A stretch of 49,794 nucleotides of DNA, taken from contig CAMFEP010000002.1 of NCBI GenBank assembly GCA_945949405.1, positions 1 to 49,794 of the forward strand, in the 5' to 3' direction. Source of the stretch: Kiritimatiellales bacterium. Its GTDB lineage: Bacteria > Verrucomicrobiota > Kiritimatiellia > UBA8416 > JAIOPI01. This document shows, piece by piece, positions 1 to 49,794 of this stretch; positions within the stretch are counted from its first letter, which is position 1, and every line of letters starts with the position of its first letter. Under the pieces are notes generated by a model. That model searched no databases. It saw only the letters and a program-made list of their open reading frames with translations, and had not been told where the DNA came from. The position numbers and the translations under genes were made by a program.

Positions 1-122
1 ATTTGCCTCCTGCTTCTTTCAGCTTCGCCTCGGGGCTACGCTTTGCAGTTCGGCTACGGTTGTCGCTATCAACCCCGATGAACTCCTTTCAGTTCACAAG
101 TTCAGACCCATGCCGGGCACAC

Positions 123-146
123 GAGGGGCGGCCGCCTGGCCGCCCT
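123..146. repeat. Dispersed GC hairpin repeat, family A (copy 1)
   Basis: GAGGGGCGGCCGCCTGGCCGCCCT is identical to 47652..47675. It contains an 8-bp stem GGGCGGCC/GGCCGCCC with a 4-nt loop. Both copies are preceded by CATGCC. Confidence 0.75.
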
Positions 147-260
147 CGCCCCAATCATCCAATTTTCCAATCCTCCAATCTTCCGCCCCGCCTTCCCCTC
201 CCTTCTCTTTTGACTCCGCCCCCATTTCCCTGAATAATGCCCCGTCTGGAGGACTTGCTG

Positions 261-641
261 ATGACACCGAATGACCGGCGCTATACGAAATCCCATGAAT
301 GGGTGCGGCTCGAAGGCGGCATCGCCGTGGTCGGCATCACCGATTACGCCCAAACCGCGCTCGGCGACATCACCTACGTCGAACTGCCCAAGGTCGGCAA
401 GCAACTCGAAGCCGGGCACGAATTCGGCGTCATCGAATCCGTCAAGGCCGCCAGCGATCTCTTCGCCCCCGTCGCCGGCGCAGTCCAGGCAGTCAACGCC
501 GCCCTGAACGACACGCCCGAAACCGTCAACCGCGACCCCTACGGCGACGGCTGGATCATCAAACTCTCCGGCGTCACCCCCGCCGCCCTCGCCAACCTCA
601 TGGACGCCGCCGCCTACGACAAGGAAACCGCAAACCACTAA
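261..641 (+). CDS. gcvH: Glycine cleavage system H protein (lipoyl carrier)
   Basis: ORF 237..641 has YTKSHEWVRLEGG, VGITDYAQ and the lipoyl-Lys context GVIESVKAASDL, all typical of GcvH. ATG 261 has GGAGGA 7 nt upstream; ATG 237 has no SD, so 261 is preferred. Confidence 0.9.
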   Translation: MTPNDRRYTKSHEWVRLEGGIAVVGITDYAQTALGDITYVELPKVGKQLEAGHEFGVIESVKAASDLFAPVAGAVQAVNAALNDTPETVNRDPYGDGWIIKLSGVTPAALANLMDAAAYDKETANH

Positions 642-655
642 TTGATGCCTGATCC

Positions 656-682
656 CTGGAGGGCGAGGCTGCGCCGAGCCGC
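656..682. repeat. Dispersed repeat family C (copy 1), in the gcvH/gcvPA spacer
   Basis: CTGGAGGGCGAGGCTGCGCCGAGCCGC recurs at 24032..24058 (1 mismatch) and at 45302..45327 (identical from TGGA). A diverged inverted copy lies at 45245..45272. Confidence 0.8.
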
Positions 683-694
683 TCTTCTCTCCCC

Positions 695-2032
695 ATGAGT
701 TACGTCGCAAATACCACCGCACAACGCACGGAAATGCTGAAGGCCTGCGGCGTCGCGCGCGTCGAAGACCTCTTCGCGGACATCCCCGCCGCCCTCCGCC
801 CCAAATCCTTCGACCTGCCTTCGGCCAAATCGGAACTGGAAGTCCTCAACGCGCTGGAAGCCCTCTCGCAGCGCAATTTTTCGCACCTCGTTAATTTCCT
901 CGGCGGCGGCTTCTACGACCACTTCATCCCCGCCGCCGTGGACGCCATCACGTCGCGCAGCGAGTTTTGTACGGCCTACACCCCCTATCAACCCGAGGTC
1001 TCGCAGGGCACGCTGCAAGCCATCTACGAATACCAGACCCAAATCTGCCGCCTCACCGGCCTGGACGTGTCCAACGCCTCGCTCTATGACGGCGGCACCG
1101 CCCTCTGCGAAGCCTGCCAGATGGCCCTGCACGCCACCGGGCGCGACCGCATCATCGTCGACGGCGGCGTGAACCCCGTCTATCGCAAGATGCTCGATTG
1201 CTACACCGCCAACCTCTCGATCCGCTTCGCCGAAATTTCCGTGACCCACGGCCAGTCCGACCGCCACCAGATCCTCGCCGCCCTCGACGATCAGACCGCC
1301 GCCGTGGTCCTCCAAAACCCGAATTTCTTCGGCGTCATGGATGACCACCGCGACATCGTCGAAGCCTGCCACGCGCGCGGCATCCTCGTGATCCAGTCCG
1401 TCTATCCCATCGCCCTCTCGCTCTTGAAATCCCCTGGCGAAATCGGCGTGGACATCGCCACCGGCGAAGGCCAGTCCCTCGGCATCCCTTTGAGCTTCGG
1501 CGGCCCCTACCTCGGCTTCATGGCCACCACCCGCGACCTCGTGCGCAAAATGCCCGGCCGCCTCGTGGGCCGCACCACGGATCGCAACGGGCGTGAAGCC
1601 TTCGTCCTCACGCTCCAGGCCCGCGAGCAACACATCCGCCGCAACAAGGCCACCTCGAACATCTGCACCAACGAGGCCCTCTGCGCCCTGCGCGCCCATG
1701 TCTATTTGAGCCTCGTGGGCAAGACCGGCCTCAAGGAAGTCGCCGAACTCTGCTACGCGAAAACCCAATACGCCAAATCGCGCTTCAAACAAATCCCCGG
1801 CGTCGAAGTCATGGAGTCGAGCCCGACCTTTAATGAATTCACGATCCGCGTCCCCGTCGACACCGGCGACCTGGTGGGTACCCTCGTGGAACGCGGCATC
1901 GCCCCCGGACTGCCCCTCGGCCGCTTTTATAAAGGCATGGAAAACTACATGCTCGTCGCCGTCACCGAGAAACGCACGAAGTACGAAATCGGAAAATTCG
2001 CCGAGGAACTCGAAGCCGCTTTAAGGAAATAG
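695..2032 (+). CDS. gcvPA: Glycine dehydrogenase (decarboxylating) subunit 1
   Basis: 445-aa ORF with YTPYQPEVSQGTLQAIYEYQT and the general P-protein alpha-subunit layout. It follows gcvH and precedes gcvPB. Confidence 0.92.
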   Translation: MSYVANTTAQRTEMLKACGVARVEDLFADIPAALRPKSFDLPSAKSELEVLNALEALSQRNFSHLVNFLGGGFYDHFIPAAVDAITSRSEFCTAYTPYQPEVSQGTLQAIYEYQTQICRLTGLDVSNASLYDGGTALCEACQMALHATGRDRIIVDGGVNPVYRKMLDCYTANLSIRFAEISVTHGQSDRHQILAALDDQTAAVVLQNPNFFGVMDDHRDIVEACHARGILVIQSVYPIALSLLKSPGEIGVDIATGEGQSLGIPLSFGGPYLGFMATTRDLVRKMPGRLVGRTTDRNGREAFVLTLQAREQHIRRNKATSNICTNEALCALRAHVYLSLVGKTGLKEVAELCYAKTQYAKSRFKQIPGVEVMESSPTFNEFTIRVPVDTGDLVGTLVERGIAPGLPLGRFYKGMENYMLVAVTEKRTKYEIGKFAEELEAALRK

Positions 2033-2112
2033 AAAACCGCGAATGAACGCCAATACACGCGAATATAGCCAGTTCCCATTCGCGCCCATTCGCGCCCATT
2101 CGCGGTTTCCCC
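2033..2112. repeat. Dispersed repeat family D plus CCATTCGCGC tandem, in the gcvPA/gcvPB spacer
   Basis: AAAACCGCGAATGAACGCCAATACACGCGAAT (2033..2064) starts right after the gcvPA TAG stop. It matches the reverse complement of 10569..10604. CCATTCGCG occurs 3 times (2075..2105). AAACCGCGAATG (2034..2045) can pair with CATTCGCGGTTT (2097..2108). Confidence 0.75.
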
Positions 2113-2128
2113 ATGCCGGGGTCTTTTC

Positions 2129-3577
2129 ATGTCGGTAATCTTCGAAAAATCCATCCCCAACCGCCGCGGCGTCACCCTGCCCGCCAGCGACGTGCCCCCG
2201 CCCGCGCCGATCCCCCAACAGTACCGGCGCGGCAAGGACGCCGCCCTCTGCGAGTTGTCGGAACTCGACATCATGCGCCACTTCATCGCCCTGTCGCAGC
2301 GCAACCACAGCATCGACACCGGCTTCTATCCCCTCGGCTCCTGCACGATGAAGTATAACCCGAAGGCCATGGAAGTCGTCGCGCGTATGCCGGGCTTCGC
2401 CGGCCTGCACCCGTTTCTGCCCCAGCTCCGCTATGGCGGCATGCTCGTGCAAGGCGCCCTCGCCGTACTCTATGAGCTGGAAAAGCTGCTGATCGGCATC
2501 ACAGGCATGCACGCCTTCACCCTCCAGCCCCTCGCCGGCGCCCACGGCGAACTGACCGGCATCATGCTCGTCGCCGCCTATCACCGCAAAAAAGGCAACG
2601 TCAAGACCGAGGTCCTCATCCCCGATGAAGCCCACGGCACGAACCCCTCCAGCGCCGCCATCGCCGGCTACACCACCCGCGCCATCCCCACCGATGCCAA
2701 AACCGGCATGCTCGACGTCGACGCCCTCGCCGCCACGATCACGGACAAGACCGCCGCGATCATGCTGACGAACCCGAACACCCTCGGCATCTTCAACAGT
2801 CACATCGCGCGCGTCGTGGAAATCGCCCACGCCCATGACGCCCTGGTCTATTACGACGGCGCCAATCTCAATGCGATCCTCGGCAAATTCCGCCCCGGCG
2901 ACGCCGGCATCGACGTCATGCACATCAACACCCACAAGACCTTCGCGACCCCGCACGGCGGAGGCGGACCCGGCGCCGGGCCCGTCGGCGTGCGCGAACA
3001 CCTCGCCGAATTTTTGCCCATCTCCCGCGTCGAAAAGCGCCGCGACAATACGTATTTCCTGAACTACGACTACCCAAACTCGATCGGCTACATCGCGCCG
3101 TTCTATGGAAATTTCGGCATCCTCCTGCGCGCCTATGCCTACATCCTCTCCCTCGGCCGCGAAGGCCTGATCGAAGCCAGCGAGATGGCCGTGCTGAACG
3201 CGAATTACCTGATGCACAACCTCAAGGATGTCTACGACCTGCCCTATAACCGCACCTGCATGCACGAGTTCGTGCTTTCCGCGCGCAAACAGGTCGCGCA
3301 CGGCGTCTCGGCCATGGACATCGCCAAAGCCCTGATGGATTACGGCTTCCACCCGCCCACGGTCTATTTCCCGCTGATCGTGAAGGAAGCCCTGATGTGC
3401 GAGCCCACGGAAACCGAGAGCAAGGAAACCCTCGACGCCTTCATCGTCGCCATGCGCGAAATCGCCGAGAAGGCCGCCACCAATCCCGACGAACTCAAAG
3501 CCGCACCCCTCACCGCCCCTGTCAACCGCCCCGACGAACTCAAAGCCGCCAAAGACATGGACTTCGCCGCCCTGTAG
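2129..3577 (+). CDS. gcvPB: Glycine dehydrogenase (decarboxylating) subunit 2
   Basis: 482-aa ORF with CTMKYNPK and the PLP-lysine context NTHKTFATPHGGGGPGAGP, typical of the P-protein beta subunit. Confidence 0.92.
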   Translation: MSVIFEKSIPNRRGVTLPASDVPPPAPIPQQYRRGKDAALCELSELDIMRHFIALSQRNHSIDTGFYPLGSCTMKYNPKAMEVVARMPGFAGLHPFLPQLRYGGMLVQGALAVLYELEKLLIGITGMHAFTLQPLAGAHGELTGIMLVAAYHRKKGNVKTEVLIPDEAHGTNPSSAAIAGYTTRAIPTDAKTGMLDVDALAATITDKTAAIMLTNPNTLGIFNSHIARVVEIAHAHDALVYYDGANLNAILGKFRPGDAGIDVMHINTHKTFATPHGGGGPGAGPVGVREHLAEFLPISRVEKRRDNTYFLNYDYPNSIGYIAPFYGNFGILLRAYAYILSLGREGLIEASEMAVLNANYLMHNLKDVYDLPYNRTCMHEFVLSARKQVAHGVSAMDIAKALMDYGFHPPTVYFPLIVKEALMCEPTETESKETLDAFIVAMREIAEKAATNPDELKAAPLTAPVNRPDELKAAKDMDFAAL

Positions 3578-3590
3578 CGCCCAGGCCGAA

Positions 3591-3620
3591 AGGTGGCCCG
3601 GGCGCTCCGCGCACGGGCAT
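3591..3620. repeat. Dispersed repeat family B (copy 1)
   Basis: AGGTGGCCCGGGCGCTCCGCGCACGGGCAT matches 49482..49511 at 29 of 30 positions in the same orientation. It lies 14 nt after the gcvPB stop and is preceded by TGTAGCGCCC, which pairs with GGGCGCT. Confidence 0.75.
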
Positions 3621-3797
3621 CTGATCTCTCGTCGCGTCTATGACTCGGGACTCTACCCAACCAGAAGGAACCGCAGAATATCGAACAAGGAATGACGATC
3701 GGCGAAGTTCCGATTCCTTGGCCATTCTGCTGTTCATGATTCGTCAATCTGCGGTTTTGTCCCGTCCGGCTGTAGGTTGACACATTCGGCACGGAAA

Positions 3798-3989
3798 GCG
3801 CTCGCGGAGACGCAGAGGCCGCGGATCATTATTCTTTCCTGCCCGAACCGGTGAGAGGCCGGTTCGGGCCGAAATTGGCATCCGTGGGCTCGAATCGCCC
3901 TCCTTGGCCGTCCGAAGCCTCCAGGCGTAGGAGGCTCAGCGATTCGAGCCCACACCAAATTTTCCGCGATCTCCGCGTCTCCGCGAGAG
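3798..3989. repeat. Nested palindromic element (MITE-like or structured RNA candidate)
   Basis: Outer 13-bp inverted repeat CTCGCGGAGACGC (3801..3813) / GCGTCTCCGCGAG (3975..3987). It encloses a perfect 11-bp hairpin (3841..3869), a perfect 15-bp hairpin GTGGGCTCGAATCGC / GCGATTCGAGCCCAC (3884..3898 / 3939..3953), and an inner GCCTCC/GGAGGC hairpin. Confidence 0.6.
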
Positions 3990-4080
3990 ATTCCTTCCGG
4001 AAAGGTGTCAAACGGAAACCAGGACGACACAACCAAAGGTACACAATGTAGCTGCGTCTGCCCTTTGCCCTTCCCCACCC

Positions 4081-4110
4081 TTGCCGCCCCCAACCCCGCC
4101 GGGCTATAAT
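4081..4110 (+). promoter_or_regulatory. Candidate sigma70-type promoter of the beta-helix gene
   Basis: TTGCCG (4081..4086), 18-nt spacer, perfect TATAAT (4105..4110), 21 nt upstream of ATG 4131. Pattern match only. Confidence 0.35.
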
Positions 4111-4130
4111 GAACCCTTGGGACCAATCAC

Positions 4131-5765
4131 ATGCCCCCCCGCGCCACATTCACCGGCTGCCTCACCGCAGCCTTGCTCCACGCCTGGGCGGCATCATGCG
4201 CAGCCGCCACCTACTACGTCGCCACCACCGGCAACAACGCCAACAGCGGCCTGACCCGCAGCAACGCCTGGGCCACCATCCAGCGCGCCGTCGATGCCAC
4301 GACACCAGGAGACATCGTCGCCGTCCTCTCCGGCACTTACGTCGGCGTGCGCTTCGAAAATTCCGGCACCCCGGACGCCCCGATTATCTTGCGGCCCGAC
4401 GCCGGCGCCACCGTGATCCTGAATACGCCCAGCCCCGCGAACAAACGCACCGGCGTGGTCGAAATCGAAACCTACGAAGGCTCCGGCGTGGTCTCCAATG
4501 TCATCGTGGAAGGCCTGCATGTCTTCAATTCGCCGCGCTACGGCATCGACGCGCGCTCCGCACAGTTCGTCACCATCCGCGGCAACACGATCTCGAACTC
4601 CCAGTCCACCGGCATCTTCACGCCCTTCTGCTATGACATCGTCATCGAGGACAACACGTCCCTCAACAACGGCGAACACGGGATCTACTACAACAACAGC
4701 AGCGACCATTTCGTGATCCGCAACAATGAGTGCCACCACAACACCCATGCCGGCATCCACCTGAACGGCGATGCCAGCGTGCCACCGCCGGACGGAACGC
4801 CCTGGGTCTATGACGGCACCCTGTCCTTCGGCCTCATCGAGAACAACCTGATCCACGACAACGGCACCGGCGGCGCCGGCATCAACATGGACGGCGTCAC
4901 CGATACCATCGTCCGCAACAACATCCTCTTCGCAACCCCCAACAACAGCGGCATCGCCGTCTTCCACGGCGACGCCGCCGTGGCGTCGCAGCGCAACTGG
5001 TTCCTGAACAACGTCATACTCATGGCGCAAGGTGGCGGATGGTGCCTGAACATCGCCGCCTCCGGCTGCGTCAGCAACCGGGTCTTTAACAACGTCTTCT
5101 TTCACCCCGGCTCGGCCGACGGCAGCATCGTCATCCCCACCCCGGCGCTACAGGGCTTCGCCTGCGATTACAACGTCGTGGCCACGCGGTTCTCACTGGA
5201 TAACGACAATAGCCGCACCACCCTCACCGCCTGGCGGGCGGCGGGCTTCGACGCCCATTCCATCGTGGCCACGCCCGCCAACCTCTTCGTCGACCTCGGG
5301 ACCCGCGACTATCGTCTCAAAACCAACAGCCCCGCCATCGACGTCGGCACCGCACAACCATCGGCCCCACTGGATCGCGACGGTATCTCGCGGCCGCTGG
5401 ATGGCAACGCCAACGGCACCAACACCTGGGACATCGGCGCGTATGAATACTTGCACCCCACCACGGACAGCGACCATGACCGCATGTCCGACCTTGGGGA
5501 ACAAATTGCCGGCACGGACGCCACCAACCCCGCCAGTGTTTTCGGAATCACCCAAGTCGACGTACCGTCCCCCGATTCGCATGTGCTGTCCTGGCCCAGC
5601 ATGCCGGGACGGCTCTATACCGTATGGCACGGAACCAATATCACCACGCCGTTCCTGACAGTCGCCTCCAACCTCCCAGCAACCCCACCCGAAAACACCC
5701 ACACGTCCCCGGCAACCCTCGCCGAAGCCACCCTCTACCGCCTCGACGTGCGCCTGGAGCCTTGA
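4131..5765 (+). CDS. Secreted right-handed parallel beta-helix repeat protein with TSP3-like linker and C-terminal beta-module
   Basis: N-terminal signal-like segment (LTAALLHAWAASCAAA). Repeated PbH1-like units (IRGNTISNS, IEDNTSLNN, IRNNECHHN, IENNLIHDN, VRNNILF). The C-terminus has DSDHDRMSD...GTDATNP followed by a module ending LYRLDV, which resembles modules in 20327..21295 and 21313..24078. Confidence 0.75.
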   Translation: MPPRATFTGCLTAALLHAWAASCAAATYYVATTGNNANSGLTRSNAWATIQRAVDATTPGDIVAVLSGTYVGVRFENSGTPDAPIILRPDAGATVILNTPSPANKRTGVVEIETYEGSGVVSNVIVEGLHVFNSPRYGIDARSAQFVTIRGNTISNSQSTGIFTPFCYDIVIEDNTSLNNGEHGIYYNNSSDHFVIRNNECHHNTHAGIHLNGDASVPPPDGTPWVYDGTLSFGLIENNLIHDNGTGGAGINMDGVTDTIVRNNILFATPNNSGIAVFHGDAAVASQRNWFLNNVILMAQGGGWCLNIAASGCVSNRVFNNVFFHPGSADGSIVIPTPALQGFACDYNVVATRFSLDNDNSRTTLTAWRAAGFDAHSIVATPANLFVDLGTRDYRLKTNSPAIDVGTAQPSAPLDRDGISRPLDGNANGTNTWDIGAYEYLHPTTDSDHDRMSDLGEQIAGTDATNPASVFGITQVDVPSPDSHVLSWPSMPGRLYTVWHGTNITTPFLTVASNLPATPPENTHTSPATLAEATLYRLDVRLEP

Positions 5766-5810
5766 TTCGCCAATTCCCCTCCTCAATCGGCAATCGGCAA
5801 TCTAAAATCG

Positions 5811-6197
5811 TCAATTCTCATACAGCTCAATCGGCAACCCATCCGGATCCGCAAAAAACGTAAATCGCTTCTGCGTCAGCTCATCCACCCGCACCGCCTC
5901 CACCACCACGCCGCGCTGTTCCAATTCCGCCACCCACCCCGCAATATCCGCCACCTTCAGCGCCAGATGCCGCAACCCGCATGCCTCCGGATACGACGCC
6001 CGCGGCGGTGACCCCGGAAACGAAAACAACTCAATCTGCGCCCCATCCGCCAGCGCCAGATCTAATTTATACGACTGCCGCGCCTCCCGATACGTCTCCG
6101 CCACCACCCGCAGCCCCAGCACTTCCGTATAAAACCGCTTCGACCGCCCATAGTCGGAACAAATAATCGCCACGTGATGAATGCCGGAAATCTTCAT
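5811..6197 (-). CDS. VOC (glyoxalase/bleomycin-resistance/dioxygenase) family protein
   Basis: 128 aa. IHHVAIICSDYGRSKRFYTEVLG and HLALKV...FFADPDGLPIELYE are typical of small VOC/glyoxalase I-like proteins. Confidence 0.8.
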   Translation of the reverse strand: MKISGIHHVAIICSDYGRSKRFYTEVLGLRVVAETYREARQSYKLDLALADGAQIELFSFPGSPPRASYPEACGLRHLALKVADIAGWVAELEQRGVVVEAVRVDELTQKRFTFFADPDGLPIELYEN

Positions 6198-6247
6198 GCC
6201 CCCACCTCACAAATCCCACGTCCCCCGTCAAATCATCACAATGCGCT

Positions 6248-6303
6248 TGTAGGGGCGCTTCTGCTTGCCCGCCGTAGCCTTGGCGAAGGCGGGTGAAGCG
6301 CCC
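6248..6303. repeat. TGTAG-prefixed GC hairpin repeat, family E
   Basis: TGTAGGGGCGCTTC...GAAGCGCCC has a 9-bp outer stem (6253..6261 / 6295..6303) enclosing CCCGCC...GGCGGG. It has the same TGTAGGGGCG head as 8835 and 13408. Confidence 0.65.
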
Positions 6304-6416
6304 GATTGTTTGGAAATCATGGAGACCCCATGAAACCGATTCCCCTCTGCTGTAGCCGGGGTCGCCTTGGCCTCCGTAACATCCTCGCGCAGGAGGCTGC
6401 CCCCGACCCCAACGTT

Positions 6417-6440
6417 CGTAGTGACGCCGTAAGGCGTTTC
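6417..6440. repeat. GTAGT-SACGCC hairpin repeat (family E subtype)
   Basis: CGTAGTGACGCCGTAAGGCGTTTC resembles TGTAGTCACGCCGTCAGGCGTGAT at 18447..18470. Both form an ACGCC/GGCGT hairpin with a 4-nt loop. Confidence 0.6.
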
Positions 6441-6564
6441 CGCAACAGCTCGTGCAGCGTGATTGGCAACTTGTCCCCTCCCCACAATCTTCGCTTCTCC
6501 GGGGGCATCGCCCCCGGACCCCCAGAGTGTTAAAGAACTAGAGTAAAAAGGGAATCAAAGCCAC

Positions 6565-7257
6565 TCACCCGCACAAATACGCCAGCACCCGCGCCATCAC
6601 CCCATTGATCGCCCGGTATTTTTCGCCCCCCGACGCAAGAATCTCGGTCTCCGTCTGCACAAACCGCGCCGGCCGCAACTCCTCCCGGCAATTTTCCACC
6701 AGCTCCCGCGCACCCTCCGGCGTGGTCTCGAGATGAAACTGCAGGCCAATGACAGACCGCCCAAGCTGAAACGCCTGATTCTCGCACCCCTCGCTGCGCG
6801 CCAGATGCACCGCGCCGGGCGGCAGATCGAACGTCTCCCCATGCCAGTGGAAAACCTCCATGGCTTCAGGAAACTGAAACAGTTCACCCCGCGCAGACGC
6901 AACCCCCTGCACCGGAAACCAGCCGATCTCCTTCTCGCGATTGGGATATACCCGCGCCCCCAGCGCACGCGCAATCAGCTGCGCCCCCAAACAAATCCCC
7001 AGCACCGGCTTTCCGCCTTCAATAGCCTGCCGAATGAACCGCTTCTCCTGCGCGAGCCACGGCCGCCGCGCCTCATCGTTGACACTCATCGGCCCACCCA
7101 TCACCACCAGAAAATCCACTTCATCCAGCTTGGGGCGTGTAGGGTCGTCGTAGAATCTCGTCCCGGATATTGTCCATCCCGCCGCCGTAAGCCAACCCGC
7201 AATACTCCCGAGCCCCTCAAAGGAAACATGCTGAAAAACGTGCGCGCGCATCGCCAT
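6565..7257 (-). CDS. Class I glutamine amidotransferase-like protein
   Basis: GKPVLGICLGAQL (nucleophile Cys), FHWHGETF and GLQFHLE (His/Glu) fit a GATase1 / GMP-synthase-like domain. Start taken at ATG 7257 (MAMRAHVF), with 7251 also possible. The upstream part of ORF 6565..7353 is built from repeat family F. Confidence 0.75.
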   Translation of the reverse strand: MAMRAHVFQHVSFEGLGSIAGWLTAAGWTISGTRFYDDPTRPKLDEVDFLVVMGGPMSVNDEARRPWLAQEKRFIRQAIEGGKPVLGICLGAQLIARALGARVYPNREKEIGWFPVQGVASARGELFQFPEAMEVFHWHGETFDLPPGAVHLARSEGCENQAFQLGRSVIGLQFHLETTPEGARELVENCREELRPARFVQTETEILASGGEKYRAINGVMARVLAYLCG

Positions 7258-7320
7258 TTTCAACCCCAATGCACCCACTGTAGTGGATTCACAGACCATG
7301 GACGGCGCTATAGGGCCGTC

Positions 7321-7366
7321 TATTTTTGCGCCTTTTGTGCTTTTTTGCGGCAAAATCCGTCTGGCC
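7321..7366. repeat. Dispersed repeat family F (copy 1)
   Basis: TATTTTTGCGCCTTTTGTGCTTTTTTGCGGCAAAATCC shares the blocks TTTTGCGC, TTTTTGCGG and AAAATCC, in the same order and orientation, with 18489..18535. Confidence 0.55.
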
Positions 7367-7408
7367 GCAAAGCAAGAGGTCAGGGATCGTCATTCGCCAT
7401 TTGGAATC

Positions 7409-8830
7409 TTACCGCACCTTGCCGAGAAAATGCGTGGCGTGGCCGGTGAAAGACTCCGCGGCTTCCATCGACGTCTCGGACAACGTCGGATGCGCATGAA
7501 TCGTCAGCGCCAAATCCTCCGCCACCGCGCCCATCTCCACCGCCAGCGTCCCCTCGGCGATCAATTCACCCGCGCCATGGCCGGCAATCCCCATGCCCAG
7601 CACGCGCCCGCTGGCCTCATCGATGATGATCTTGGTCAAGCCGTCGTTGCGCCCCAGCGTCGTCGCGCGCCCTGATGCCCCCCATGGAAACTTGGCCACC
7701 TTCACCGCGATGCCCTTTTGCTGCGCTTCAATTTCCGTGAGCCCGCACCAGGCAATTTCAGGATCGGTAAAAACCACCGCGGGAATCGCCGCCGGATCGT
7801 AAACCGTCTTCTTCCCCGCCAGCGCATCCGCCGCCACGTGCGCTTCGTGCGTGCCCTTGTGCGCCAGCATCGGCTGCCCCGCCACGTCCCCAATCGCGAA
7901 AATCGACGGCTCATCCGTGCGGCGCTGCGGATCGACCACAATGAACCCCTTGGCGTCCACCTTCACACGCGTCTTTTCCAAACCCAGATTCTCCGTGTTC
8001 GGCCGCCGCCCCACGGAAATCAACACCCGGTCGAAAAGCTCTTCGAATCGCTTGCCGTCCTTGCTCTCCATCACCACGCGCACGGCGCTGCCCGTGTCCT
8101 GAATCTCCAGCACCTTCGTCTCCAGCCAGATGGACGCGAATTGCTTCTTGAGCTTTTGAATCAACACCTGCGCCAGATCGCGGTCCGCGCCCGTCAACAA
8201 TTGCGGCAGCATCTCCACCACGCAGACGCTGGATCCAAATGTGCTGTAGGCCTGGCCCAGCTCGAGCCCGATATACCCGCCGCCCACCACCAGCATCCGC
8301 TTGGGAATGTCCGCCAGCGCCAGCGCGCCCGTCGAATCCATCACGCGCGGCGAATCCGGCGCAATCGGAATTTTCACCGGACGCGACCCCGTCGCGATCA
8401 CGGCATGCTCAAATTGAATGCGGCGCGTCTCGCCCTGCACGGTCTGCACCGTCAGCGTATGCGCATCCTCGAAGACCGCCCGCCCCTGCACCGGCGTGAC
8501 CTTGCGCGCCAGACGCAACTGCGCCAGCCCGCCGGTCATCTTGGCGATCACCGAATCTTTCCAGGCCCGCAGCTTGTCCACGTCGAGCTTCGGCGCCCCC
8601 AGCGTCAGGCCAAATGCCTCCGCCTCATGCGCGGCATTGATGACCTCCGCCACATGCAGCAATGCCTTGGAGGGAATGCAGCCGCGATAGAGACACACAC
8701 CACCCGGATTGATTTCCGGATCGATCAGCACCACCTTCATGCCGTGGTCCGCCGCCGCAAATGCCGCCGGATACCCCGCCGGCCCCGCCCCAATCACGGC
8801 CACTTGTGTGGTAATGGTTTCCATGTGCAT
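7409..8830 (-). CDS. lpdA: Dihydrolipoyl dehydrogenase (E3)
   Basis: 473 aa. VIGAGPAGY FAD fold, redox disulfide GGVCLYRGCIPSK, and the C-terminal HAHPTLSE interface motif. Last gene of the aceE-aceF-lpdA operon. Confidence 0.93.
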   Translation of the reverse strand: MHMETITTQVAVIGAGPAGYPAAFAAADHGMKVVLIDPEINPGGVCLYRGCIPSKALLHVAEVINAAHEAEAFGLTLGAPKLDVDKLRAWKDSVIAKMTGGLAQLRLARKVTPVQGRAVFEDAHTLTVQTVQGETRRIQFEHAVIATGSRPVKIPIAPDSPRVMDSTGALALADIPKRMLVVGGGYIGLELGQAYSTFGSSVCVVEMLPQLLTGADRDLAQVLIQKLKKQFASIWLETKVLEIQDTGSAVRVVMESKDGKRFEELFDRVLISVGRRPNTENLGLEKTRVKVDAKGFIVVDPQRRTDEPSIFAIGDVAGQPMLAHKGTHEAHVAADALAGKKTVYDPAAIPAVVFTDPEIAWCGLTEIEAQQKGIAVKVAKFPWGASGRATTLGRNDGLTKIIIDEASGRVLGMGIAGHGAGELIAEGTLAVEMGAVAEDLALTIHAHPTLSETSMEAAESFTGHATHFLGKVR

Positions 8831-8834
8831 TTCT

Positions 8835-8887
8835 TGTAGGGGCGTCGCTTGCGACGCCCGCGGGCGCCGGCCAGCGGCGCCCCTACA
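8835..8887. repeat. TGTAG-prefixed double GC hairpin, family E, in the aceF/lpdA spacer
   Basis: The ends TGTAGGGGCG / CGCCCCTACA are complementary over 10 bp. Inside are GGGCGTCGC-TT-GCGACGCCC (9-bp stem) and GGGCGCCG-GCCAG-CGGCGCCC (8-bp stem). Confidence 0.75.
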
Positions 8888-8898
8888 TTCGGCAACTC

Positions 8899-10557
8899 CT
8901 ACCCTTCCAACGACAACACCAGCGGCTCCGCCAATGCCTCAATGATCCATCCCAAAAACTTCACGCCATCCGCGCCATCGATGATCCGGTGATCAAACGA
9001 CAGTGACAGCGGCATCTTTTTGCGCAATTTTCCCGTGCGCGGATCGGTCTCGTCGAATGCCCGCCCGATGCCCAGAATCGCCACTTCGGGATAATTGATG
9101 ATCGGCGTAAAATACACGCCACAGGTCCGCCCCAGATTCGTGATCGTGAAGGTCCCGCCTTCCATGTCCGCCACCGTCACTTTGCCCGTGCGCGCCTTCT
9201 CCGCGATCTGCGCCAGCGCCGCCGCGATCTGGAGCATGTTCATGCGCTCCGTATCCTTGATCACCGGCACCATCAGCCCACGCTCGGTATCCACGGCCAC
9301 GCCGACGTTGCAATAACTCTTAAAGACAATCTCGCGCGTGGCCATGTCGATCGACGCATTAAATTTGGGGAACACCTTGAGCGCCTGCGCCACAACCTTG
9401 ATCACCATCACCGCCATCGTCAGCTTTCCGCCCGCCGCCTCGGCGCGCTCGGCGTAGCGTTTGCGCAATTCGTCCAGCTCGGTGATGTCCGCCGTGTCGA
9501 AAATCGTCACATGCGGAATTTGCGACCAGCTCAAGGCCATTTGCTCGGCGGTCTTGCGCCGGATGACGCTCATCTTCTCGCGCTTGATGTCGCCAAATTT
9601 TCCAAAATCCGGCAGCGGTGGCAGCGCCGCCACAGAAACCATTCCTCCCGCCGCCGCGGGCGCAGCCGCCCGCCCCTGAATCAGCGCCTTCGCAAACTGT
9701 TTGACGTCCTCCACGGATACACGTCCATACGGCCCGCTTCCGGAAACCTGATTGACGTCGACACCAATCTCCCGCGCAAACCGCCGCACCGACGGCGCCG
9801 CCGGAACGCGTTTACCCGTGGACGGCGGCGGCAATGCCATGGGGGCCGAGACGGCTTTCAGTGCGGATGCTGCGGGAGGGGCGCCGGCCACGGCGCCCTG
9901 CGGCATTGCGACGTGCGCAGGCATCGCGGGCTTCGCCGCCGCAGGAGCGATCCCCTGCCCTTCGTACACAAACACGACGCTGCCAACCGTAAGCTCGTCG
10001 CCCACCTTGGCGCGCACCTCTTTCACCACACCGCTGACCGACGATGGCACCTCCACGGTGGCCTTGTCCGTCTCCAACTCGAGCACGGCCTGATCCTTGG
10101 CCACGGTATCGCCCGCCTTCACGAACACCTTGACCACCTGGATGGTCTTGATGTTCTCGCCCAGTTCGGGAATCACAAATTCACCACGCGTGGGAACGCC
10201 GCTGGCCGCGGGCACCGCGGCGGGAGCTGCTTGCACCGTTGGAACGGGAGGGGCGTCGGCCTCGACGCCCTGCGCCGCCGCGGGAACCGGCACAGGCGTT
10301 GGAGCCGCAGGCGCCTGCACCGCCCCCTCCACCGTCAGCACGACATGCCCCACGCCGATCTCATCGCCCGGCTTGACGTGGATCGCACTGACTTTACCTG
10401 CCACGCTCGATGGCACCTCCATCGTGGCCTTGTCCGTTTCCAACTCCACGACCGGCTGATCCACCGCAATCGCATCGCCAACCGCGACCAGCACCTTGAC
10501 CACTTGGATGGTCTTGATGTTCTCGCCCAACTCGGGAATTTTAAAATCCGTCGCCAT
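8899..10557 (-). CDS. aceF: Dihydrolipoamide acetyltransferase (E2) with two lipoyl domains
   Basis: Two near-identical lipoyl domains (LETDKATMEVPS, LETDKATVEVPS). Ala/Pro linkers. A subunit-binding domain (PSVRRFAREIGVD). A catalytic domain with SFDHRIIDGA. Confidence 0.92.
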   Translation of the reverse strand: MATDFKIPELGENIKTIQVVKVLVAVGDAIAVDQPVVELETDKATMEVPSSVAGKVSAIHVKPGDEIGVGHVVLTVEGAVQAPAAPTPVPVPAAAQGVEADAPPVPTVQAAPAAVPAASGVPTRGEFVIPELGENIKTIQVVKVFVKAGDTVAKDQAVLELETDKATVEVPSSVSGVVKEVRAKVGDELTVGSVVFVYEGQGIAPAAAKPAMPAHVAMPQGAVAGAPPAASALKAVSAPMALPPPSTGKRVPAAPSVRRFAREIGVDVNQVSGSGPYGRVSVEDVKQFAKALIQGRAAAPAAAGGMVSVAALPPLPDFGKFGDIKREKMSVIRRKTAEQMALSWSQIPHVTIFDTADITELDELRKRYAERAEAAGGKLTMAVMVIKVVAQALKVFPKFNASIDMATREIVFKSYCNVGVAVDTERGLMVPVIKDTERMNMLQIAAALAQIAEKARTGKVTVADMEGGTFTITNLGRTCGVYFTPIINYPEVAILGIGRAFDETDPRTGKLRKKMPLSLSFDHRIIDGADGVKFLGWIIEALAEPLVLSLEG

Positions 10558-10568
10558 GGTCCCGTCCG

Positions 10569-10604
10569 AATTCGCGTTAATTGGCGTTCATTCGCGGTTT
10601 CCCC
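10569..10604. repeat. Dispersed repeat family D, in the aceE/aceF spacer
   Basis: The minus-strand reading GGGGAAACCGCGAATGAACGCCAATTAACGCGAATT begins 6 nt after the aceE stop. It matches 2033..2064 with a 21-nt identical core, in the same sense relative to transcription. Confidence 0.75.
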
Positions 10605-10610
10605 GCCCCT

Positions 10611-13289
10611 TTACACCGTCAGCGGATTCGGCGTTGCCGGATCGATTTCCAGATCCTTCAGCGCCTGTGCCCCCACCTCGGGCGCGAGTTCACCGTCGCG
10701 CACAAGCGCGGCGAGCGCGGCCAGCGTGATGTAGCGGGAATCCACTTCAAAAAACTTGCGCAACTCCGCGCGCCCGTCGCTGCGCCCGAACCCGTCCGTG
10801 CCAAGCACCGTGTAGCGCCCCGGAATCCAGCGGCCCACGGTTTCGGCCAGCGCCTTGATGTAATCCGAGGCGGATACCACCGGCCCCGCCCCATCGCGCA
10901 GGCACTGCGTCACATAGGGCACCCGCGCCGGCTGGTCGGGGTGGTGCAAATTCCAGCGGTCCACCTCGATGGCGTCCTTGTACAGTTCCTTGTAGCTCGT
11001 CACGGACCATACGTCCGCCGCCACGCCGTAGCGCTGCTCCAGCAACTCCGCGGCCTTGATCGCCTCGTTGAGGATCGCCCCGCTGCCGAGCAGGCGCGTG
11101 CGCTGGGTCGTCTGAGTCAGCGGCGAGGCGCGGAATCGGTACATGCCCCGCAGAATGCCCTCCGTACAGCCTTCCGGCATCGGCGGCTGCACGTAATTCT
11201 CATTCATCAGCGTCAGGTAATAAAAGACGTCGTCGCCCTTTTCGTACATGCGGTGCATGCCGTGCTGCATGATCACGGCCACCTCGTACGCATAGGCCGG
11301 GTCATAACACATCAGGTTGGGCACGGGCAGCGCGAGCACGTGGCTGTTGCCATCCTGATGCTGCAGGCCCTCGCCGGAAAGCGTCGTCCGCCCCGCCGTG
11401 GCGCCGAGCAGGAAACCTTTGCAGCGGCTGTCGGCCGCGAGCCACACGAGGTCGCCCACGCGCTGCATGCCGAACATCGAATAGTAAATGTAGAACGGGA
11501 TCGTGTTGATGCCGTGCACGGAGTAGGCGGTGCCTGCGGCGATGAACGAACTCATCGAACCGGCCTCCGTGATGCCCTCCTCCAGAATCTGCCCGTCGCG
11601 CGCTTCCTTATAGTAGAGCAGATTGTCCTTATCCACGGGCTCATAGAGCTGGCCCAGGTGCGAATAGATGCCGCACTGGCGGAACAGCGCCTCCATGCCG
11701 AACGTGCGCGCCTCGTCCGGCACGATCGGCACGATCAGCTTGCCGATCGCCGGGTCGCGCAACAGCTTGGTGAGCATGCGCACGAAGGCCATCGTCGTGG
11801 ACACCTCGCGATCCCCCGTGCCCGCCCAAAACTCCTTGAACATCTCGTCGCCCGGCGTCTTGAGACGCGACACCGGCGCGTGGCGCGTGGGCTGGTAGCC
11901 GCCGCCGAGCGCCTTGCGCCGCTCCTGCATGTAATGCATTTCCGGGGAATCGTCCGGGAACCGGTAGAATGGCAGGTCGTCGACATCCTGATCGGAAATC
12001 GGAATCTGGAAACGCGTGCGGAACGCCATCAGCTCGGTTTCATTGAGCTTCTTCTGCTGGTGCGTGATGTTCTTGCCTTCGCCGCTTTCGCCCAGCCCGT
12101 ACCCCTTGATGGTCTTGGCCAGAATCACCGTCGGCGCGCCGCGCGCCAGCGTCGCCGCCTTGTACGCCGCATACACCTTTTCCGGATCATGACCGCCCCG
12201 GCGCATCTTTTGCAGTTGTTCGTCGGAGAGATGTTTGACCATCTCCTGCAGGCGCGCATCCTTGCCAAAGAAATCCTGGCGGATGTAGGCGCCGCTTTCG
12301 ACGATGTACTTCTGATACTGGCCGTCGACGACCTCACCCATCCGGCGCACGAGCGCGCCTTCGGTGTCTTTCTCGATCAGCGGATCCCAGTCATTGCCCC
12401 ACACAACCTTGATCACATTCCACCCGGCGCCACGGAAGGCGGCTTCGAGTTCCTGGATGATCTTGCCGTTGCCGCGCACCGGGCCATCCAGCCGCTGCAG
12501 GTTGCAATTGATCACGAAAACCAGATTCTCAAGCTTCTCGCGCGCGGCCAGCGTGATCGCGCCCAGCGATTCCGGCTCATCGGTCTCACCGTCGCCGAGG
12601 AATGCCCAGATTTTCTGATCGGACGGCGCCTTGAGTCCGCGGTCTTCCAGATATTTGATGAACCGCGCATGGTAGATCGCGGTAATCGGCCCGAGGCCCA
12701 TCGACACCGTTGGGAAACACCAGAATTCCGGCATCAGCCACGGGTGCGGATAGGACGACAGGCCGGGGGTGGTGCTCAATTCCTGCCTGAAGTTTTTCAA
12801 ATGCTGATCCGAAAGGCGCCCCTCCAGAAACGCGCGCGAATAGATGCCCGGCGCCGCGTGCCCTTGAAAATACACGAGATCGCCCGGGTGGCTCTCCGTG
12901 CGCCCCCGGAAGAAATGGTTGAAGCCAACCTCATATAGCGTCGCCGCCGAGGCGTAGGTGGAAATATGCCCGCCAATGCCTTCTTTCTGACGGTTCGCAC
13001 GCACCACCATGGCCATGGCGTTCCAGCGTGCCACGTTCTTGATGCGCCGCTCCAGATCGCGGTTTCCCGGATAAGGCGGCTGCTCCGTGAAGGGGATGGA
13101 GTTAATATAGGGCGTGCTGGAGGATATCGGCATGCGCACCGCACGGTTATAGGCATGCAACGCAAGCTCGCGCAGCAACTGGCCCACGCGATCCTTGCCG
13201 CCCCGCTCGAGCACTTCATCGAGCGATTCCAGCCACTCACGCGTTTCCAACGCATCCGAAAGGGGGTCGTGGTCTTTGGCTTCAGCCAT
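10611..13289 (-). CDS. aceE: Pyruvate dehydrogenase E1 component, homodimeric type
   Basis: About 890 aa with AceE-type sequence throughout (ETREWLESL, GGHISTYASAATLYEVGFNHFF, GDGETDEPES). ATG 13289 (MAEAKDHDPL) has GGAG about 8 nt upstream; the ORF extends to 13328. Confidence 0.93.
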   Translation of the reverse strand: MAEAKDHDPLSDALETREWLESLDEVLERGGKDRVGQLLRELALHAYNRAVRMPISSSTPYINSIPFTEQPPYPGNRDLERRIKNVARWNAMAMVVRANRQKEGIGGHISTYASAATLYEVGFNHFFRGRTESHPGDLVYFQGHAAPGIYSRAFLEGRLSDQHLKNFRQELSTTPGLSSYPHPWLMPEFWCFPTVSMGLGPITAIYHARFIKYLEDRGLKAPSDQKIWAFLGDGETDEPESLGAITLAAREKLENLVFVINCNLQRLDGPVRGNGKIIQELEAAFRGAGWNVIKVVWGNDWDPLIEKDTEGALVRRMGEVVDGQYQKYIVESGAYIRQDFFGKDARLQEMVKHLSDEQLQKMRRGGHDPEKVYAAYKAATLARGAPTVILAKTIKGYGLGESGEGKNITHQQKKLNETELMAFRTRFQIPISDQDVDDLPFYRFPDDSPEMHYMQERRKALGGGYQPTRHAPVSRLKTPGDEMFKEFWAGTGDREVSTTMAFVRMLTKLLRDPAIGKLIVPIVPDEARTFGMEALFRQCGIYSHLGQLYEPVDKDNLLYYKEARDGQILEEGITEAGSMSSFIAAGTAYSVHGINTIPFYIYYSMFGMQRVGDLVWLAADSRCKGFLLGATAGRTTLSGEGLQHQDGNSHVLALPVPNLMCYDPAYAYEVAVIMQHGMHRMYEKGDDVFYYLTLMNENYVQPPMPEGCTEGILRGMYRFRASPLTQTTQRTRLLGSGAILNEAIKAAELLEQRYGVAADVWSVTSYKELYKDAIEVDRWNLHHPDQPARVPYVTQCLRDGAGPVVSASDYIKALAETVGRWIPGRYTVLGTDGFGRSDGRAELRKFFEVDSRYITLAALAALVRDGELAPEVGAQALKDLEIDPATPNPLTV

Positions 13290-13407
13290 GGGAATTCTCC
13301 ACCACCCGGCCACACCGTCAGACGGCACCGGGTTCGTTCACGCACAAAGGAATGGAGTATAAAGGGAAGCGTCGGAGCGGCAAGCCGAAAAGCCGGAAGG
13401 AAATGGC

Positions 13408-13432
13408 TGTAGGGGTTTCGCTTGCGAAGACC
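13408..13432. repeat. TGTAG-prefixed hairpin, family E (imperfect)
   Basis: TGTAGGGGTTTCGCTTGCGAAGACC has the same head and GC-TT-GC loop layout as 8835..8859. The stem has one G-T pair. Confidence 0.5.
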
Positions 13433-13568
13433 TGTTTCACAGATCCCCGAGCCCAGGATACAAGACCTCACCAGACGGGGTGCCGGTTGCCCCCGCTGAC
13501 GGGACCAGGCATGCCGCCTTTGTCCAGCAATTCGCAGACTTTATGCGCCAACGCGCTGACTCACGCCA

Positions 13569-13607
13569 AGAAAAAGGCCCCGCGCTGGACATCGCCATCG
13601 CGGGGCC
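13569..13607 (-). terminator. Rho-independent terminator after the EF-hand gene
   Basis: Minus strand reads GGCCCCGCG-ATGGCGATGTCCAG-CGCGGGGCC followed by TTTTTCTT. It starts 27 nt after the stop at 13634. Confidence 0.6.
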
Positions 13608-13633
13608 TTAGACCGTGCGCCGCCCGTTAGTCT

Positions 13634-14056
13634 TCAGGGCTTGTCGTCGCCGTCAGCATCGTCATCCGTCCCGGCTTCACTGGAATCGTCGCCTTCCGCA
13701 TGCTTGCCGCGGAATTCTTCCTTCATCCCCTTGCGCGCCTGGGACCGCTCCTCGTCCGACAACTCGCCATCGCCATCGGCGTCGTACTTCTCCACCATCT
13801 TCTTTTTGTCTTTGCGCGCCGCCTTCTTTTCGCTCTTGGACAGCTCCCCGTCGCCATCCTTGTCGTAGCGCTTCAGCATCATCTCCTGCTTGCGCTGCTT
13901 GTGATCCGCTTTCGCATCGCTCGCGGCCGCTTCCCCGCTGACCACCGCATTCGTGCTCCCCGCTTCGGCGGCAGACTCCTCGGCCCGCACCGTTCCCACC
14001 AAGGCCACCGTCATCACCGCGCCAGCCAGCAACCATCCATAGGTCATCTTGCTCAT
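13634..14056 (-). CDS. Secreted EF-hand calcium-binding protein
   Basis: Two canonical EF loops (DKDGDGELSKSE, DADGDGELSDEE). Signal-like N-terminus MSKMTYGWLLAGAVMTVALVGTVRA. ATG 14056 has AAGGA upstream; the ORF extends to 14128. Confidence 0.7.
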   Translation of the reverse strand: MSKMTYGWLLAGAVMTVALVGTVRAEESAAEAGSTNAVVSGEAAASDAKADHKQRKQEMMLKRYDKDGDGELSKSEKKAARKDKKKMVEKYDADGDGELSDEERSQARKGMKEEFRGKHAEGDDSSEAGTDDDADGDDKP

Positions 14057-14238
14057 TCGATTCCTTATCCTTCCGGCGGTTATTCGTTCCACCATCCCTC
14101 TGACGTCCAATTCCCGTATTCTATTCATCTATCCCTGATAAGGCAAAAAGAAGCGCGCGGCGGGGCGAACCTGCGTCACCATAATCGTTTCACCGCAATC
14201 ATAGGCATTCCCAGTCATTCCTGCTACACTCCGCAACC

Positions 14239-17200
14239 ATGAGCGCTCGCGATCCGTCCCTGCCCGCCCGTCGCAAACTCCCCCCCTCGCGCCTCGCCGT
14301 CTTGTGCGTGGCACTCGGCCTCTTCGGCCTCTGGCTGGCGCTCCACCTCAACCAGCTCACCGCCACCCAGGATGGCTGGATCCGCTTCGTCCTGACCTTC
14401 GCCTTTTGCCTGCTGCTCATGTTCCGCCCCAAGCCCGGCCACGCCCTGCCGTCCACCTTCCCCAGCGCCCACGCCTCCGTCCTCGTGGCCATTCCCGGCA
14501 CCGCCCTAGTCCTCATGGGCCTGATCATGGGCGTGCAACAGTCCGAGTGGATCGGCATCTTGCTCATCCTCTGGGGCTGCCTGCGCTGGAGCCTGCCCGC
14601 CGGCCACCGCCCGGACACCACCCTCGCCCTGCTCCTGCTCTATTGGGCCCACCCCATCCCCGGCCAGATCTTCGGCCCCCTGCAACTCGCCATGCAACAC
14701 CTCTCCGTACGCGGCACCGAATGGCTCCTGCTGGGCCTCGACGTGCGCGTCTGGGCCGACGGCCTGGTCCTGCGCACCGGCTTCAGCACCTACGAAGTCC
14801 CCACCTGGTGCAGCGGCATGCGCACCGCCACCACCGTCTTTCTCCTCGGCTGGGGCCTCGCCCTCCTGAACCGCTTCCGCCTGTGGGAATGCGCGCTGAC
14901 CGTGCTGGCCGCGCTGTTTCAGGCGCTGCTGCTGAACATCCTGCGCATCGCCACAATGGTCGTTTGCGTGCCGCGCCTCTTCGACATGTCCCAAATTGAA
15001 TATTTGCACGACACCGCCGGGCTGATCGTCCTTGCCGCCGTCTTCTTGGTCTACCTCGAAATCAACTTGTGGCGGCGCTGGCGCCAGAGCCTCAATGCCC
15101 CGCACGCGGACGGATACCTCGATCACCAGATCGAGCACCCGCCGGACTGGTGGCACCTGCGCCGCAGCCGTTGGGCAGTCATCTCCGTCGTCCTGTTCGT
15201 CGGCTGGCTCACGCTCACGCTCTACCGCAACGGCCCGCAAAATCGGCTCGCCGTCCTGAAGGATGTCGCCACCGCCTCCCACGACTCCGACGACCACGAG
15301 GAAGCCCTGCATCTCGCCCAGACCGTGCTCATCCACGATCCCGCCGATACGGAATGGCATCTGAAATCCATCCGCCTGCTCCTGACCCTGCGCCGCTACA
15401 ACGAGGTGCTCACGGAAACGGTGCGCGTGCGGCCGCTCGACGAAACCCAGATCCATGAACGCGATGTCCTGCGCGCCTATGCCCTGATGGCCCTCGAGCG
15501 CCTCGATGAAGCCGCCGCCATCGTGCAAATCCTGCCCGACGAAATTCGCCGCGCCAACCCGCGCGTGGCCATGATTCTCGCCGTAATGGCCTTCCGCCGC
15601 GACGACCCCGATGGCGTGGCCGACAACATCAAACTCGCGGCGCGCTGGAAACCCAACATGGACCGCGTCCGCCTCATGTACCCCTATCTGCGCAAGCACC
15701 GCAAATGGCAGGCCATCGCGGATACCGATTCACCCGAGCCCCATCGCAAACCGGAGTCGATTTTTTCGGCGATCGAAGCCTACATGAACCTCGACCAGGC
15801 CCCCAAGGTGGCAAGGCTCACCCTCCGCGCCGTGGCCACGTGGCCCGGGGACCCGCGCGTACTCGAGCCCTTGTTTTACATGGCCTCTAAGCGCCCCGGC
15901 TCGGACTGGGAAGCCCGCTTCCGCGAACAGCTGCGCCTCTGCGCGGACGGCTTGCGCTCCCCCGACGCAATCTATCCGCTCTTCGACAAATGCTTCGAGC
16001 TCGGCCGCCCCGATCTCGCCTGGTATCTGTACCGCCGCATCCACGCCCTCGACCCCACCCATCCCACCCTGCCGCTCTCCCTCGCGCGCTTCGGGAACCA
16101 GTGGTTTGCCTTCCGCCGCCGCTCGCTCGGCATCCCTTCGCCAACCCCCATGAACACCATCGATTTGAGCTCTGCCTACCAAGCTGGCCGCCTCTTCCCC
16201 GAATGGCGGTCGCTGCTGGATTGGATTCCCGAGGGCAACGCCATGGCCGCGCCCGTCCCCCAGTCGATGGCGGCCCGCCAACGCTTCCTCGATGCCGCCC
16301 TGCGCGAATTCGAAACGCGCGCCGCTCAGAGCACCCTCACCCCGCCGATGCGCTACCTCTACGCGCGCGCCTTGGAACTGGCAGGGCGGCGCATGGAAAG
16401 CCGCACCGCCCTGCGCCAAATCGCCACGGATGCCCCGGATGAATCGCGCACGGTGGACCTCGCGCTTTCGGAAATGTATGAACGCGCCGGTGACTGGCAG
16501 AACGTCTACGAAACCTTGCGCACCGCCATGGCCGACGTGAATACGGGCCTGACGCCCCTCCTGCGCTTCGGCCGCGCCACCGTAAACCTGCGGCTTAACG
16601 TGGCCGCCCTGCACACCGCCTGCGAAATTCACCGCCGCTATCCGCGCTCGGCCCAGGCCGACGCGCTCCTCGCCTCCGCCCTGCTCCAGACCGGCGCTCC
16701 CGACGAGGCCCTGTCGTTGATCGATCAACCGCGCCCGCGCCACATCCGCGAGCTCGACCTCTTGCGCGCCCAAGCCCTCTTCGTGACCCAACGCTTCACG
16801 GAAGCCGATGCCTTCTGCCACGCCGTCCTCCTCGCGCACCCGCCCGTGCATGCCGACACCCCGCAGCGCTTTGTGCTGCCACCCGCGGAGCTGTCGCATC
16901 TCTGGCACCAGGCCTATGTCCCCTCCGCCCCGCAATTCGAAAAAAATGCCGACGTGCTCCGCCAAAATCTCGCCGCATCCACCAATCCCTTCCTGAAGTC
17001 CATGATGACAGCCTGGCTCGCCTGCTACGCCGCCCGCGGTGCCAGCAACACCACCAGCCTCGCCAACTGGGAACAGACGGGCCGCGATCCCCTCGAACGC
17101 GCGGTGGCACTGAACCAGCTCACGCTCCTGCTCTGCCGCTTCGGACGCCTCGCCGATGCGCGCGATGCCGCCGTGCGCGCATCGGAACTGCTGCCGGAAT

Positions 17201-18417
17201 CGCCGCTCCTCCTCCGCTGGGAAGTCGCCCTGACCGGCGTGGACACCGGCGTGCTGGCCCGCGCCCGCGCCCAATGCCCGCACGATCCGGAACTGTGGCT
17301 CGCCGAACTGGTCCATGCCGCGCGCACCGAACCGGCGCGCGCCACGAACATGCTCGCGGAGTTGCAGGCCCCCGGCAGCCCGGTGTTCCCCGCCGAAACG
17401 ATCACCCGCGCCGGGGAATATTTGCGCCGCCAGGGCTTGACCAACGCCGGCACCTTGGCCTTGCGAGACGCCACCCGCCGCGCCGCCGGCCTGCTACCGA
17501 TTTATCTGCTGGGTTTGCGCTGCGCCATGGCCGACGGCGATCGTGATTGGGCCACCACCTGCACACGCCTCGCCATCGCCAGCGCCTTGCGCCCGCCCAC
17601 CACCCTCTATCGCAAGATGGTCGATCTCAAAACCGCCAACGGCGAGCCCGAGGCAGATTTTGACATGGTCGAAGCGCTCAAAAATCTGCGCCAGAATGAA
17701 CCCGACAATCTTCTCTGGGCCCAAATGCTCGGCTATGTGCGCTTCAAACGCGGCGGCTGGGAAGTGCTCGATGCGTATTCCCAGATGGACGCGGCGCTTA
17801 CCCGCGGTGCCACCAACAAACTCACCTTCATCATCGCCGCCGAATCCGCGCGCCTGCTCGAAAACCACCTCCGTGCCACGGAAATTTTGCGTCAGGGTCT
17901 GGAGTGGTATCCCGGCGATCGCGTCCTGCTGAACAACCTGGCCTACGGCTTGAGCCACATGCCCGACGGCCAGACCGAAGCCGGGGCCCTCGTGCCGCAA
18001 CTGCTGGCCCTGGACAAGGACGACCCGCAAATCCTCGACACCGTGGCCGGCATTTATGTGGCGGCAGGAAAAACACAGGAAGCACGCGACATCATCGAGC
18101 GCCTCCTGGCCCATACCAAAACCGGTGAACCGCTCTGGTTCCGCGCGCGCCTGCACGACGCCGCGCTGCTCGCCGCAACCAATAACATGGCGGGCGCGCT
18201 GGGTCTTCTGGATGACGCACTCGCGCACACCACCGACCTGCCGGACGAGGACGTGATGATCGCCAATCGCCTCCAGGCGCAATGGGAAAACCGGCGCCTG
18301 GAAGCGGAAGCCGCCGCCCGGCCTCCCCCCGCACCGGATGTGCTCACGCCCACACAAACGGTGGAAGCTCTGGCGACCGAAGACCTCTGGCCCATCCCGC
18401 CGGAGGCTGCGCCCTGA
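14239..18417 (+). CDS. Exosortase-family transpeptidase fused to a roughly 1,100-aa TPR-like repeat region
   Basis: The N-terminal ~290 aa are polytopic and carry the exosortase Cys/Arg/His contexts VPTWCSGMR, LLNILRIATM and YLHDTAGL. The rest is helical-repeat sequence with clear TPR-like units (e.g. LNNLAYGL...DPQILDTVAGIYVAAGKTQEARDIIERLL). Confidence 0.8.
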   Translation: MSARDPSLPARRKLPPSRLAVLCVALGLFGLWLALHLNQLTATQDGWIRFVLTFAFCLLLMFRPKPGHALPSTFPSAHASVLVAIPGTALVLMGLIMGVQQSEWIGILLILWGCLRWSLPAGHRPDTTLALLLLYWAHPIPGQIFGPLQLAMQHLSVRGTEWLLLGLDVRVWADGLVLRTGFSTYEVPTWCSGMRTATTVFLLGWGLALLNRFRLWECALTVLAALFQALLLNILRIATMVVCVPRLFDMSQIEYLHDTAGLIVLAAVFLVYLEINLWRRWRQSLNAPHADGYLDHQIEHPPDWWHLRRSRWAVISVVLFVGWLTLTLYRNGPQNRLAVLKDVATASHDSDDHEEALHLAQTVLIHDPADTEWHLKSIRLLLTLRRYNEVLTETVRVRPLDETQIHERDVLRAYALMALERLDEAAAIVQILPDEIRRANPRVAMILAVMAFRRDDPDGVADNIKLAARWKPNMDRVRLMYPYLRKHRKWQAIADTDSPEPHRKPESIFSAIEAYMNLDQAPKVARLTLRAVATWPGDPRVLEPLFYMASKRPGSDWEARFREQLRLCADGLRSPDAIYPLFDKCFELGRPDLAWYLYRRIHALDPTHPTLPLSLARFGNQWFAFRRRSLGIPSPTPMNTIDLSSAYQAGRLFPEWRSLLDWIPEGNAMAAPVPQSMAARQRFLDAALREFETRAAQSTLTPPMRYLYARALELAGRRMESRTALRQIATDAPDESRTVDLALSEMYERAGDWQNVYETLRTAMADVNTGLTPLLRFGRATVNLRLNVAALHTACEIHRRYPRSAQADALLASALLQTGAPDEALSLIDQPRPRHIRELDLLRAQALFVTQRFTEADAFCHAVLLAHPPVHADTPQRFVLPPAELSHLWHQAYVPSAPQFEKNADVLRQNLAASTNPFLKSMMTAWLACYAARGASNTTSLANWEQTGRDPLERAVALNQLTLLLCRFGRLADARDAAVRASELLPESPLLLRWEVALTGVDTGVLARARAQCPHDPELWLAELVHAARTEPARATNMLAELQAPGSPVFPAETITRAGEYLRRQGLTNAGTLALRDATRRAAGLLPIYLLGLRCAMADGDRDWATTCTRLAIASALRPPTTLYRKMVDLKTANGEPEADFDMVEALKNLRQNEPDNLLWAQMLGYVRFKRGGWEVLDAYSQMDAALTRGATNKLTFIIAAESARLLENHLRATEILRQGLEWYPGDRVLLNNLAYGLSHMPDGQTEAGALVPQLLALDKDDPQILDTVAGIYVAAGKTQEARDIIERLLAHTKTGEPLWFRARLHDAALLAATNNMAGALGLLDDALAHTTDLPDEDVMIANRLQAQWENRRLEAEAAARPPPAPDVLTPTQTVEALATEDLWPIPPEAAP

Positions 18418-18424
18418 CGGGCGC

Positions 18425-18470
18425 ACTACAAACGGTTTACCCAGTTTGTAGTCACGCCGTCAGGCGTGAT
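18425..18470. terminator. Two hairpins in the convergent exosortase / PEP-CTERM gap (no U-tract)
   Basis: ACTACAAAC (18425..18433) pairs with GTTTGTAGT (18445..18453). TCACGCC-GTCA-GGCGTGA (18452..18469) is the family E subtype. The position between two convergent stops suggests a terminator role, but neither strand has a T-run. Confidence 0.35.
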
Positions 18471-18487
18471 CCCGGTCTGGCGCAGCG

Positions 18488-19219
18488 CTATTTTGCGCTT
18501 TCTGCGCCTTTTTGCGGAAAATCCAATCGCCTGCGCCTCCGATTGAAAAAGGCGCCCAGCAACACCGAAGACAACAACGCCAGCTGCCCCGGCTCGGGCA
18601 CGAGCAACCGAAAATTGTCCAGGCCATAGATTTCCACACCCGCATCCTCACGGAAAATGTAAATGCCGATCCAGTCGATCGCCGCCAGATCGGCCAGAAA
18701 CTGCTCCTCGTCATCGTCGAATCCCGGCAACGGCCCCCAGGCATCCGAAAACGCCAGGGACACCTCGATCGTCTGCCACGACTGCGTCTGCGTGATCAGG
18801 CTCGTCACGTCATAGGACCAGACATTGCCATTCGTGGAGCCAAATTGCAGTTGTACGTTCTGCGGCAGCGCATTCGATGCCCAAAAGTCGAACCCCACGC
18901 ACATCCCAGGCGTCCAGTTGCCGGCAAAAAAATCGTTGGCGTCGGTGTAGATGATCTCCTCCCACTCGACCACGCCAATTTCCGGCTCGGTCGTGGGGGG
19001 AAAAACAATGGGCATCCAGCCGTTCGGATTGCCGCCCGTGGTGTCCCAGCCGAGCGACACGTCGTTATACATCGACGTCCAGGCATGGGGATGGTTGTCC
19101 CATGTGTGCTCATGCACAACGGCCGCCGCTGCGGAACGGACCATCACGCAAAGCAAGCCCAGCGCCAACAGCACCGGCGGCCTGCACGCAAACATGCGTA
19201 GGGTCTTCGCAAACATCAT
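18488..19219 (-). CDS. PEP-CTERM sorting-domain protein (jelly-roll-like ectodomain)
   Basis: The C-terminus VPEPGQLALLSSVLLGAFFNRRRRR gives a PEP motif, a TM helix and an Arg cluster (about 18527..18601). Signal-like N-terminus. ATG 19219 overlaps the upstream gene's TGA as ATGA; the ORF extends to 19231. Confidence 0.8.
   Translation of the reverse strand: MMFAKTLRMFACRPPVLLALGLLCVMVRSAAAAVVHEHTWDNHPHAWTSMYNDVSLGWDTTGGNPNGWMPIVFPPTTEPEIGVVEWEEIIYTDANDFFAGNWTPGMCVGFDFWASNALPQNVQLQFGSTNGNVWSYDVTSLITQTQSWQTIEVSLAFSDAWGPLPGFDDDEEQFLADLAAIDWIGIYIFREDAGVEIYGLDNFRLLVPEPGQLALLSSVLLGAFFNRRRRRLDFPQKGAESAK
18489..18535. repeat. Dispersed repeat family F (copy 2), forming the 3' end of the PEP-CTERM gene
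   Basis: TATTTTGCGCTTTCTGCGCCTTTTTGCGGAAAATCC resembles 7321..7366. On the minus strand it encodes ...RRLDFPQKGAESAK-stop. Confidence 0.55.
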
Positions 19220-20325
19220 GGCGGCGTCCATTCAAAATCCGCGCCGCCCCATTGGTTGGCCCGGTGGCGATAGTAATAGCCTGCGCCCGGCTCCAGCGCA
19301 AAATCCGCAAAGTCCGCCGCCTTGTTATCCCACCACCGGCCGTCCCACTTGGCGCCCACATGATCCATGAGCCAGTAGTACCCCTTCCACTCGTTGTTTT
19401 CCCAAACCCAAATCTGATCCCCGTTCTCATCGGCACGCCGGTGATCGCTCGTCTTGCCGCCGGATCCAACCACTGCAAAGCCAAGCGGATCCAATGGCGA
19501 AGGCGCAACGCGCTGCGCCACATCGGCACGGCGGTGCTGCAACGGACGGCTCGCGGGCAAACCGAACGGCGTTCCACGCTTCTCATCCAGCCGGATCGTC
19601 ACCGCCCCATAGGGCCGCGCATAGGTCCGCCCCCAAAAAGCGCCACGCACGCCCTGTTTCGCCGCGGCCGCGCCGCGCTGAATCCAAAATCCCTGCCCCG
19701 GCGCAATCGCATCTTCCGCCGCGGCATTCGCCTCCACATTCCACCACCGCGCCACGCCATCCGGCCCTTCCATCCAATACACCGCGCGCCACGCCCCCTC
19801 GCCGGTCGCAAGTTCCAACCGGTCCGCATCATTGGTGGAAGCCCCCGCGTGAAGCCCCAACCCGAGTTGCCGCCCCAGCAGCCGGTCGAGGCGATTTTCA
19901 GCGCCCAGCGCCACGGGCACGGAAACCAGATAGCGCTGCCCGGCCTCGCGCGGCTGCACGAACATTGCCCACTCGTCCGTGCTCTTCCACGCCGAGGCGC
20001 CGGTCTGCACCTGCACCCGGTAATAGCGCACCCCCGGCGCCGCCGCCGCACCGGCATCCACCCAGCTCAGCGTCGTGTCAAATTCACCAGTGACCACCGC
20101 CACCGGCCGCGCCTCCATGTCCGCTGCCGTGCTCACCAGAATCGTGGCCCGCACCGGTACACGAAAAGCAAGATCGAGCCGCACGTCCGCCCCGCCCGCC
20201 AGATCCAGCCCGGCAATCTGCACGGGCGGTTCCTGGGCATACTGCGTCTGCAGCGACACCACCTGGCATGCCGTACACGCCGCAAGGGCCAGCGCGCCGG
20301 ACAACATCACGATATATCGCTGCAC
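19216..20325 (-). CDS. Predicted lipoprotein of unknown function, paralogous to the C-terminal third of 21313..24078
   Basis: GTG start 1 nt after the upstream stop. MQRYIVMLSGALALAAC contains a lipobox (LAAC). Residues ~35-369 align by eye with residues ~569-921 of the 921-aa protein (EWAMF, WVWxNNEW, YYWLMDH, FALEPG, WGGA). Confidence 0.7.
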   Translation of the reverse strand: MQRYIVMLSGALALAACTACQVVSLQTQYAQEPPVQIAGLDLAGGADVRLDLAFRVPVRATILVSTAADMEARPVAVVTGEFDTTLSWVDAGAAAAPGVRYYRVQVQTGASAWKSTDEWAMFVQPREAGQRYLVSVPVALGAENRLDRLLGRQLGLGLHAGASTNDADRLELATGEGAWRAVYWMEGPDGVARWWNVEANAAAEDAIAPGQGFWIQRGAAAAKQGVRGAFWGRTYARPYGAVTIRLDEKRGTPFGLPASRPLQHRRADVAQRVAPSPLDPLGFAVVGSGGKTSDHRRADENGDQIWVWENNEWKGYYWLMDHVGAKWDGRWWDNKAADFADFALEPGAGYYYRHRANQWGGADFEWTPP

Positions 20326-20326
20326 C

Positions 20327-21295
20327 CTATGGCTCCTCTACTTCGATGATGTAAAAAGCCGCCGCCTCATTGGTCGCCACGGGAGCAAGATACTCGGTGA
20401 CCGGCGGCGTCGAGGGCACGCCCGCGTCCACCGGATTCAAGTCGCCGTCCACCAGATCCAGCGTGCGCCAGACCGCGTATGTGCGGTTGGAAATCGAATT
20501 CCAGCGCAGCACCACGCCCTCCACCGGTGCGCCCGGTGGCGTGGCGTCCCGCTCAATCTCCACGGTGAAGACCGAGTTCACATCGCGCGGATCGGTCCCC
20601 GCACGAAATTCCGCATAATTGATCATCCCGTCGCCGTCTTCATCCCCGCCCGCATCCGCCGGGTTGTCCGGGTTGAGCGCGTAGCCCGATTCCCAATCGT
20701 CAGGCATGCCGTCCGCGTCGCGATCGCCCGGCGGAATGGCGAGCCCCTGCAGTGTAAAATCGTCGAGGGCGTAATGCTGCTCGGCGGGATGGCCATGCCG
20801 GCGTACATAGACCGAGACGCGGCTGGCATGCAGCAGGTCGAAGGCGAATGCCTCCGCGCTGCCCTCCGGCCCCATGAACCAGCCGGGACCGTAGGCCATC
20901 GGAATCGCGTAGGGTTGCCACGCCCCCACCGTCGGTGCGGTGAGATTCAATTGCCAGATGTGGTTGTTCGTCCGCGAATGAAACACCACGCGCAGCGCGC
21001 TCGGATACATGGTGACCGCCTGGAACTGGAATTGCAGATTCGTGAGCAACACCGAACCAGGCAACTCAACCCAGGCACGATCCTCCACCAGCGCCGGGAC
21101 CGATTGCGCGTTGAACTTGAAATCCAGATACCCGCCCGGATTGCTCAACGACGCCCCCGCCGTATCATTCGACCACCCCGCCGTCCCCGGCCCCGCCCAC
21201 GACTCCATGGACTCCGTCGCCCGCGCCTGGTTCCCCAGCGCGACCAGCAACAGACCCGCGAGTACCGTAGCCCTGCGATGTGCAGCGTTTTTCAT
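20327..21295 (-). CDS. Secreted jelly-roll protein with TSP3-like Ca-binding linker and C-terminal beta-module
   Basis: Signal peptide MKNAAHRRATVLAGLLLVALGNQARA (ATG 21295; the ORF extends to a GTG at 21355). The ectodomain resembles that of the PEP-CTERM protein (LQFQF, ...YALDDFTLQG versus YGLDNFRLL). Then DRDADGMPDDWE...DEDGDGMINYAEFRAGTDP and a module ending FYIIEV. Confidence 0.7.
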   Translation of the reverse strand: MKNAAHRRATVLAGLLLVALGNQARATESMESWAGPGTAGWSNDTAGASLSNPGGYLDFKFNAQSVPALVEDRAWVELPGSVLLTNLQFQFQAVTMYPSALRVVFHSRTNNHIWQLNLTAPTVGAWQPYAIPMAYGPGWFMGPEGSAEAFAFDLLHASRVSVYVRRHGHPAEQHYALDDFTLQGLAIPPGDRDADGMPDDWESGYALNPDNPADAGGDEDGDGMINYAEFRAGTDPRDVNSVFTVEIERDATPPGAPVEGVVLRWNSISNRTYAVWRTLDLVDGDLNPVDAGVPSTPPVTEYLAPVATNEAAAFYIIEVEEP

Positions 21296-21312
21296 GCGTC
21301 GTCCCACAATAT

Positions 21313-24078
21313 TCAATTCTGTACCGGCGTAAAGCTGAAGTTCGCCCCGCCCCACAAATTAGTCACATGCTTGTAGTAATAGGCCTTGCCCGGTTCGAGC
21401 GCGAAGTTCGCGTAGTCTGGCACGAACCGGTCCCACCAGCGCAGGTTGCGCGTGCTGCTGATGTGATCCATGAGCCAGTAATACCGGTACCACTCGTTGT
21501 TGCCCCAGACCCAGAGCTCGTCACCTTTATAGAGCGCCGACGCCGTCGCCCCGTTGCTGATGCCGCCCGTGGCCAGCGCCTCGAAGCCCAGTGGCGACGC
21601 CGTGGTGAGCGTTCCCTGATTGCGCTGCCAGCGCGCCTTCGGCAATGGCCAGCCCATTACATTCCAGTTGCCGTCGTTTGTGGTCAGCGCGATCGAGGCC
21701 ACCGTGCCATCCGTCCAGGTCCTGCCCGTGAACACCGTGTTGGCGCGCAGCACCACCCCCGTGCCTCGCACCACCCAGAAGCCCAGGCCCACCGGCACCG
21801 TGAACGTCGCCGGCGCCGCCAGGTCCGCGTCATACCAGAAGCGCGTGCCGCTGCCGTTGGTCACGAAGTAGAACTGCTTCCACGTCTTGTCCGCCTGCAA
21901 ATACTCCACACGATCGGCCTGCGAAAGCGTCGCATCCGGATGCAGCCCGCGCCCCAGCTCCAGCCCCAGGCGGTCGCTGATGTTGTTCGAACTGCTCGTG
22001 CCGTAGTTGATCGGCACGCAGATCAGGAAGGAGTTGGTCTTGGATCGCGCCTGCGCGAACATCGCCCACTCCTCCGTGTTCGTATAGGCCCCGCCCGCAT
22101 AGGTCACCGATACGTTGTAAAAACGCGAACTGTAGAGCGCCGCGGCATTCGTATCCGTCCAGGAGTTCACGCCCGTCAGCCCGTCGAGTACGGCCGTCTG
22201 TGCCGTGCGCGCGTTGGTGATGTCGTTCGCCGCCACGGTGACGCGGTAATTGCGCACCGGCAGATCGCCCACCGTGCCAAAGGTCGTCGGGCCGTTGTTC
22301 GTGCCGCCGCCCCACCAGATCTGCACGTTTGAATTGGTCTCATAGTTGAGGTCGACATTGGCAATCTTCATCATCGAGTTGCTGCTGTTGGGATCGGTTC
22401 CCGCCATGAACTCCCGCGTGTTGGAAACGCCGTCGCCATCCGCATCCGCATTGGCATTGTTGCCCACCCCGCCCAGATACTGGATCTCCCAGCGGTCCGA
22501 AAGTCCGTTGCCGTCCCGGTCCACCGCCACGGGCATCGTCGAGGCAATGCCGAAACTGTCCACATACAATGCCCGGTTCGTGGTCAAATGCGTGGCGAGC
22601 GTGACGACATTCGTGGCGTATGGCGCCCAGGCCGTACCGTACACATTGCTCGCGAAGGTTCGGTAAAAATACCGCTGGCCGTGGGTCAGGTTCGTTAGCG
22701 TCGTGGTCAACAGCCCCCACCGGTTGGTGCCCAGCGCCCGGTGATAGGTCCAGGTTTGCTCATTAGTCCCGCCATCGTACAACCCGTAGTGCATGATGAT
22801 GGTCGGGTAGGGATAACCCCCGCGCACATGCGCCTTCACCGTGGCCTGGGTGGAGGACACGCTCACGTAGCCGCTATACACGCTCGTCGAGGGTGCATTC
22901 GTCGCCGGCACCGGCACCGCGCTCAATAGAAGGTCGTCCAGGTAATAGGAATCGCCCGTGTTGTTGGCCGCGCTTTCATCGAAGCGCACCCGCACCGCCA
23001 CCTGCGTCTGCGTCAGCCCCAGCGTGACCTCATAGGGATTGGGCGTGACCGTCGCCGGATTAAGCAGGTTTGTCGCCCCAAACTCCACGTCCGCATTGCC
23101 GAAACCATCCACCAGCTTGACGCTGCCCGCGCCCGCCCAGCTCCCCCCGTTGTCGTATGACAGATCCAGGTGGAAGTCGTCGTCGATTTCCGGATTGTCT
23201 GCCGCAAACGCCAACTCCAGCTCTACCGCTTCCACATCCCCCACCACGTTGGTCAGAAGATTCGTCAGCACGACGTTGTCGAAAATCACGCTGGGATCCG
23301 CGGTTCCCGCCACCGAACCCGTCAGCGTCAACGACCGGGCGCCCGTCCATTGCTTGCCTGTGGAACGCGTAATGGACCCCGCACCCGCATTCGTCGCGTG
23401 GTTCCAGTTGTCCGAGTGCGCCCCATCGAATCCGTGCGCCCGCAGCATCCGCCGCCCATCGTCCACCGTCACCGTGCCGTTGAGCACCACGTTGTCCAGG
23501 CGCCAGGTCCCCGACAGACTCAAGGCGTTGGTCGCATACACCCGGACGTACACCGTGCCTGCCAGATCCAGCGGATACAGATCGGCCGCGCTCTCGCTGT
23601 GCCATGTGTTGGAACCGCCAGCCGCCGCCGCGCCCATGGTATAGTAGGTCACGTTGTCCGGACTGTAGCGCACGACCCAGTAGGAGGGCCCCTCCGTCGA
23701 CAACTGATGATCAAAATCCAGACTGTCGAGATCGAGCAGGAACCCCGCCCCCACCGTCACCGAGAACGCAAAGTAGCCCCCCAGCGTCGCGTTCGTCGGC
23801 CACTGCGTCGAGCGGAAAGACTGCCCCGGATTGCCTACGAGGAAGTTCGTCGTCCCGCCCCCCACGTAAACCAAATTCGACGCCGTCACCAGCGCGTATA
23901 CGTTGGTCGGCACCAGGTTCGTGGCGTCAAAGTCGTAGCGCACCAGCTCGGTGGCCCGCGCGAACTGCGCCGCGCACAGCATGGCTATGGCCGCCAAAAG
24001 TGCACACACGCGCCGGCCCCTTCCACTCCCACTGGAGGGCGAGGCTGTGCCGAGCCGCATGTTTAACCCTGGCTTCAT
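21313..24078 (-). CDS. Large secreted multidomain protein (jelly-roll modules, FN3-like, TSP3-like linker, unknown C-terminal domain)
   Basis: 921 aa. Signal-like RRVCALLAAIAMLCAAQFARA. Modules end TWRLDNVVLNG and SYYLDDLLLS. DRDGNGLSDRWE...DADGDGVSNTREFMAGTDP linker. The C-terminal ~350 aa are paralogous to 19216..20325. ATG 24078 lies 1 nt after the upstream stop. Confidence 0.75.
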   Translation of the reverse strand: MKPGLNMRLGTASPSSGSGRGRRVCALLAAIAMLCAAQFARATELVRYDFDATNLVPTNVYALVTASNLVYVGGGTTNFLVGNPGQSFRSTQWPTNATLGGYFAFSVTVGAGFLLDLDSLDFDHQLSTEGPSYWVVRYSPDNVTYYTMGAAAAGGSNTWHSESAADLYPLDLAGTVYVRVYATNALSLSGTWRLDNVVLNGTVTVDDGRRMLRAHGFDGAHSDNWNHATNAGAGSITRSTGKQWTGARSLTLTGSVAGTADPSVIFDNVVLTNLLTNVVGDVEAVELELAFAADNPEIDDDFHLDLSYDNGGSWAGAGSVKLVDGFGNADVEFGATNLLNPATVTPNPYEVTLGLTQTQVAVRVRFDESAANNTGDSYYLDDLLLSAVPVPATNAPSTSVYSGYVSVSSTQATVKAHVRGGYPYPTIIMHYGLYDGGTNEQTWTYHRALGTNRWGLLTTTLTNLTHGQRYFYRTFASNVYGTAWAPYATNVVTLATHLTTNRALYVDSFGIASTMPVAVDRDGNGLSDRWEIQYLGGVGNNANADADGDGVSNTREFMAGTDPNSSNSMMKIANVDLNYETNSNVQIWWGGGTNNGPTTFGTVGDLPVRNYRVTVAANDITNARTAQTAVLDGLTGVNSWTDTNAAALYSSRFYNVSVTYAGGAYTNTEEWAMFAQARSKTNSFLICVPINYGTSSSNNISDRLGLELGRGLHPDATLSQADRVEYLQADKTWKQFYFVTNGSGTRFWYDADLAAPATFTVPVGLGFWVVRGTGVVLRANTVFTGRTWTDGTVASIALTTNDGNWNVMGWPLPKARWQRNQGTLTTASPLGFEALATGGISNGATASALYKGDELWVWGNNEWYRYYWLMDHISSTRNLRWWDRFVPDYANFALEPGKAYYYKHVTNLWGGANFSFTPVQN
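24032..24058. repeat. Dispersed repeat family C (copy 2), inside the 5' end of the 921-aa gene
   Basis: CTGGAGGGCGAGGCTGTGCCGAGCCGC differs from 656..682 by one mismatch. On the minus strand it encodes RLGTASPSS of the N-terminal region. Confidence 0.75.
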
Positions 24079-24079
24079 G

Positions 24080-24679
24080 TCAATTCTTCACCCGGAACGC
24101 TTGAAAATAGGAGTTCGTCGAAATCGACGCGAACGGCACATTGGTGATCACCGACGTCAGCAGCCGGTTGGGCACGTCGTCCGCCGTGAACAGGGACCAC
24201 CGGCTGGCCTTGTAATCCAGATTCACCGTGAAGCGCTGCCAGGTGTTGGACGGCACCGTGGTACTCAACGTCAGCCAGGTATCGTTGCTCAACACACGCA
24301 GCGCCCCCGCGGTATCGATATAAAAGGCCGCCGCCACGCTGCCCGTGATCACCGGCGGCGTGTTGTTCGTGGAATACGGCTGCCGCGCGTAAAAATCAAT
24401 CCACACGTTGGTGATCGTCGCATCGTTGAATTCGTTCCACATCACGGCATTCGTCGCCACAATCGCGGCCTTGGCCCCGGCGAACTTGACCGCCGCCTGC
24501 ACCTGCACATCCTGGTTGCGCAGCGTCTCCCATTCATTGAGGGAAATCAGCGCGCCGGAGGACAGATTGTCGAAGCTTTCCATGAACGGTACGTCGCCGG
24601 CGCGCACGGCACCGGCGCCCAGCGCCAGCGCCAGCAGCGCCGCCGCCAGCCCTCGAAGTCTGTATCCCGTTTCCTTCAT
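24080..24679 (-). CDS. Secreted hypothetical protein (LamG/ConA-like jelly roll suspected)
   Basis: Signal peptide MKETGYRLRGLAAALLALALGAGAVRA. ATG 24679 has GGGAG 7 nt upstream and lies 16 nt after the giant gene's stop; the ORF extends to 24718. The fold assignment rests only on the beta-rich pattern (WQRFTVNLDY..RWSLF). Confidence 0.6.
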   Translation of the reverse strand: MKETGYRLRGLAAALLALALGAGAVRAGDVPFMESFDNLSSGALISLNEWETLRNQDVQVQAAVKFAGAKAAIVATNAVMWNEFNDATITNVWIDFYARQPYSTNNTPPVITGSVAAAFYIDTAGALRVLSNDTWLTLSTTVPSNTWQRFTVNLDYKASRWSLFTADDVPNRLLTSVITNVPFASISTNSYFQAFRVKN

Positions 24680-24695
24680 CTTGCGCTCCCGCGTC

Positions 24696-27600
24696 CTATT
24701 CGAACAAATAGAAGACATTGCCCGCCGGATTCACCGCCGTGACCGTCACGTTCACCGTGATCAAATCGATGTTGTTGAATTGGTCATACACCATCACGAT
24801 GAAATAATCGCTTCCCGAGAAGTAGCGCGCCGGCGCGTAGCTCACCACCATCGTGCCGCCCGTACCGCTGGCCGCAGCACTCCCGTAGAACGGAGCCGCC
24901 AGCACCGACCACTGGATCACATCCCCGTACGGCGTGTCCGCATCCGTGGCATGCAGCGTCAGGCTGAATGGCACAGGGCTCCCGTTTTCGGACATCGTCA
25001 CATTGGCGTTGGTGCCTTCGGTGATCACGGGCGCAAAGGTCACCGTGGCCTGCGTGCCCGTGGTAAATGACGAAGTCAGATAATTGGCCCCGCCCGCGGC
25101 GCCATTGTATTCGAACAACGCGAACGAATAGGTCGTCCCCGGATACAACCCGGTTACGGTCACGTTGGTCCCGGACGCATTATACACCGCATACACACCG
25201 GTGGCGATCGCCGCCCCGTTGCTGTGCACGGAGTTCGCCGTGTAGCCAACGCCGTCCACGGGCAGGTTGGTCACGCTGCCGCCCACCCGCGCCACCAGCA
25301 GCCGGTTGGCCCCGTTGCCGCTGTTCCACGACACCGTCATCTGCGCGTTCGACACCGCCGTGAAGATCAGGTTGCTCGACGCCAGCGTCGGCTCGCTCTC
25401 CAGCACTGCGTGGCCCACCACCCGGAAGTCGTACGGATTCTGCTGCGTGTCATTGTTGGCGATGCTCACCGTGGTCGTGTAAACCCCCACCACGTCCGGC
25501 GCAAATTGCAACGTGAAGGTCGTCGCCGTCAGCCCGTTCAGGTTGCTCGACGCCGGCTGACTGGTGATGGTGAAGTTCGTCGCCCCGCTCAACGATAGCG
25601 CCGGATTGTTGGTCAGGCTCAAGGCATAGGTGGCGTTGACGTTGGTGATGGTGAAGGTGTGGCTGAAGCTCGTGTTGGCTACGATGTTGCTAAACAGCGT
25701 GCCGTCCGCGGTGGTGGGCGTCGTGTCCCCGTCAGCAATCGCCGCGCCGTTGGTCCCCAGCACGGACATCACCGGGCCGAACACCAGATCCACCTGGTGC
25801 GCCGAAACCACCACGCGACCAGTCACGCTGCCCGACCAGTTCGTGGTGGAGAAGGCCCCGTTGATCGAATGCGTACCACCCTGCGCATTGGTGATGATCA
25901 TGTAGCTGCCGGCCGCCACCGCGCCAATATTGCTCACGGTCAGCGTGCCGTTCAGGTTCACGTCATCGCCCACGTTGATCGCGGCGATGGCCCCGTTCCA
26001 CAGCGTTACCTGCAACTCACCATTGTTTTGCGAGGAGAACGCCAGGTCGTCCCCAACCGTCACGCTGGGCGCCGCGCCCAACACATGAAACACGCCGCGC
26101 CCCGTGGCCGCGTCCGTGTCGCCCAGTTCGATGTCGCCATTGTCGCTGCCCGCCCCGATCGTGATCGTGCCGTTCGTGATTGCATAGCGCCCGTTGCGGT
26201 TGCCCGTGGTGCCCTGCCCGCCCAGCACCAGCGGTTGCCCCGCGGCAATTTGCACCGCACCACCGCTCTGATTGACGATGCCCGTGGCGCCAAAACCCGC
26301 GCCCACGTTGAAATCGTTGCCCAGCGTGATCAAGCCACCCGAGAGATTCAGCGTGGAAATGCCATTCGTGGCGAAGTTGATCATGTCCACACCCACCGTG
26401 CCGCTGGACACGTTGAATGTCGCCGCGTAGTCCACGTCCAGGTCGCCCGTGCCGATCGTGTCCAACCGCCCGCCCGCCACGGTCAGCGTCGACCCGCCGC
26501 CACCCGTGAAATCACCCACCGTCACCACGCCCGCCGTCACCGCGCCGCCCGAAATCGTCAGCGCGCCCAAGCCGGCCCGCCCGACTACCAGGTCGCCCAC
26601 CGCCGTCAGCCGCCCGCTGCTCACCGTCACCGTGCCCGTCGACCCGCCGGCGTTGCCGATGTTCACATTCGTGGCCGTGCCCAGTCCGCCACTGACCGTC
26701 AGCGTGCCGCGTGCCGCCGACGCATCGCCGATCTCAATCGAATCCCCCACCGTCAACACGCCGCCCGAAAGCGTCACCGCATTGTTCGCGCCGTTATTGG
26801 CCGCGTCGCCAATCACCAAATCCCGCCCATTGCTAACAGTCACGGTGGCCACCCCGGAAATCGCCATCGTGCCCAGGCCCGCCACACCCACAAATAAATG
26901 CTCCGTGCCACCTGCACCGCCGGCATTCAACTGGCCCGCCGTCGCGCTCAAGGTGCCCGTGGAGCCCGCCACGTTGCCGATGTTCAGCGCATCCGTCACC
27001 GTCAGCACGCCGCCACTCAAGGCCACCGCGCCGCTGGCCCCGGAGTTGTTGCCCACGGTCAGATCCCGTGAGGCCAACGCTGTCCCACCCGCCACCGTGA
27101 GCGTGCTGCCCGCGTCTTCCGCGCCGGCGCTGCCCGCCGCCACGATCCAATCGCCAATGGAGGTCACCGCCGCCGTGCCCGTGACCGTCATCAAGCCCAC
27201 GCCCGCGGAGCCGATCGTCGTCGCGCCCGTGATCGTCAGCGCCCCGCCGCTGGCCCAGTACGTGCCGCGATCGCCCGAACTCTCGCCCAGCGTGAACAGG
27301 TTCTTGACGCCCAGCACACCGCCGGTCTGCTCCACCGTCCCCGTGCCGTTGTCGCTGCCGCCATCGAAGCCATTGTCACCCACGAACAGGTTCGAAACCA
27401 CTTCACCCGCCAGGGTCACCAGCGCCGTGTACCCGCCGTTGACGAAACTCACATCAATCGCCGCCGGTTCGATATCCGCCGTCCAGTTCGTGGCATTGCT
27501 CCAGTCGCGGTCCGCCCCGCCGCCCGCATCCCATTCGAAGGTCGGCACGCCAAAGGTAATGGTGTTCGTCGTCGTCAGCGCATCGTTGGCGCGATCCCCG

Positions 27601-29771
27601 TCGTTGTCCGTCAGCACCACCAGCGCCGTCCACACGCCGCCCTGAATCGCCCCCGACACCGGCGTGGCGCTCACCGAAACCGCCCGCGCATTGGTCGTCC
27701 CGTCGGTGATGCTGTTCGTCAAAATCACCGTCAGCCGCACCGCACCGCTCGGATCCAGGATGCGCAGGAACGGCGAATTGCTCGGCACGTTCGTGCTCGT
27801 GCCGTTCACGTTCAACCCGCTGTAGGCGTCCTGCACGATGCCCGTGATCGACCAGCTGCCGCTGGAAAGTTCCGCGCCCGTGACGATGTTCGTGCCGCGG
27901 CTGGTCCCGGAAAGCGTGAACGACGTCGCTGAAGGCGCCACGCTGTCGTCGTCCACCACGCTCAAGAAGGACTGGGCGTTGGTGATCACCGTGCGATCCC
28001 ACGGAATCGGATCGCCGTTGCTGCCCGGATCGGCATAGGTGCCGCGATCGTTGTCCTCATCTTCCGCGCTGGCCGTGAGGAAGAACACGTTGTTGAAATC
28101 GATGTTCGTGATCACGAAGGCATTCTGCTGCCAGGTGGTCACGGAGGTCGCGCCGTTGGCGCCGATGAAATTCGTGAAGACTTGGTCGTAGCCAAAATCA
28201 TTGGTCACATGCGTCACGCTGTTCGACGTGTACAAATCCCAGTTGGCAATCACGCGGCCGGCCTCGCTGCCGATATTCGTGTTCGGGAACGGCGGGCTGT
28301 TGGTCAGGAACACACCACTGGGGTCGTCCCACCGTACCGCAATGTCCGCGAGGTTGGTGGCGTTGGCCAGATCGGCGTCGGTGATGTTCGTCTGCGTCGC
28401 GCCGATCGTGTAGTTCGCGCCGATGAAGATCAGCGTCGGCGTCGGGCCGGTCACGTCGTCGTCATACACGCTGAACGTGATGTTCGATCCGTTCGATGTC
28501 TGCGGGTTGTCGGTCCGATAGGCCTCATTGGAGTTGATCGCGCTCCAGCGCAGCGTCGCCGTGCCAATCGGAATATTCACGGAGGTCACCGGGCTGATCG
28601 TGGCGTTACTGCCCACCATCACCGTGGCGTTGGCGTTGTAACTGGTGCTGGCAAACAGCCGGTCCTGCACCATGTGATCGCCGCTGCTGTTGATCAGGTC
28701 GAAGTTGGGCTTGAAGAACGGCGCGTTCGTGGTGTCGCTGCGCACGCCGTACTGGTCGTAAAACGTCACGGAAATCGGGAAGTTCCCGCTGTTCAGCGTG
28801 CCGTCGGTCACGCTGTTGGTGCTGTCCACCGCGTGGAAGGTCACGTTGGACACCACGGGATAGCCCTGCGGCGTGGTCAGCGCGCAAAGCAGATCGCTCC
28901 ACGTCGTGGCGATGCGAACGTCGTCCCACTCCACGATGCCGGCCGTTTCCGCCGCAAGCCCGTTCTGCGCATACAGCGTCAGCCGGTTCAAGGGGCCGGT
29001 CCCCGCCGGTGCCGTGCGCGTCGTGCTGTCCCAGCTTTCCGTGGCCGTGAGGCTGTTGGCGAAGTGTCCCTTGACCTTAACCTCGCGGCTGGCGAAGTCG
29101 TAGCGCATCAGAATCAGATACTCCGATCCCGCGCCGCCGATACCATAGCTGGTGAGCGAAATGCCGTCCGTGGTCTGGATGCCCAGGTTGTTGGAACTGG
29201 CATCCACCTTGCCGATCTTGATCTTGAAGCTGCCGCCGTCGCCCAGCATCACGCCGTAATCCTTGCCGGTCCCGGTGAATTGCGCCTTGAGCTTGAAGCC
29301 GAGGTACAACACGCCGGAACTGATCTGCGGGAAGGCCCGATAGGCCTCGCGGTACAGGCCGAAGCACGAGTCCTCACCAAAGCCACCACAGTTCGCCATG
29401 TCCACCGCTGCGTCGTTGCCGCCATCGTTGCAGTAGTTGTCAAAATTCGCCAGGCTTGTGGAGCCCACGTATGGCTCCGGCGCGAGCGTGGCATTGTCCA
29501 CCCACGCGCCGCTCCATCCGTAACCGCCGTTCTTGGTTTCCAGCACGTTGCCCGCCGTCTCGCTGAACGTATCGTAGCTGACCTGCCCGTTGTACCCCGT
29601 CACGCTCAAGGTCACCACCACCGCCTGAGTCCCCGCCTCGCCCGCATACACCGTGTTGGTCGCCGTGTAGGTGCCGCGCGCCAGGTGATAGGTCGTCGCC
29701 ACCCCGTGCCCGTGCTCAACACGCCTGAGGCCGCGCCCACCAGCCCCGTCGCCGGCGCCACCGCCAACCAA
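24696..29771 (-). CDS. Giant surface protein, downstream reading-frame segment
   Basis: 1691-aa ORF with no credible own start (TTG, no signal peptide). It continues a domain begun in 29612..36190. It contains a ConA/LamG-like module (GWSGAW...WDDVRIATTW), G/T-rich beta-helix-like repeats (GGVLTVxDxLxIG), an FN3-like module and a C-terminal Ig/cadherin-like module. Confidence 0.75.
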   Translation of the reverse strand: MVGGGAGDGAGGRGLRRVEHGHGVATTYHLARGTYTATNTVYAGEAGTQAVVVTLSVTGYNGQVSYDTFSETAGNVLETKNGGYGWSGAWVDNATLAPEPYVGSTSLANFDNYCNDGGNDAAVDMANCGGFGEDSCFGLYREAYRAFPQISSGVLYLGFKLKAQFTGTGKDYGVMLGDGGSFKIKIGKVDASSNNLGIQTTDGISLTSYGIGGAGSEYLILMRYDFASREVKVKGHFANSLTATESWDSTTRTAPAGTGPLNRLTLYAQNGLAAETAGIVEWDDVRIATTWSDLLCALTTPQGYPVVSNVTFHAVDSTNSVTDGTLNSGNFPISVTFYDQYGVRSDTTNAPFFKPNFDLINSSGDHMVQDRLFASTSYNANATVMVGSNATISPVTSVNIPIGTATLRWSAINSNEAYRTDNPQTSNGSNITFSVYDDDVTGPTPTLIFIGANYTIGATQTNITDADLANATNLADIAVRWDDPSGVFLTNSPPFPNTNIGSEAGRVIANWDLYTSNSVTHVTNDFGYDQVFTNFIGANGATSVTTWQQNAFVITNIDFNNVFFLTASAEDEDNDRGTYADPGSNGDPIPWDRTVITNAQSFLSVVDDDSVAPSATSFTLSGTSRGTNIVTGAELSSGSWSITGIVQDAYSGLNVNGTSTNVPSNSPFLRILDPSGAVRLTVILTNSITDGTTNARAVSVSATPVSGAIQGGVWTALVVLTDNDGDRANDALTTTNTITFGVPTFEWDAGGGADRDWSNATNWTADIEPAAIDVSFVNGGYTALVTLAGEVVSNLFVGDNGFDGGSDNGTGTVEQTGGVLGVKNLFTLGESSGDRGTYWASGGALTITGATTIGSAGVGLMTVTGTAAVTSIGDWIVAAGSAGAEDAGSTLTVAGGTALASRDLTVGNNSGASGAVALSGGVLTVTDALNIGNVAGSTGTLSATAGQLNAGGAGGTEHLFVGVAGLGTMAISGVATVTVSNGRDLVIGDAANNGANNAVTLSGGVLTVGDSIEIGDASAARGTLTVSGGLGTATNVNIGNAGGSTGTVTVSSGRLTAVGDLVVGRAGLGALTISGGAVTAGVVTVGDFTGGGGSTLTVAGGRLDTIGTGDLDVDYAATFNVSSGTVGVDMINFATNGISTLNLSGGLITLGNDFNVGAGFGATGIVNQSGGAVQIAAGQPLVLGGQGTTGNRNGRYAITNGTITIGAGSDNGDIELGDTDAATGRGVFHVLGAAPSVTVGDDLAFSSQNNGELQVTLWNGAIAAINVGDDVNLNGTLTVSNIGAVAAGSYMIITNAQGGTHSINGAFSTTNWSGSVTGRVVVSAHQVDLVFGPVMSVLGTNGAAIADGDTTPTTADGTLFSNIVANTSFSHTFTITNVNATYALSLTNNPALSLSGATNFTITSQPASSNLNGLTATTFTLQFAPDVVGVYTTTVSIANNDTQQNPYDFRVVGHAVLESEPTLASSNLIFTAVSNAQMTVSWNSGNGANRLLVARVGGSVTNLPVDGVGYTANSVHSNGAAIATGVYAVYNASGTNVTVTGLYPGTTYSFALFEYNGAAGGANYLTSSFTTGTQATVTFAPVITEGTNANVTMSENGSPVPFSLTLHATDADTPYGDVIQWSVLAAPFYGSAAASGTGGTMVVSYAPARYFSGSDYFIVMVYDQFNNIDLITVNVTVTAVNPAGNVFYLFE

Positions 29772-32700
29772 CCCGTGGCCGCCACGCTGTAACTCACCAG
29801 GCTGGTATAGCTCATCGTCCCGGCGTTGATGTTGGACACCGTGAAGGTCTGCGTCTGCGTCGCCGGATTTTGCCCCAGGGTCGCCGTAAAGGTCAGATTC
29901 GTTGGATAGAGGTCCAGCACCGGCCCAGTCATGTTCAACAGTTCAAACCAGTTCGTGGCCACCCGCACTTCGTCGAAGTAGGACTCGCCCACCGTATTGC
30001 CGAGGTCGCTGGAACCCGCGTGCACGCGCACCCCGTTGATCGTGACGATGTCGCCCGCCGCCAGCGTGTCCGTGGCGTCCCATGTGGCCGGCTCGGCGGT
30101 GGGCACAGTCTGCGTCCGGTCGTAGGCCTTGGTCGTCAGCACGCGCGTGCTGAAATCGTATTTGAGGACCACCACGTACACCTTGCCCGTGTCCCCCGGC
30201 GCCCCGTAGGGCCAGATTTCATACGTCGGACTCGACGCCGTCTGCCCGCCGACCCCATCCAATCCCAGCGTACGGTTGGCCGCGCTGCCGATCTTGCCCG
30301 CGAACACCTTTTCCGTGGTGTTGGACATCAGCGAAATGCCGGACCATTTGCTCGCGCCCTGGAATTGATAGGCCAGCATGCACGCCGCATAAATCTTTCC
30401 CGTCGAAATCACGGAGAACGACCGTTCCGCCCGGTTCGTGCTGCCGTTGCCCGGATCGGAGAAATGCAACCGGTTCGCCGCCGTCGCGGGATAATTCCCG
30501 ATCGTCGGGAAGTACGGCACACCCGTCGCGCTGTAATTCGTCTCGACGAGCTTTGTGCCCTGCGCCCCCGTCACCCACCCCGCGCTCCACCCCTGCCCGC
30601 CCGCCAGCCCGCTCAAGGCCACCCCGTTCGTGTACGCAAAGGCCTCCACGATCTCCCCGGTGCGATACGCCACCGTCACCGCGCTGGCGCCGACTTCATT
30701 GGTCGAATAGTAATCGTTGTTGACCGCATAGAATTTGCAGAAATTCGTGCGGCTCGGCGCCACCACGTGCTCCAGCGTCGCGCCACTGCCCTTGTAAATC
30801 ACCGTGGCCCCGTCGATCGTCGCGCCCGCGCTATACGCCGCGCCCTGCGTCGGATCGGTCGTGATGCTGTTGGTCTTGGCCAGGATCAACGTGTCCAGCC
30901 CCGTGATCTTGGTCCACGCCAGCCGCACCATCTCCTTGCCGTCCACCGTCGCTGTTGGCACCGCGGGCGGTGGAATGTTCGTGACCGTCAGCGTGAAGAC
31001 CACCGTCTGGTTGCCGTTGGTCTGGTTGCCCGTGATCGTGTTCGTGGCGTGGAACGTGCCCGTCGCCCCCACCACGCTCACCGTCACCGTGTGCGTCAAA
31101 AATGTGCCGCCCGTCAGCGGGCTCGGCGCCGGGGCGATGCTCGCCCAACCCGATGCGCCGCTGCCGTATGTCACCGTGTTCGTGTAGGTCATCGTCCCGA
31201 CATTCGTGTTGGTCACGCCGAAGGTCTGCGTCGCGGGCGCGGAACCGAGCATCGTCGTGAAAGACCGGTTGGGACCGGCGGAAAGATTCGGGAAGCCCGA
31301 CGGCGTGAACACCAGGTCGATCGTCGTCGCCGTGTTCGTGACCACCCAACTGCCGCCGTTCAGGTCGTGCTGGAACCCGTTCGTGTCGATCATGAACTTG
31401 TCCGCCGAAAATCCGCTGATACTCGTCGCCGTCGCGATGCTCCGCGTATAGATCGTGGTATTCGTGAAGTTCGCCGCCGCGCCCGCGGCGCCGCCGTTGA
31501 GCGAGGTGAGCGCGACCGTGAACGTTTGCCCCGTCGTCGCGGACACCGTCAGCGCACCCGTCACGTTCAACTTGTCCCAGCCCGGATCGGCGCCGTACGT
31601 CCCGGCAAAGTCGTTGATCTCCCACACATACACGCCGTTCGTGCCCCAATCCGTCGCGCCCGCGTTCATCGTACCCGGGCTCGATCCCGGATTAATCGCG
31701 CCGCCGCCATACACGTTCATCGTGCCGCTCACGCCCGTGCCCTTGAACGTCCCCGCGCCCACCACCATACCCACATCATTGCTCACGCTCGTGCCCGTGA
31801 AGGTCAGCGTGCCCGTGCCGGTTTTGGTGATCGTCACCGTGCCCGAGGTCTTGTCCACCGCGCCGCCCACGGAGAAGGTGATGCCACTGTCGATTTGGAA
31901 CGCCGGGCTGACGCCGGCAAAGGTCATGCCCATCGAGGCGTGCGTCATCGACGCGCCCACCCGCAGCGTGCTGTTGTTCGTGGTGAAGTTGATCTTGTCG
32001 GGATAGGATGTGGCCCGCCCCAGCGCGCCGGTGTGGTTGAGGTACAGCGTGCCGTCATACACGACCAACTTGTAGCCACTGTGCGTGTTGTCCCCGGAAA
32101 TCTGCAGCGTGCCGGTCGACGGTCCGGTCATGTAAACTTCCGCCGCCCCGGTGGACGACGTCACCACGCCGCTGATCGTCGCGTTGCCGCTGAAGCGCGC
32201 CTGCTGGTTGCCGCTGTTGTCCAGCCGCAGCCGCCCCGTCAAAGCCAGCGTGCTGCCCGAGGTCGCCGTCAGGTAAAGCGTGTTGTTGAGATTGACGTTG
32301 CCCGAGAGCGTCGTCGTACCGCTCGCCGCCGTGGATGTGATCGTGCGCGTGGCCGCGCCGGGGTCCGTGTTCGCCTGGATCGTACTGCCCACATCCACCC
32401 CGCTCGCCGCCAGGTCGAGCGTGGCATTGCCACCACTCGTGCCGTTGCCAATGAACACCGCGCTGCCGTTGGCGATGTCGCCGCCGCTGGCCACGGAAAG
32501 TGTCCCCAGATCGATTTCCGTGTTGCCCGTATAACTGTGCGCCGCACCCAGTGAAACCGTGCCCGCGCCCGCCTTGACCAGCTTGCCGCCGCCGCTGACG
32601 ATGCCGTTCAGGTTGATCGTCCCCGTCGTCGTCGCCGTCAGGTTGCTGCCATTGTTGTTGATCGCGCCGCTGATCGTCAGCGTGCCGCCGGCATTTGCCG

Positions 32701-35700
32701 CCACCGTCAGCGCATTGCTCATCGTCACCGGGCCCGAGAAGGTCGCCGTGCCCGTGGTGTTGTTCGCGGCGATGGTCTTGGTCCCGCTGCTGCCCGCGCG
32801 CACCGTGATGGCATTCGTCACCGTCACGCCCCCCGCACCGATCGCCAGCGTCACCGCCGCCGAACCCGTCGTGTCTCCCAGCCGGATACCGGCGCTGCTG
32901 AAATTGGAACCCTGGTTGGCATTGATCTGCAAGGTGCCCGCGTTGGCAATCGTGACGCCGCTATAGGTGTTCGTGCCGTTAAAAATCAGCGTCCCCGAGT
33001 TGCTGTTGGTGAAGTTCACCGGCACCGTGTCGCCGGCATTGTTGTTCGCGACCGCCCCGTTGATCGTCACGTTGCCCGTGCCGCCCAATGTCTGCCCGCG
33101 CCCCGTGGTGCTGTTGTCGTCGGACAGGTATGCGCTTCCATTGATCGTCGTCGTCCCCGTGTTGTTCACGGTCAACGTGCGGCTGCCGCCGGAGAACGTG
33201 AAGGTGCCGGGGCCGTTGAACGTGAAGGCATTGGTCCCGCCCACCGTCGTGCTGGCCGTTACCACCGTGGTGTTGGAAATGGAGCGCGTCGCGTCGGTGG
33301 ATTGAATCGTGCCGCCGTTGAGCGTCAGCGTCCCCGTGCCGAGCGCGTTGTCATTGCCGATGGAAAGCGTGCCCGCGTTCAACTGCGCGCCGCCCGTCCA
33401 GGTCCCCGCCGCCGCGCCCAGCACCAGCGTCCCCGCCCCCGCCTTCGTCAACTGCCGGCTCCCGATCTCGCTCACCGCCCCATTCAAAGTCAGTGTGTTC
33501 GCCGTCACCGTAATCGTCCGGTTGCCGCCGCTGATCGACGTGCCGCCGCTGATCCTCAGCGGATTGCTGCCCACAAAGGTCGGGCTGCCGTTGGTTAGCG
33601 CGAAGACGTTCGGAATCGTGATCGTCCCGCCGCTTGTGTTGTCGATCGAATTGTTCGCGCCGTTGATGAACAACGCCCCCGTGCCCAGCGCGTTGGCATG
33701 GTTGATGTTGATCTGCCCCGCGCTGCTGCCCATGGTCGTGCCGCCGCCAAAACTGCTGTTGCCGGAAAGCGTCAACGTGCCCGCGCCGAACTTCACCAGC
33801 GCGATCGTCCCCCCGCCACTCACGATCGTGCCCGAATACGACCCGCCCGTGCCGCCGGAACCGACAATCAGCAGACTCGTGCCCGTGGAGTTCGTGATCG
33901 CCCCCCCCGACCCATTCAGCGCATCGCAGGCATTCGTTTTGCCGTTGAGATCCAGCCGCCCGCTGTTCACGGTCAGCGCCGAGTTGCTGTAAACCTGGTC
34001 GCGGCCCGTGCCCGTCAATTGCACCAGCGCCCCGCCCACCGTCAGCCCCGAATCCAACGCGTGCACGGTGCTGCTGCTGGTCTTGCCGAGCTGCACGGTC
34101 CCCGCCGTCGCCGACATCGCCAGGTTGGTGTTGTTGTCCGCGCCGCTGAAGCTCACCGTGCCGGCGCCGTTGAGCGTCGCCGTCCGCACGCCGTTGCTTC
34201 CGTAAAACGCGCTTGTGAACGCCAGCGTCCCGCCGCTCAAGAGCGCCGCCACAGTAACATCGTTGCTCAAGACCACCGGCCCGCTGAAGGTCGCCGTGCC
34301 GCTGCTGTTCGTGCCGTCAATCGTCTTCGTGCCGCTGCTGCCCGATCGCACCAGCACTGCATTCGTGATCGCCACCCCGCCCACGCCGATGGATAGCGTC
34401 GCCGCGTCGCTCCCCGTCGTTTCCCCTAGGCGTATCTCGCCCGAAAAATTGGCCACCTGGTTCGTGTTGAACCGCAAACTGCCACCCACCACGAAGGTGT
34501 TCCCGTTGTACGAATTGGTGCCGCTCAGGACCAGCGTCCCCGTGCCCTTTTTGACGAAGCTGCCCGGACTCGCGCCGGAAATGATCCCCGAAAAAGTCGT
34601 CGACGTGTTGTCCTGTCCCGCGATCAGCTGCGCCGTGCCCATCGTGATGCTGCCGCCGCCGGCGATGGAGCCGACCGTCTCCGCGTTGTTGGTCATGTCA
34701 AAGGTCGCACCCGTCACCACCGTCAGCGCCGACCCGTCGTCAATCAGGTTCGCCGCGTTGATGCGCAGCGTGCTGCTGTTGCTCACCACCGTCGCACCCG
34801 TGTAAGTCTTGCCCACAAGACTGTAGCGCGTCACGCCGCCACCGGTCACATAGACCGTATCATTGCCGCTCAAGGTATTCGTGTAATCCACCAGTCCGCC
34901 CGACGTCGCGGTTAGGGTCACGGACTCGTCGTCCGCGTCGCTGTCGCGCGTGATCGTGCCGCCAAACGTGTTCGTGCCGCTGGTGTTGTTGCCGCCGATC
35001 GTGCGGTTGCCCCCGCTGCCGGGATTGATGACCAGCGCACGGTTGACCGTCGTGCCGCCATCCGTGTCCGCGATCAAAAATTCCGCCGCCGTGCCGGTGG
35101 CCGACCCGAGCCCCACATACACCGTGCCGCCGGCAATGCTGCCACCCTGCGCGATATGCAGCCCGCCGGCATTGATCTCGGTGTTCGCCGAGTAGCTGTT
35201 CGCGCCGCTGAAACGCACCGTGCCCGCACCGCGCTTCATCACCGTGTCGTCGCCGTTGATGTCCCCCGAAAACGCCACCGTGCCTCCGGAGCCAACGTAC
35301 AGGGTGACGGTCTTGTTGTTGCTGCCGGTTCGGACGATCGTGCCGCTGAAGGTGTTCGTGCCGCTCGTGTTCAGCCCGCCCAACTCGCGATTCTGCTCCG
35401 TGCCATCGCCATCGTTGATGTTGATCGTCCGGCTGAAGGTCAGCCCGCCGTCGCTGTCGTTGAGGAAAAACTTGCAGTCATCCGCGGTTGCGCCGCCGTT
35501 GCCGACAAAAATGGACGAGGAAGCCGAAATGTCGCCGCTTGCGCCAATCCAGATTTCGCCAATATCGATTTCCGTGTTGCCGCTGTACGTGTTCGCGGAG
35601 TTGAACACGATGATGTTGTTCTGCTTGATCTTGAAGGCCTTGCTGGAGCCGCTGATCGCGCCATTGAAGGTGAGCGTCTTGCTGTTGCTGCCATACACAT

Positions 35701-36190
35701 GGATCTCATTGACGCCGCTGCCGTTCATGTTGACGGTGCTGTTGAAGGTGATATTGCCGTTGATGGGATTGATCTCACCCCGCGCCGTACCCGCGGTCGC
35801 CTCGAAATCCACCGCAAAGTCGATCGTTCCCGCGCCGGTGCTGTTGTTTTCAATCTTGGCCTGCGTGCCGCCGTTATCGAAGAAGTCCACGGTGTTTCCA
35901 CGCAAAATGAAGTCGCTGGAACTATTAAAATTGATCCCGTTCATGGAATACGAACCGTTGTTGTTCGTATTGATCAGATTGGCGCTGCCGGAGAAGGTCA
36001 GGGTGCCATAGGTGGGCAGCGTGTCGCTGCTCCAGTTGGCGGCGGTGGTCCAGAAGTTATCCCCGCCCCCGCCATCCCACGTATTCCCGGCGAAAACGAC
36101 GCTGGAGGTGGCGAGAAAAGCGGCGATCAGGAGGCTCCGGGGGAGACAGACACACACCGACCGCAAAAAAGCCAGAAAACTGCGGTGCAT
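29612..36190 (-). CDS. Autotransporter-associated beta-strand repeat (PATR) giant surface protein, upstream segment with signal peptide
   Basis: 2192-aa ORF. ATG 36190 with a signal-like N-terminus (LLIAAFLATSSVVFAGNTWDGGGGDNFW). Many PATR units (GAGTLVLSGTNSYNGNT, GAGTVSLGAAHSYTGNTEI, GAGTVRFSGANSYSANTEI). An internal duplication of about 100 aa. A ConA/LamG-like module (GWSAGW...FDEVRVATNW). Confidence 0.85.
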   Translation of the reverse strand: MHRSFLAFLRSVCVCLPRSLLIAAFLATSSVVFAGNTWDGGGGDNFWTTAANWSSDTLPTYGTLTFSGSANLINTNNNGSYSMNGINFNSSSDFILRGNTVDFFDNGGTQAKIENNSTGAGTIDFAVDFEATAGTARGEINPINGNITFNSTVNMNGSGVNEIHVYGSNSKTLTFNGAISGSSKAFKIKQNNIIVFNSANTYSGNTEIDIGEIWIGASGDISASSSIFVGNGGATADDCKFFLNDSDGGLTFSRTININDGDGTEQNRELGGLNTSGTNTFSGTIVRTGSNNKTVTLYVGSGGTVAFSGDINGDDTVMKRGAGTVRFSGANSYSANTEINAGGLHIAQGGSIAGGTVYVGLGSATGTAAEFLIADTDGGTTVNRALVINPGSGGNRTIGGNNTSGTNTFGGTITRDSDADDESVTLTATSGGLVDYTNTLSGNDTVYVTGGGVTRYSLVGKTYTGATVVSNSSTLRINAANLIDDGSALTVVTGATFDMTNNAETVGSIAGGGSITMGTAQLIAGQDNTSTTFSGIISGASPGSFVKKGTGTLVLSGTNSYNGNTFVVGGSLRFNTNQVANFSGEIRLGETTGSDAATLSIGVGGVAITNAVLVRSGSSGTKTIDGTNSSGTATFSGPVVLSNDVTVAALLSGGTLAFTSAFYGSNGVRTATLNGAGTVSFSGADNNTNLAMSATAGTVQLGKTSSSTVHALDSGLTVGGALVQLTGTGRDQVYSNSALTVNSGRLDLNGKTNACDALNGSGGAITNSTGTSLLIVGSGGTGGSYSGTIVSGGGTIALVKFGAGTLTLSGNSSFGGGTTMGSSAGQININHANALGTGALFINGANNSIDNTSGGTITIPNVFALTNGSPTFVGSNPLRISGGTSISGGNRTITVTANTLTLNGAVSEIGSRQLTKAGAGTLVLGAAAGTWTGGAQLNAGTLSIGNDNALGTGTLTLNGGTIQSTDATRSISNTTVVTASTTVGGTNAFTFNGPGTFTFSGGSRTLTVNNTGTTTINGSAYLSDDNSTTGRGQTLGGTGNVTINGAVANNNAGDTVPVNFTNSNSGTLIFNGTNTYSGVTIANAGTLQINANQGSNFSSAGIRLGDTTGSAAVTLAIGAGGVTVTNAITVRAGSSGTKTIAANNTTGTATFSGPVTMSNALTVAANAGGTLTISGAINNNGSNLTATTTGTINLNGIVSGGGKLVKAGAGTVSLGAAHSYTGNTEIDLGTLSVASGGDIANGSAVFIGNGTSGGNATLDLAASGVDVGSTIQANTDPGAATRTITSTAASGTTTLSGNVNLNNTLYLTATSGSTLALTGRLRLDNSGNQQARFSGNATISGVVTSSTGAAEVYMTGPSTGTLQISGDNTHSGYKLVVYDGTLYLNHTGALGRATSYPDKINFTTNNSTLRVGASMTHASMGMTFAGVSPAFQIDSGITFSVGGAVDKTSGTVTITKTGTGTLTFTGTSVSNDVGMVVGAGTFKGTGVSGTMNVYGGGAINPGSSPGTMNAGATDWGTNGVYVWEINDFAGTYGADPGWDKLNVTGALTVSATTGQTFTVALTSLNGGAAGAAANFTNTTIYTRSIATATSISGFSADKFMIDTNGFQHDLNGGSWVVTNTATTIDLVFTPSGFPNLSAGPNRSFTTMLGSAPATQTFGVTNTNVGTMTYTNTVTYGSGASGWASIAPAPSPLTGGTFLTHTVTVSVVGATGTFHATNTITGNQTNGNQTVVFTLTVTNIPPPAVPTATVDGKEMVRLAWTKITGLDTLILAKTNSITTDPTQGAAYSAGATIDGATVIYKGSGATLEHVVAPSRTNFCKFYAVNNDYYSTNEVGASAVTVAYRTGEIVEAFAYTNGVALSGLAGGQGWSAGWVTGAQGTKLVETNYSATGVPYFPTIGNYPATAANRLHFSDPGNGSTNRAERSFSVISTGKIYAACMLAYQFQGASKWSGISLMSNTTEKVFAGKIGSAANRTLGLDGVGGQTASSPTYEIWPYGAPGDTGKVYVVVLKYDFSTRVLTTKAYDRTQTVPTAEPATWDATDTLAAGDIVTINGVRVHAGSSDLGNTVGESYFDEVRVATNWFELLNMTGPVLDLYPTNLTFTATLGQNPATQTQTFTVSNINAGTMSYTSLVSYSVAATGWLAVAPATGLVGAASGVLSTGTGWRRPITWRAAPTRRPTRCMRARRGLRRWW

Positions 36191-36235
36191 GACCCCTCGT
36201 GTATCCCCAGAAATTTCGGCACTTCGATCTCATAC

Positions 36236-36264
36236 AGTATAGAGAGACGCCCCGAAAAGGTCAA
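36236..36264 (-). promoter_or_regulatory. Candidate sigma70-type promoter of the giant-protein operon
   Basis: Minus strand has TTGACC (36264..36259), an exact 17-nt spacer and TATACT (36241..36236), about 45 nt upstream of ATG 36190, within a locally A/T-rich stretch. Confidence 0.5.
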
Positions 36265-36288
36265 GAAATCATCAAAAACTCCCAATAC

Positions 36289-36310
36289 CATACTATTTTA
36301 GTATAGTATG
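36289..36310. promoter_or_regulatory. A/T-rich palindrome upstream of the operon promoter (candidate operator)
   Basis: CATACTAT-TTTAGT-ATAGTATG has 8-bp inverted arms. It also reads ATACTA-TTT-TAGTAT. It lies about 25 nt upstream of the putative -35. Confidence 0.35.
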
Positions 36311-36466
36311 CATGACTCTTGACGCGTTCTGGCCTTCCCGAATGGATAAACTTGATTCCAGCCAGGCAACCTGGAGCCGGCGGTCCCCGCCGGTATTTTT
36401 TGCACCTTATCCCGACCGCCGTACCTCAAAAAAAGCGGTTTTCACGCCTGCCCCGCTGCCTGCGCT

Positions 36467-38224
36467 TTACTCTGCTGTTGGGACCGAGCCAAATCGCTCA
36501 CCCCTCACGCCCCAGCCCCCCGCCCGCCAAGCCTCGCGACAGGTGAAGCGCTGGGTTTTGCCGCTGGAAGTGCGCGGCAGACGCATCGGCGGCAGCAGGC
36601 AGACGTCGTGCAGCGCCAAATCATGCTCCTCCCACACCAGCCGGCGGATGGCGCGCACGAGCGTGTCGCCATCCTTGGCCACGTCGCCCGACACCTCCAC
36701 GCCGATCACGACCCGCTCCTCTCCCTCAACCTCCACCCCGAACGCGGCCACAGCATGGGGTTGCAACTCAGGATGCGCCCGCGCCGCCGTGCGCTCGATG
36801 TCGTGCGGGTAGTGATTCCGCCCCGCCACGATGATCAGCTCCTTGATTCTCCCCGTCAAAAACAGTTCGCCCTTTTGCAAAAACCCAAGGTCGCCGCTGC
36901 GTAAGAACCTCACCCCGGGATATTCCGGCAGCGCCGCCTGAAAAGAATACTCCCCCTCGGGCGGCATCTTCCAATAGCCGGGCGAAACACTCGGCCCCGC
37001 AATCCATACCTCCCCCACCCGGCCCTCGGGCAGCGCCCCGCCCCGCTCGGGATCGACCACCACCACGCGCATCTCCGGACGCGCCACACCACATCCCACC
37101 AGCATCCGCGCATCATCCTGCGACTCCGGCACCTCGGCCACATGACGCTCCAGCGCGGCCACCGAGAAAGCTCGCACGACGGGCGGAGATTTTTTCTCGC
37201 CTCCGCTGATCATCAACGTCGCCTCCGCCATGCCGTAACAGGCATAAAACGCCTCGCGCCGGAATCCGCAGGGGGCAAAGTATTCGGCGAAGCGCGCGAA
37301 CACATCGGCGCGAATCGGTTCGGCGCCGCAAAAGGCGAGATCCCACCGGGAAAGATCGAGCGTGTCGCGCTGCTCGGGCGTGATCTGCTGTAGACACAAC
37401 TCGTACGCAAAACATGGTCCGCCGCTCGTGGTCGCGCGCGTGTCGCTCACCGCGCGCAGCCAGCGCAACGGGCGCTGCAAAAAAGAAAAGGGCGACATAA
37501 GCGTCACCGGAAACCCGCCGTAGAGCGGCTGCAGAATGCCGCCAATCAACCCCATGTCGTGATACGGGGGCAACCAGATCAGACCATGGCTCTCCGGCGA
37601 ATGCCCGAACGCGTCATAAATCACGCGCGCGTTGTGCAGCAGATTGCCGTGCGTCACGCGTACGCCCTTCGGCGTTCCCGTCGAACCGGACGTGTATTGC
37701 AGAAACGCGATGGCCTCGGCCCCCTGGCACCGCGGTTCGGCATGCGCGCCGTCCCCGGGCGCGCCTCCTGCCGCATCCACCACATGCCAGTCCAGTTCCC
37801 GTAACGCCGGCGTCGCCTCGATCAGCGGTTGCAGGCGCTCAAAGTTCCACGCGTCGGTCAGCGCATAGCGCGGCGCGCAATCCGCCACGATCGCATTGAG
37901 CCGGTGCGGTTCGCGGCGCGGATGCGGCGGGTACGCGGGCACCGCAATCACGCCCGCATAAAAACACCCGTACAGCGCGGCAATATAATCCAGCCCCGGG
38001 CGGCACAAAATCAACGCCCGTTGCCCCGCTGCATCGCGCGCCGCAAACCACGCCGCGATCGCCACCGCCGCGCGGTGCGCCTGCGCGTAGGTCATGGTCT
38101 CGCACCGCGTCGCATCATCCACGCGGAATGTGTAGGCGACGCGCTCGGGCGTCGCGCGCGCCCGCGCCTGGACCAGTTCCGCGAAGGTCCCCGCCTCCGT
38201 CACGCCATCGCTCCCGCGGCCCAT
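36467..38224 (-). CDS. Fatty acyl-AMP ligase (FAAL)
   Basis: 585 aa. The adenylation core FLQYTSGSTGTPKGVRVTHGNLLHN, YGMAEATL, GDLGF and SSGKTQR, plus the N-terminal ALILCRPGLDYIAALYGCFYAGVIAVPAYPP pattern, are typical of FadD32-like FAALs. Its start overlaps the thioesterase stop by 25 nt. Confidence 0.85.
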   Translation of the reverse strand: MGRGSDGVTEAGTFAELVQARARATPERVAYTFRVDDATRCETMTYAQAHRAAVAIAAWFAARDAAGQRALILCRPGLDYIAALYGCFYAGVIAVPAYPPHPRREPHRLNAIVADCAPRYALTDAWNFERLQPLIEATPALRELDWHVVDAAGGAPGDGAHAEPRCQGAEAIAFLQYTSGSTGTPKGVRVTHGNLLHNARVIYDAFGHSPESHGLIWLPPYHDMGLIGGILQPLYGGFPVTLMSPFSFLQRPLRWLRAVSDTRATTSGGPCFAYELCLQQITPEQRDTLDLSRWDLAFCGAEPIRADVFARFAEYFAPCGFRREAFYACYGMAEATLMISGGEKKSPPVVRAFSVAALERHVAEVPESQDDARMLVGCGVARPEMRVVVVDPERGGALPEGRVGEVWIAGPSVSPGYWKMPPEGEYSFQAALPEYPGVRFLRSGDLGFLQKGELFLTGRIKELIIVAGRNHYPHDIERTAARAHPELQPHAVAAFGVEVEGEERVVIGVEVSGDVAKDGDTLVRAIRRLVWEEHDLALHDVCLLPPMRLPRTSSGKTQRFTCREAWRAGGWGVRGERFGSVPTAE

Positions 38225-39054
38225 ACCGTCCGCGCCAGCGCCAGCACCACGCCGTCATCCACGCGCCGCAGGCGGTGCATATACGCCACCCCGCCCTCCC
38301 CGGACGCGTCGATCGTCTCCACCGTCACGTTCTCCTCCGGCCCCAACTCCGCCAAAAACTGAATATCCAGTTCCTGCAGGCGACTCCCGTCCGCAAGCGC
38401 CGGCGGCAGTGTGTCGAGGCACCACGCGATGTATCGCACGTGATTGACGTGCTGATTGAAGTCGAGGTCGCTGCCCCCGGCGCGCCAACTCTGGCTGGCG
38501 ACCGGCGTCGCCCCCGCTGGCCACACCAGGTTCACCTCCGGCAACTCAACCAGACGCGTCCGCCGCGCAAGCGCCACCTCGCGCACAAATCCCGGCAACC
38601 CCACCGGACGGCGCCGCGCGCTGTTCAACACCATCCAGCTCGTCGTGGCCGCCCCGATCTGCCCGCCGGCGCTGTCATAAATGCCGAATTCGCGAAAGGC
38701 GCAGACCCGGTTCAGCTCCGAGGGCCAGGTCTCGATCGTCACGGTGTTATGCCACATGGGCGTGCGCACCAGCACCAGCCGCAATCGGCAGAGCACCCAC
38801 GTCAGCCCTTGCGCCTCCAGCGCCGCAATGCCAAACCCCAGCGCCCGCGCATGGTTGCTGGCGGCGTTTTGTAGATAATTGCAGAGCGCGGGCACGGTCA
38901 ATTCGCGCCGCCCGTTCACCTCGTAGGCGCGAACATCATAGCGCTCCACCCCAATCGCGGGACTGTCCCCGGCTTCGGCAGGGGGCGGTAAATCTGCGTG
39001 TTCCAACACAATTTCTCCGGTTGCGTATTGACGAATTGCGTGGCTTGTTGCCAA
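38200..39054 (-). CDS. Acyl-ACP thioesterase (FatA/FatB family)
   Basis: YEVNGRRELTVPALCNYLQNAASNHA and DLDFNQHVNHVRYIAWCLD match the acyl-ACP thioesterase double hot-dog signature. There is no early ATG: the start is TTG 39054 or a downstream GTG (39009 or 38949). Confidence 0.78.
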   Translation of the reverse strand: MATSHAIRQYATGEIVLEHADLPPPAEAGDSPAIGVERYDVRAYEVNGRRELTVPALCNYLQNAASNHARALGFGIAALEAQGLTWVLCRLRLVLVRTPMWHNTVTIETWPSELNRVCAFREFGIYDSAGGQIGAATTSWMVLNSARRRPVGLPGFVREVALARRTRLVELPEVNLVWPAGATPVASQSWRAGGSDLDFNQHVNHVRYIAWCLDTLPPALADGSRLQELDIQFLAELGPEENVTVETIDASGEGGVAYMHRLRRVDDGVVLALARTVWAAGAMA

Positions 39055-39094
39055 ACTGCCGGGCGATTATAAAGGACGTAGCGCGGGCGAACAA
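39045..39094. promoter_or_regulatory. Compact divergent promoter region (thioesterase/FAAL versus desaturase operon)
   Basis: The ATTATAAA core (39066..39073) reads TATAAA on the plus strand (TTGTTG 17 nt upstream) and a perfect TATAAT on the minus strand (TTGTTC 17 nt upstream). Pattern match only. Confidence 0.3.
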
Positions 39095-39115
39095 CCAGTT
39101 TACAAACACGAAATC

Positions 39116-40093
39116 ATGGACACGACATTTGCCACCGCCGCCGCCCCGCGTAAACCCCTGGTCCATGCGGCCAATATTGCCGCGCACCGCATGCAGCTCG
39201 CGCTGGCCACCGTGGCCGTCGCCCTGCCCACCATGGCCACCGTCCTCGCCTTCGTGCTCTGGCTCGGCTACGGCATCGGGTTTGGCCCGGTCGAGGCCAC
39301 GCTGCTCGCCGGCTTTTACGCGCTGACCATCATCGGCATCGGCTGCGGCTACCACCGGCTCTTCACGCACCAGGCCTACAAAACCACCACCCCCGTGCGC
39401 GTCGTCCTCGCAATCCTCGGCTCCATGGCGTCGCAAGGCCCCGTCCTCTTTTGGTGCGCCATCCACCGCCGGCATCACAACTTCGCCGACACCGACGGCG
39501 ATTCGCATTCACCCTACTTCAACAAGGAAACGCGCATGAACCGGCTCGTCGGTTTCTGGCACGCGCACACCGGCTGGCTCTTCAGCACCGAGGTCACGGA
39601 CTGGGGCCGCTACATCCCCGACCTGCTCAAGGATCGCCCGATCTTCCGCGTGAACCAGCTTTATTTCGTCTGGATCGCCCTCGGCCTCGCAATTCCCGCG
39701 GCCATCGGCGGGCTCGTCCACGGCACCCTCGCCGGCGCCGGCTACGGGCTCCTCTGGGGCGGACTCGTGCGCACGTTTTTCGTCCACCACAGCACGTGGT
39801 GCATCAACTCCGTCTGCCACGTCTTCGGGCGCCGCCCCTTCAAGATCAACGATGAGGCCCGCAACAACTGGTTCGTGGCGATCCTGACCTTCGGTGAGGG
39901 CTGGCACAACAACCACCACGCCTTCCCCTACGCCATGAGCCACCGCTTTAAGTGGTACCAGTACGATCCCAACGGCGGCATCGTCAAACTCCTCGCCAAA
40001 TTCGGCCTCGCTTGGGATTTGCGCAGCCCCAGCGCCGAGGCCGTGCGCGAAAAACTGGCATCAGCGCCTGCGGGCCATAACGCGCCCGGCTGA
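39116..40093 (+). CDS. Membrane fatty-acid (acyl-CoA/acyl-lipid) desaturase, copy 1
   Basis: Three His boxes of Delta9-type desaturases: GYHRLFTH, WCAIHRRHHNFADTDGDSHSP, GEGWHNNHHAFP. N-terminal TM helices. Confidence 0.85.
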   Translation: MDTTFATAAAPRKPLVHAANIAAHRMQLALATVAVALPTMATVLAFVLWLGYGIGFGPVEATLLAGFYALTIIGIGCGYHRLFTHQAYKTTTPVRVVLAILGSMASQGPVLFWCAIHRRHHNFADTDGDSHSPYFNKETRMNRLVGFWHAHTGWLFSTEVTDWGRYIPDLLKDRPIFRVNQLYFVWIALGLAIPAAIGGLVHGTLAGAGYGLLWGGLVRTFFVHHSTWCINSVCHVFGRRPFKINDEARNNWFVAILTFGEGWHNNHHAFPYAMSHRFKWYQYDPNGGIVKLLAKFGLAWDLRSPSAEAVREKLASAPAGHNAPG

Positions 40094-40103
40094 CGGAAAA
40101 CCC

Positions 40104-41069
40104 ATGGACACCGGGGTCACAGCCATACGTGGCGTCATGAAGGCCAGCCCGCAGGCCCGCCGCTACCAGCGCACCATCGCGTTCCTGATTGTGGTGATTC
40201 CCTTCGCGGGCGTGCTTGCCGCGGCGGCGCATCTGTGGGGCTGGCACGTGTCCGCGCTGAATTTGATCCTGCTCGCCGTCATGTACACGCTGACCATCGT
40301 GGGAATTACCGCCGGCTTCCACCGCCACTTCACCCATCGCGCCTTCGAAGCCGCCATCCCGGTGCGCTGGGCCCTCGGCATCCTCGGCTCCATGGCCGGC
40401 CAGGGACCCCTGCTCTTCTGGGTCGCCACCCACCGCCGCCACCATGCCTTCAGCGACCGCGAGGGCGACCCGCATTCCCCGCACACCGACGGCCACACCC
40501 CCATCCACGGCATCTGGCGCGGCATCTGGCACGCGCACCTGGGCTGGATGTTCTCCGATGAAATCACCAGCTGGCCGCATTACGCGGCGGACCATATGCG
40601 CGACAAGCTGACCTTCCGCCTGAACCAGACCTACTTTTTCTGGCTGTTCCTGGGCCTGGCCCTGCCCGCGGCAATCGGCGGCCTCGTGACGATGCGCTGG
40701 TCCGGCGCCTTGAGCGGGTTCCTCTGGGGCGGACTCGTCCGCATGTTCCTCGCCAATCACGTCTGCTGGTGCGTTGGTTCCGTCTGCCACGCGTTCGGCA
40801 CTCGGCCCTTCCAAAATCGCGACCACAGCGCCAACAATTACGTCGTCGCCCTGCTGGCCTTCGGCGAAGGCCTGCAAAATAACCATCACGCCTTTCCCGG
40901 CTCCGCCAACCACCGCGTCGCCTGGTGGGAACCGGATTTGAGCAGCTGGATCATCCACGGCTTGAAAAAACTCGGACTGGTCTGGTCGGTCCGCGTGCCG
41001 ACTCACGAGGAAGTCGAAGAGGCCCGCCGGGCCACCACCATCAACACACCCGCGGAGGCAAGCGCATGA
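40104..41069 (+). CDS. Membrane fatty-acid desaturase, copy 2 (tandem paralog)
   Basis: Same His boxes (GFHRHFTH, WVATHRRHHAFSDREGDPHSP, GEGLQNNHHAFP). Starts 10 nt after copy 1. Its stop overlaps the ACP start as ATGA. Confidence 0.85.
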   Translation: MDTGVTAIRGVMKASPQARRYQRTIAFLIVVIPFAGVLAAAAHLWGWHVSALNLILLAVMYTLTIVGITAGFHRHFTHRAFEAAIPVRWALGILGSMAGQGPLLFWVATHRRHHAFSDREGDPHSPHTDGHTPIHGIWRGIWHAHLGWMFSDEITSWPHYAADHMRDKLTFRLNQTYFFWLFLGLALPAAIGGLVTMRWSGALSGFLWGGLVRMFLANHVCWCVGSVCHAFGTRPFQNRDHSANNYVVALLAFGEGLQNNHHAFPGSANHRVAWWEPDLSSWIIHGLKKLGLVWSVRVPTHEEVEEARRATTINTPAEASA

Positions 41070-41344
41070 ATGCCGAAACCCCGATTGTCAGGGCGCCGTC
41101 CGAAGCCGAGATCCGCACCTGGATCATCCGCAACGTCGCGAACGCCGCAAAAATTCCCGAGGCGCAGCTCGACATCCACACGCCGCTCGCCGAGTACGGT
41201 CTCAATTCGCGCCAGGCCGTCGGCCTTTCAGGCGCCCTCGAGGAATGGCTGAAGCGCGAACTCGATCCGACCCTCGTCTGGGATCATCCGAGCATCGAGC
41301 AGCTCGCGCGCCATCTCTCCCAACTCAAACCCGCCGACGCGTGA
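41066..41344 (+). CDS. Stand-alone acyl carrier protein
   Basis: 92 aa. Phosphopantetheine-site context EYGLNSRQAV and LVWDHPSIEQLARHL, typical of PKS/FAAL-associated carrier domains. GGAGG lies 7 nt upstream of ATG 41066. Confidence 0.75.
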   Translation: MNAETPIVRAPSEAEIRTWIIRNVANAAKIPEAQLDIHTPLAEYGLNSRQAVGLSGALEEWLKRELDPTLVWDHPSIEQLARHLSQLKPADA

Positions 41345-43074
41345 CCACCACCCACCAGCAACCGGCAGCCCCGATTGCGATCATCGGCATCGGCTGCCGC
41401 TTTCCAGGCGCGCCATCGCCGGAAGCCTTCTGGTCCCTGCTGCGCGATGGCACCCATGCCGTGCGCGAAATTCCACCCGACCGCTGGGATGCCGCCGCGC
41501 TCTACGCCCCCTACCTGATGGAGCCCGGCAAAATGAACACCCGCTGGGCGGGCCTGATCGAGGGCATCGACCAGTTCGATCGCAAATTTTTCGGCATCTG
41601 GCCGGATCAGGCCGCGCACATGGATGTGCTGCAACGCCTGCTGCTCGAAGTGTCTTACGAGGCCCTCGAAGACGGCGGCCAGGATCTGAACGCGCTGGCG
41701 GGCACGCCCGTCGGCGTCTTTCAGGGCGTCCCACCGGGCGACTATGGCCGTATGATGCTGGCCAATCCCGATAAAATGGGCCCCTACACGAGCACCGGCG
41801 CGCTCCTGTCCATCTCGGCCAATCGCATCTCCTATCAGTTCGATTTTCGCGGCCCCAGCATCGCGCTCGACACGGCCTGTTCGTCGTCGCTCGTGGCGGT
41901 GCATCTGGCCTGCCAGAGCCTGCGCGCCGGGGAATGCACCATGGCCCTCGCCGGCGGCGTCAATGCGATCCTCTTTCCGCCGCTCTCCGTCAGCCTCACC
42001 AAGGCCGGCGCGATGTCGCCCGACGGCTGTTGCCACGCCTTCGATGCCGCGGCCAACGGCTATGTGCGCGGCGAGGGCGTGGGCGTCGTGCTTTTAAAAC
42101 CCCTCGACGCAGCCCTGCGCGATGGTGATCGCGTTCACGCCGTGATTCTGGGCACCGCCGTGAATCAGGACGGGCGCACGAACGGACTGACCGCGCCAAA
42201 CCGCTGGGCCCAGGAGGAGGTCCTGCGGCGGGCCTGCGCGAGCGCCGGTATCAACCCCGCCGACGTGCAGCACGTCGAGGCGCACGGCACCGGCACCCTC
42301 TTGGGCGACCCCATCGAAGCCCTGGCGCTGGGCGCGGTGCTGAAACCCGGTCGCGCACCGGATGCGCCCTGCCGCATCAGCTCAGTCAAAACCAACATCG
42401 GACACCTGGAAACCGCCGCGGGCGTGGCCGGCCTGATCCGCGTGGCGCTCGAATTGCGCGAGCGCACCTTCACGCCCATGCTGCATTTTAAAACGCCCAA
42501 CCCGCATATCGATTTCGATGCGCTCGGTCTGGCCGTGCAGCGCCGCTGCGAACCCTGGCCTGCACCGCCGAACGGTGCGCGCCGCCTTGCAGGTATCAGC
42601 TCCTTTGGTTTTGGCGGCACGAATTCGCATGCGGTTCTGTCCGAGGCGCCGCCCAGTCCTCCCGTTCCTCCGCGCCCGGCAGGGCCTTACCTGCTGCCCC
42701 TCTCCGCCAAATCGCCTGCCTCGCTGCGCGCCCTCGTCTCCGCCTATCGCGCGGCCTGTTCCACCGTCCGCGTCGACGAACCCTACGACTACTGCTATAC
42801 CGCCGCGCGACGTCGCACGCATTTCTCCCAGCGCGCCGCCTTCGTTTTCACGACGCAACCAGAACTACTACAGCAACTCGACGCCTGGCTGGAAGGCCGT
42901 GTGGCAACATCCGCCACGCCCCTCGCCGCCGCAGAAGCCTATCGCAACAACCAGCCCGTCGATTGGTCCACCTGCTTCCCCATCACCGTGCCTCCCGCGC
43001 CCCTCCCACACTACCCCTGGGACCACGAGCGTTGCTGGTGGGGCGAAACCGAAAGTGCCACCAATCGGCGATAG
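41341..43074 (+). CDS. Stand-alone PKS-type ketosynthase with vestigial KS-AT linker (no AT)
   Basis: IAIIGIGCRFPGA, DTACSSSLVAVHLA (Cys), VEAHGTGT and NIGHLETAAG (His, His). The ~118-aa tail runs from LLPLSAKSPASLRAL to LPHYPWDHERCWW with no GHSxG acyltransferase core. GTG 41341 overlaps the ACP stop as GTGA; an ATG at 41245 is the alternative. Confidence 0.88.
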   Translation: MTTTHQQPAAPIAIIGIGCRFPGAPSPEAFWSLLRDGTHAVREIPPDRWDAAALYAPYLMEPGKMNTRWAGLIEGIDQFDRKFFGIWPDQAAHMDVLQRLLLEVSYEALEDGGQDLNALAGTPVGVFQGVPPGDYGRMMLANPDKMGPYTSTGALLSISANRISYQFDFRGPSIALDTACSSSLVAVHLACQSLRAGECTMALAGGVNAILFPPLSVSLTKAGAMSPDGCCHAFDAAANGYVRGEGVGVVLLKPLDAALRDGDRVHAVILGTAVNQDGRTNGLTAPNRWAQEEVLRRACASAGINPADVQHVEAHGTGTLLGDPIEALALGAVLKPGRAPDAPCRISSVKTNIGHLETAAGVAGLIRVALELRERTFTPMLHFKTPNPHIDFDALGLAVQRRCEPWPAPPNGARRLAGISSFGFGGTNSHAVLSEAPPSPPVPPRPAGPYLLPLSAKSPASLRALVSAYRAACSTVRVDEPYDYCYTAARRRTHFSQRAAFVFTTQPELLQQLDAWLEGRVATSATPLAAAEAYRNNQPVDWSTCFPITVPPAPLPHYPWDHERCWWGETESATNRR

Positions 43075-43140
43075 TCATCGTCGTTATCCACCACCTCTCC
43101 GTGCCTCCGTGTCTCCGTGGTGAATCCGAATTGGCCCGCC

Positions 43141-43857
43141 TTACCGAAACACCTCCCCACCCACCACCGCCAGCCGCGCCGGAAACAGCGTCTCAACCCG
43201 CGCCCCGGAGCCGGCCGTCCCGGCCGGTGAACTTGAGCCGGCCATCCCCGCCGGTACGCCTGCCGGCAGCAACGCCTCCAACTCACTTTTCAAAAAACCC
43301 TTGCGCACGGAAAGCTGTCCATCCGCCAACGCAAAACTGCGCCGAAAAAACAAACCGTTCAACAGCGTCACGCCCATATAGGCAAAGGCCCCGCGCCGGA
43401 TGTCCGCCAGCACATACCCGCGCGCGGCCACATCCCGCACACGCGCCAAAATCGGGCGAATCGCCTCGTCCGGCAGATGATGCAAAAAATGATTCGCGAA
43501 CACGTAGTCCACGGGTCCGAACCGCGCCAGTTCCTCCGCCCCCGCGCACACCACTGTGAGCCCCTCCTCGCGCGCCCACCGGCGTTGCGCCCACGCCACC
43601 GTGCGCGCGTCGCTATCCAGCGCCGTCACGCGCAATCGCAACCCGAGTTGCCGGCTGCGCTGCAGCAACCAGGCCGGGATATCGCATCCACCGGCGCCAA
43701 GATCAACAAGGTGGTATTCCCGCTCCGGAGCGTCGCGCATGTCCCGCAGCACCGTGCGCGCCAGCAGCGTGCGATAGCGTGACACAAGCCGGTTGATCCC
43801 GCCAAACTGCGCGATCGTGCGCAACAGCATCGCCTCGTCGCAATCCACCGCATCCAT
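43141..43857 (-). CDS. Class I SAM-dependent methyltransferase
   Basis: Motif I YHLVDLGAGGCD, followed by ALDSD and FANHFLHHL. Start is uncertain: ATG 43857 (MDAVDCDEAM), GTG 43905, or ATG 44034 inside the octamer array. Confidence 0.7.
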   Translation of the reverse strand: MDAVDCDEAMLLRTIAQFGGINRLVSRYRTLLARTVLRDMRDAPEREYHLVDLGAGGCDIPAWLLQRSRQLGLRLRVTALDSDARTVAWAQRRWAREEGLTVVCAGAEELARFGPVDYVFANHFLHHLPDEAIRPILARVRDVAARGYVLADIRRGAFAYMGVTLLNGLFFRRSFALADGQLSVRKGFLKSELEALLPAGVPAGMAGSSSPAGTAGSGARVETLFPARLAVVGGEVFR

Positions 43858-43923
43858 CGCCTCCGCCACCCAGATGCGCTTCGAAAAATCAGGCAACCCC
43901 AACACGCGTCCCTCTTTGTCCCA

Positions 43924-44059
43924 GTCCCACAGTCCTACTGTCCCACAGTCCCACTGTCCCACTGTCCTACCGTCCCACAGTCCCACTGTCCTACCGTCCC
44001 ACAGTCCCACTGTCCTACCGTCCCACTGTCCCATTGTCCTACGGTCCTATTGTCCTACC
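43924..44059. repeat. Tandem octanucleotide array, 17 units of GTCCYAYN
   Basis: Read directly: gtcccaca gtcctact gtcccaca gtcccact gtcccact gtcctacc and so on. Two exact 24-nt super-units lie at 43972..43995 and 43996..44019, with a 1-mismatch copy before them. The array contains the FMO stop and ATG 44034. Confidence 0.9.
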
Positions 44060-45207
44060 ATCCCAAACTTCCGCGCAACCCACCTCCGCATGGTCCTCCC
44101 CAACAACACCCGCGCGATAAACTGACCACGCAGCCACGACGCCACCCGCCCCCTGCGCGTCCCCAGCCACATCCCCCGCGTGGCCAGCCGCGCCGATGCA
44201 TGAAACGCTTTCCGCCGCACCCGATCATATTCCCTCAACTGCCGTTCAACCTCCGCACCAAGCACCCCACCACCAAGCACCTTCCCCAGCACGTCCGATA
44301 AATACGCCGCATCGCCAAATCCAATATTCATTCCCTGCCCGCCAATCGGGCTCATCACATGCGCCGCATCGCCACACAGCACCACCCGCCCGCGAAAATA
44401 CCGCGCACACACGAACTGGCTGACACGAAACGGACTTTCGAATTGCTTGCTCCGGCCCGCCAGATCAATCCCCGACCGCACGCGCACCAGCGCTGCCATA
44501 AAATCCCCCGGCGGTTCGCGCATGTACGCATCCGTCATCACGATCCAGCGCCGCCGTCCATCCGGCAGCGGAAAAGCCTCCACTGCCCCCGTCTCCGTGA
44601 AAAACAAATGCGCATCCTGCCCCAGCGCCCCGTCATCATCGAAATCCGCCATCAAAAACGTCTGCCCCAACCGCTTCGTGCGTATCCCAATCCCCGCCAG
44701 CCCGCGCACCGCGCTGTCATGCCCGTCGCTTCCCACCAGAAACCGCCCGGTCAATGCGCCAGCGTCCACATCCCACCCACGCACGCGTACACGTACACGT
44801 TGCGCGTCCTGCTCGAAACCCACAATCTCCACGCCGCGCATCAGCGTCACCGAAGGAAACCGCCGCGCACCCGCTTCGAGAATCTCCAGCGTCACGGCCT
44901 GTGGCAGGCACAGGATGAACGGATACAGCCCGGGTAGCCCGTCAAAATCCAAATCCCCAAGCAGCCGCCGGCGATCATGCACCGCGACGCGCCGCACCGG
45001 CACCCCGCGACGCACGCATTCGGCGTCGAGCCCGACGGTATTCAAAATCGCGAGCGACGGCGGCGTGATGCCAATCGCCATCGAGCGCGCCTCGGGCGCC
45101 GCGCGCCGCTCCATCACCAGCGTCCGCACCCCGCGTTGCCCCAGCAGATTGGCCAGCAACAACCCCACCGCCCCGCCACCCGCAATGATCACGTCGTGCG
45201 ATTCCAT
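44047..45207 (-). CDS. FAD-dependent aromatic-ring monooxygenase (UbiH/PHBH-type)
   Basis: DVIIAGGGAVGLLLANLLGQRG Rossmann motif and GDAAHVMSPIGGQGMNIGFGDA are typical of group A flavin monooxygenases. ATG 45207; the ORF extends to a GTG at 45219. Confidence 0.85.
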   Translation of the reverse strand: MESHDVIIAGGGAVGLLLANLLGQRGVRTLVMERRAAPEARSMAIGITPPSLAILNTVGLDAECVRRGVPVRRVAVHDRRRLLGDLDFDGLPGLYPFILCLPQAVTLEILEAGARRFPSVTLMRGVEIVGFEQDAQRVRVRVRGWDVDAGALTGRFLVGSDGHDSAVRGLAGIGIRTKRLGQTFLMADFDDDGALGQDAHLFFTETGAVEAFPLPDGRRRWIVMTDAYMREPPGDFMAALVRVRSGIDLAGRSKQFESPFRVSQFVCARYFRGRVVLCGDAAHVMSPIGGQGMNIGFGDAAYLSDVLGKVLGGGVLGAEVERQLREYDRVRRKAFHASARLATRGMWLGTRRGRVASWLRGQFIARVLLGRTMRRWVARKFGMVGQ

Positions 45208-45244
45208 CTGTGCGCTCACACCCGATTTCGCCCGAGCCTACTGT

Positions 45245-45327
45245 GACGGCTCGCCAGAGGCTCGCCCTCCAGTTGGCATAACAGACTCTCGATCAAGTAA
45301 ATGGAGGGCGAGGCTGCGCCGAGCCGC
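45245..45327. repeat. Inverted pair of repeat family C (long hairpin), in the PKS/FMO spacer
   Basis: CTCGCCCTCCA (45261..45271) pairs with TGGAGGGCGAG (45302..45312) over 11 bp around a 30-nt loop. An outer GGCTCG/CGAGCC pairing extends it. The right arm is identical to 657..682. Confidence 0.75.
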
Positions 45328-45364
45328 CGCCGGGAATGTGTTTTATGCCAAACGCACACCGCTT

Positions 45365-46519
45365 TCACGATGCGCCCGCGCAGCCACCAGCCGCCACCCC
45401 AACCTCGGCAATCTGGCCCACGTACGACAGCGCGGCGGACTCAACCGTCAGCCCCGGCCCAAACGCCATCGCAATGATCCGATCGCCCGCCCGCGCCTCC
45501 GGCTGCGCCCACAATTCGCGCAAGACGAACAGCACCGTCGCGCTGCTCATGTTGCCGTACTGCCGCAAGACCTCACGCGACGCCGCCACCTGCTCCGGCG
45601 CCAGCCCCAAGCCACTTTGCACCTTGTCCAGAATCGCGCGCCCGCCCGGATGCACCGCCCAGTAGCGCACGCCCTCTAGCCCGGTCTCCTGCGCCCGCAA
45701 CAACGGCGCGACCAATTCATGAATCGCACCACCGATGATCTTCGGCACATAACTCGACAACACAATGTCGAACCCATGATCGCCGATCGACCAGGCCATT
45801 TCGCCCTCGCCCTCGGGAATCACCGTGGACGCAAAGGCCCCCAGCGCCAGCGCGCGCTGCCCCGCGGGCACGGGGCGCGCACTGACAATCGCGCACGCAG
45901 CCCCGTCCGCGAACAACGCGTTGGCCAGCATATCGTCGAGCCCGCCGCGCGGATGCAAATGCAGCGTGCAGAGCTCCAGGCACAGCACAAGCACGACGGC
46001 CTTGGGATCGGCGGCGCAAAACTGCTCGGCCATGCGCAGCGCCGGAATCGCCGCATAGCAGCCCATGAACCCAAGCTGATAGCGCTGCACCGAGGGCCGC
46101 AAGCCCGCCTCCTTGACGATGTAATAATCCGGCCCCGGATTGGCAAAACCCGTGCAGGACACGGTAATTACATGCGTCACGTCCGCAGGCTCAATGCCCG
46201 GACAGGCGGCGAGCGTACGCCGCGCCAGGTCCACCGCGATCGGGCGCGCATGCTTCACGAAAAACGCGTTGCGCTCCCCCGTGCGCGGGTCGTCGATTTC
46301 CCCATCCGCATCCACGCGATACAATTCGCGCGGCGCGGCGCTCATGAAATCGCTCACCACCGAGTGGCGCTTGTCGATGCTGGCGTTGCGATAAATCTGA
46401 TGCAACACGCGCCGCTGGCGCTCCGTGCGCACCCAGTGCTGCATGCGCGCCTCAATGTATTCCTGGCGGTAGGCCGTGCCAGGCACAAACGTCTCGATGT
46501 GGCGCACAAACACGGACAT
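45365..46519 (-). CDS. Type III polyketide synthase (chalcone/stilbene synthase superfamily)
   Basis: 384 aa from ATG 46519 (MSVFVRHIETF). Catalytic contexts TVSCTGFANPG (Cys), YWAVHPGG (His) and YGNMSSATVLF (Asn). GTG 46513 has better SD spacing and is an alternative start. The upstream part of ORF 45365..47041 is not PKS-like. Confidence 0.9.
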   Translation of the reverse strand: MSVFVRHIETFVPGTAYRQEYIEARMQHWVRTERQRRVLHQIYRNASIDKRHSVVSDFMSAAPRELYRVDADGEIDDPRTGERNAFFVKHARPIAVDLARRTLAACPGIEPADVTHVITVSCTGFANPGPDYYIVKEAGLRPSVQRYQLGFMGCYAAIPALRMAEQFCAADPKAVVLVLCLELCTLHLHPRGGLDDMLANALFADGAACAIVSARPVPAGQRALALGAFASTVIPEGEGEMAWSIGDHGFDIVLSSYVPKIIGGAIHELVAPLLRAQETGLEGVRYWAVHPGGRAILDKVQSGLGLAPEQVAASREVLRQYGNMSSATVLFVLRELWAQPEARAGDRIIAMAFGPGLTVESAALSYVGQIAEVGVAAGGCAGAS

Positions 46520-46657
46520 GCCTCCAGTATGACACCGGCAGGATGGGCAACAACTGAAAATTTGGTATGGTCCTCCTGTGCCGCCTCCCGGCGACCTTGC
46601 GTCGCCGGAGGCAAAATTATGGCACCTGCCGCACAAGGCCGCAGGGAGCCACGCCCA

Positions 46658-47623
46658 ATGGAGAACGCCATGCGCCCATTTTTCCGCCTGAAGGCAAATT
46701 TCGACGGCCTCATCGCCACCATGGGTTGGGTCGCCGCCACGGTAACCCTCGCCGGCTTCGCCGGTCGCGCACATTGGCTGCTCGATCTCTGCACGCACTT
46801 TCGCGCCCAATACCTGCTTGCCCTGCTGGCCGCCTCCATCCTGCTCGCGCGCCGCCTCCCGCGCCAGGCCCTGGCCTTCGCGCTGCTCGCCCTGCTGAAT
46901 GCCGCAATCCTGCTGCCCATGTTCCTGCCGCGCGCAACCCCCGCCGCCGGCATCACCCCCGCCATCCGCGCGATGCTGATGAACGTGAACACCTACGACG
47001 GGAGCCCGCCCCGCGTCGCCGCCGCCATCGCGGAATTCCACCCCGACATCCTCGTGCTGATCGAAGTCAGCCCCCTCTGGCTGGAGTCCCTCGCGCCAGC
47101 CCTGACGAATTTTTCGCAGCGCCTCGCCGAACCTCGCGACGACAACTTTGGCATCGCGCTCTACAGCCGCTTCCTATGGACCAACGCCGCCCCACACCTC
47201 ATCGGCGCCGCGGGCGTCCCCACCCTGCGGGCCACCATCGACACACCAGATGGCCCGGTCACCATCATCGCCACGCATCCCGTGCCGCCCGGCGGCGCGC
47301 AATATTCCGCCTGGCGCAATGACCAGCTCGCCCGCCTGCCCTCCCTCGTGCACGCGCCGCCCGCGCCCGTCCTGCTCCTCGGCGACCTGAACACCACCCC
47401 CTGGAATTTCTATTTCAACCGCCTCCTGCGCGACGCCGGCTTTCACGACAGCGCCCGCGGCCGCGGCCTCCACCCCACCTGGCCCGTCGGAGTCCCGCTT
47501 CTCTGGATCCCCCTCGACCATTGCCTGCACAGCCCGGAAATCGCCATCGCCGCCCGCACCGTCGGCCCCGATGTGGGCTCCGATCACTACCCCTTGATTG
47601 TGGACTTTTGCCTGAAAAAGTGA
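46658..47623 (+). CDS. Endonuclease/exonuclease/phosphatase (EEP) family membrane protein
   Basis: N-terminal TM segments, then HPDILVLIEV, LLGDLNTTPW and GSDHYPLIVDF, typical of EEP-family proteins. Possible starts are 46619, 46658 and 46670. The part of ORF 45719..47623 upstream of these is antisense to the PKS gene. Confidence 0.72.
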   Translation: MENAMRPFFRLKANFDGLIATMGWVAATVTLAGFAGRAHWLLDLCTHFRAQYLLALLAASILLARRLPRQALAFALLALLNAAILLPMFLPRATPAAGITPAIRAMLMNVNTYDGSPPRVAAAIAEFHPDILVLIEVSPLWLESLAPALTNFSQRLAEPRDDNFGIALYSRFLWTNAAPHLIGAAGVPTLRATIDTPDGPVTIIATHPVPPGGAQYSAWRNDQLARLPSLVHAPPAPVLLLGDLNTTPWNFYFNRLLRDAGFHDSARGRGLHPTWPVGVPLLWIPLDHCLHSPEIAIAARTVGPDVGSDHYPLIVDFCLKK

Positions 47624-47651
47624 GATTACAACGCTCGGCGACATGCCCCGG

Positions 47652-47675
47652 GAGGGGCGGCCGCCTGGCCGCCCT
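47652..47675. repeat. Dispersed GC hairpin repeat, family A (copy 2)
   Basis: Identical 24-mer to 123..146. It lies between the EEP gene stop and the hisI-like start. Confidence 0.75.
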
Positions 47676-47705
47676 TGGCCACGACTCCTCCCAAAGGAGA
47701 CCCAC

Positions 47706-48119
47706 ATGAGCCAGATCGTCGAAGAGGGCACCGCCCTGATGTTGGATTTCGCCAAGATCGCCAAGATCGCCGAGCGCTGCAAGGATGTCATCCCCGTCGC
47801 AATTCAGAATGCGGACACGGGTGCCGTCATCCTCGTGGCCTACACGAACGAGCTGGCCTTCCGCCAGTCGCTGGAACACCGCCGCCTGATTCTCTGGAGC
47901 ACCTCGCGCAACGAACTGTGGGAAAAGGGCAAGTCCTCCGGGGAAACTTTCGACCTCGTCGAGGCCTTCGTGAACTGCGAACAAAACTCACTGCTCTACA
48001 AGGTCCGCCCCCGCCGCGGCGGCATCTGCCACACCAAAAACGCCAAAAACCTCCCGCGCGACTGCTACTACCGCCGCATCGATTTTCTTACCGGCGACCT
48101 CGAAAACCTCGATCCGTAA
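47706..48119 (+). CDS. hisI: Phosphoribosyl-AMP cyclohydrolase-like protein
   Basis: VIPVAIQNADTGAVILVAYTNELAFRQSLE, LWSTSRNELWEKGKSSGE and ...GGICHT...CYY follow the HisI pattern. AGGAG lies 7 nt upstream of ATG 47706. It is monofunctional with no other his genes nearby. Confidence 0.7.
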   Translation: MSQIVEEGTALMLDFAKIAKIAERCKDVIPVAIQNADTGAVILVAYTNELAFRQSLEHRRLILWSTSRNELWEKGKSSGETFDLVEAFVNCEQNSLLYKVRPRRGGICHTKNAKNLPRDCYYRRIDFLTGDLENLDP

Positions 48120-48133
48120 AAAATTGGGGCTGA

Positions 48134-48164
48134 GGTCTGAAACCTGAAACCCGAGACTCGGAGG
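48134..48164. repeat. Inverted partner of the 48577..48694 repeats
   Basis: GGTCTGAAACCTGAAACCCGAGACTCGGAGG is the reverse complement of CCTCCG(+7 nt)GGTTTCAGGTTTCAGRCC, which occurs in the tandem units on the other side of the four-helix-bundle gene. Confidence 0.65.
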
Positions 48165-48191
48165 GAATTCCGAAACAGGACGCGGAGCGTG

Positions 48192-48575
48192 TTACTCGGA
48201 AAGTCGACTCTTCACGCGCTTGGCCATCGCAACGAATATCGAAATAAGTTCGTTGGTTTCCGTAGCCAGTGTATGAAGGTCAACGCCGTCGATGCCGCAG
48301 TCTTCATGCAACAATTCCAGCCAGAGCGCGCTCTCGTCAGCTTCTTGTGCGCAGGTCTCGATTTTTGAAATGAATTCCGCGTCACTGCGGGCTCGCGATG
48401 CTTCTCTGTATATGGCCGCCACGGCCGTACCGGATCGCAAAAGCTGCTTTCCCAAAACTTGGACCTCAACTCGATTCTTTGGCAGCGTGCAAAAAAGCCG
48501 AATTACGCCCGACGCATAGGCCTTTGTTCTGGCCCGAAAAGCTTCCTTGCGAGCGCTACCCGATGTTTGATTCAT
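48192..48575 (-). CDS. Four-helix-bundle protein (23S rRNA intervening-sequence protein / Avd family)
   Basis: 127 aa. YASGVIRLFCTLPKN...LGKQLLRSGTAVAAIYREA...FISKIETCAQEADESALWLELL is the characteristic pattern of this family. The gene is visibly more A/T-rich than its neighbours. Confidence 0.8.
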   Translation of the reverse strand: MNQTSGSARKEAFRARTKAYASGVIRLFCTLPKNRVEVQVLGKQLLRSGTAVAAIYREASRARSDAEFISKIETCAQEADESALWLELLHEDCGIDGVDLHTLATETNELISIFVAMAKRVKSRLSE

Positions 48576-48576
48576 G

Positions 48577-48694
48577 ATCCGAACCTCCGGTTTCAGACTT
48601 CATCCTTTCCCCCGATTTTCAGGCTTCAGGTTTCCGCCCTCATCCCTCTGCATCCGAACCTCCGGTTTCAGGTTTCAGGCCTCATCCTTTCCCC
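48577..48694. repeat. Three degenerate tandem units (about 37-43 nt)
   Basis: ATCCGAACCTCCGGTTTCAGACTTCATCCTTTCCCCC (48577..48613); a degenerate middle unit; ATCCGAACCTCCGGTTTCAGGTTTCAGGCCTCATCCTTTCCCC (48652..48694). The last unit supplies the PhyH stop codon. Confidence 0.75.
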
Positions 48695-49467
48695 AGCCTT
48701 TCCAACGGCGGCGTCTGTGTGCGCGGGTTTTCGATCAGCAACTTCCAGTCGTCGGTCGGCGCGATGCGGAATTTCACGTCCTCGCGGTGATACTGCAGCC
48801 CATACGCCAGGCGCGGTTCGTCGCTGTGATTCGGCCCACTGCCATGCACCGTCAGCCGCGTGAAGGCCACCGCATCGCCCGCGCGCATGCGGATGGGGAT
48901 GAAATAGTCCGGATCGGCGGCAACTTTGCGGTGTGTGTCGCCGTCTCCCGAGACCGTGGACACCAGCGTGCCGCCCAGGTGTGAACGCGGCACGACTTGC
49001 AGGCAGCCATTTTCTGGCATCATGTCCACCAGTGCCACCCAGATATTGATCGATCCCAGCGCCGGCTCGTGCGTCGTGTAATTGTTGTCCTGATGGAAAT
49101 GAAACTGCCCGCCGCCCCCGCCGGTCTTGACCGCCGTGAAGGGCAGGTAGCGGATCGCGCGCCCGCCGATCAACCGCGCCGCCACCACCAGCGTGTTGGA
49201 CCCGTTGATCAACGCATCCAGCCGCGACCCCTTGAGATATTGCGGAAACTGGCGCAGCTTGTCCTTGGTGTCTTCCGTCCGCCCCAAGCGCTCGCGTGGC
49301 AGCCCCTGCGCCGCCAACACCTGCAACACCTCTTCACACAGCCCCGCCACATGCTCTGCCGCCACAAAGCCCGGCAGCGGCAGGTACCCCTCTTCGCGAT
49401 AAAACCGCACTTCGTGATCCATCAACGCCAGAGGCTTCACCACAGACTCGTACAACGACATCGCCAT
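48682..49467 (-). CDS. Phytanoyl-CoA dioxygenase (PhyH) family Fe(II)/2-oxoglutarate oxygenase
   Basis: FHFHQDNNY (HxD), FTRLTVHGSGPN (distal His) and the N-terminal FYREEGYLPLPGF are typical of the PhyH family. ATG 49467 has GAGGAG 7 nt upstream; the ORF extends to a GTG at 49518. Confidence 0.8.
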   Translation of the reverse strand: MAMSLYESVVKPLALMDHEVRFYREEGYLPLPGFVAAEHVAGLCEEVLQVLAAQGLPRERLGRTEDTKDKLRQFPQYLKGSRLDALINGSNTLVVAARLIGGRAIRYLPFTAVKTGGGGGQFHFHQDNNYTTHEPALGSINIWVALVDMMPENGCLQVVPRSHLGGTLVSTVSGDGDTHRKVAADPDYFIPIRMRAGDAVAFTRLTVHGSGPNHSDEPRLAYGLQYHREDVKFRIAPTDDWKLLIENPRTQTPPLERLGKG

Positions 49468-49481
49468 CCCCAATCTCCTCA

Positions 49482-49511
49482 AGGTGGCCCGGGCGCTCCG
49501 CGCGCGGGCAT
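49482..49511. repeat. Dispersed repeat family B (copy 2)
   Basis: AGGTGGCCCGGGCGCTCCGCGCGCGGGCAT matches 3591..3620 at 29 of 30 positions. Confidence 0.75.
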
Positions 49512-49711
49512 TCGTCACAACCGATTACGATCGCGCACATCCTATCCACCCCCACCCACAGGGCAACCCCCGATTGAAAGCGGGCAATCAAAGGTGATCC
49601 GGAGGCCCATGATGACGATGACATCAGCCTCCCGGTGCGTGGCTTGACAGGATTGCGGCGCCTGTGCGATCTTGCCCCATACCGGATACGATCCCGGTAC
49701 CTCCACATCGG

Positions 49712-49788
49712 GGGCGATTAGCTCAGCTGGTTAGAGCACTTGGATCACACCCAAGGGGTCGTAGGTTCGAATCCTACATCGCCCACCA
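49712..49788 (+). tRNA. tRNA-Val (anticodon CAC)
   Basis: Hand-folded cloverleaf. Acceptor GGGCGAT/ATCGCCC. D arm GCTC..GAGC. Anticodon stem CTTGG/CCAAG with loop ATCACAC. T arm GTAGG-TTCGAAT-CCTAC. Discriminator A with encoded CCA. Confidence 0.9.
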
Positions 49789-49794
49789 TTTTTA

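Follow-up and report, generated by a model that had tools for sequence, protein, structure and literature searches.

The forward strand of the window (the whole stretch of 49.8 kb that was analysed) carries a gene in which an exosortase core is fused, through a basic linker and an additional membrane helix, to a very long helical solenoid (Table 1). This gene converges on that of a small secreted PEP-CTERM protein, which is preceded on the minus strand by a series of genes for further secreted proteins. The third-position GC content (GC3) of the fusion gene is 0.83, a value that is usual for the genuine genes of the window.

Table 1. Features of the exosortase-solenoid locus (positions in the window; aa, residues of the encoded protein).
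Feature	Position	Strand	Basis
Exosortase-solenoid fusion gene, 1392 aa	14239..18417	+	single ORF, no internal stop
Exosortase core, aa 1-286	14239..15096	+	PF09721, TIGR04178, hydropathy, AF2 helices
Codon of Cys191, putative catalytic (WCSGMR)	14809..14811	+	Cys in 60/61 aligned members
Codon of Arg236 (NILRIA)	14944..14946	+	Arg in 60/61 members
Codon of His257 (LHDTAG)	15007..15009	+	His in 60/61 members
Basic, partly disordered linker, aa 278-301, probably cytoplasmic	15070..15141	+	loop charge, low pLDDT
Ninth membrane helix, aa 302-330	15142..15228	+	hydropathy, AF2 helix
TPR-like alpha-solenoid, aa 331-1371 (~1,040 residues)	15229..18351	+	AF2, Foldseek, conservation
Canonical TPR by sequence, aa 1247-1302, sole such stretch	17977..18144	+	TPR_19, TPR_14
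Disordered Pro/Ala-rich C-terminal tail, aa 1372-1392	18352..18414	+	pLDDT <50
Spacer of 70 nt between convergent genes	18418..18487	.	stable hairpin on either strand
Gene of 247-aa secreted PEP-CTERM protein, likely substrate	18488..19231	-	PF07589, TIGR02595, signal peptide
Secreted-protein genes, 369/342/921/212/1691/2192 aa	19216..36190	-	tight spacing, signal peptides

The original prediction, made from the letters of the sequence, had described an N-terminal exosortase domain of about 290 residues with three characteristic motifs, and this description is borne out by profile searches. The Pfam model Exosortase_EpsH (PF09721) matches aa 31-274 with 81 bits (cutoff 25.7), the TIGR04178 signature scores 36.3 (cutoff 23), and a match to the exosortase superfamily was also obtained in all 35 relatives scanned. 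The motifs WCSGMR, NILRIA and LHDTAG lie at aa 190-195, 233-238 and 256-261, respectively, and hydropathy together with AF2 models divides the core into eight membrane helices and a periplasmic loop formed by a helix and a beta-hairpin (aa 142-186). Judged by sequence, the profile matches, the Cys/Arg/His set, the approximately eight helices and the presence of a cognate PEP-CTERM neighbour make the fusion protein a member of the exosortase/archaeosortase superfamily.

The order first proposed, a core followed by repeats, is correct but needs refinement, since the core ends near aa 286 and the linker and a ninth helix intervene. The most basic loop is the one that joins helices 8 and 9 (a mean of 8.2 Lys+Arg across 61 members), the linker falls below a pLDDT of 50 at aa 288-297 in the AF2 model, and no other hydrophobic peak of the family is as strong as that of helix 9, with an averaged hydropathy of 2.56. 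In the same 61 members the density of Lys+Arg in successive loops is 0.19, 0.00, 0.24, 0.07, 0.12, 0.06, 0.34, 0.08 and 0.23, an alternation that fits an N-in topology with the helix 8-9 loop inside the cell. The positive-inside rule and hydropathy thus suggest that the N-terminus is cytoplasmic, that Cys191, Arg236 and His257 are located at the membrane's periplasmic surface, and that the solenoid, whose side of the membrane the original prediction had left undecided, would be periplasmic, with helix 9 as its tether.

Beyond helix 9 the chain is predicted to be all-helical over approximately 1,060 residues, in agreement with the long helical repeat with C-terminal TPR units that had been noticed at the outset. 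Two AF2 models reached pLDDT values of 91.4 and 93.6 (pTM 0.82 for the latter), and aa 331-1392 (1,062 residues) are modelled as 62 helices, or some 31 helical hairpins, with a beta-hairpin insert (aa 624-642) and a loop (aa 864-882). Foldseek matches this structure to the TPR scaffolds IFT-A, Ski3, Ctr9, Naa15, APC, OGT and LbcA with a probability of 1.00, yet with low TM-scores (0.12-0.35). Canonical TPRs are recognised by sequence at aa 1247-1302 (TPR_19, 51.6 against a cutoff of 25; TPR_14, 40.6 against 23.5), and Pfam shows a weak match to ANAPC3/TPR_16 at aa 799-856. Over some 90% of its length the solenoid carries no TPR signal in its sequence and is TPR-like by predicted fold. The TPR profiles, which apply to aa 1247-1302 only, and the modelled stack of hairpins assign the solenoid to the TPR-type helical repeats. 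A phmmer search with aa 331-1392 against 1.84 billion representatives returned only 353 matches at E<=1e-3; the 150 of these that were listed consist mostly of complete fusion proteins, ~1320-1450 aa long, while the short ones that were checked are truncated gene calls. Invariant residues, many of them Trp, Pro or Arg, are distributed over aa 370-1270. As far as sequence comparison goes, the solenoid is specific to this family and conserved along its whole length.

Full-length homologues of the fusion have 35-64% identity at ~95% coverage, and the complete layout, ~1330-1450 aa in length, recurs in 217 representatives at 50% identity and, when clustered at 90%, in at least 120 clusters. These relatives (>200 clusters) come from uncultured PVC bacteria labelled Kiritimatiellia, Lentisphaerae or Victivallales, and databases name them merely "archaeosortase/exosortase family protein". 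None of the 35 family members reached the cutoff of a named NCBIfam Xrt model. An identity with XrtA was rejected because the score of TIGR03109 is far under its subfamily cutoff (51.6 against 208; best family-wide E-value 1.2e-18), and the 8TM_EpsH model scores 54.5 against 105.55. Also discarded, all below cutoff, were XrtB/C/D/J/N/O/Q/T/V/W/X and cyanoexosortases B and C, among which XrtD scored best (55.6 against 400); the archaeosortase C model gave 23.9 against 100, and the EpsI domain (TIGR02914) was matched at E<=1 neither in Pfam nor in NCBIfam. A literature search found no publication on an exosortase-solenoid fusion. The fusion is therefore, by its sequence relationships, a conserved and unnamed exosortase subfamily, so far restricted to uncultured PVC bacteria of the Kiritimatiellia/Lentisphaerae type. 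The notion that such a fusion is unusual has to be modified accordingly: within a single lineage of uncultured PVC bacteria it is common, although it falls in no named Xrt subfamily.

Several known systems help to place this protein. With XrtA/EpsH (PF09721, TIGR02602, TIGR03109) it shares a polytopic core, the Cys, Arg and His in their CSG, N..R and H contexts, and the pairing with a protein that is exported by Sec and has the C-terminal order PEP, hydrophobic helix, basic cluster. It differs in its length (1392 aa, against profiles of 241-261), in the ninth helix and in the ~1,040-aa solenoid. Within the 49.8-kb window no exopolysaccharide, glycosyltransferase, PrsK or PrsR genes were seen. 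An extra domain after the eight-helix core is also present in XrtA-EpsI fusions, XrtD, XrtJ, XrtT and XrtW (profiles of 472-522 aa), but that of the fusion has roughly four times their size and consists of helical repeats; the extensions of these exosortases are unrelated to it, given that the matches to their models cover only the first ~250-290 positions.

A long periplasmic TPR array that belongs to an exosortase system is known in PrsT (TIGR02917), described in EpsH systems as a TPR lipoprotein in its own right (PMC1569441), whereas the array here is fused to the enzyme and anchored by a membrane helix. PrsT is the best-scoring NCBIfam TPR model in 35 of the 35 members scanned, although an identity with it was rejected, both because the match, at 59.8 bits, falls far short of the 312-bit cutoff and takes in only positions 754-898 of the ~900 in the model, and because the array is not a stand-alone lipoprotein. 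Among the sequences of the PDB, LbcA (LbcA/PA4667) is matched best, with 75 bits, and it was also recovered by Foldseek. Since the PrsT and LbcA matches are confined to ~150 C-terminal residues of canonical TPR, they indicate a shared type of repeat and not specific homology. The LbcA-CtpA and NlpI-Prc pairs (8sxe, 8sxf, 7rqf) likewise combine a TPR scaffold with a protease at the periplasmic face, but their protease is of the serine type and the adaptor is a separate protein, while the enzyme considered here is a membrane Cys enzyme. ArtA of Haloferax volcanii belongs to the same superfamily; unlike the fusion, it comes from an archaeon, has PGF-CTERM as its recognition signal and lacks a solenoid.

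The convergent PEP-CTERM gene lies at exactly the 70 nt originally given. Its product has a signal peptide and a tail composed of VPEP, a hydrophobic stretch and RRRRR, and its PEP-CTERM domain (aa 211-235, nt 18527-18601) passes both models (PF07589, 22.8 against a cutoff of 20.7; TIGR02595, 25.3 against 16). Folding of the intergenic region (18408-18490) gives minimum free energies of -39.9 and -41.6 kcal/mol, with z-scores of -3.5 and -3.9. The packed minus-strand genes at 19216..36190, which contain PATR/autotransporter repeats, TSP3, fn3, choice-of-anchor D and a T5SS/PEP-CTERM-associated repeat, are probably one operon in which the PEP-CTERM gene comes last, as had been proposed. This set of secreted-protein genes also adjoins the enzyme at other loci (L001, L002, L007, L010, L012, L016, L027, L039 and L048).

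At some two thirds of the informative loci (~22 of 33) the enzyme gene has a homologue of the 247-aa protein as its neighbour, so the neighbourhood survey identifies this protein as a conserved partner. It stays adjacent in a changed orientation at L016 and L048, and without the remaining operon at L004, L013-L015, L017, L026 and L041; the pairing is scattered over the family tree, survives rearrangements and persists at enzyme identities as low as 34%. Adjacency is not obligatory, as the flank lacks a PEP-CTERM gene at about one informative locus in three. In 555 kb of enzyme loci from ~40 genomes, all 22 PEP-CTERM tails belong to the family of the 247-aa protein, and no others were found.

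Taken together, these observations favour, with a probability of roughly 55%, a lineage-specific inner-membrane exosortase with a built-in periplasmic scaffold for binding substrates or partners, which would process the adjacent 247-aa protein. In such a mechanism, the Sec-exported 247-aa protein would remain anchored through its PEP-CTERM helix, which would enter the exosortase core from the side. Attack by Cys191 at or near the PEP motif would then produce an acyl-enzyme, as modelled for ArtA, for which an acyl-enzyme on the active-site Cys and subsequent transfer to a lipid amine have been proposed (PMC7157517). The C-terminal anchor would be let go, and the protein would be either freed or handed to an acceptor. 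Meanwhile the solenoid may grip the mature part of the substrate or the partners encoded in the operon; this scaffold role is suggested by analogy with PrsT in XrtA systems and with LbcA of CtpA.

A rather unlikely competitor is a general housekeeping exosortase with many PEP-CTERM substrates scattered over the genome, in which case the 247-aa neighbour would be just one substrate, or an accessory factor, linked by chance. The enzyme may indeed serve many substrates: the partner ends in an ordinary PEP-CTERM tail that the generic TIGR02595 model recognises above its cutoff, the number of PEP-CTERM proteins in other PVC bacteria is 23-65 (PMC4960237; PMC1569441 Table 1), the neighbour is missing in a third of the loci, and the genes on the other flank of the enzyme are housekeeping ones (pyruvate dehydrogenase). 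However, at the density of Akkermansia or Verrucomicrobium ~4-5 further tails would be expected in the 555 kb in which none was found, and the retention of the neighbour in rearranged and divergent loci argues against a chance linkage.

It has also been considered that the solenoid spans the envelope and connects the enzyme to an outer-membrane or polysaccharide-export component, in the manner of the TPR parts of PgaA, BcsC and AlgK. The ~31 helical hairpins far exceed what is needed to bind one small protein, and the PgaA TPR model is weakly matched by 4 of 35 members. In a sister clade at ~30% identity, where the operon is different and has no PEP-CTERM neighbour, two genes precede that of the enzyme, one for a membrane protein predicted to be polytopic and the other for a protein of ~500 aa whose C-terminus resembles an outer-membrane barrel, with weak matches to EpsL (E 1e-5) and OMP_b-brl. 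Against this, the EpsL match, which belongs to another clade, stays far below cutoff (24.8 against 275), and no polysaccharide-synthesis, glycosyltransferase or outer-membrane-barrel genes were found in the 49.8-kb window, which makes an envelope-spanning role improbable. Such a role is compatible with that of an adaptor exosortase.

A bolder version, which we regard as a long shot, is that of a self-contained, sortase-like machine whose solenoid would template the covalent joining of the PEP-CTERM protein to an operon product or an envelope polymer, and would thereby build the surface structure encoded by the neighbouring operon.

Two further alternatives concern the protein itself. A cytoplasmic solenoid, with the opposite topology after helix 8 and coupled, for example, to regulators or chaperones, could draw on the 30 residues just past helix 9, which are fairly basic (0.20 Lys+Arg per residue), but it is very improbable in view of the basic helix 8-9 loop and the charge alternation, both of which fit an N-in protein whose helix 9 crosses outward, and of the hydrophobic strength of that helix. 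That the ORF unites two genes through an overlooked stop codon or a frameshift in the assembly, an artefact for which no supporting point was found, has a negligible probability, because one independent metagenome assembly (X1) is identical over 13500-19500 (0 differences), another (X2) has 8 substitutions and no indels over 13500-19245, and the more than 200 full-length homologues are tightly clustered in length, those shorter database entries that were checked (P0093, P0099, P0108 and P0117) being truncated gene calls.

Exosortases are widespread and their biochemistry is poorly understood. To our knowledge, their acceptor molecule is not known and the role of the XrtA-associated TPR protein PrsT has never been explained; a sequence search of the PDB returned no solved exosortase structure. 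A natural fusion of a TPR scaffold with the enzyme argues that both act together at the periplasmic face, and its steady pairing with a small PEP-CTERM protein represents a minimal two-gene system that could be rebuilt in a laboratory host and would there serve to locate the site of cleavage, to find the acceptor and to probe the function of the scaffold. The unnamed subfamily could receive a model of its own for the annotation of Kiritimatiellia and Lentisphaerae genomes. If the solenoid did act as a template for covalent joining, the system would provide exosortases with a defined acceptor and their long-mysterious TPR partners with a structural reason.

The N-terminal domain of the fusion protein contains the three catalytic contexts that the original prediction had recognized, WCSGMR (aa 190-195), NILRIA (aa 233-238) and LHDTAG (aa 256-261), and it passes both the Pfam model Exosortase_EpsH (aa 31-274, 81 bits against a cutoff of 25.7) and the generic exosortase/archaeosortase signature of NCBIfam, TIGR04178 (36.3 against 23). 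Cys191, Arg236 and His257 are kept in 60 of the 61 aligned members of the family, and the protein belongs almost certainly to the exosortase/archaeosortase superfamily. Assignment to an already named exosortase (Xrt) subfamily is ruled out by the curated models for the query and 34 relatives: none reaches its cutoff, the query scoring 55.6 for XrtD (cutoff 400), 51.6 for XrtA (208) and 54.5 for 8TM_EpsH (105.55), and still less for XrtW, T, J, V, C, B and CrtC; by these models the protein is neither XrtA nor any other named Xrt. An EpsI-type C-terminal extension has no match in Pfam or NCBIfam, and the extension of the fusion bears no relationship to EpsI or to the C-terminal additions of XrtD, J, T and W. 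A sequence search of the PDB gave no solved structure of the core, and no solved exosortase was among the matches.

The idea that a missed stop or a frame error has joined two genes is excluded by the uninterrupted reading frame, by the full-length homologues and by independent assemblies free of indels. The third-position GC of the ORF is 0.83, as in other real genes of the contig, whose GC content is 63%; a Logan contig from another metagenome run covers positions 13500-19500 with no differences, and a second one, from a different study, covers 13500-19245 with eight substitutions and no indels. When the query was compared with 5.8 billion proteins, 173 matches were found, and the best 120 of these, nearly all of 1300-1460 aa, are 35-64% identical to it over some 95% of its length. 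The four shortest among the best 120 (homologues P0093, P0099, P0108 and P0117) are all truncated gene calls: three of them begin within the core, and P0099, whose N-terminus is intact, falls short at its C-terminal end. A stand-alone solenoid as a common "split" form was rejected on these entries, and several further short ones, which begin inside or just past helix 9, look like truncations too. When just the solenoid (aa 331-1392) was used as the query of a phmmer search without filters, 1.84 billion representatives yielded 217 proteins at E<=1e-30 and no more than 353 at E<=1e-3; among the 150 matches listed, the alignment mostly starts at approximately residue 320-370 of a protein of about 1330-1400 aa. 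Since the full-length homologues and most of the listed matches to the solenoid are such proteins, the fused layout is the rule within the family, and the single-gene fusion originally proposed, backed by the Logan contigs and at least 120 homologues, proves to be widespread in it.

The PEP-CTERM gene that had been reported 70 nt from the enzyme is indeed there, in convergent orientation, and its product has a signal peptide, a tail ...LLVPEPGQLALLSSVLLGAFFNRRRRR... and scores that pass both PF07589 and TIGR02595. In the loci of the first three relatives examined, a homologue with 37-70% identity occupies the same convergent position, and the homologues share the conserved end YGLDNFxLx[VI]PEP. 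A survey by HMM and tail pattern over 44 fetched loci (40 distinct) found a partner homologue adjoining the enzyme in approximately 22 of about 33 informative loci, and about a dozen loci do not have it in the available flank. The arrangement varies: in L016, one of these loci, the partner lies upstream of the enzyme on the same strand, and in L048 the partner and operon genes stand directly upstream, on the same strand, of a long variant of 1685 aa with no more than 34% identity. When adjacency to the partner is mapped on a neighbour-joining enzyme tree, it is distributed throughout, with scattered losses. The partner has no Pfam domain and no PDB relative by sequence, and the database names of its homologues are only "hypothetical" or "PEP-CTERM sorting domain-containing protein". 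Beside the enzyme in partner-less loci no other convincing C-terminal sorting signal was found; one odd tail occurs in L019, where a convergent 517-aa ORF directly after the enzyme gene (L019:10114-11667, minus strand) ends in ...LPDGALLALLCAAFLPLVGLAASRPPRERRK, which is hydrophobic and basic and has no PEP motif.

All 22 PEP-CTERM-like tails in 555 kb (the window plus 40 loci) belong to the partner family. Akkermansia and Verrucomicrobium have 23 and 65 PEP-CTERM proteins per genome, respectively (PMC4960237; PMC1569441), and at this density four or five other tails would be expected, so that their absence hints at a dedicated pairing of enzyme and partner, in a sample biased to the surroundings of the enzyme. 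The partner is, somewhat better than evenly, expected to be the substrate of the enzyme. Another way of looking at the enzyme is to consider it the general housekeeping exosortase of its lineage, which would sit poorly with the exclusive occurrence of partner tails in this sample and is regarded as unlikely.

The description of the neighbouring genes as a surface-protein operon ending in the PEP-CTERM gene is a fair one, because secreted-protein genes (369, 342, 921, 212, 1691 and 2192 aa) form a tightly packed run on the partner's strand, upstream of it, and recur across loci. Their features comprise bacterial TSP3 repeats, fn3, choice-of-anchor D, the T5SS/PEP-CTERM-associated repeat and autotransporter-type PATR repeats, and the same gene set stands beside the enzyme in L001, L002, L007, L010, L012, L016, L027, L039 and L048; in L004, L013-L015, L017, L026 and L041 the partner is still adjacent without the rest of the operon. 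The 342-aa protein, encoded within 19216-24078 (minus strand), shares an N-terminal domain with the partner (hmmsearch 1e-13 to 1e-23 across loci) and has no tail. The sequence of the overlap between the two largest ORFs (24696-36190) is identical in three independent assemblies, and their homologue in L001 is called as one gene of 3711 aa; the overlap may reflect a true frameshift or a pseudogene, or there may be two genes. The opposite flank has an EF-hand protein and pyruvate dehydrogenase E1, E2 and E3 genes, the latter recurring in L001, L005 and L040. The 164-aa EF-hand protein is not a conserved partner, because L001 has hemerythrin and Rrf2 genes in its place. Exopolysaccharide genes are absent from the window. 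The spacer between enzyme and partner may be a bidirectional terminator, and a 252-nt metatranscriptome contig covering the 3' end of the enzyme gene and the spacer (18243-18493) is the sole trace of expression.

Coordinates of the features in the window
Feature	Position	Strand	Remarks
EF-hand, Asp/Lys-rich secreted protein, 164 aa	13634-14128	-	divergent, just upstream of enzyme gene
Exosortase-solenoid fusion, 1392 aa	14239..18417	+	single uninterrupted ORF
Spacer	18408-18490	both	stable fold on both strands (-39.9 and -41.6 kcal/mol; z -3.5 and -3.9), no U-tract
PEP-CTERM partner, 247 aa	18488..19231	-	end lies 70 nt beyond enzyme stop codon
369-aa and 921-aa proteins	within 19216-24078	-	common C-terminal domain of ~65 residues, ...WVW.NNEW..YYWLMDH...ALEPG..YYY.H...W.G..F..TP
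1691-aa ORF	24696..29771	-	overlaps PATR-repeat ORF
PATR-repeat ORF, 2192 aa	29612..36190	-	overlaps 1691-aa ORF by 160 nt, different frame
Lipid or polyketide-type gene cluster	36467-47041		AMP-binding (fatty acyl-AMP ligase-like) enzyme, acyl-ACP thioesterase, two fatty-acid desaturases, methyltransferase, stand-alone 609-aa ketosynthase, FAD monooxygenase, type III polyketide synthase

Family-averaged hydropathy and an AlphaFold2 model agree on eight membrane helices in the core, with a helix and a three-stranded loop (aa 142-186) directly before Cys191. Helix 8 continues into a linker (aa 278-301) that is basic and in part disordered; a very hydrophobic ninth helix (aa 302-330) comes next, and everything beyond is helical. 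The models are confident (mean pLDDT 91.4 and pTM 0.72 for aa 1-1200; 93.6 and 0.82 for aa 331-1392), and the solenoid is built from 62 helices, with a β-hairpin insert (aa 624-642), a long loop (aa 864-882) and 21 disordered final residues. Foldseek matches it to large TPR scaffolds of the PDB with probability 1.00, among them IFT-A TTC21B, Ski3, Ctr9, Naa15, APC subunits, OGT and the bacterial adaptor LbcA, the TM-scores being low, as expected for long superhelices. In Pfam, TPR_19 and TPR_14 exceed their cutoffs at aa 1247-1302, and a weaker ANAPC3/TPR_16 signal lies near aa 800-856. The term "TPR-like solenoid" is therefore correct by the modelled fold, and the C-terminal TPR units that had been noted are present; at the level of sequence, textbook TPRs are limited to the last ~150 residues. 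Invariant Trp, Pro, Arg and Glu residues are scattered from about aa 370 to 1270 and several Cys residues are conserved. Judged by its matches, the solenoid is a specific sequence family and not a generic TPR array, since the latter would be expected to draw far more than 353 proteins.

One proposal for such a structure is that of a scaffold spanning the envelope, which finds some favour in a sister clade (~30% identity) where the enzyme gene is preceded by genes for a predicted multi-pass membrane protein and for a protein of ~500 aa whose C-terminus resembles an outer-membrane barrel; the EpsL and OMP matches are, however, far below cutoff and come from a different clade, and the proposal is improbable. 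In the two loci of that clade (L046:1888-4972 and L047:1603-4977) the enzyme gene closes an operon, after a predicted polytopic membrane protein of 536-579 aa and a secreted protein of 490-526 aa that ends in ...YKF or ...HQF and has weak EpsL (E 1e-5) and OMP beta-barrel matches, and no PEP-CTERM gene is nearby.

The side of the membrane on which the solenoid lies can be read from the density of Lys and Arg, which alternates by loop across 61 members (0.19, 0.00, 0.24, 0.07, 0.12, 0.06, 0.34, 0.08, 0.23). By the positive-inside rule, the N-terminus and the strongly basic loop joining helices 8 and 9 would be cytoplasmic, and the long loop connecting helices 5 and 6, together with Cys191, Arg236 and His257, would lie at the periplasmic face. 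Helix 9 would then span the membrane outward and the solenoid is probably periplasmic; a cytoplasmic solenoid, at odds with these charges, is hardly credible.

With a periplasmic solenoid, the enzyme can be pictured as follows. After Sec export the partner would be anchored in the inner membrane through its C-terminal helix, and the exosortase core would cleave at or near PEP by way of an acyl-Cys191 intermediate, like the one modelled for archaeosortase A (PMC7157517); the product would be freed or passed to an acceptor. The solenoid, tethered next to the active site, would bind the mature domain of the partner or other products of the operon. Such a binding role was suggested by Haft and colleagues for PrsT, the separate TPR lipoprotein of XrtA systems (PMC1569441), and LbcA is an adaptor of this kind for the protease CtpA (PDB 8sxe); an adaptor role for the solenoid is given a probability of roughly 0.5. 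What is actually shown is that the exosortase core is intact, that helix 9 has been added, that the solenoid is specifically conserved and that the PEP-CTERM gene is a conserved neighbour. The fusion would work like the XrtA-plus-PrsT pair in one polypeptide, but homology to PrsT is not demonstrable: the match is confined to the canonical C-terminal TPRs, a stretch that LbcA, PilW and designed TPRs match as well.

The family also has divergent members. P0119 (1353 aa, outside the window) has Cys to Ala, Arg to Ala and His to Asp changes at the catalytic positions and keeps the membrane domain and the full solenoid; it may be a catalytically dead paralogue, in which case the scaffold would have a function of its own. 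The metagenome-assembled genome BS750m-G23 has two paralogues with intact catalytic motifs, in L026 and L042, the latter only 32% identical to the query, and a PEP-CTERM neighbour is found only beside the L026 copy. P0137 (961 aa, L045:506-3391) is a membrane-anchored solenoid homologue without the core; no exosortase reading frame occurs in the 505 nt upstream, on a contig of just 4.8 kb, and this sole genuine-looking core-less form among the short entries may represent a rare split. Long variants of 1478-1685 aa also exist (P0141, P0154, P0157, P0159, P0160, P0172, P0173, P0187 and L048:5001-10058), and the four that were read (P0141, P0154, P0157 and P0160) have an internal duplication of a solenoid segment of ~300 residues.

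According to source names and a genome scan, the hosts are without exception metagenome-assembled genomes, which carry the labels Kiritimatiellia/Kiritimatiellae, Lentisphaerae/Lentisphaerota, Victivallales, Verrucomicrobia or PVC group; a scan with three exact peptide patterns, which divergent members could escape, found no cultured isolate, all 40 loci that it returned coming from such genomes. The closest relatives are 62-66% identical to the query, and the metagenome runs that contain the window's own sequence are from lake and freshwater. A search of the literature for exosortase-TPR fusions, or for PEP-CTERM in Kiritimatiellia or Lentisphaerae, found nothing relevant; the sequences are already public under a generic name, and no curated subfamily model or paper was found for the fusion or its partner. 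New exosortase subfamilies are regularly described, which tempers the surprise. The size of the fused scaffold, its strict conservation and its compact pairing of two genes make this subfamily a useful lead, open to experiment, on the selection and handling of substrates by exosortases.

Follow-up and report, generated by a model that had tools for sequence, protein, structure and literature searches.

Organization of the locus

The window (the whole stretch of 49,794 nt that was analysed) harbors seven ORFs packed on the minus strand at positions 18,488–36,190, which correspond to six genes (g1–g6) after the repair of a single G. The following features were recognized at the locus:

14239..18417 (+): exosortase-TPR fusion, 1,392 aa, convergent with the operon in a conserved arrangement
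18418..18487 (no strand): convergent spacer, 70 nt, between g6 and the exosortase-TPR gene
18488..19219 (−): g6, signal peptide, CBM11-like jelly roll, YGLDNFRLLV-PEP, TM helix and RRRRR (PEP-CTERM)
19216..20325 (−): g5, predicted lipoprotein, 369 aa, lipobox LAAC/TAC-Q
20327..21295 (−): g4, 322 aa, signal peptide, CBM11-like jelly roll, TSP3-like linker and C-terminal Ig-like domain
21313..24078 (−): g3, 921 aa, signal peptide at the N-terminus
24080..24679 (−): g2, secreted protein of about 200 aa, unnamed family
24696..36190 (−): g1, giant secreted PATR beta-helix protein, 3,831 aa after a G is restored
36236..36264 (−): sigma-70-like promoter candidate TTGACC-17-TATACT, 46 nt upstream of the g1 ATG

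The positions of the ORFs and their spacing agree exactly with the initial annotation: with the start codons chosen there, g1 and g2 are separated by 16 nt, g2 and g3 by 1 nt, g3 and g4 by 17 nt, and g4 and g5 by 1 nt, while g5 and g6 overlap in an ATGA. Such spacing suggests that g1–g6 are co-transcribed. The exosortase gene is convergent with the operon and therefore cannot share its transcript; the sequence in between forms a long hairpin (−36.7 kcal/mol, z = −3.0), probably a bidirectional transcription stop. The promoter match before g1, just upstream of which lies a palindrome (36285–36309), is real, but the claim that a good candidate exists only upstream of the first gene failed, as an equally good match was found inside g1 (25207–25179). 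Since the number of promoter-type matches in the region equals that expected by chance (4 found versus 3.6 expected), the candidate is weak evidence. As for the flanks, the exosortase-TPR gene adjoins the operon as had been claimed, whereas the EF-hand gene is separated from the operon by the exosortase gene and is not its direct neighbor; the opposite flank is occupied by a fatty-acyl-AMP ligase gene. No EPS genes are present in the window.

Gene g1 was annotated as two ORFs (29612–36190 and 24696–29771). The frame change was located at 29693–29711, where a GGGG run (29702–29705) is one base short compared to the orthologue in locus L001, a single ORF of 3,711 aa. Addition of one G to this run yields a single 3,831-aa ORF, and by this comparison the operon consists of six genes, as had been proposed for the case that the frame change is an error.

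Domain composition of the encoded proteins

Profile searches with Pfam and NCBIfam revealed that g1 contains, downstream of its signal peptide, six PATR repeats (6 matches, 84.6 bits), a LamG-like module present in two copies, and another beta-helix region that contains a T5SS/PEP-CTERM-associated repeat, as well as choice-of-anchor D, FN3 and tandem-95 domains. The protein has no C-terminal anchor.

The N-terminal part of g3 comprises two modules of about 170 aa, ending in WRLDNVVL and YYLDDLLL, and an FN3-like module; its C-terminal part comprises a TSP3-like linker (517–568), an Ig-like domain, and an all-beta C-terminal domain of ~250 aa (about 669–921), designated here domX. Protein g5 consists of an Ig-like domain (35–115) and domX (about 119–369). 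The C-terminal domains of g3 and g5 share 34% identity over 314 aa (E-value, 1e-49), so that the reported common C-terminal domain is real for these two proteins, and the Ig-like module matches the C-terminal domain of g4 at 97% in profile comparison. DomX is a novel domain, for which no counterpart was found in Pfam, NCBIfam or PDB. It occurs in 415 representative clusters and is located at the extreme C-terminus in all full-length matches, the proteins reaching 7,867 aa; Laminin_G_3 domains occur in domX-bearing relatives. Among the cassette proteins of the window, g5 alone has a lipobox (LALAAC/TAC-Q), in agreement with the initial annotation, and the cysteine is kept in 8/10 relatives with the N-terminus present. 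Restricted to the clade of the window, g5 is a predicted clade-specific lipoprotein copy of the Ig-like domain and domX.

The TSP3-like linker of g4 spans residues 211–262 (numbered on a 342-aa ORF), while in g6 the jelly roll runs directly into the PEP-CTERM signal with no linker between. The N-terminal profiles of g4 and g6 represent homologous jelly rolls (hhalign, 99.8%; E-value, 6e-28). The AF2 model of g6 (pLDDT, 86.5) matches CBM11, CBM30, CBM22 and CBM4, and Foldseek comparison with 2lro, 6r31 and 1v0a gave an E-value of 2e-8, a probability of 1.00 and a TM of 0.66. A jelly-roll fold is shown for g6 in this predicted structure and extends to g4 by homology, which bears out the jelly-roll part of the earlier description of g4 as jelly-roll/TSP3-like. 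At the sequence level, this jelly roll has no CBM match in Pfam/NCBIfam and no match in PDB.

PEP-CTERM models match g6 only (PF07589, 22.8 bits, cut-off 20.7; TIGR02595, 25.3 bits, cut-off 16), and the last protein is thus indeed the only one with an exosortase signal. The PEP, the TM helix and the basic tail are invariant in 26/26 aligned members of the g6 family, and the N-terminal hydrophobic segment ends in AAA|VV, conserved across the family as judged by inspection. Protein g6 is the predicted exosortase substrate. An identical g6 is found on a second contig of 24 kb.

Neighboring genes of the cassette share the jelly roll (g4/g6), the TSP3 and Ig-like modules (g3/g4/g5) and domX (g3/g5). 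The motif [YW]xxD[DN]hx[VILM] occurs four times, versus 0.11 expected from shuffling, at module ends in g3 (twice), g4 and g6, and is absent from g1, g2 and g5. The shared strand at module ends that had been noted is thus non-random, but it does not establish homology of all jelly-roll-like modules: at the profile level, whole-module homology holds for the N-terminal modules of g4 and g6 only, and g2, both N-terminal modules of g3 and the LamG-like modules are unrelated. The TSP3-like linkers contain visible DxDxDG loops, and TSP3_bac (PF18884) matches g3 (24.1 bits; E-value, 3e-5) and g4 (16.8 bits; E-value, 6e-3), both below the gathering score of 25; in orthologous giant proteins, TSP3 scores 27.7–52.3 bits. 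These sub-threshold matches are the basis on which the structure may be calcium-dependent.

The exosortase-TPR fusion

The exosortase domain (PF09721, 81 bits, cut-off 25.7) is of the EpsH type, spans residues 31–274 and contains the Cys, Arg and His motifs (CSG, LRI, H): C191 (TWCSGMR), R236 (NILRIA) and H257 (LHDTAG). It is followed by an extra TM segment (310–328) and a TPR-like helical region of about 1,060 residues. No named Xrt subfamily of NCBIfam fits the enzyme (best matches, XrtD, 55.6 bits, cut-off 400, and XrtA, 51.6 bits, cut-off 208), and the generic model 8TM_EpsH scores 54.5 bits (cut-off 105.55). The end of the TPR part resembles PrsT (TIGR02917, 59.8 bits, cut-off 312.2), in the last 145 profile positions only; membership in PrsT was rejected, as the match is partial and below the cut-off and the region is fused to the exosortase instead of forming a separate lipoprotein. 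The exosortase-TPR family comprises at least 173 clusters.

Conservation of the cassette

About 12 independent loci from MAGs or metagenomes carry the cassette tail-to-tail with the exosortase-TPR fusion (~1,390 aa), and among them the identity of the exosortase falls to 37%. The conserved order starts with a giant protein that has a TSP3 linker, an Ig-like domain and domX at its C-terminal end, continues with a ~330-aa protein (CBM11-like jelly roll, TSP3 and Ig-like domain) and a ~240-aa protein with the same type of jelly roll abutting PEP-CTERM, and ends with the convergent exosortase-TPR gene. It was observed in the window, L001, L004/5, L010, L011, L015/L029, L025, L026, L031 and the contig carrying P0245. 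The lipoprotein gene, located between the jelly-roll/TSP3 and PEP-CTERM genes, is the variable member. The homologues are therefore not scattered in relatives; scattering was what the initial annotation had named as arguing against a joint structure.

In other lineages, the g2 module resides inside a giant protein, directly before TSP3-Ig-domX. This arrangement, in which g2 and the C-terminal half of g3 belong to one polypeptide, was found in L003, L008, L010, L011, L013, L017, L025 and L029, and these giants are regarded as Rosetta-stone fusions. Because the two modules are fused into the giant in relatives, g1, g2 and g3 of the window appear to represent a split fibre. Among metagenome loci retrieved through domX alone, a jelly-roll gene is directly beside the domX gene in 15/16.

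Some loci depart from the complete arrangement: L027 has only g6 beside the exosortase, L028 and L030 have exosortase-TPR homologues with no adjacent cassette, and in L012 the exosortase is about 8 kb off. From locus to locus, entirely different genes flank the other side of the exosortase, and the adjacent PDH genes share its synteny in L001, L004 and L027. One Wzy_C gene is located upstream in L031. The cassette encodes no outer-membrane export component, glycoside hydrolase or transporter.

Comparison with known systems

The locus most directly recalls the PEP-CTERM/exosortase system (EpsH/XrtA; Haft et al. 2006, PMC1569441): g6 has the signal peptide, PEP, TM helix and basic cluster, the neighboring gene encodes a membrane protein of the EpsH family that carries the Cys, Arg and His motifs, and a PrsT-like TPR component is present. 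In contrast to that system, enzyme and TPR region form one polypeptide of about 1,390 aa in place of a separate TPR lipoprotein, EPS genes and PrsK/PrsR are missing from the neighborhood, the substrate is accompanied by a giant protein that has no PEP-CTERM signal, and a single substrate family is seen here, against a median of 8 per genome in classical systems. We judge the cassette to be a previously undescribed variant of the PEP-CTERM/exosortase system.

Protein g1 resembles giant T5SS autotransporter/PATR adhesins in its PATR (PF12951/TIGR02601) and TIGR04393 repeats, which predict a long beta-helix. Nevertheless, Pfam and NCBIfam revealed only passenger-type PATR repeats and no beta-barrel translocator in g1–g6, and the giants of relatives end in domX; Type V autotransporter membership was rejected for lack of a barrel. 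Cellulosome anchoring (scaffoldin, cohesin-dockerin) provides an analogy only, with its large multi-module extracellular proteins, Asp-rich Ca-binding linkers, CBM-fold modules and small anchors sharing interaction modules; the cassette has no cohesin/dockerin sequence match, and its putative interaction modules are domX, the jelly roll and TSP3-Ig. The pilus-like cluster Amuc_1098–1102 of Akkermansia, from the same PVC superphylum, is linked by a weak match of g3/g4 to the Amuc_1099 family (NF042425), but the cassette has no PilQ- or PilM-like genes, and membership was rejected because the match (19–20 bits, cut-off 50) covers the TSP3 region only.

In class C (pilus-specific) sortase operons of Gram-positive bacteria, the sorting enzyme is encoded beside the fibre genes, and a small basal subunit serves as the anchor. 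In the cassette, too, a dedicated sorting enzyme would be encoded next to the genes for a single surface fibre with a small anchor, although the enzyme family and the cell envelope differ. Because one protein alone carries a sorting signal, covalent polymerization of subunits is unlikely in the cassette.

Proposed architecture and alternative explanations

On balance, we lean towards the view that the locus represents a local, six-gene version of a surface cassette conserved in Lentisphaerae/Kiritimatiellae-type PVC bacteria and genetically coupled to their exosortase-TPR protein, with a fibre held by shared modules. All six proteins would cross the inner membrane by Sec, as suggested by their visible hydrophobic N-terminal signal sequences. 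By analogy with PEP-CTERM/exosortase and sortase systems, the neighboring exosortase would cut g6 at PEP and fix it to the envelope, while g5, with its lipobox, would be lipid-anchored. The giant, a Sec-exported protein of the conserved core with beta-helical regions and multiple lectin-type domains, would be secreted here as three separate chains (g1, g2 and g3), with g5 duplicating the Ig-like domain and domX. This fibre may be retained on the g6/g5 anchors via modules common to neighbors, with g4 as a bridge, through jelly roll–jelly roll (g6, g4), TSP3/Ig (g4, g3) and domX–domX (g3, g5) contacts, although duplication and shuffling alone could account for the modules that neighbors have in common. 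With its lectin-like modules (CBM-like, LamG-like), the outward face would act as an adhesin for glycans or particles. Of the multi-component, calcium-dependent surface structure suggested initially, functional linkage is supported by gene order, fusions and shared modules, so that g1–g6 are probably linked components and not unrelated secreted proteins; assembly, like calcium dependence, is still conjectural.

More tentatively, and with less confidence than in the cassette itself, domX might represent a new type of docking domain, placed at the C-terminus, that mounts non-covalent giants (up to about 9,600 aa) on a two-protein socket, a jelly-roll/TSP3 adaptor and a jelly-roll anchor, the latter being the sole substrate of the exosortase-TPR enzyme. 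If true, surface display would rely on one enzyme, one anchor and one fibre, as a Gram-negative equivalent of the dedicated sortase-pilus base, and would offer a tractable system in which to learn what exosortases link their substrates to.

It is unlikely, albeit the strongest of the alternatives, that the genes encode co-regulated but independent glycan-binding proteins, for example of a polysaccharide or particle capture locus, with no joint structure and only g6 tethered via the exosortase. The CBM-type fold of g6 and g4, the LamG-like duplication in g1 and Laminin_G_3 in domX-bearing relatives are compatible with this explanation. Yet in many lineages g2 and the C-terminal half of g3 are fused into giants, which makes at least g1, g2 and g3 one entity, a jelly-roll gene follows domX almost obligatorily, and the cassette is devoid of glycoside hydrolase and transporter genes.

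Still less probable is that the adjacency of the exosortase is lineage synteny with no functional meaning, g6 being one of many substrates of a housekeeping enzyme. PVC bacteria such as Verrucomicrobium and Akkermansia do have many PEP-CTERM proteins (65 and 23, respectively; PMC1569441, PMC4960237), the exosortase-TPR family is widespread, the adjoining PDH genes are equally syntenic, and, given L028, L030 and L012, the exosortase could be a general enzyme with substrates elsewhere. Against this, exosortase and cassette remain paired at identities as low as 37% while the genes on the enzyme's other flank are completely exchanged, g6 alone stays attached in L027, and the g6 family accounts for every PEP-CTERM tail found in 378 kb of non-redundant DNA of these lineages.

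The preferred reading of a conserved surface cassette also has to accommodate the frame change in g1, with which the fibre may be non-functional here unless it is an assembly error. That the operon is a decaying relic with g1 a pseudogene is improbable: the missing base, and a 15-billion-protein collection that holds the truncated 2,192-aa product (from this contig only) and not the repaired 3,831-aa sequence, are outweighed by a lesion inside a homopolymer, a place typical of MAG assembly errors, by the intactness of every gene downstream of g1, and by both halves of g1 keeping a coding-type GC3 (0.84–0.86) with no further stops.

Gene Products and Conserved Gene Order

The best-supported reading of the minus-strand genes at 18488–36190 and the gene convergent with them is that of a conserved, exosortase-coupled surface-adhesin cassette. 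A search of the literature retrieved no description of such a cassette or of an exosortase-TPR fusion.

Features of the cassette, in order of the operon
g1 (minus strand; two large ORFs, 29612–36190 and 24696–29771, overlapping by 160 nt): giant PATR protein, 3,831 aa after repair of a frame switch; signal sequence; six PATR repeats (84.6 bits); LamG-like internal duplication (E-value, 8 × 10−18); T5SS/PEP-CTERM-associated repeat; choice-of-anchor D; FN3; tandem-95
g2 (minus strand): ~200 aa; no family match
g3 (minus strand): 921 aa; two ~170-aa modules (g3A, g3B); FN3-like module; TSP3-like linker (24.1 bits; cut-off, 25); Ig-like domain followed by a C-terminal domain of ~250 aa (domX)
g4 (minus strand): 322 aa; signal sequence; ~165-aa module; TSP3-like linker (16.8 bits); C-terminal Ig-like domain
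g5 (minus strand): 369 aa; lipobox, its Cys kept by 8 of the 10 relatives that have an N-terminus; Ig-like domain; domX
g6 (minus strand): ~243 aa; PEP-CTERM sorting signal above both curated thresholds
Exosortase-TPR fusion gene (14239–18417, plus strand): convergent with the operon

An autotransporter reading of g1 was rejected, as no barrel was found in this protein, and an Akkermansia-type pilus reading was rejected with its match limited to the TSP3 loop. Searched in isolation against Pfam at E ≤ 1, the sub-domains g2, g3A, g3B, g3C (further part of g3), g4N (N-terminal module of g4), the LamG-like modules and the middle region of g1 gave noise only (for example, GH131_N; E-value, 0.025).

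The initial annotation regarded these genes as components of one surface structure, and their order is indeed conserved in relatives. Annotation of 31 fetched loci with custom HMMs, one per module, revealed a recurrent order: a giant protein (g2 module, TSP3, Ig-like, domX), a protein with jelly roll, TSP3 and Ig-like domain, sometimes a lipoprotein with Ig-like domain and domX, a jelly-roll protein with PEP-CTERM and, convergently, an exosortase-TPR of ~1,390 aa. In addition to the window, the cassette was found in the loci L001, L004/5, L010, L011, L015/L029, L025, L026 and L031, and on the P0245 contig. In 15 of 16 metagenome loci retrieved via domX alone, a jelly-roll gene is the immediate neighbour of the domX gene. 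The giant partners vary from 1,714 to 9,613 aa (e.g., 16043–24170 in L029 and 2–10885 in L010), and that of L010 contains a repeat of roughly 435 aa matching a piece of the N-terminal region of g3.

The predicted lipoprotein g5 is restricted to the clade of the window (L001, L003, L004/5, L007 and L008). Among 5.8 billion clusters, 11 word-sharing relatives of g5 were detected, the best of which (56% identity) originates from a Lentisphaerae MAG of the Lac Pavin/Lake Fargette sampling. A scan of 185,579 species genomes yielded one relative, a figure that is no measure of rarity, since the back-translated patterns used are specific to the g5 clade. The Ig-like and domX profile matched 415 clusters among 1.84 billion representatives (HMMER), 79 of them below 1 × 10−30. 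In every full-length match domX forms the extreme C-terminus, in proteins that reach 7,867 aa, and the sampled domX proteins bear PATR, Laminin_G_3, TSP3, DUF2341 or Kelch domains.

In locus L003, a single protein of 2,858 aa combines a segment similar to the second part of g1, a g2 module at 43% identity and the C-terminal half of g3 (50% identity, 421 aa aligned). L008, L010, L011, L013, L017, L025 and L029 have this fused layout too. The split layout (giant, ~200 aa, ~900 aa) is shared by L001 and a distant Kiritimatiellia MAG, L026. Thus, g1, g2 and g3 are pieces of one polypeptide elsewhere. These fusions are the strongest evidence that the three act jointly. One rival reading, which the CBM-type fold of g6 described below favours, takes the gene products for independent glycan-binding proteins.

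Shared Modules and Predicted Structures

A common C-terminal domain had been noticed in the initial annotation, and sequence comparison bore it out: residues 612–918 of g3 align with residues 59–368 of g5 at 34% identity (E-value, 1 × 10−49). The Ig-like module that follows the TSP3 linker is common to g3, g4 and g5 (hhalign, 97%). Comparison of the g6-family profile (n = 26) with that of g4 orthologues (n = 8) gave a probability of 99.8% (E-value, 5.7 × 10−28; 151 columns), so that the N-terminal parts of g4 and g6 are the same domain. The strand motif [YW]xxD[DN]hx[VILM], by which several members had been linked, occurs four times (g3 192, g3 378, g4 195 and g6 202) against 0.11 expected by shuffling, and is real because all four instances end a module; the module kinship drawn from it gained profile support for g4/g6 and for no other pair. 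The g2, g3A, g3B, LamG-like and g4/g6 jelly-roll modules showed no mutual relationship (hhalign probability, ≤10%; shallow alignments of 3 sequences for g3A and 6 for g3B), and the idea that they are copies of one module was rejected on these probabilities. An otherwise unrelated secreted right-handed beta-helix protein (4131–5765, plus strand; pectate-lyase/NosD-like) carries a choice-of-anchor Q domain followed by a TSP3-like and Ig-like C-terminal module as in g3 and g4, and such a module could serve more widely in this lineage to attach proteins to the surface by their C-termini.

The AlphaFold2 model of g6, built from 26 sequences (pLDDT, 86.5), is a beta-jelly roll with the best PDB match to CBM11 (E-value, 2 × 10−8; TM, 0.66), followed by CBM30, CBM22, CBM4-2, GH50 agarase N-domains and NDUFAF1/CIA30. 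The last strand, YGLDNFRLLV, leads straight to PEP, and the globular domain stops one residue before it. The window (49,794 bp) appears to make up a whole contig in NCBI and ENA, and an identical g6 protein is encoded on a second contig of 24,075 bp (Logan/ENA). The model of g5 is all-beta (pLDDT, 80.7; pTM, 0.79) and consists of an Ig-like domain (35–115), a beta-sandwich (119–265) and a Trp-rich subdomain (300–369). Foldseek comparison of this g5/domX model returned only generic FN3/Ig matches in the PDB (TM < 0.25) and no meaningful match in BFVD. Searches of PDB sequences with the domX and g6-family profiles gave nothing below an E-value of 0.4, and Pfam and NCBIfam hold no model of domX.

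At least three protein families that are as yet uncatalogued are defined by the cassette, namely domX, the jelly roll of g6 and g4, and the module of g2. They mark surface adhesins in Lentisphaerae and Kiritimatiellae that are uncultured and belong to groups of relevance to polysaccharide and particle degradation.

Exosortase-TPR and Its Predicted Substrates

The EpsH domain of the exosortase (81 bits) contains the motif residues C191 (TWCSGMR), R236 (NILRIA) and H257 (LHDTAG). Beyond these lie an extra TM segment (310–328) and ~1,060 aa of TPR-like helix, the last ~150 residues of which are PrsT-like (E-value, 1 × 10−16). In XrtA systems, PrsT is a TPR lipoprotein encoded separately (PMC1569441). 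The scores against all named Xrt subfamily models were far below the cut-offs. The family comprises at least 173 clusters from Lentisphaerae, Kiritimatiellae and Verrucomicrobia MAGs, labelled at source only as "archaeosortase/exosortase family protein"; nearly all of the clusters listed are 1,230–1,460 aa in length (two are shorter fragments), with 35–64% identity.

A second rival holds that the enzyme is a housekeeping exosortase whose synteny with the cassette is incidental. In L028 and L030 the exosortase occurs without the cassette, and in L027 the g6-type gene alone is kept beside it. A permissive pattern applied to 378 kb of non-redundant related DNA, biased to cassette neighbourhoods, detected PEP-CTERM tails only in the g6 family, which suggests that the exosortase and the g6 family are a dedicated enzyme–substrate pair.

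Established by the analysis are the gene order, the fusions, the sharing of modules, the sorting signal, the lipobox and the CBM-type fold. In the adhesin-cassette reading, the adjacent exosortase would cleave g6 and fix it, g5 would provide a second anchor, by lipid, and g4 might use the shared modules to act as a bridge. Glycans or particles would be bound by the lectin-like fibre, and calcium by the TSP3 loops.

The locus is PEP-CTERM/exosortase-like and has the features that define the core of the PEP-CTERM/exosortase system. It differs from such systems in that the exosortase is unclassified and TPR-fused, EPS or PrsK/PrsR context is missing, the substrate family is apparently single, and there is an obligatory giant partner ending in an uncatalogued domain. 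Classical exosortase systems have many heterogeneous substrates scattered genome-wide, which makes them hard to study, and, to our knowledge, little is established about how exosortases act on PEP-CTERM proteins, which acceptor is used and by what route the surface is reached. The cassette is a compact alternative, with one unclassified exosortase that has a PrsT-like TPR arm within the same protein, a substrate family that is small, well folded and apparently single, and a defined giant protein accompanying the g6-type substrate.

Operon Layout and Transcription Signals

As initially annotated, seven minus-strand ORFs of coding type (GC3, 0.75–0.86) were recovered by six-frame ORF listing and GC3 analysis, and the start codons proposed there leave 16, 1, 17 and 1 nt between successive genes, the last two of which overlap by ATGA. 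The g1 orthologue in L001 is one ORF of 3,711 aa, and tblastn places the frame switch between 29711 and 29693, with a gap of 17 nt versus 18 in the orthologue. The sequence at this point is ACGGGCACGGGGTGGCG (G run, 29702–29705), and one added G produces an uninterrupted ORF of 3,831 aa. By exact look-up, the repaired protein is absent from a collection of 15 billion proteins, in which the 2,192-aa product of g1 was found from this contig only; an assembly error and a frameshift of very recent origin fit these results equally. A third rival, that the locus is in decay, touches on this frame switch, and g1 is one gene under either explanation.

Co-transcription of the operon is plausible, judging by the spacing. 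The sigma-70-like promoter candidate noted initially only upstream of g1 is present there (10/12 match; 36264–36236; 46 nt upstream), an equal match lies within g1, and the number of such matches equals the shuffled expectation. A near-perfect palindrome, ATACCATACTA-N3-TAGTATAGTAT (36285–36309), lies ~20 nt upstream of the candidate −35 box and could be an operator site. Upstream of the operon, the FAAL gene is followed by a terminator-like hairpin. The 70-nt spacer that separates g6 from the convergent exosortase gene (18418–18487) folds into a long, nested hairpin (−36.7 kcal/mol; z = −3.0) with no clear U tract.

Neighbouring Genes

On the side of the exosortase gene away from the operon, genes of the pyruvate dehydrogenase complex (E1-E2-E3) are found in the window (7409–13328), L004/5 and L027; the stretch fetched for L001 ends with E1-E2. 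This lineage synteny could make the linkage of neighbouring genes look stronger than it is. An EF-hand protein (13634–14128, minus strand; XopAW-like, with sub-threshold Pfam matches) overlaps an antisense ORF of 180 aa (13700–14242). Its membership of the system was rejected, as the gene is not conserved, and hemerythrin and Rrf2 occupy this place in L001. Directly upstream of the operon, a lipid/polyketide-type cluster (36467–47041) encodes a fatty-acyl-AMP ligase, an acyl-ACP thioesterase, two fatty-acid desaturases, a KS with a PKS-type linker, a methyltransferase, an FAD monooxygenase and a type III PKS, and its product may be an alkylresorcinol-like or other specialised lipid.

Follow-up and report, generated by a model that had tools for sequence, protein, structure and literature searches.

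A type III PKS operon with a monooxygenase and a methyltransferase, of the kind discussed below, has been described in Planctomycetota and cyanobacteria as an alkylresorcinol operon (PMC10896814). Separately, cassettes of the alkyne and polyyne type have been defined (PMC8406139); the cay and pgn desaturases have been reported with HXXHH/QXXHH boxes, acting on ACP-bound chains, and the thioesterase of polyyne cassettes is the release enzyme (PMC9828172). Transfer of ACP-bound chains to a type III PKS has natural precedents in the Cyl and Ftp systems and an engineered one in JamABC with HsPKS1 (PMC8086630, PMC8341276). CylB-bound chains are tailored, PKS-extended and then given to the type III PKS CylI (PMC8086630), and in E. 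coli both JamABC and TtuABC have served to prime a type III PKS (PMC8341276).

Nine genes in two adjoining modules

The window (the whole stretch of DNA analysed, 49,794 nucleotides) holds nine genes at 36467–46519, all with strong Pfam family matches; these bear out the genes and coordinates named in the original prediction, which had counted ten. The genes fall into two modules. Module A (43141–46519, minus strand) comprises a type III PKS, a FAD monooxygenase (FMO) and a SAM methyltransferase (MT). [quoted passage not shown] Transcription of the two modules is convergent, and they are thus not a single operon; by coordinates, the gap between the KS and methyltransferase genes is 66 nt. Other predicted junctions are likewise present, namely an ATGA overlap at 41066, a GTGA overlap at 41341, a divergent spacing of about 60 nt (61 nt from the coordinates) and a thioesterase/FAAL overlap, which spans 25 nt.

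A second independent assembly, L048, carries the same MT/KS-ACP-Des junction at 98.99% DNA identity over 7.9 kb, with the same 66 nt between the modules, so that the juxtaposition is no assembly chimera. In our reading, the stretch very probably represents two separately evolving lipid modules placed side by side by a lineage-specific juxtaposition.

The type III PKS operon and its relatives

The PKS (45365..46519, minus strand) matches Chal_sti_synt_N and _C (Pfam), its ATG at 46519 is preceded by a GGAGG ribosome-binding site, and the three anticipated Cys-His-Asn contexts, TVSCTGF, WAVHPGG and YGNMSSATV, all occur in the translated gene. With M. tuberculosis PKS18 and rice Os07g0271500 among its top PDB matches, the enzyme is of the long-chain alkylresorcinol/alkylpyrone kind; many of its 7915 homologues (E <= 1e-20) come from PVC, Bacteroidota and delta-proteobacterial MAG contigs. 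The FMO (44047..45219, minus strand) is a FAD-dependent aromatic hydroxylase of the UbiH/PF01494 type (FAD_binding_3, 8.9e-49; NCBIfam Ubi-OHases, 4.8e-41), 59–61% identical to the PKS-adjoining gene in the loci L044 and L046. The class I SAM methyltransferase (43141..43905, minus strand; Methyltransf_25/12/11; NCBIfam PRK06202, 5e-48) shares 65–66% identity with the MT beside PKS-FMO in the same two loci. Its ORF extends to 44034, the initial ~43 codons being tandem repeat DNA from the repeat between FMO and MT (43924..44047; 24 nt x 5.2, 8-nt sub-period; TRF score 199, 92% matches); the true start is near 43905, and the L048 MT is called as 254 aa.

The earlier assignment of these three genes to an srs-like alkylresorcinol/alkylquinone unit holds, and the trio recurs at other PKS loci. 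It is complete in 12 of 45 PKS-anchored loci, among them an Arthrobacter operon in the order PKS-MT-FMO, and PKS and MT occur without the rest in 16 more. Module A belongs to the known alkylresorcinol operons of the srs/hid type.

The closest genome relative, L044 (a Lentisphaerae MAG), shares the PhyH, hisI, PKS, FMO, MT and PATR genes at 62–83% protein identity (PKS 77%, hisI 83%, PhyH 71%, PATR gene 65%). There, the order is PKS-FMO-MT, pagL, PATR gene; pagL occupies the site at which module B sits in the window, and no FAAL, TE, desaturase, ACP or KS is found at the trio site. Module A is ancestral at this chromosomal site, and relatives differ in gene content on both sides of the trio (pagL, S24, T2SSG). 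None of the six module B genes lies within 10 kb in any of the other PKS-anchored loci (47/47), and the type III PKS, FMO and MT are absent from all 80 desaturase-anchored loci; elsewhere, module B genes, as a whole or a core, are found without a type III PKS. The pairing of the modules is apparently confined to this lineage. A single integrated cluster had originally been proposed, with synteny in relatives as the test, and it fails on the lack of cassette genes at the trio site of L044 and near the PKS in the 47 loci.

The desaturation cassette and its kinship

At one end of module B, the FAAL (36467..38224, minus strand) is JamA/CayA/FadD32-like, with an AMP-binding domain (1.8e-66), a DIP2-like C-terminal domain and fatty-acyl-AMP ligases and FadD32 as its top NCBIfam families; it shares 37% identity with its counterpart in a Streptomyces polyyne cassette and 57% with the FAAL of cassette L049. 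Translationally coupled to it through the 25-nt overlap is the thioesterase (38200..39054, minus strand), a hot-dog enzyme of the FatA/FatB family (PF01643, 5.5e-24; PF20791, 7.9e-13) that keeps the catalytic motif NQHVN (D-x-N-Q-H-V-N) and matches bacterial 4GAK (2.2e-30), Arabidopsis FatA and Umbellularia FatB in the PDB. Among the loci compared, L049 and the P0122 contig, which are the two closest relatives, are alone in having a cassette with this thioesterase, and none of the 80 more distant cassette loci has a member of the FatA/FatB family.

DesA (39116..40093, plus strand) and DesB (40104..41069, plus strand) are both membrane SCD-type di-iron desaturases (PF00487). The HxxHH third box of DesA (WHNNHH) is the motif of the first desaturase in the Streptomyces polyyne cassette, and its clade also contains the DesA proteins of L049, Gemmataceae, Limnocylindrales and Pyrinomonadaceae. 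DesB has a QxxHH third box (GEGLQNNHH), and QNNHHAF is invariant across 20 relatives; the protein matches SCD1 (PDB 4YMK, 9.7e-24) and is 48% identical to the second Streptomyces desaturase, with an identical GEGLQNNHHAFPGS motif. The stand-alone ACP (41066..41344, plus strand; PP-binding, 4.6e-14) is of the JamC/polyyne type (YGLNS...LVWDHPS), has the N-terminal ACP of Pks13 as its top NCBIfam match and clusters with desaturase-associated ACPs, not with the second ACP type; tblastn found no second ACP in the whole 49.8-kb window. The stand-alone KS (41341..43074, plus strand; Pfam KS_N, KS_C, KAsynt_C_assoc and CurL-like linker) retains an intact triad of Cys (TACSSS), His (EAHGTGT) and His (NIGH), with CurL as its top single-domain PDB match (1e-140). 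A KS-AT linker domain and a post-AT motif are present, LPHYPWDHERCWW aligning with the motif LPTYPFAKESYW, and AT, ACP and reductive domains are absent; other cassettes carry stand-alone KS relatives of 567–610 aa.

Module B is homologous to polyyne-type cassettes, and sequence comparison identifies it as a thiotemplated fatty-acid desaturation cassette related to the jamABC alkyne/polyyne cassettes. The jamABC/polyyne kinship of the FAAL, two desaturases and ACP had been missed in the original prediction. A Streptomyces goshikiensis plasmid encodes FAAL-Des-Des-ACP-Des3-alpha/beta hydrolase-rubredoxin; both cassettes place the HxxHH before the QxxHH desaturase, followed by the same type of ACP, but module B has no Des3, alpha/beta hydrolase or rubredoxin. 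No electron donor such as rubredoxin, third desaturase or alpha/beta-hydrolase was found anywhere in the window. Similar cassettes are present across several phyla: L049 has the order DesA-DesB-ACP-KS-TE-ACP-FAAL, the P0122 contig shares the divergent arrangement seen in the window, Gemmataceae have FAAL-DesA-DesB-ACP-PKS, and Limnocylindrales and Pyrinomonadaceae carry variants. Of the 25 metagenome cassette loci flanked by 4 kb or more on each side, 15 combine FAAL and ACP, 14 carry a pair of desaturases and 6 include a KS. Module B is a recurrent cassette that stands on its own.

In L049 and the P0122 contig, a further ACP is retained between TE and FAAL. Its absence from the window, together with that of the rubredoxin, third desaturase and alpha/beta-hydrolase, would fit a decaying or incomplete remnant that makes nothing. 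We consider this highly improbable, since none of the six ORFs is truncated and their catalytic motifs are intact, tight translational coupling is retained, a second strain carries undisrupted copies of the genes at about 99% identity, and L125 likewise combines a single ACP with a hot-dog TE and a KS that lacks an AT.

The order of the KS and thioesterase genes bears on the pathway first proposed, in which one dedicated, conserved route runs from the TE through FAAL/ACP, desaturases and KS to the PKS, monooxygenase and methyltransferase. Every part is present and intact, the translational coupling of TE and FAAL fits consecutive steps, and we know of no source of free medium-chain acids for JamA-/TtuA-type ligases. 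That such ligases require these acids (PMC8341276) is a further point for this route. It is nevertheless unlikely: the cluster is not kept as a unit, the thioesterase of polyyne cassettes acts in release (PMC9828172), and the TE gene lies directly 3' of the KS gene in L049 and L125, neither of which has a type III PKS.

The 61-nt intergenic region (39055..39115) that separates the divergent TE-FAAL and Des-Des-ACP-KS operons presumably holds a promoter region common to both; a consensus scan found no sigma-70-like match in it. Just 3' of the FAAL stop, a terminator-like hairpin and T-run (36433..36449, minus strand) likely marks the end of the TE-FAAL operon, the region's total of such consensus-scan sites being no higher than in shuffled sequence.

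The proposed hand-off to the type III PKS

From the gene content, we infer the following enzymatic steps, type of unsaturation and hand-off. The FAAL would adenylate a free fatty acid for loading on the JamC-type ACP, DesA (HxxHH) and DesB (QxxHH) would introduce ene or yne unsaturation on the ACP-bound chain, and the AT-less KS would accept this chain and add one C2 unit from malonyl-ACP loaded in trans. The thioesterase might supply fatty acid from FAS or release a product; that it frees a FAS chain for the FAAL is possible and no better supported than release of the cassette product. In module A, the type III PKS would convert a long acyl starter and malonyl-CoA to an alkylresorcinol, followed by ring hydroxylation by the FMO and methylation of the hydroxylated ring by the methyltransferase, giving an expected methoxy-alkylresorcinol, hydroquinone or quinone. 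In this lineage, the unsaturated acyl-ACP or beta-ketoacyl-ACP from module B may be passed to the type III PKS, which, by analogy with the Cyl, Ftp and JamABC precedents, we judge nearly probable; the 66-nt spacing in two independent assemblies supports it. The cell product would then be an unsaturated methoxylated alkylresorcinol or alkylquinone. Two-module anatomy plus hand-off is the best explanation that we can offer of the whole, held tentatively and just short of probable, and the operon and cassette side by side are a promising lead, good but unproven, to an unusual unsaturated phenolic lipid.

A serious possibility, although we would not call it probable, is that the modules are independent neighbours, adjacent through a variable chromosomal spot and not through common function. 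The trio would then make an ordinary FAS-derived alkylresorcinol or alkylquinone as in relatives, and the separately acquired module B would release, by its own thioesterase, an unsaturated C2-extended fatty acid, beta-keto acid or methyl ketone. Several observations favor such independence: the trio stands without the cassette in the 47 other loci, the cassette occurs alone or with other partners in all other loci and ends in KS and hot-dog thioesterase in L049 and L125, transcription is convergent, the PKS is unchanged relative to orthologues without the block, and relatives differ on both trio flanks. Against it, chance would seldom place a 6.6-kb lipid cassette 66 nt away from a type III PKS operon other than at a hot spot, and the chemistry is compatible, with the natural and engineered precedents above. 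The window cassette has also lost the second ACP kept in the two closest relatives, and its output could go elsewhere.

Counting against the hand-off itself, module A has no FAAL or ACP neighbour in any other locus examined, the two closest relatives included, and the 80 desaturase-anchored loci are without a nearby type III PKS, FMO or MT. Module B has its own thioesterase, the L049 cassette looks self-contained, and with such variable flanks the adjacency could stem from an insertion hot spot. The lack of an electron donor such as rubredoxin, of a third desaturase and of a second ACP, the convergent transcription and the unremodelled PKS also count against it. Compared with orthologues from genomes without a PKS-adjoining module B, the window PKS is unaltered by remodelling; its one private change at positions at least 90% conserved is L233V, a conservative substitution.

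Gene content of the locus

Nine genes are present at the locus, rather than the ten counted in the original prediction, and Pfam searches recovered all of them intact at the positions and with the identities that it had assigned. The minus strand carries a FAAL (36467-38224; AMP-binding, 1.8e-66) and a hot-dog acyl-ACP thioesterase (38200-39054; PF01643 and PF20791), which overlap by 25 nt. Divergent from these, across a 61-nt gap in which a consensus scan found no consensus promoter match, the plus strand carries desaturase 1 (Des1, 39116-40093) and desaturase 2 (Des2, 40104-41069), both matching FA_desaturase, followed by an ACP (41066-41344; PP-binding) and a KS (41341-43074; KS domains and linker, no AT). 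The remaining genes, again on the minus strand, encode a methyltransferase (MT, 43141-44034; class I SAM MT), an FAD monooxygenase (FMO, 44047-45219; FAD_binding_3) and a chalcone-synthase-like type III PKS (45365-46519; Chal_sti_synt_N and Chal_sti_synt_C). The latter trio is referred to here as module A, and the six preceding genes as module B. The predicted ATGA and GTGA stop/start overlaps are real, and the PKS catalytic contexts TVSCTGF, WAVHPGG and YGNMSSATV are found in the translation; likewise, the thioesterase keeps an NQHVN motif and the KS translation contains Cys-His-His residues. A second assembly, the sibling L048, aligns to 39394-47331 of the window with 98.99% identity and 48 mismatches, and has the identical junction between the MT and KS genes; the arrangement in the window is therefore not a chimera.

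Two of the reading frames are longer than their genes. The first ~43 codons of the MT frame consist of a 24-nt tandem repeat, so that the true start lies near 43905. This repeat (43924-44047, 5.2 units of 24 nt, with an 8-nt sub-period GTCCCACT) separates the stop codon of the FMO from the true start of the MT and inflates the MT frame with GLWDGRTV repeats; the alignment with the sibling assembly contains one ~32-nt gap, possibly within it. The frame containing the PKS (45365-47041) extends upstream to a GTG at 47041 (558 aa) through low-complexity sequence rich in Gly, Arg and Asp. A GGAGG ribosome-binding site and agreement with homologue lengths identify the ATG at 46519 as the true PKS start.

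The type III PKS operon

Judged by its sequence, module A is of an already known kind, an srs/hid-type operon. The comparison with Streptomyces griseus srsABC made in the original prediction was apt, in that the trio has the known alkylresorcinol operon architecture (PMC10896814) and recurs in full in 12 of 45 PKS-anchored loci, among them the two closest relatives, L044 and L046; PKS and MT alone occur together in sixteen more. An MT-oxidoreductase-type III PKS architecture is known from 58 planctomycetal strains and from hidABC, the hierridin operon of picocyanobacteria, and the tested planctomycetal PKSs gave alkylresorcinols (PMC10896814); FtpA, the type III PKS of Myxococcus xanthus, is cited in the same work. 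The srsABC, hidABC and planctomycetal operons share with the window the same three enzyme types in one co-directional operon, here on the minus strand. The gene order differs, being PKS-FMO-MT in the window and MT-oxidoreductase-PKS in hid and Planctomycetota, and a homologous Arthrobacter operon is ordered PKS-MT-FMO. By their literature description, none of the srs, hid and planctomycetal operons has a FAAL/desaturase/ACP/KS cassette beside it.

Homologues of the PKS number in the thousands, the closest named one (77% identity) belonging to the Lentisphaerae MAG L044, and the best PDB relatives of the window PKS include the long-chain enzymes PKS18 and rice ARAS. The L044 neighbourhood reads PhyH-T2SSG-hisI-x-x-S24-PKS-FMO-MT-pagL-PATR, and its proteins are 71% (PhyH), 83% (hisI), 77% (PKS), 62% (FMO), 65% (MT) and 65% (PATR) identical to those of the window. 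The two genomes therefore share a backbone, in which pagL sits where the window has the six cassette genes; this lipid A deacylase gene, at 13292-13834 of L044, corresponds to the cassette position within 36190-43141 of the window. The second relative, L046 (PKS 78%), reads hisI-S24-PKS-FMO-MT before its contig ends. An S24/LexA-like gene is divergent from the PKS in the relatives; the window instead has a frame with no Pfam match (46567-47322, plus strand). Across 47 PKS loci (43 genome loci plus relatives), no FAAL, thioesterase, desaturase, ACP or KS homologue was found within 10 kb of the PKS.

The PKS departs from the ≥90% consensus at only five positions. The sole private one is L233V, and each of the other four recurs in one or more of the five closest homologues. 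Two of these homologues, L044 and L046, were confirmed to carry no cassette gene next to the trio. The idea that the PKS has been remodelled to take a new starter was accordingly rejected, L233V being the only private change at a conserved position.

The desaturase cassette and its relatives

Gene neighbourhoods indicate that the six genes of module B form a separate, recurrent cassette. The window desaturases belong to the stearoyl-CoA desaturase type (4YMK in the PDB, 9.7e-24), and 80 metagenome loci were anchored on relatives of Des2, 25 of them flanked by at least 4 kb on each side. Among these 25 well-flanked loci, FAAL was present in 16, FAAL with ACP in 15, two desaturases in 14 and KS in 6; no FatA/B-type thioesterase, type III PKS, FMO or MT was found in the 80. 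The two closest cassette relatives are metagenomic: L049 (Des2 66%) is ordered DesA-DesB-ACP-KS-TE-ACP-FAAL, and the P0122 contig (Des2 76%) carries FAAL-ACP-TE divergent from Des-Des-ACP-KS. Further loci read FAAL-DesA-DesB-ACP-[KS-AT-DH-ACP]-FabH-like in Gemmataceae (L051), FAAL-DesA-DesB-ACP-P450-acyltransferase-ACP-KS in Limnocylindrales (L054), TauD-FAAL-DesA-DesB-ACP-KS-giant PKS/NRPS in Pyrinomonadaceae (L055) and ACP-FAAL-ACP-KS in a metagenome (L053). The FabH-like gene after the Gemmataceae cassette was rejected as a type III PKS, since it matches ACP_syn_III_C alone.

Cassettes of the form FAAL-DesA(HxxHH)-DesB(QxxHH)-ACP are frequent in metagenomes from soil and fresh water and in MAGs that carry the labels Pyrinomonadaceae, Limnocylindrales and Gemmataceae, as seen in L049, L051, L053, L054, L055, L125 and ~15 well-flanked loci of L061-L140. 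Their downstream partners vary: some have a bare KS, KS-AT-DH-ACP or a PKS/NRPS of >4600 aa, others a P450 together with LpxL-like acyltransferases, and others again a CMAS-type methyltransferase accompanied by a 4HBT thioesterase and a PPTase. On plasmids, matches in Polaromonas, Burkholderia gladioli and Ralstonia again have an ACP next to such desaturases and in most cases a FAAL too; in the Polaromonas cassette a KS follows. Variants of the form Des-ACP-MT-Des-...-FAAL on B. gladioli BSR3 plasmid bgla_4p (L056) and Polaromonas JS666 plasmid 2 (L059) are flanked by IS elements, consistent with the reported mobility of alkyne cassettes. Among the best 120 Des2 homologues by score, no NCBI-sourced one exceeded 58% identity, and the proteins of L044 were within the searched collection; the Lentisphaerae relative thus probably lacks the cassette altogether, although, L044 being a MAG, the result is no more than suggestive.

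The window encodes a FAAL, a membrane desaturase and a dedicated ACP together, as a jamABC-type gene set does. The terminal-alkyne cassettes jamABC and ttuABC combine an acyl-ACP ligase or FAAL, a membrane desaturase of the stearoyl-CoA desaturase type and a dedicated ACP, which work on a fatty acid while it is bound to the ACP and pass the product to a KS (PMC8341276, PMC8406139). The window differs in having two desaturases, one H-box and one Q-box, instead of one, and adds a hot-dog thioesterase and an AT-less KS that stands alone. A tblastn search against plasmids also found a Streptomyces goshikiensis plasmid (NZ_CP108769; L057) carrying FAAL-Des-Des-ACP-Des3-alpha/beta hydrolase-rubredoxin-P450, a gene set that fits the seven-gene polyyne cassette as defined in PMC8406139. 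The window matches its Des(HxxHH)-Des(QxxHH)-ACP order and motifs, with identities of 37% for FAAL, 42% for Des1, 48% for Des2 and 39% for ACP. The third histidine box reads WHNNHH in every DesA and in the first desaturase of the polyyne cassette, and GEGLQNNHH in every DesB and in the second; the Q-box motif GEGLQNNHHAFPGS is identical between Des2 and the Streptomyces cassette. In a neighbour-joining tree, which carries no support values, cassette desaturases across phyla split into DesA and DesB clades, the latter including the second polyyne desaturase. The desaturases of the cay and pgn polyyne cassettes carry HXXHH/QXXHH boxes, act on ACP-bound chains loaded by a FAAL and have been called JamB-related (PMC9828172). 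Des1 and Des2 are candidate JamB homologues; at ~43%, however, the identity of a solitary Nostoc acyl-CoA desaturase falls in the same range. We know of no sequence marker for acetylenase activity.

Compared with the polyyne cassettes, the window has its FAAL on the opposite strand, in a divergent operon, and a FatA/B-type hot-dog thioesterase rather than an alpha/beta-hydrolase. When the Streptomyces genes were used in tblastn, no counterpart of Des3, the alpha/beta-hydrolase, the rubredoxin or the P450 was found in the 49.8-kb window; with these four missing, module B is a relative of the alkyne/polyyne cassettes and not a member of the polyyne set. As polyyne formation requires all three desaturases (PMC8406139, PMC9828172) and two are present, a tetrayne-type product is not expected. 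Taken together, the gene content and motifs mark module B as a putative variant of the jamABC/polyyne kind, in which the core has two desaturases and is accompanied by a bare KS and a hot-dog thioesterase; this variant is new.

For the ACP and the KS, the best-matching model is Pks13, over its N-terminal ACP (positions 3-78) and its KS (97-535), respectively; the FAAL in turn matches FadD32. FadD32-Pks13, which serves mycolic acid condensation, has the same FAAL-to-ACP-to-KS loading architecture, the usual one where a FAAL does the priming; the window lacks the AT, C-terminal ACP and TE domain of Pks13. Scores fall far below the family cut-offs, and the likeness is therefore one of architecture, not of membership. 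The KS resembles cis-AT-type KS domains, with CurL as best single-domain PDB match, and retains the linker domain and post-AT motif without an AT; other cassettes contain relatives that likewise stand alone, at 567-610 aa. A higher-scoring match to a trans-AT bimodule (7ZMA, 753 bits) was discarded, as its score sums two KS domains (358 + 387 bits).

The ACP clusters with desaturase-associated JamC/polyyne-type ACPs, apart from a second ACP type found in several cassettes. Both closest cassette relatives (L049 and the P0122 contig) have a second ACP between thioesterase and FAAL, and tblastn across the whole 49.8 kb found none in the window. The loss of this ACP as a sign that module B passes its product to the PKS is weakened by L125, where a single ACP likewise accompanies an AT-less KS, a hot-dog thioesterase and a PPTase. 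For the thioesterase itself, two roles are conceivable. As the original prediction proposed, the enzyme may provide the FAAL with an acid drawn from FAS, a role that fits the translational coupling of the two genes; alternatively, by analogy with polyyne cassettes, it may release the cassette product, which fits the position of its gene immediately 3' of the KS gene in L049 and L125. A search with the thioesterase against plasmids returned nothing but distant Bacteroidota and Firmicutes acyl-ACP thioesterases.

Juxtaposition of the two modules

The single integrated cluster of the original prediction is overstated relative to the comparative data, as the two modules are not conserved as a unit in 47 PKS and 80 desaturase loci. 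Synteny, which the prediction had named as its check, extends only to the window and its 99%-identical sibling L048. Because the desaturase loci are without PKS, FMO or MT and the PKS loci without cassette genes, the pairing is confined to the lineage of the window. No natural cluster of this composition was found in the literature searched, where the juxtaposition of modules A and B has no described counterpart.

This raises the question of whether the modules cooperate. With a probability that we place just short of even, an unsaturated, possibly alkyne-bearing acyl chain would be handed from module B to the type III PKS. The modules lie only 66 nt apart in two strains, their chemistries are compatible, and E. 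coli offers an engineered precedent, a type III PKS primed by JamABC and TtuABC (PMC8341276). A natural precedent is the cylindrocyclophane (Cyl) pathway, in which a fatty acid on a free-standing ACP is tailored by a dimetal enzyme and extended by a KS, and the ACP-bound chain then goes to the type III PKS CylI, which forms a resorcinol (PMC8086630, PMC8406957). The logic of CylA/B, CylC, CylD-H and CylI matches the window, with membrane desaturases as the tailoring enzymes in place of the CylC halogenase. Unlike Cyl, the window has a bare KS and no complete type I module (no AT, no second ACP), lacks CylK, and its halves are a recent, unconserved juxtaposition and not one conserved cluster. 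The ftp locus of M. xanthus encodes a FAAL and a stand-alone ACP together with the type III PKS FtpA, leading to alkylresorcinol-derived quinones; by description, it is set apart from the window in having no desaturases, KS or acyl-ACP thioesterase. Although it would work in the manner of Cyl and Ftp, the window locus is a member of neither, as a full PKS module is missing and the genes are not conserved as a unit.

Functional independence, with adjacency but no cooperation, is a serious rival to such a hand-off, and we rate it as somewhat less than an even chance. Each module is self-sufficient at all other loci, the two are convergently transcribed, the cassette has its own thioesterase, and the PKS is unchanged. 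The site is also variable among relatives, insertion scars are lacking, and composition does not set the block apart. Both estimates balance a low prior, since >120 other loci show no pairing, against the small likelihood that the two came to be adjacent by accident.

If the modules cooperate, the locus would encode a phenolic lipid whose side chain is unsaturated and may bear an alkyne, and would exemplify the grafting of a mobile ACP-based fatty-acid desaturation cassette onto an existing alkylresorcinol operon. A bolder reading, which we consider unlikely, takes the locus as the natural counterpart, in an uncultivated Lentisphaerota, of the engineered combination of JamABC with a type III PKS. 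The two-desaturase (H-box/Q-box) cassette would make an alkyne- or enyne-bearing acyl-ACP, the bare KS would extend the chain once and the type III PKS would cyclise it; the resulting membrane lipid would be a methoxylated alkynyl-resorcinol or alkynyl-quinone open to click chemistry. On the same reading, the FAAL-DesA-DesB-ACP(-KS) cassettes of Acidobacteriota, Chloroflexota, Planctomycetota and Lentisphaerota would represent a large and so far unexplored reservoir of ene/yne lipid chemistry on ACP templates, beyond that of Proteobacteria, Actinobacteria and Cyanobacteria. Even without cooperation, the polyyne-type H-box/Q-box pair, together with its FAAL and ACP, occurs widely among uncultivated phyla of soil and fresh water. 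Its downstream partners include a bare KS, full PKS modules, PKS/NRPS giants, lipid-A-type acyltransferases and CMAS-type methyltransferases. The finding extends the range known for H-box/Q-box desaturase chemistry and provides concrete expression targets. The locus is a credible genome-mining lead and does not open a long-standing question.

The window is otherwise ordinary chromosome, with genes for glycine-cleavage P protein and pyruvate dehydrogenase E1, E2 and E3. No flanking direct or inverted repeats, IS or integrase were found around module B, nor any Rfam hits, and the sole tRNA, a tRNA-Val at 49712, is conserved in L044 too. GC3 is 0.81 in the block, 0.78 in the trio and 0.85 in the backbone; codon use in the block being near that of the backbone, composition is uninformative on transfer. 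To the right of the locus lie hisI, a PhyH dioxygenase gene and the tRNA-Val, and immediately left of the FAAL lie genes for three giant PATR/fn3/TSP3 surface proteins. The giant upstream frames (2192 and 1691 aa) were considered as ArsA/ArsD-like type I FAS/PKS partners and rejected, as they encode PATR/fn3 surface proteins. Further left, 14239-19231 and 21313-36190 hold, in a row, an exosortase (EpsH) fused to a long TPR, a PEP-CTERM protein and the PATR/fn3/TSP3 giants, which looks like a cell-surface protein sorting island adjoining the lipid genes. Upstream of the PATR gene, an AT-rich, partly palindromic stretch at 36283-36305, ATACTATTTTAGTATAGTAT, lies near a sigma-70-like match at 36264-36236 (minus strand) and may be an operator.

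Follow-up and report, generated by a model that had tools for sequence, protein, structure and literature searches.

A 17-unit octamer array between a monooxygenase and a methyltransferase gene is a typical copy of an unusual, genome-wide repeat and probably not a dedicated switch

We analyzed a 49,794-nt stretch of DNA (hereafter, the window) from a partial genome of the phylum Lentisphaerota (G000; 1.96 Mb, 76% complete), in which a tandem array of 8-nt units lies at the junction of a monooxygenase gene and a methyltransferase gene. Both genes follow a type III polyketide synthase gene on the minus strand, and the features at and around the junction, in the direction of transcription, are these:

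Lower end at 45365, (-): type III polyketide synthase (PF00195, PF02797), first gene of the polyketide synthase–monooxygenase–methyltransferase row.
44047-45219, (-): FAD-dependent monooxygenase of the UbiH/PF01494 type (PF01494, E 9e-49).
43924-44059, sense on (-): octamer array of 17 units, from Tandem Repeats Finder (TRF), direct sequence reading, unit logo and composition.
44049-44047, (-): TAG stop of the monooxygenase, from a TAGGAC array unit, the third unit from the monooxygenase side.
44034-44032, (-): in-array ATG, the first ATG of the methyltransferase frame, in frame with the monooxygenase stop and the methyltransferase body.
43909-43915, (-): Shine-Dalgarno-like AGAGGGA, whose GAGG ends 5 nt before GTG 43905.
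43141-43905, (-): class I SAM methyltransferase (PF13649), the likeliest gene, with start GTG 43905 and 254 aa.

TRF reported the array twice, once as 43924-44055 with a period of 8 (16.5 copies, score 152) and once as 43924-44047 with a period of 24 (5.2 copies, 92% matches, score 199). Read directly, it consists of 17 plus-strand units GTCCYAYN spanning 43924-44059 (136 nt), among which a 24-nt super-unit recurs as two exact tandem copies and one near-exact copy with a single mismatch. On the mRNA (sense) strand the unit reads T-R-G-G-A-C-N-N, with 46% G and 13% C; GGG is found in 11 of the 17 full units and also in a partial 18th unit, TGGGAC, that adjoins the array at 43923-43918. The initial annotation had described the 17 head-to-tail units and the two exact and one near-exact super-units, had placed the monooxygenase stop and ATG 44034 inside the array, and had noted that translation from this ATG would begin with WDGRTVGL-type octapeptide repeats; TRF, direct reading and translation reproduced each of these observations.

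The array had no match in Rfam, and its RNA fold energy was ordinary (z = -1.09), this copy having no hairpin, and a structured RNA element was rejected. A promoter or terminator role was rejected as well, since no promoter-like site was found within 43000-47400 and none of the three terminator-like matches lay within the array. A further candidate, a CsrA sponge acting through the repeated GGA motifs, found no support, as CsrA was not detected in the 76%-complete genome. TRF and a word search revealed no partner array with GGAC on the plus strand elsewhere in the window. The direct neighbors of the array are the monooxygenase and methyltransferase genes, with no gene of the four-helix-bundle family PF05635 ("23S rRNA IVS protein") at the array; the nearest PF05635 gene, at 48237-48521, is accompanied by a word that differs from that of the array.

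The array reaches into the 3' end of the monooxygenase gene. In its database form the enzyme has 386 aa and starts at ATG 45207; its final three codons (VGQ) and its TAG stop are array sequence, and its conserved C-terminal YFAMLTIP motif is reduced to FGM, leaving the ending FGM-VGQ-stop. In an alignment with 102 homologs, 31 residues follow the ASWLR anchor in the window monooxygenase, the homologs having 47 there in the median and 38 at the 5th percentile. The truncated enzyme with its array-coded tail is identical on four database contigs. By this comparison, the array has displaced a conserved C-terminal motif of the enzyme, and the TAG of the gene is array sequence as well; such a loss of a motif to repeat invasion is relevant for genome annotation. 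Gain or loss of a unit had been expected to alter the monooxygenase C-terminus, but changes downstream of the TAG cannot do so. On the minus strand of 44047-44140, the LTIP part of the motif is absent from the monooxygenase and is present in most of the 102 homologs. Read-through fusion of the two enzymes was also considered and rejected: homologous fusions of ~660 aa carry unrelated methyltransferase families, ICMT-like at the N-terminus or UbiE-like at the C-terminus, with no similarity to the methyltransferase of the window.

The longest open reading frame of the methyltransferase spans 43141-44034 on the minus strand and opens at the in-array ATG, which shares the frame of the monooxygenase stop (the two are 15 nt apart, the ATG lying 12 nt past the stop). 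A search with the methyltransferase body returned 253 relatives, nearly all of 220–260 aa, and in 106 of 119 aligned homologs at most 12 residues (mode 2) precede the PDF/PDL column. A start at GTG 43905, 18 nt beyond the array end, places four residues ahead of this column, and the distance of 5 nt between GAGG and GTG agrees with the SD-like motifs of this genome, which peak 5–10 nt ahead of starts. Initiation at ATG 44034 would extend the protein by 43 residues of WDGRTVGL repeats, an extension with a counterpart in 0 of the 119 homologs. Some initiation may still take place there and give a 297-aa isoform, as AGGA motifs stand 2 and 10 nt ahead of this ATG and two database gene calls use it. 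The start at 43857 proposed by the initial annotation lies too far downstream, as ATG 43857 is the conserved internal Met of an ELMD motif and a start there deletes the conserved PDFSKR segment; the alternative that it also named, 43905, fits the homologs best. Judged by homology, GTG 43905 is most likely the true start, yielding a protein of 254 aa, and ATG 44034 is a possible minor start that the homologs do not support. The 297-aa and 289-aa forms in databases therefore most probably carry a spurious, repeat-encoded N-terminus, a tempting misreading for annotation.

Clustering at 90% identity placed the methyltransferase of the window in a group of three, each member from an assembly of its own:

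297 aa: contig of the window, 49,794 nt.
289 aa: ENA, 46,009-nt contig.
254 aa: ENA, 7,906-nt contig.

The sole difference between the 289-aa form and that of the window is one missing WDGRTVGL, and in silico removal of one 24-nt super-unit from the window DNA yields the 289-aa form exactly, so that arrays of 17 and 14 units appear to coexist in public assemblies, the 24-nt change keeping the frame. An unchanged array length together with a single substitution and another gene call might also account for the 289-aa form, though less economically. When changes of 8 or 16 nt were simulated, the frame from ATG 44034 closed after 11–35 codons, and a gene caller would consequently choose GTG 43905, as in the 254-aa form. 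The call in the third assembly does start at GTG 43905 and is compatible with an 8- or 16-nt variant, but could equally come from a contig that ends in the array; frame-breaking variants may exist. The repeat is real, and its length differs from one assembly to another. The initial annotation had supposed the tract to be unstable and had proposed comparing unit numbers among relatives and metagenome-assembled genomes; the comparison returned 17 versus 14 units between assemblies, which supports that view, and no array at this junction in a congener (G001, described below).

The word is dispersed through the genome. Counting arrays of at least three units, we found 16 arrays of T-R-G-G-A-C-N-N, of which 12 were solo (more than 350 nt from any PF05635 gene), versus 0 for a reversed-word control; they occupy at least 11 contigs besides that of the window, and the 15 further arrays stand in unique contexts. 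A four-unit pattern of the word matched 104 times in the genome and 0 times when read backwards, which excludes a chance origin of the arrays. This count of the octamer elsewhere in the genome had been called for by the initial annotation, whose fallback reading, a genome-wide simple repeat in an intercistronic spacer, is essentially right. Across 153 units the logo reads T (97%), R, G, G, A, C, a near-random base and then G/T/A, so the hexamer core is ~99% conserved while the two spacer bases are nearly free, and of the 138 intervals between units, 136 measure exactly 8 nt. TAGGAC accounts for 44% of the units; about 55% bear GGG. Favored spacer dinucleotides and super-units (16, 24 or 32 nt) are particular to each array, which indicates local expansion within it. 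A mobile element with conserved ends was rejected because the flanks of the family arrays, when compared, share no sequence.

The sister arrays lie at sites with co-directional genes: pheS-pheT, lysA-dapA, gspE-gspF (gspE-like/gspF-like), before nrdR, and after a response-regulator gene. Nine of 14 family arrays have their upstream end on the stop codon of the preceding gene or at most 19 nt past it, and five of these nine overlap the stop, either supplying it or, on contig C61, incorporating a native TAG. At their other ends, sister arrays stop 17–31 nt before starts fixed by homology (GspF MPTFTY, NrdR MRCPKCG, and the N-termini of PheT and DapA), a pattern matched by the 18-nt gap that separates this array from GTG 43905. 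At the family loci, arrays are often continuous with the following gene in an open frame, and the in-frame position of ATG 44034 therefore carries little weight. The G-rich strand is the sense strand in 10 of 11 classifiable solo arrays. Avoidance of Rho-dependent polarity, with a C-rich sense strand acting as a rut site, was rejected as a general account, as the strand bias across all 7/8-mer arrays is weak (26 vs 16, p = 0.16); Rho is present in the genome, the G-rich strand is sense in seven of eight arrays of ~80 nt or more between aligned genes, and such avoidance may at most account for the preferred orientation.

More broadly, the 1.96 Mb contain 97 arrays of period 7, 8, 14 or 16 (49.6 per Mb), of which 85 lie outside the interior of open reading frames, versus 54 of 137 outside for triplet-period arrays. 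Twelve of the 97 lie at most 300 nt from a contig end where 4.9 are expected, suggesting that these repeats probably fragment the assembly and hence are under-counted. One such array, of CCAATCTT/CCAATCAT units with a period of 8/16, lies at the edge of the window (151-184), and the related AAGATTG heptamer arrays, 12 in the genome, resemble the PF05635 cassette arms on contig C1. On contig C36, gnd has no start between its array and its Rossmann motif and must start at an in-array ATG; it begins MSQSPKVPP-ADIAVVG where the orthologue in a congener (G002) begins MNTS-ADIAVVG. Starts supplied by an array thus do occur in this genome. At least five tandem units of the octamer word were found on at least 120 JGI metagenome contigs with GC of 0.30–0.75 (a count made without a control word, in a scan that may omit records of this genome), indicating that the word is not confined to this lineage.

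Among relatives, the four-unit pattern matched five times in G002 (same genus), twice in G003 (same family) and once in G014 (same order), with 0 matches in G001 (same genus, 91% complete) and 0 in 36 other genomes of the order. As for arrays of period 7, 8, 14 or 16, the 340 kb of G001 contained none and the 400 kb of G003 had a density of 17.5 per Mb, so such arrays can appear within one genus, at about 50 per Mb here versus none in 340 kb of a congener. In G001, whose methyltransferase is 68% identical to that of the window, the monooxygenase-methyltransferase junction has no array: the monooxygenase has a C-terminus ending ...YFAMLTIPGRLKGV, and 48 nt of non-repeat spacer separate its stop from the ATG of the methyltransferase. 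The gspE/gspF junction has a 117-nt non-repeat spacer in G001 and a 22-nt spacer with one proto-unit, a single GGGACGGT, in G002. The same junction in G003 (L146:2000-2407) carries GAAGGAA x4 followed by a bare hairpin whose arms are mirrored GTTATCG / CGATAAC-type heptamers and enclose no gene, which looks like an empty cassette. Also in G003 (L003:1517-1555), five GATTGRGT units lie between the stop of a UbiE-like gene and a methyltransferase ATG, a methyltransferase junction in another genus occupied by another octamer word. In this bacterial family, operon junctions thus act as hot spots for the gain and loss of word arrays, and lineages differ in the word.

The T-R-G-G-A-C-N-N word also flanks a gene. 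All nine PF05635 genes of the genome lie between mirrored short-word arrays, and the arms of one such cassette, on contig C36, consist of the T-R-G-G-A-C octamer. This cassette (C36:433-1023, L149) is laid out as SDR gene, GGAC array, GTCC array, PF05635 gene, GTCC array and gnd, and is orthologous to a cassette in G002. Relatives of the C36 protein keep the arm word at 79% identity (G002), 61% (G018) and 51% (a metagenome contig of 50% GC), and those at 46–54% identity carry related arm words, e.g., CAGACTGC, TAGACTGT and TAGGCTGT. By its word, the array at the monooxygenase-methyltransferase junction is accordingly a solo copy of a repeat that forms cassette arms elsewhere in this genome, and the proliferation of a cassette-arm word as solo arrays in operon spacers is new here. 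Within the window, the PF05635 gene at 48237-48521 (-) lies between mirrored CTGAAAC / GGTTTCA heptamer runs (~48137-48151 and 48664-48679), a word that also occurs as solo arrays on contigs C24, C9, C48 and C107.

One reading of these data is that the solo arrays are partners of the PF05635 cassette, addressed by their word, either through a protein that binds T-R-G-G-A-C RNA or DNA or through GUCC arm RNA that pairs with GGAC arrays in mRNA and directs processing. The enclosure of all nine PF05635 genes by mirrored arrays, the use of the array's own word by a C36 cassette with an orthologue in G002, the persistence of the word or of related words among protein relatives, and a nearly invariant core beside two free spacer bases would all agree with it. 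Yet gene and arms are inherited together, and descent alone would make them co-vary; solo arrays of the word occur in G003 without a close homolog of the C36 protein; G002 has the cassette and no solo arrays in its assembled part; and an adjacent PF05635 open reading frame was present on only two of 80 array-bearing metagenome contigs, many of which end at the array. We regard this reading as doubtful, and its stronger form, in which solo arrays at operon junctions are trans targets of the same-word cassette protein or complementary arm RNA in a dozen or more mRNAs, as slightly more doubtful still. If true, it would amount to a word-addressed post-transcriptional network, give a function to the "23S rRNA intervening-sequence protein" family, and let strain-variable array length tune the response. 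Because co-inheritance alone would produce the co-variation and G003 has arrays without a close relative of the protein, a functional link between cassette and arrays may be taken as a lead, not a finding; the word shared with a four-helix-bundle cassette makes it a concrete, testable lead on how the arrays are maintained.

The initial annotation favored a phase-variable switch in which gain or loss of one 8-nt unit changes the frame between ATG 44034 and the methyltransferase body. Were the methyltransferase translated from this ATG and toggled off and on by single units, a population would alternate between methylated and unmethylated polyketide lipid. Several features are compatible with this: a unit length that is not a multiple of three, an in-frame ATG preceded by AGGA motifs, a tract whose length differs between assemblies, the closure of the long frame within 11–35 codons after simulated 8- or 16-nt changes, and the 254-aa gene call of the third assembly. 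We nonetheless consider the switch very unlikely. The 43-aa repeat extension is without counterpart in the 119 homologs, and with a good start and its GAGG just past the array the enzyme would still be made after a frame change. The single documented length change is of 24 nt and keeps the frame, and since sister arrays have super-units of 16, 24 and 32 nt, the 24-nt unit is no evidence of coding constraint. The sister arrays sit in pheST, lysA-dapA and gspEF and before nrdR, not in surface or contingency genes; open frames from array to gene are common by chance; and congener G001 lacks the array at this junction. Folding of the G-rich sense strand into a G-quadruplex (G4) that modulates transcription or translation at the junction is similarly improbable. 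GGG occurs in most units, 10 overlapping G4 motifs appear in the array if loops of up to 13 nt are allowed, sister arrays on C92, C73 and C101 have at least four consecutive GGGAC units, and a precedent has been proposed for GGGNATC repeats (PMC4692102). However, the canonical motif (loops of at most 7 nt), which some sister arrays do have, is absent from this one; TAGGAC makes up 44% of family units and almost all of those on C56, where a three-tetrad G4 is impossible; and the conserved part is T-R-G-G-A-C, not a G-tract. An origin of the array or its length in short-read assembly can be regarded as exceedingly improbable. The 136-nt tract is near read length, 17 versus 14 units may reflect collapse in one assembly, and arrays are enriched near contig ends, but a repeat-containing product is encoded in two independent assemblies, four contigs agree exactly in the monooxygenase and its array-coded tail, and the word recurs in 15 further arrays that stand in unique contexts.

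The array is a copy of a lineage-specific, genome-wide family of an 8-nt word, and we consider it likely that it is an intercistronic spacer and not an on/off switch. On this account it would fill the untranslated spacer of two genes that we infer to be co-transcribed, with its G-rich strand in the mRNA, and would have arrived or expanded after the species split from its congener, replacing roughly the last 7–16 monooxygenase codons, the old spacer and the old methyltransferase leader. A TAGGAC unit now provides the TAG of the monooxygenase, and the methyltransferase would start 18 nt on, at GTG 43905, with a ribosome-binding site of its own. The array presumably grows and shrinks by slipped-strand mispairing or unequal recombination, for which the 24-nt super-unit offers the register of highest identity. 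Changes in length would therefore do no more than move the two cistrons nearer together or farther apart; if expression is affected, the response would be graded, through translational coupling, mRNA processing or mRNA stability, and would not be a frame switch.

The array is thus a typical copy of an unusual repeat and probably not a switch dedicated to this biosynthetic operon. The remaining interest lies in what neutral slippage leaves unexplained, namely why the core is conserved, why a single word recurs at a dozen sites and why one strand is preferred; in particular, a near-perfect core beside free spacer bases is not predicted by neutral slippage alone and hints at selection or a sequence-specific process. 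The family also shows that dispersed arrays can replace the ends of genes and provide them with stop or start codons.

Among known systems, simple-sequence contingency loci such as the heptanucleotide tract upstream of hmw1A in Haemophilus influenzae (PMC8262952, PMC12721329) share with our array a tandem tract near a gene boundary that is variable in length and has a unit that is not a multiple of three (here, 17 units of 8 nt). Unlike the tract of a contingency locus, which lies in an open reading frame or between promoter elements, this one lies between a stop and a homology-supported start in an operon, 18 nt before GTG 43905 and with no promoter-like site; and where contingency loci concern surface, host-interaction or restriction-modification genes, the gene here encodes a biosynthetic enzyme of a type III polyketide synthase lipid operon, and the word also occurs in housekeeping operons. 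The genome paper of Geobacter metallireducens classes mirrored octamer arrays as "global regulator binding sites" and records GGGACCG x4 at 49 sites (PMC2700814). The mirrored arrays look like the same design as the PF05635 cassette arms, with which our array shares the word of the C36 cassette in the same genome, the 8-nt period and a site at an operon junction. Unlike those arms (about 5–13 units), it is solo, has 17 units, and has neither a PF05635 gene nor a mirrored, reverse-complementary partner arm nearby.

The closest published kind comprises the cyanobacterial short tandemly repeated repetitive (STRR) sequences and the heptamer repeats of Xanthomonas and Nostoc, the latter being the best match. 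STRR are tandem units of ~7 bp in spacers such as hupS-hupL, for which roles in transcript stability or translational coupling have been suggested (PMC2670836). Our array likewise consists of tandem short units in an intercistronic spacer but is an octamer from another phylum, has no hairpin, and overlaps a coding 3' end. In Xanthomonas and Nostoc, G-rich heptamers (GGGAATC / GGGGA(C/T)T) occur genome-wide between aligned open reading frames with a non-coding bias (Rehm et al. 2015; PMC4692102). Their unit number varies between close relatives, they are transcribed, and mostly ordinary metabolism genes adjoin them; the authors considered phase variation improbable and assigned no function (PMC4692102). 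The family described here differs in a unit of 8 rather than 7 nt, in arrays that reach 17 units with no four-unit preference, in a conserved hexamer T-R-G-G-A-C with only about 55% of units bearing GGG and no canonical G4 in our array, where the heptamers offer at least four G-tracts, in its phylum, and in sharing its word with four-helix-bundle cassette arms. In common with them, it comprises many copies of one short G-rich word, mostly in non-coding DNA (16 arrays, 12 solo), at the stops of aligned genes (9/14) with the G-rich strand as the coding strand (10/11), beside ordinary metabolic neighbors, and its unit number and presence vary among relatives (G001, G002, G003 and the second assembly). 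Dispersed G-rich 7–8-nt arrays at gene ends are a poorly understood class, which this family extends to Lentisphaerota.
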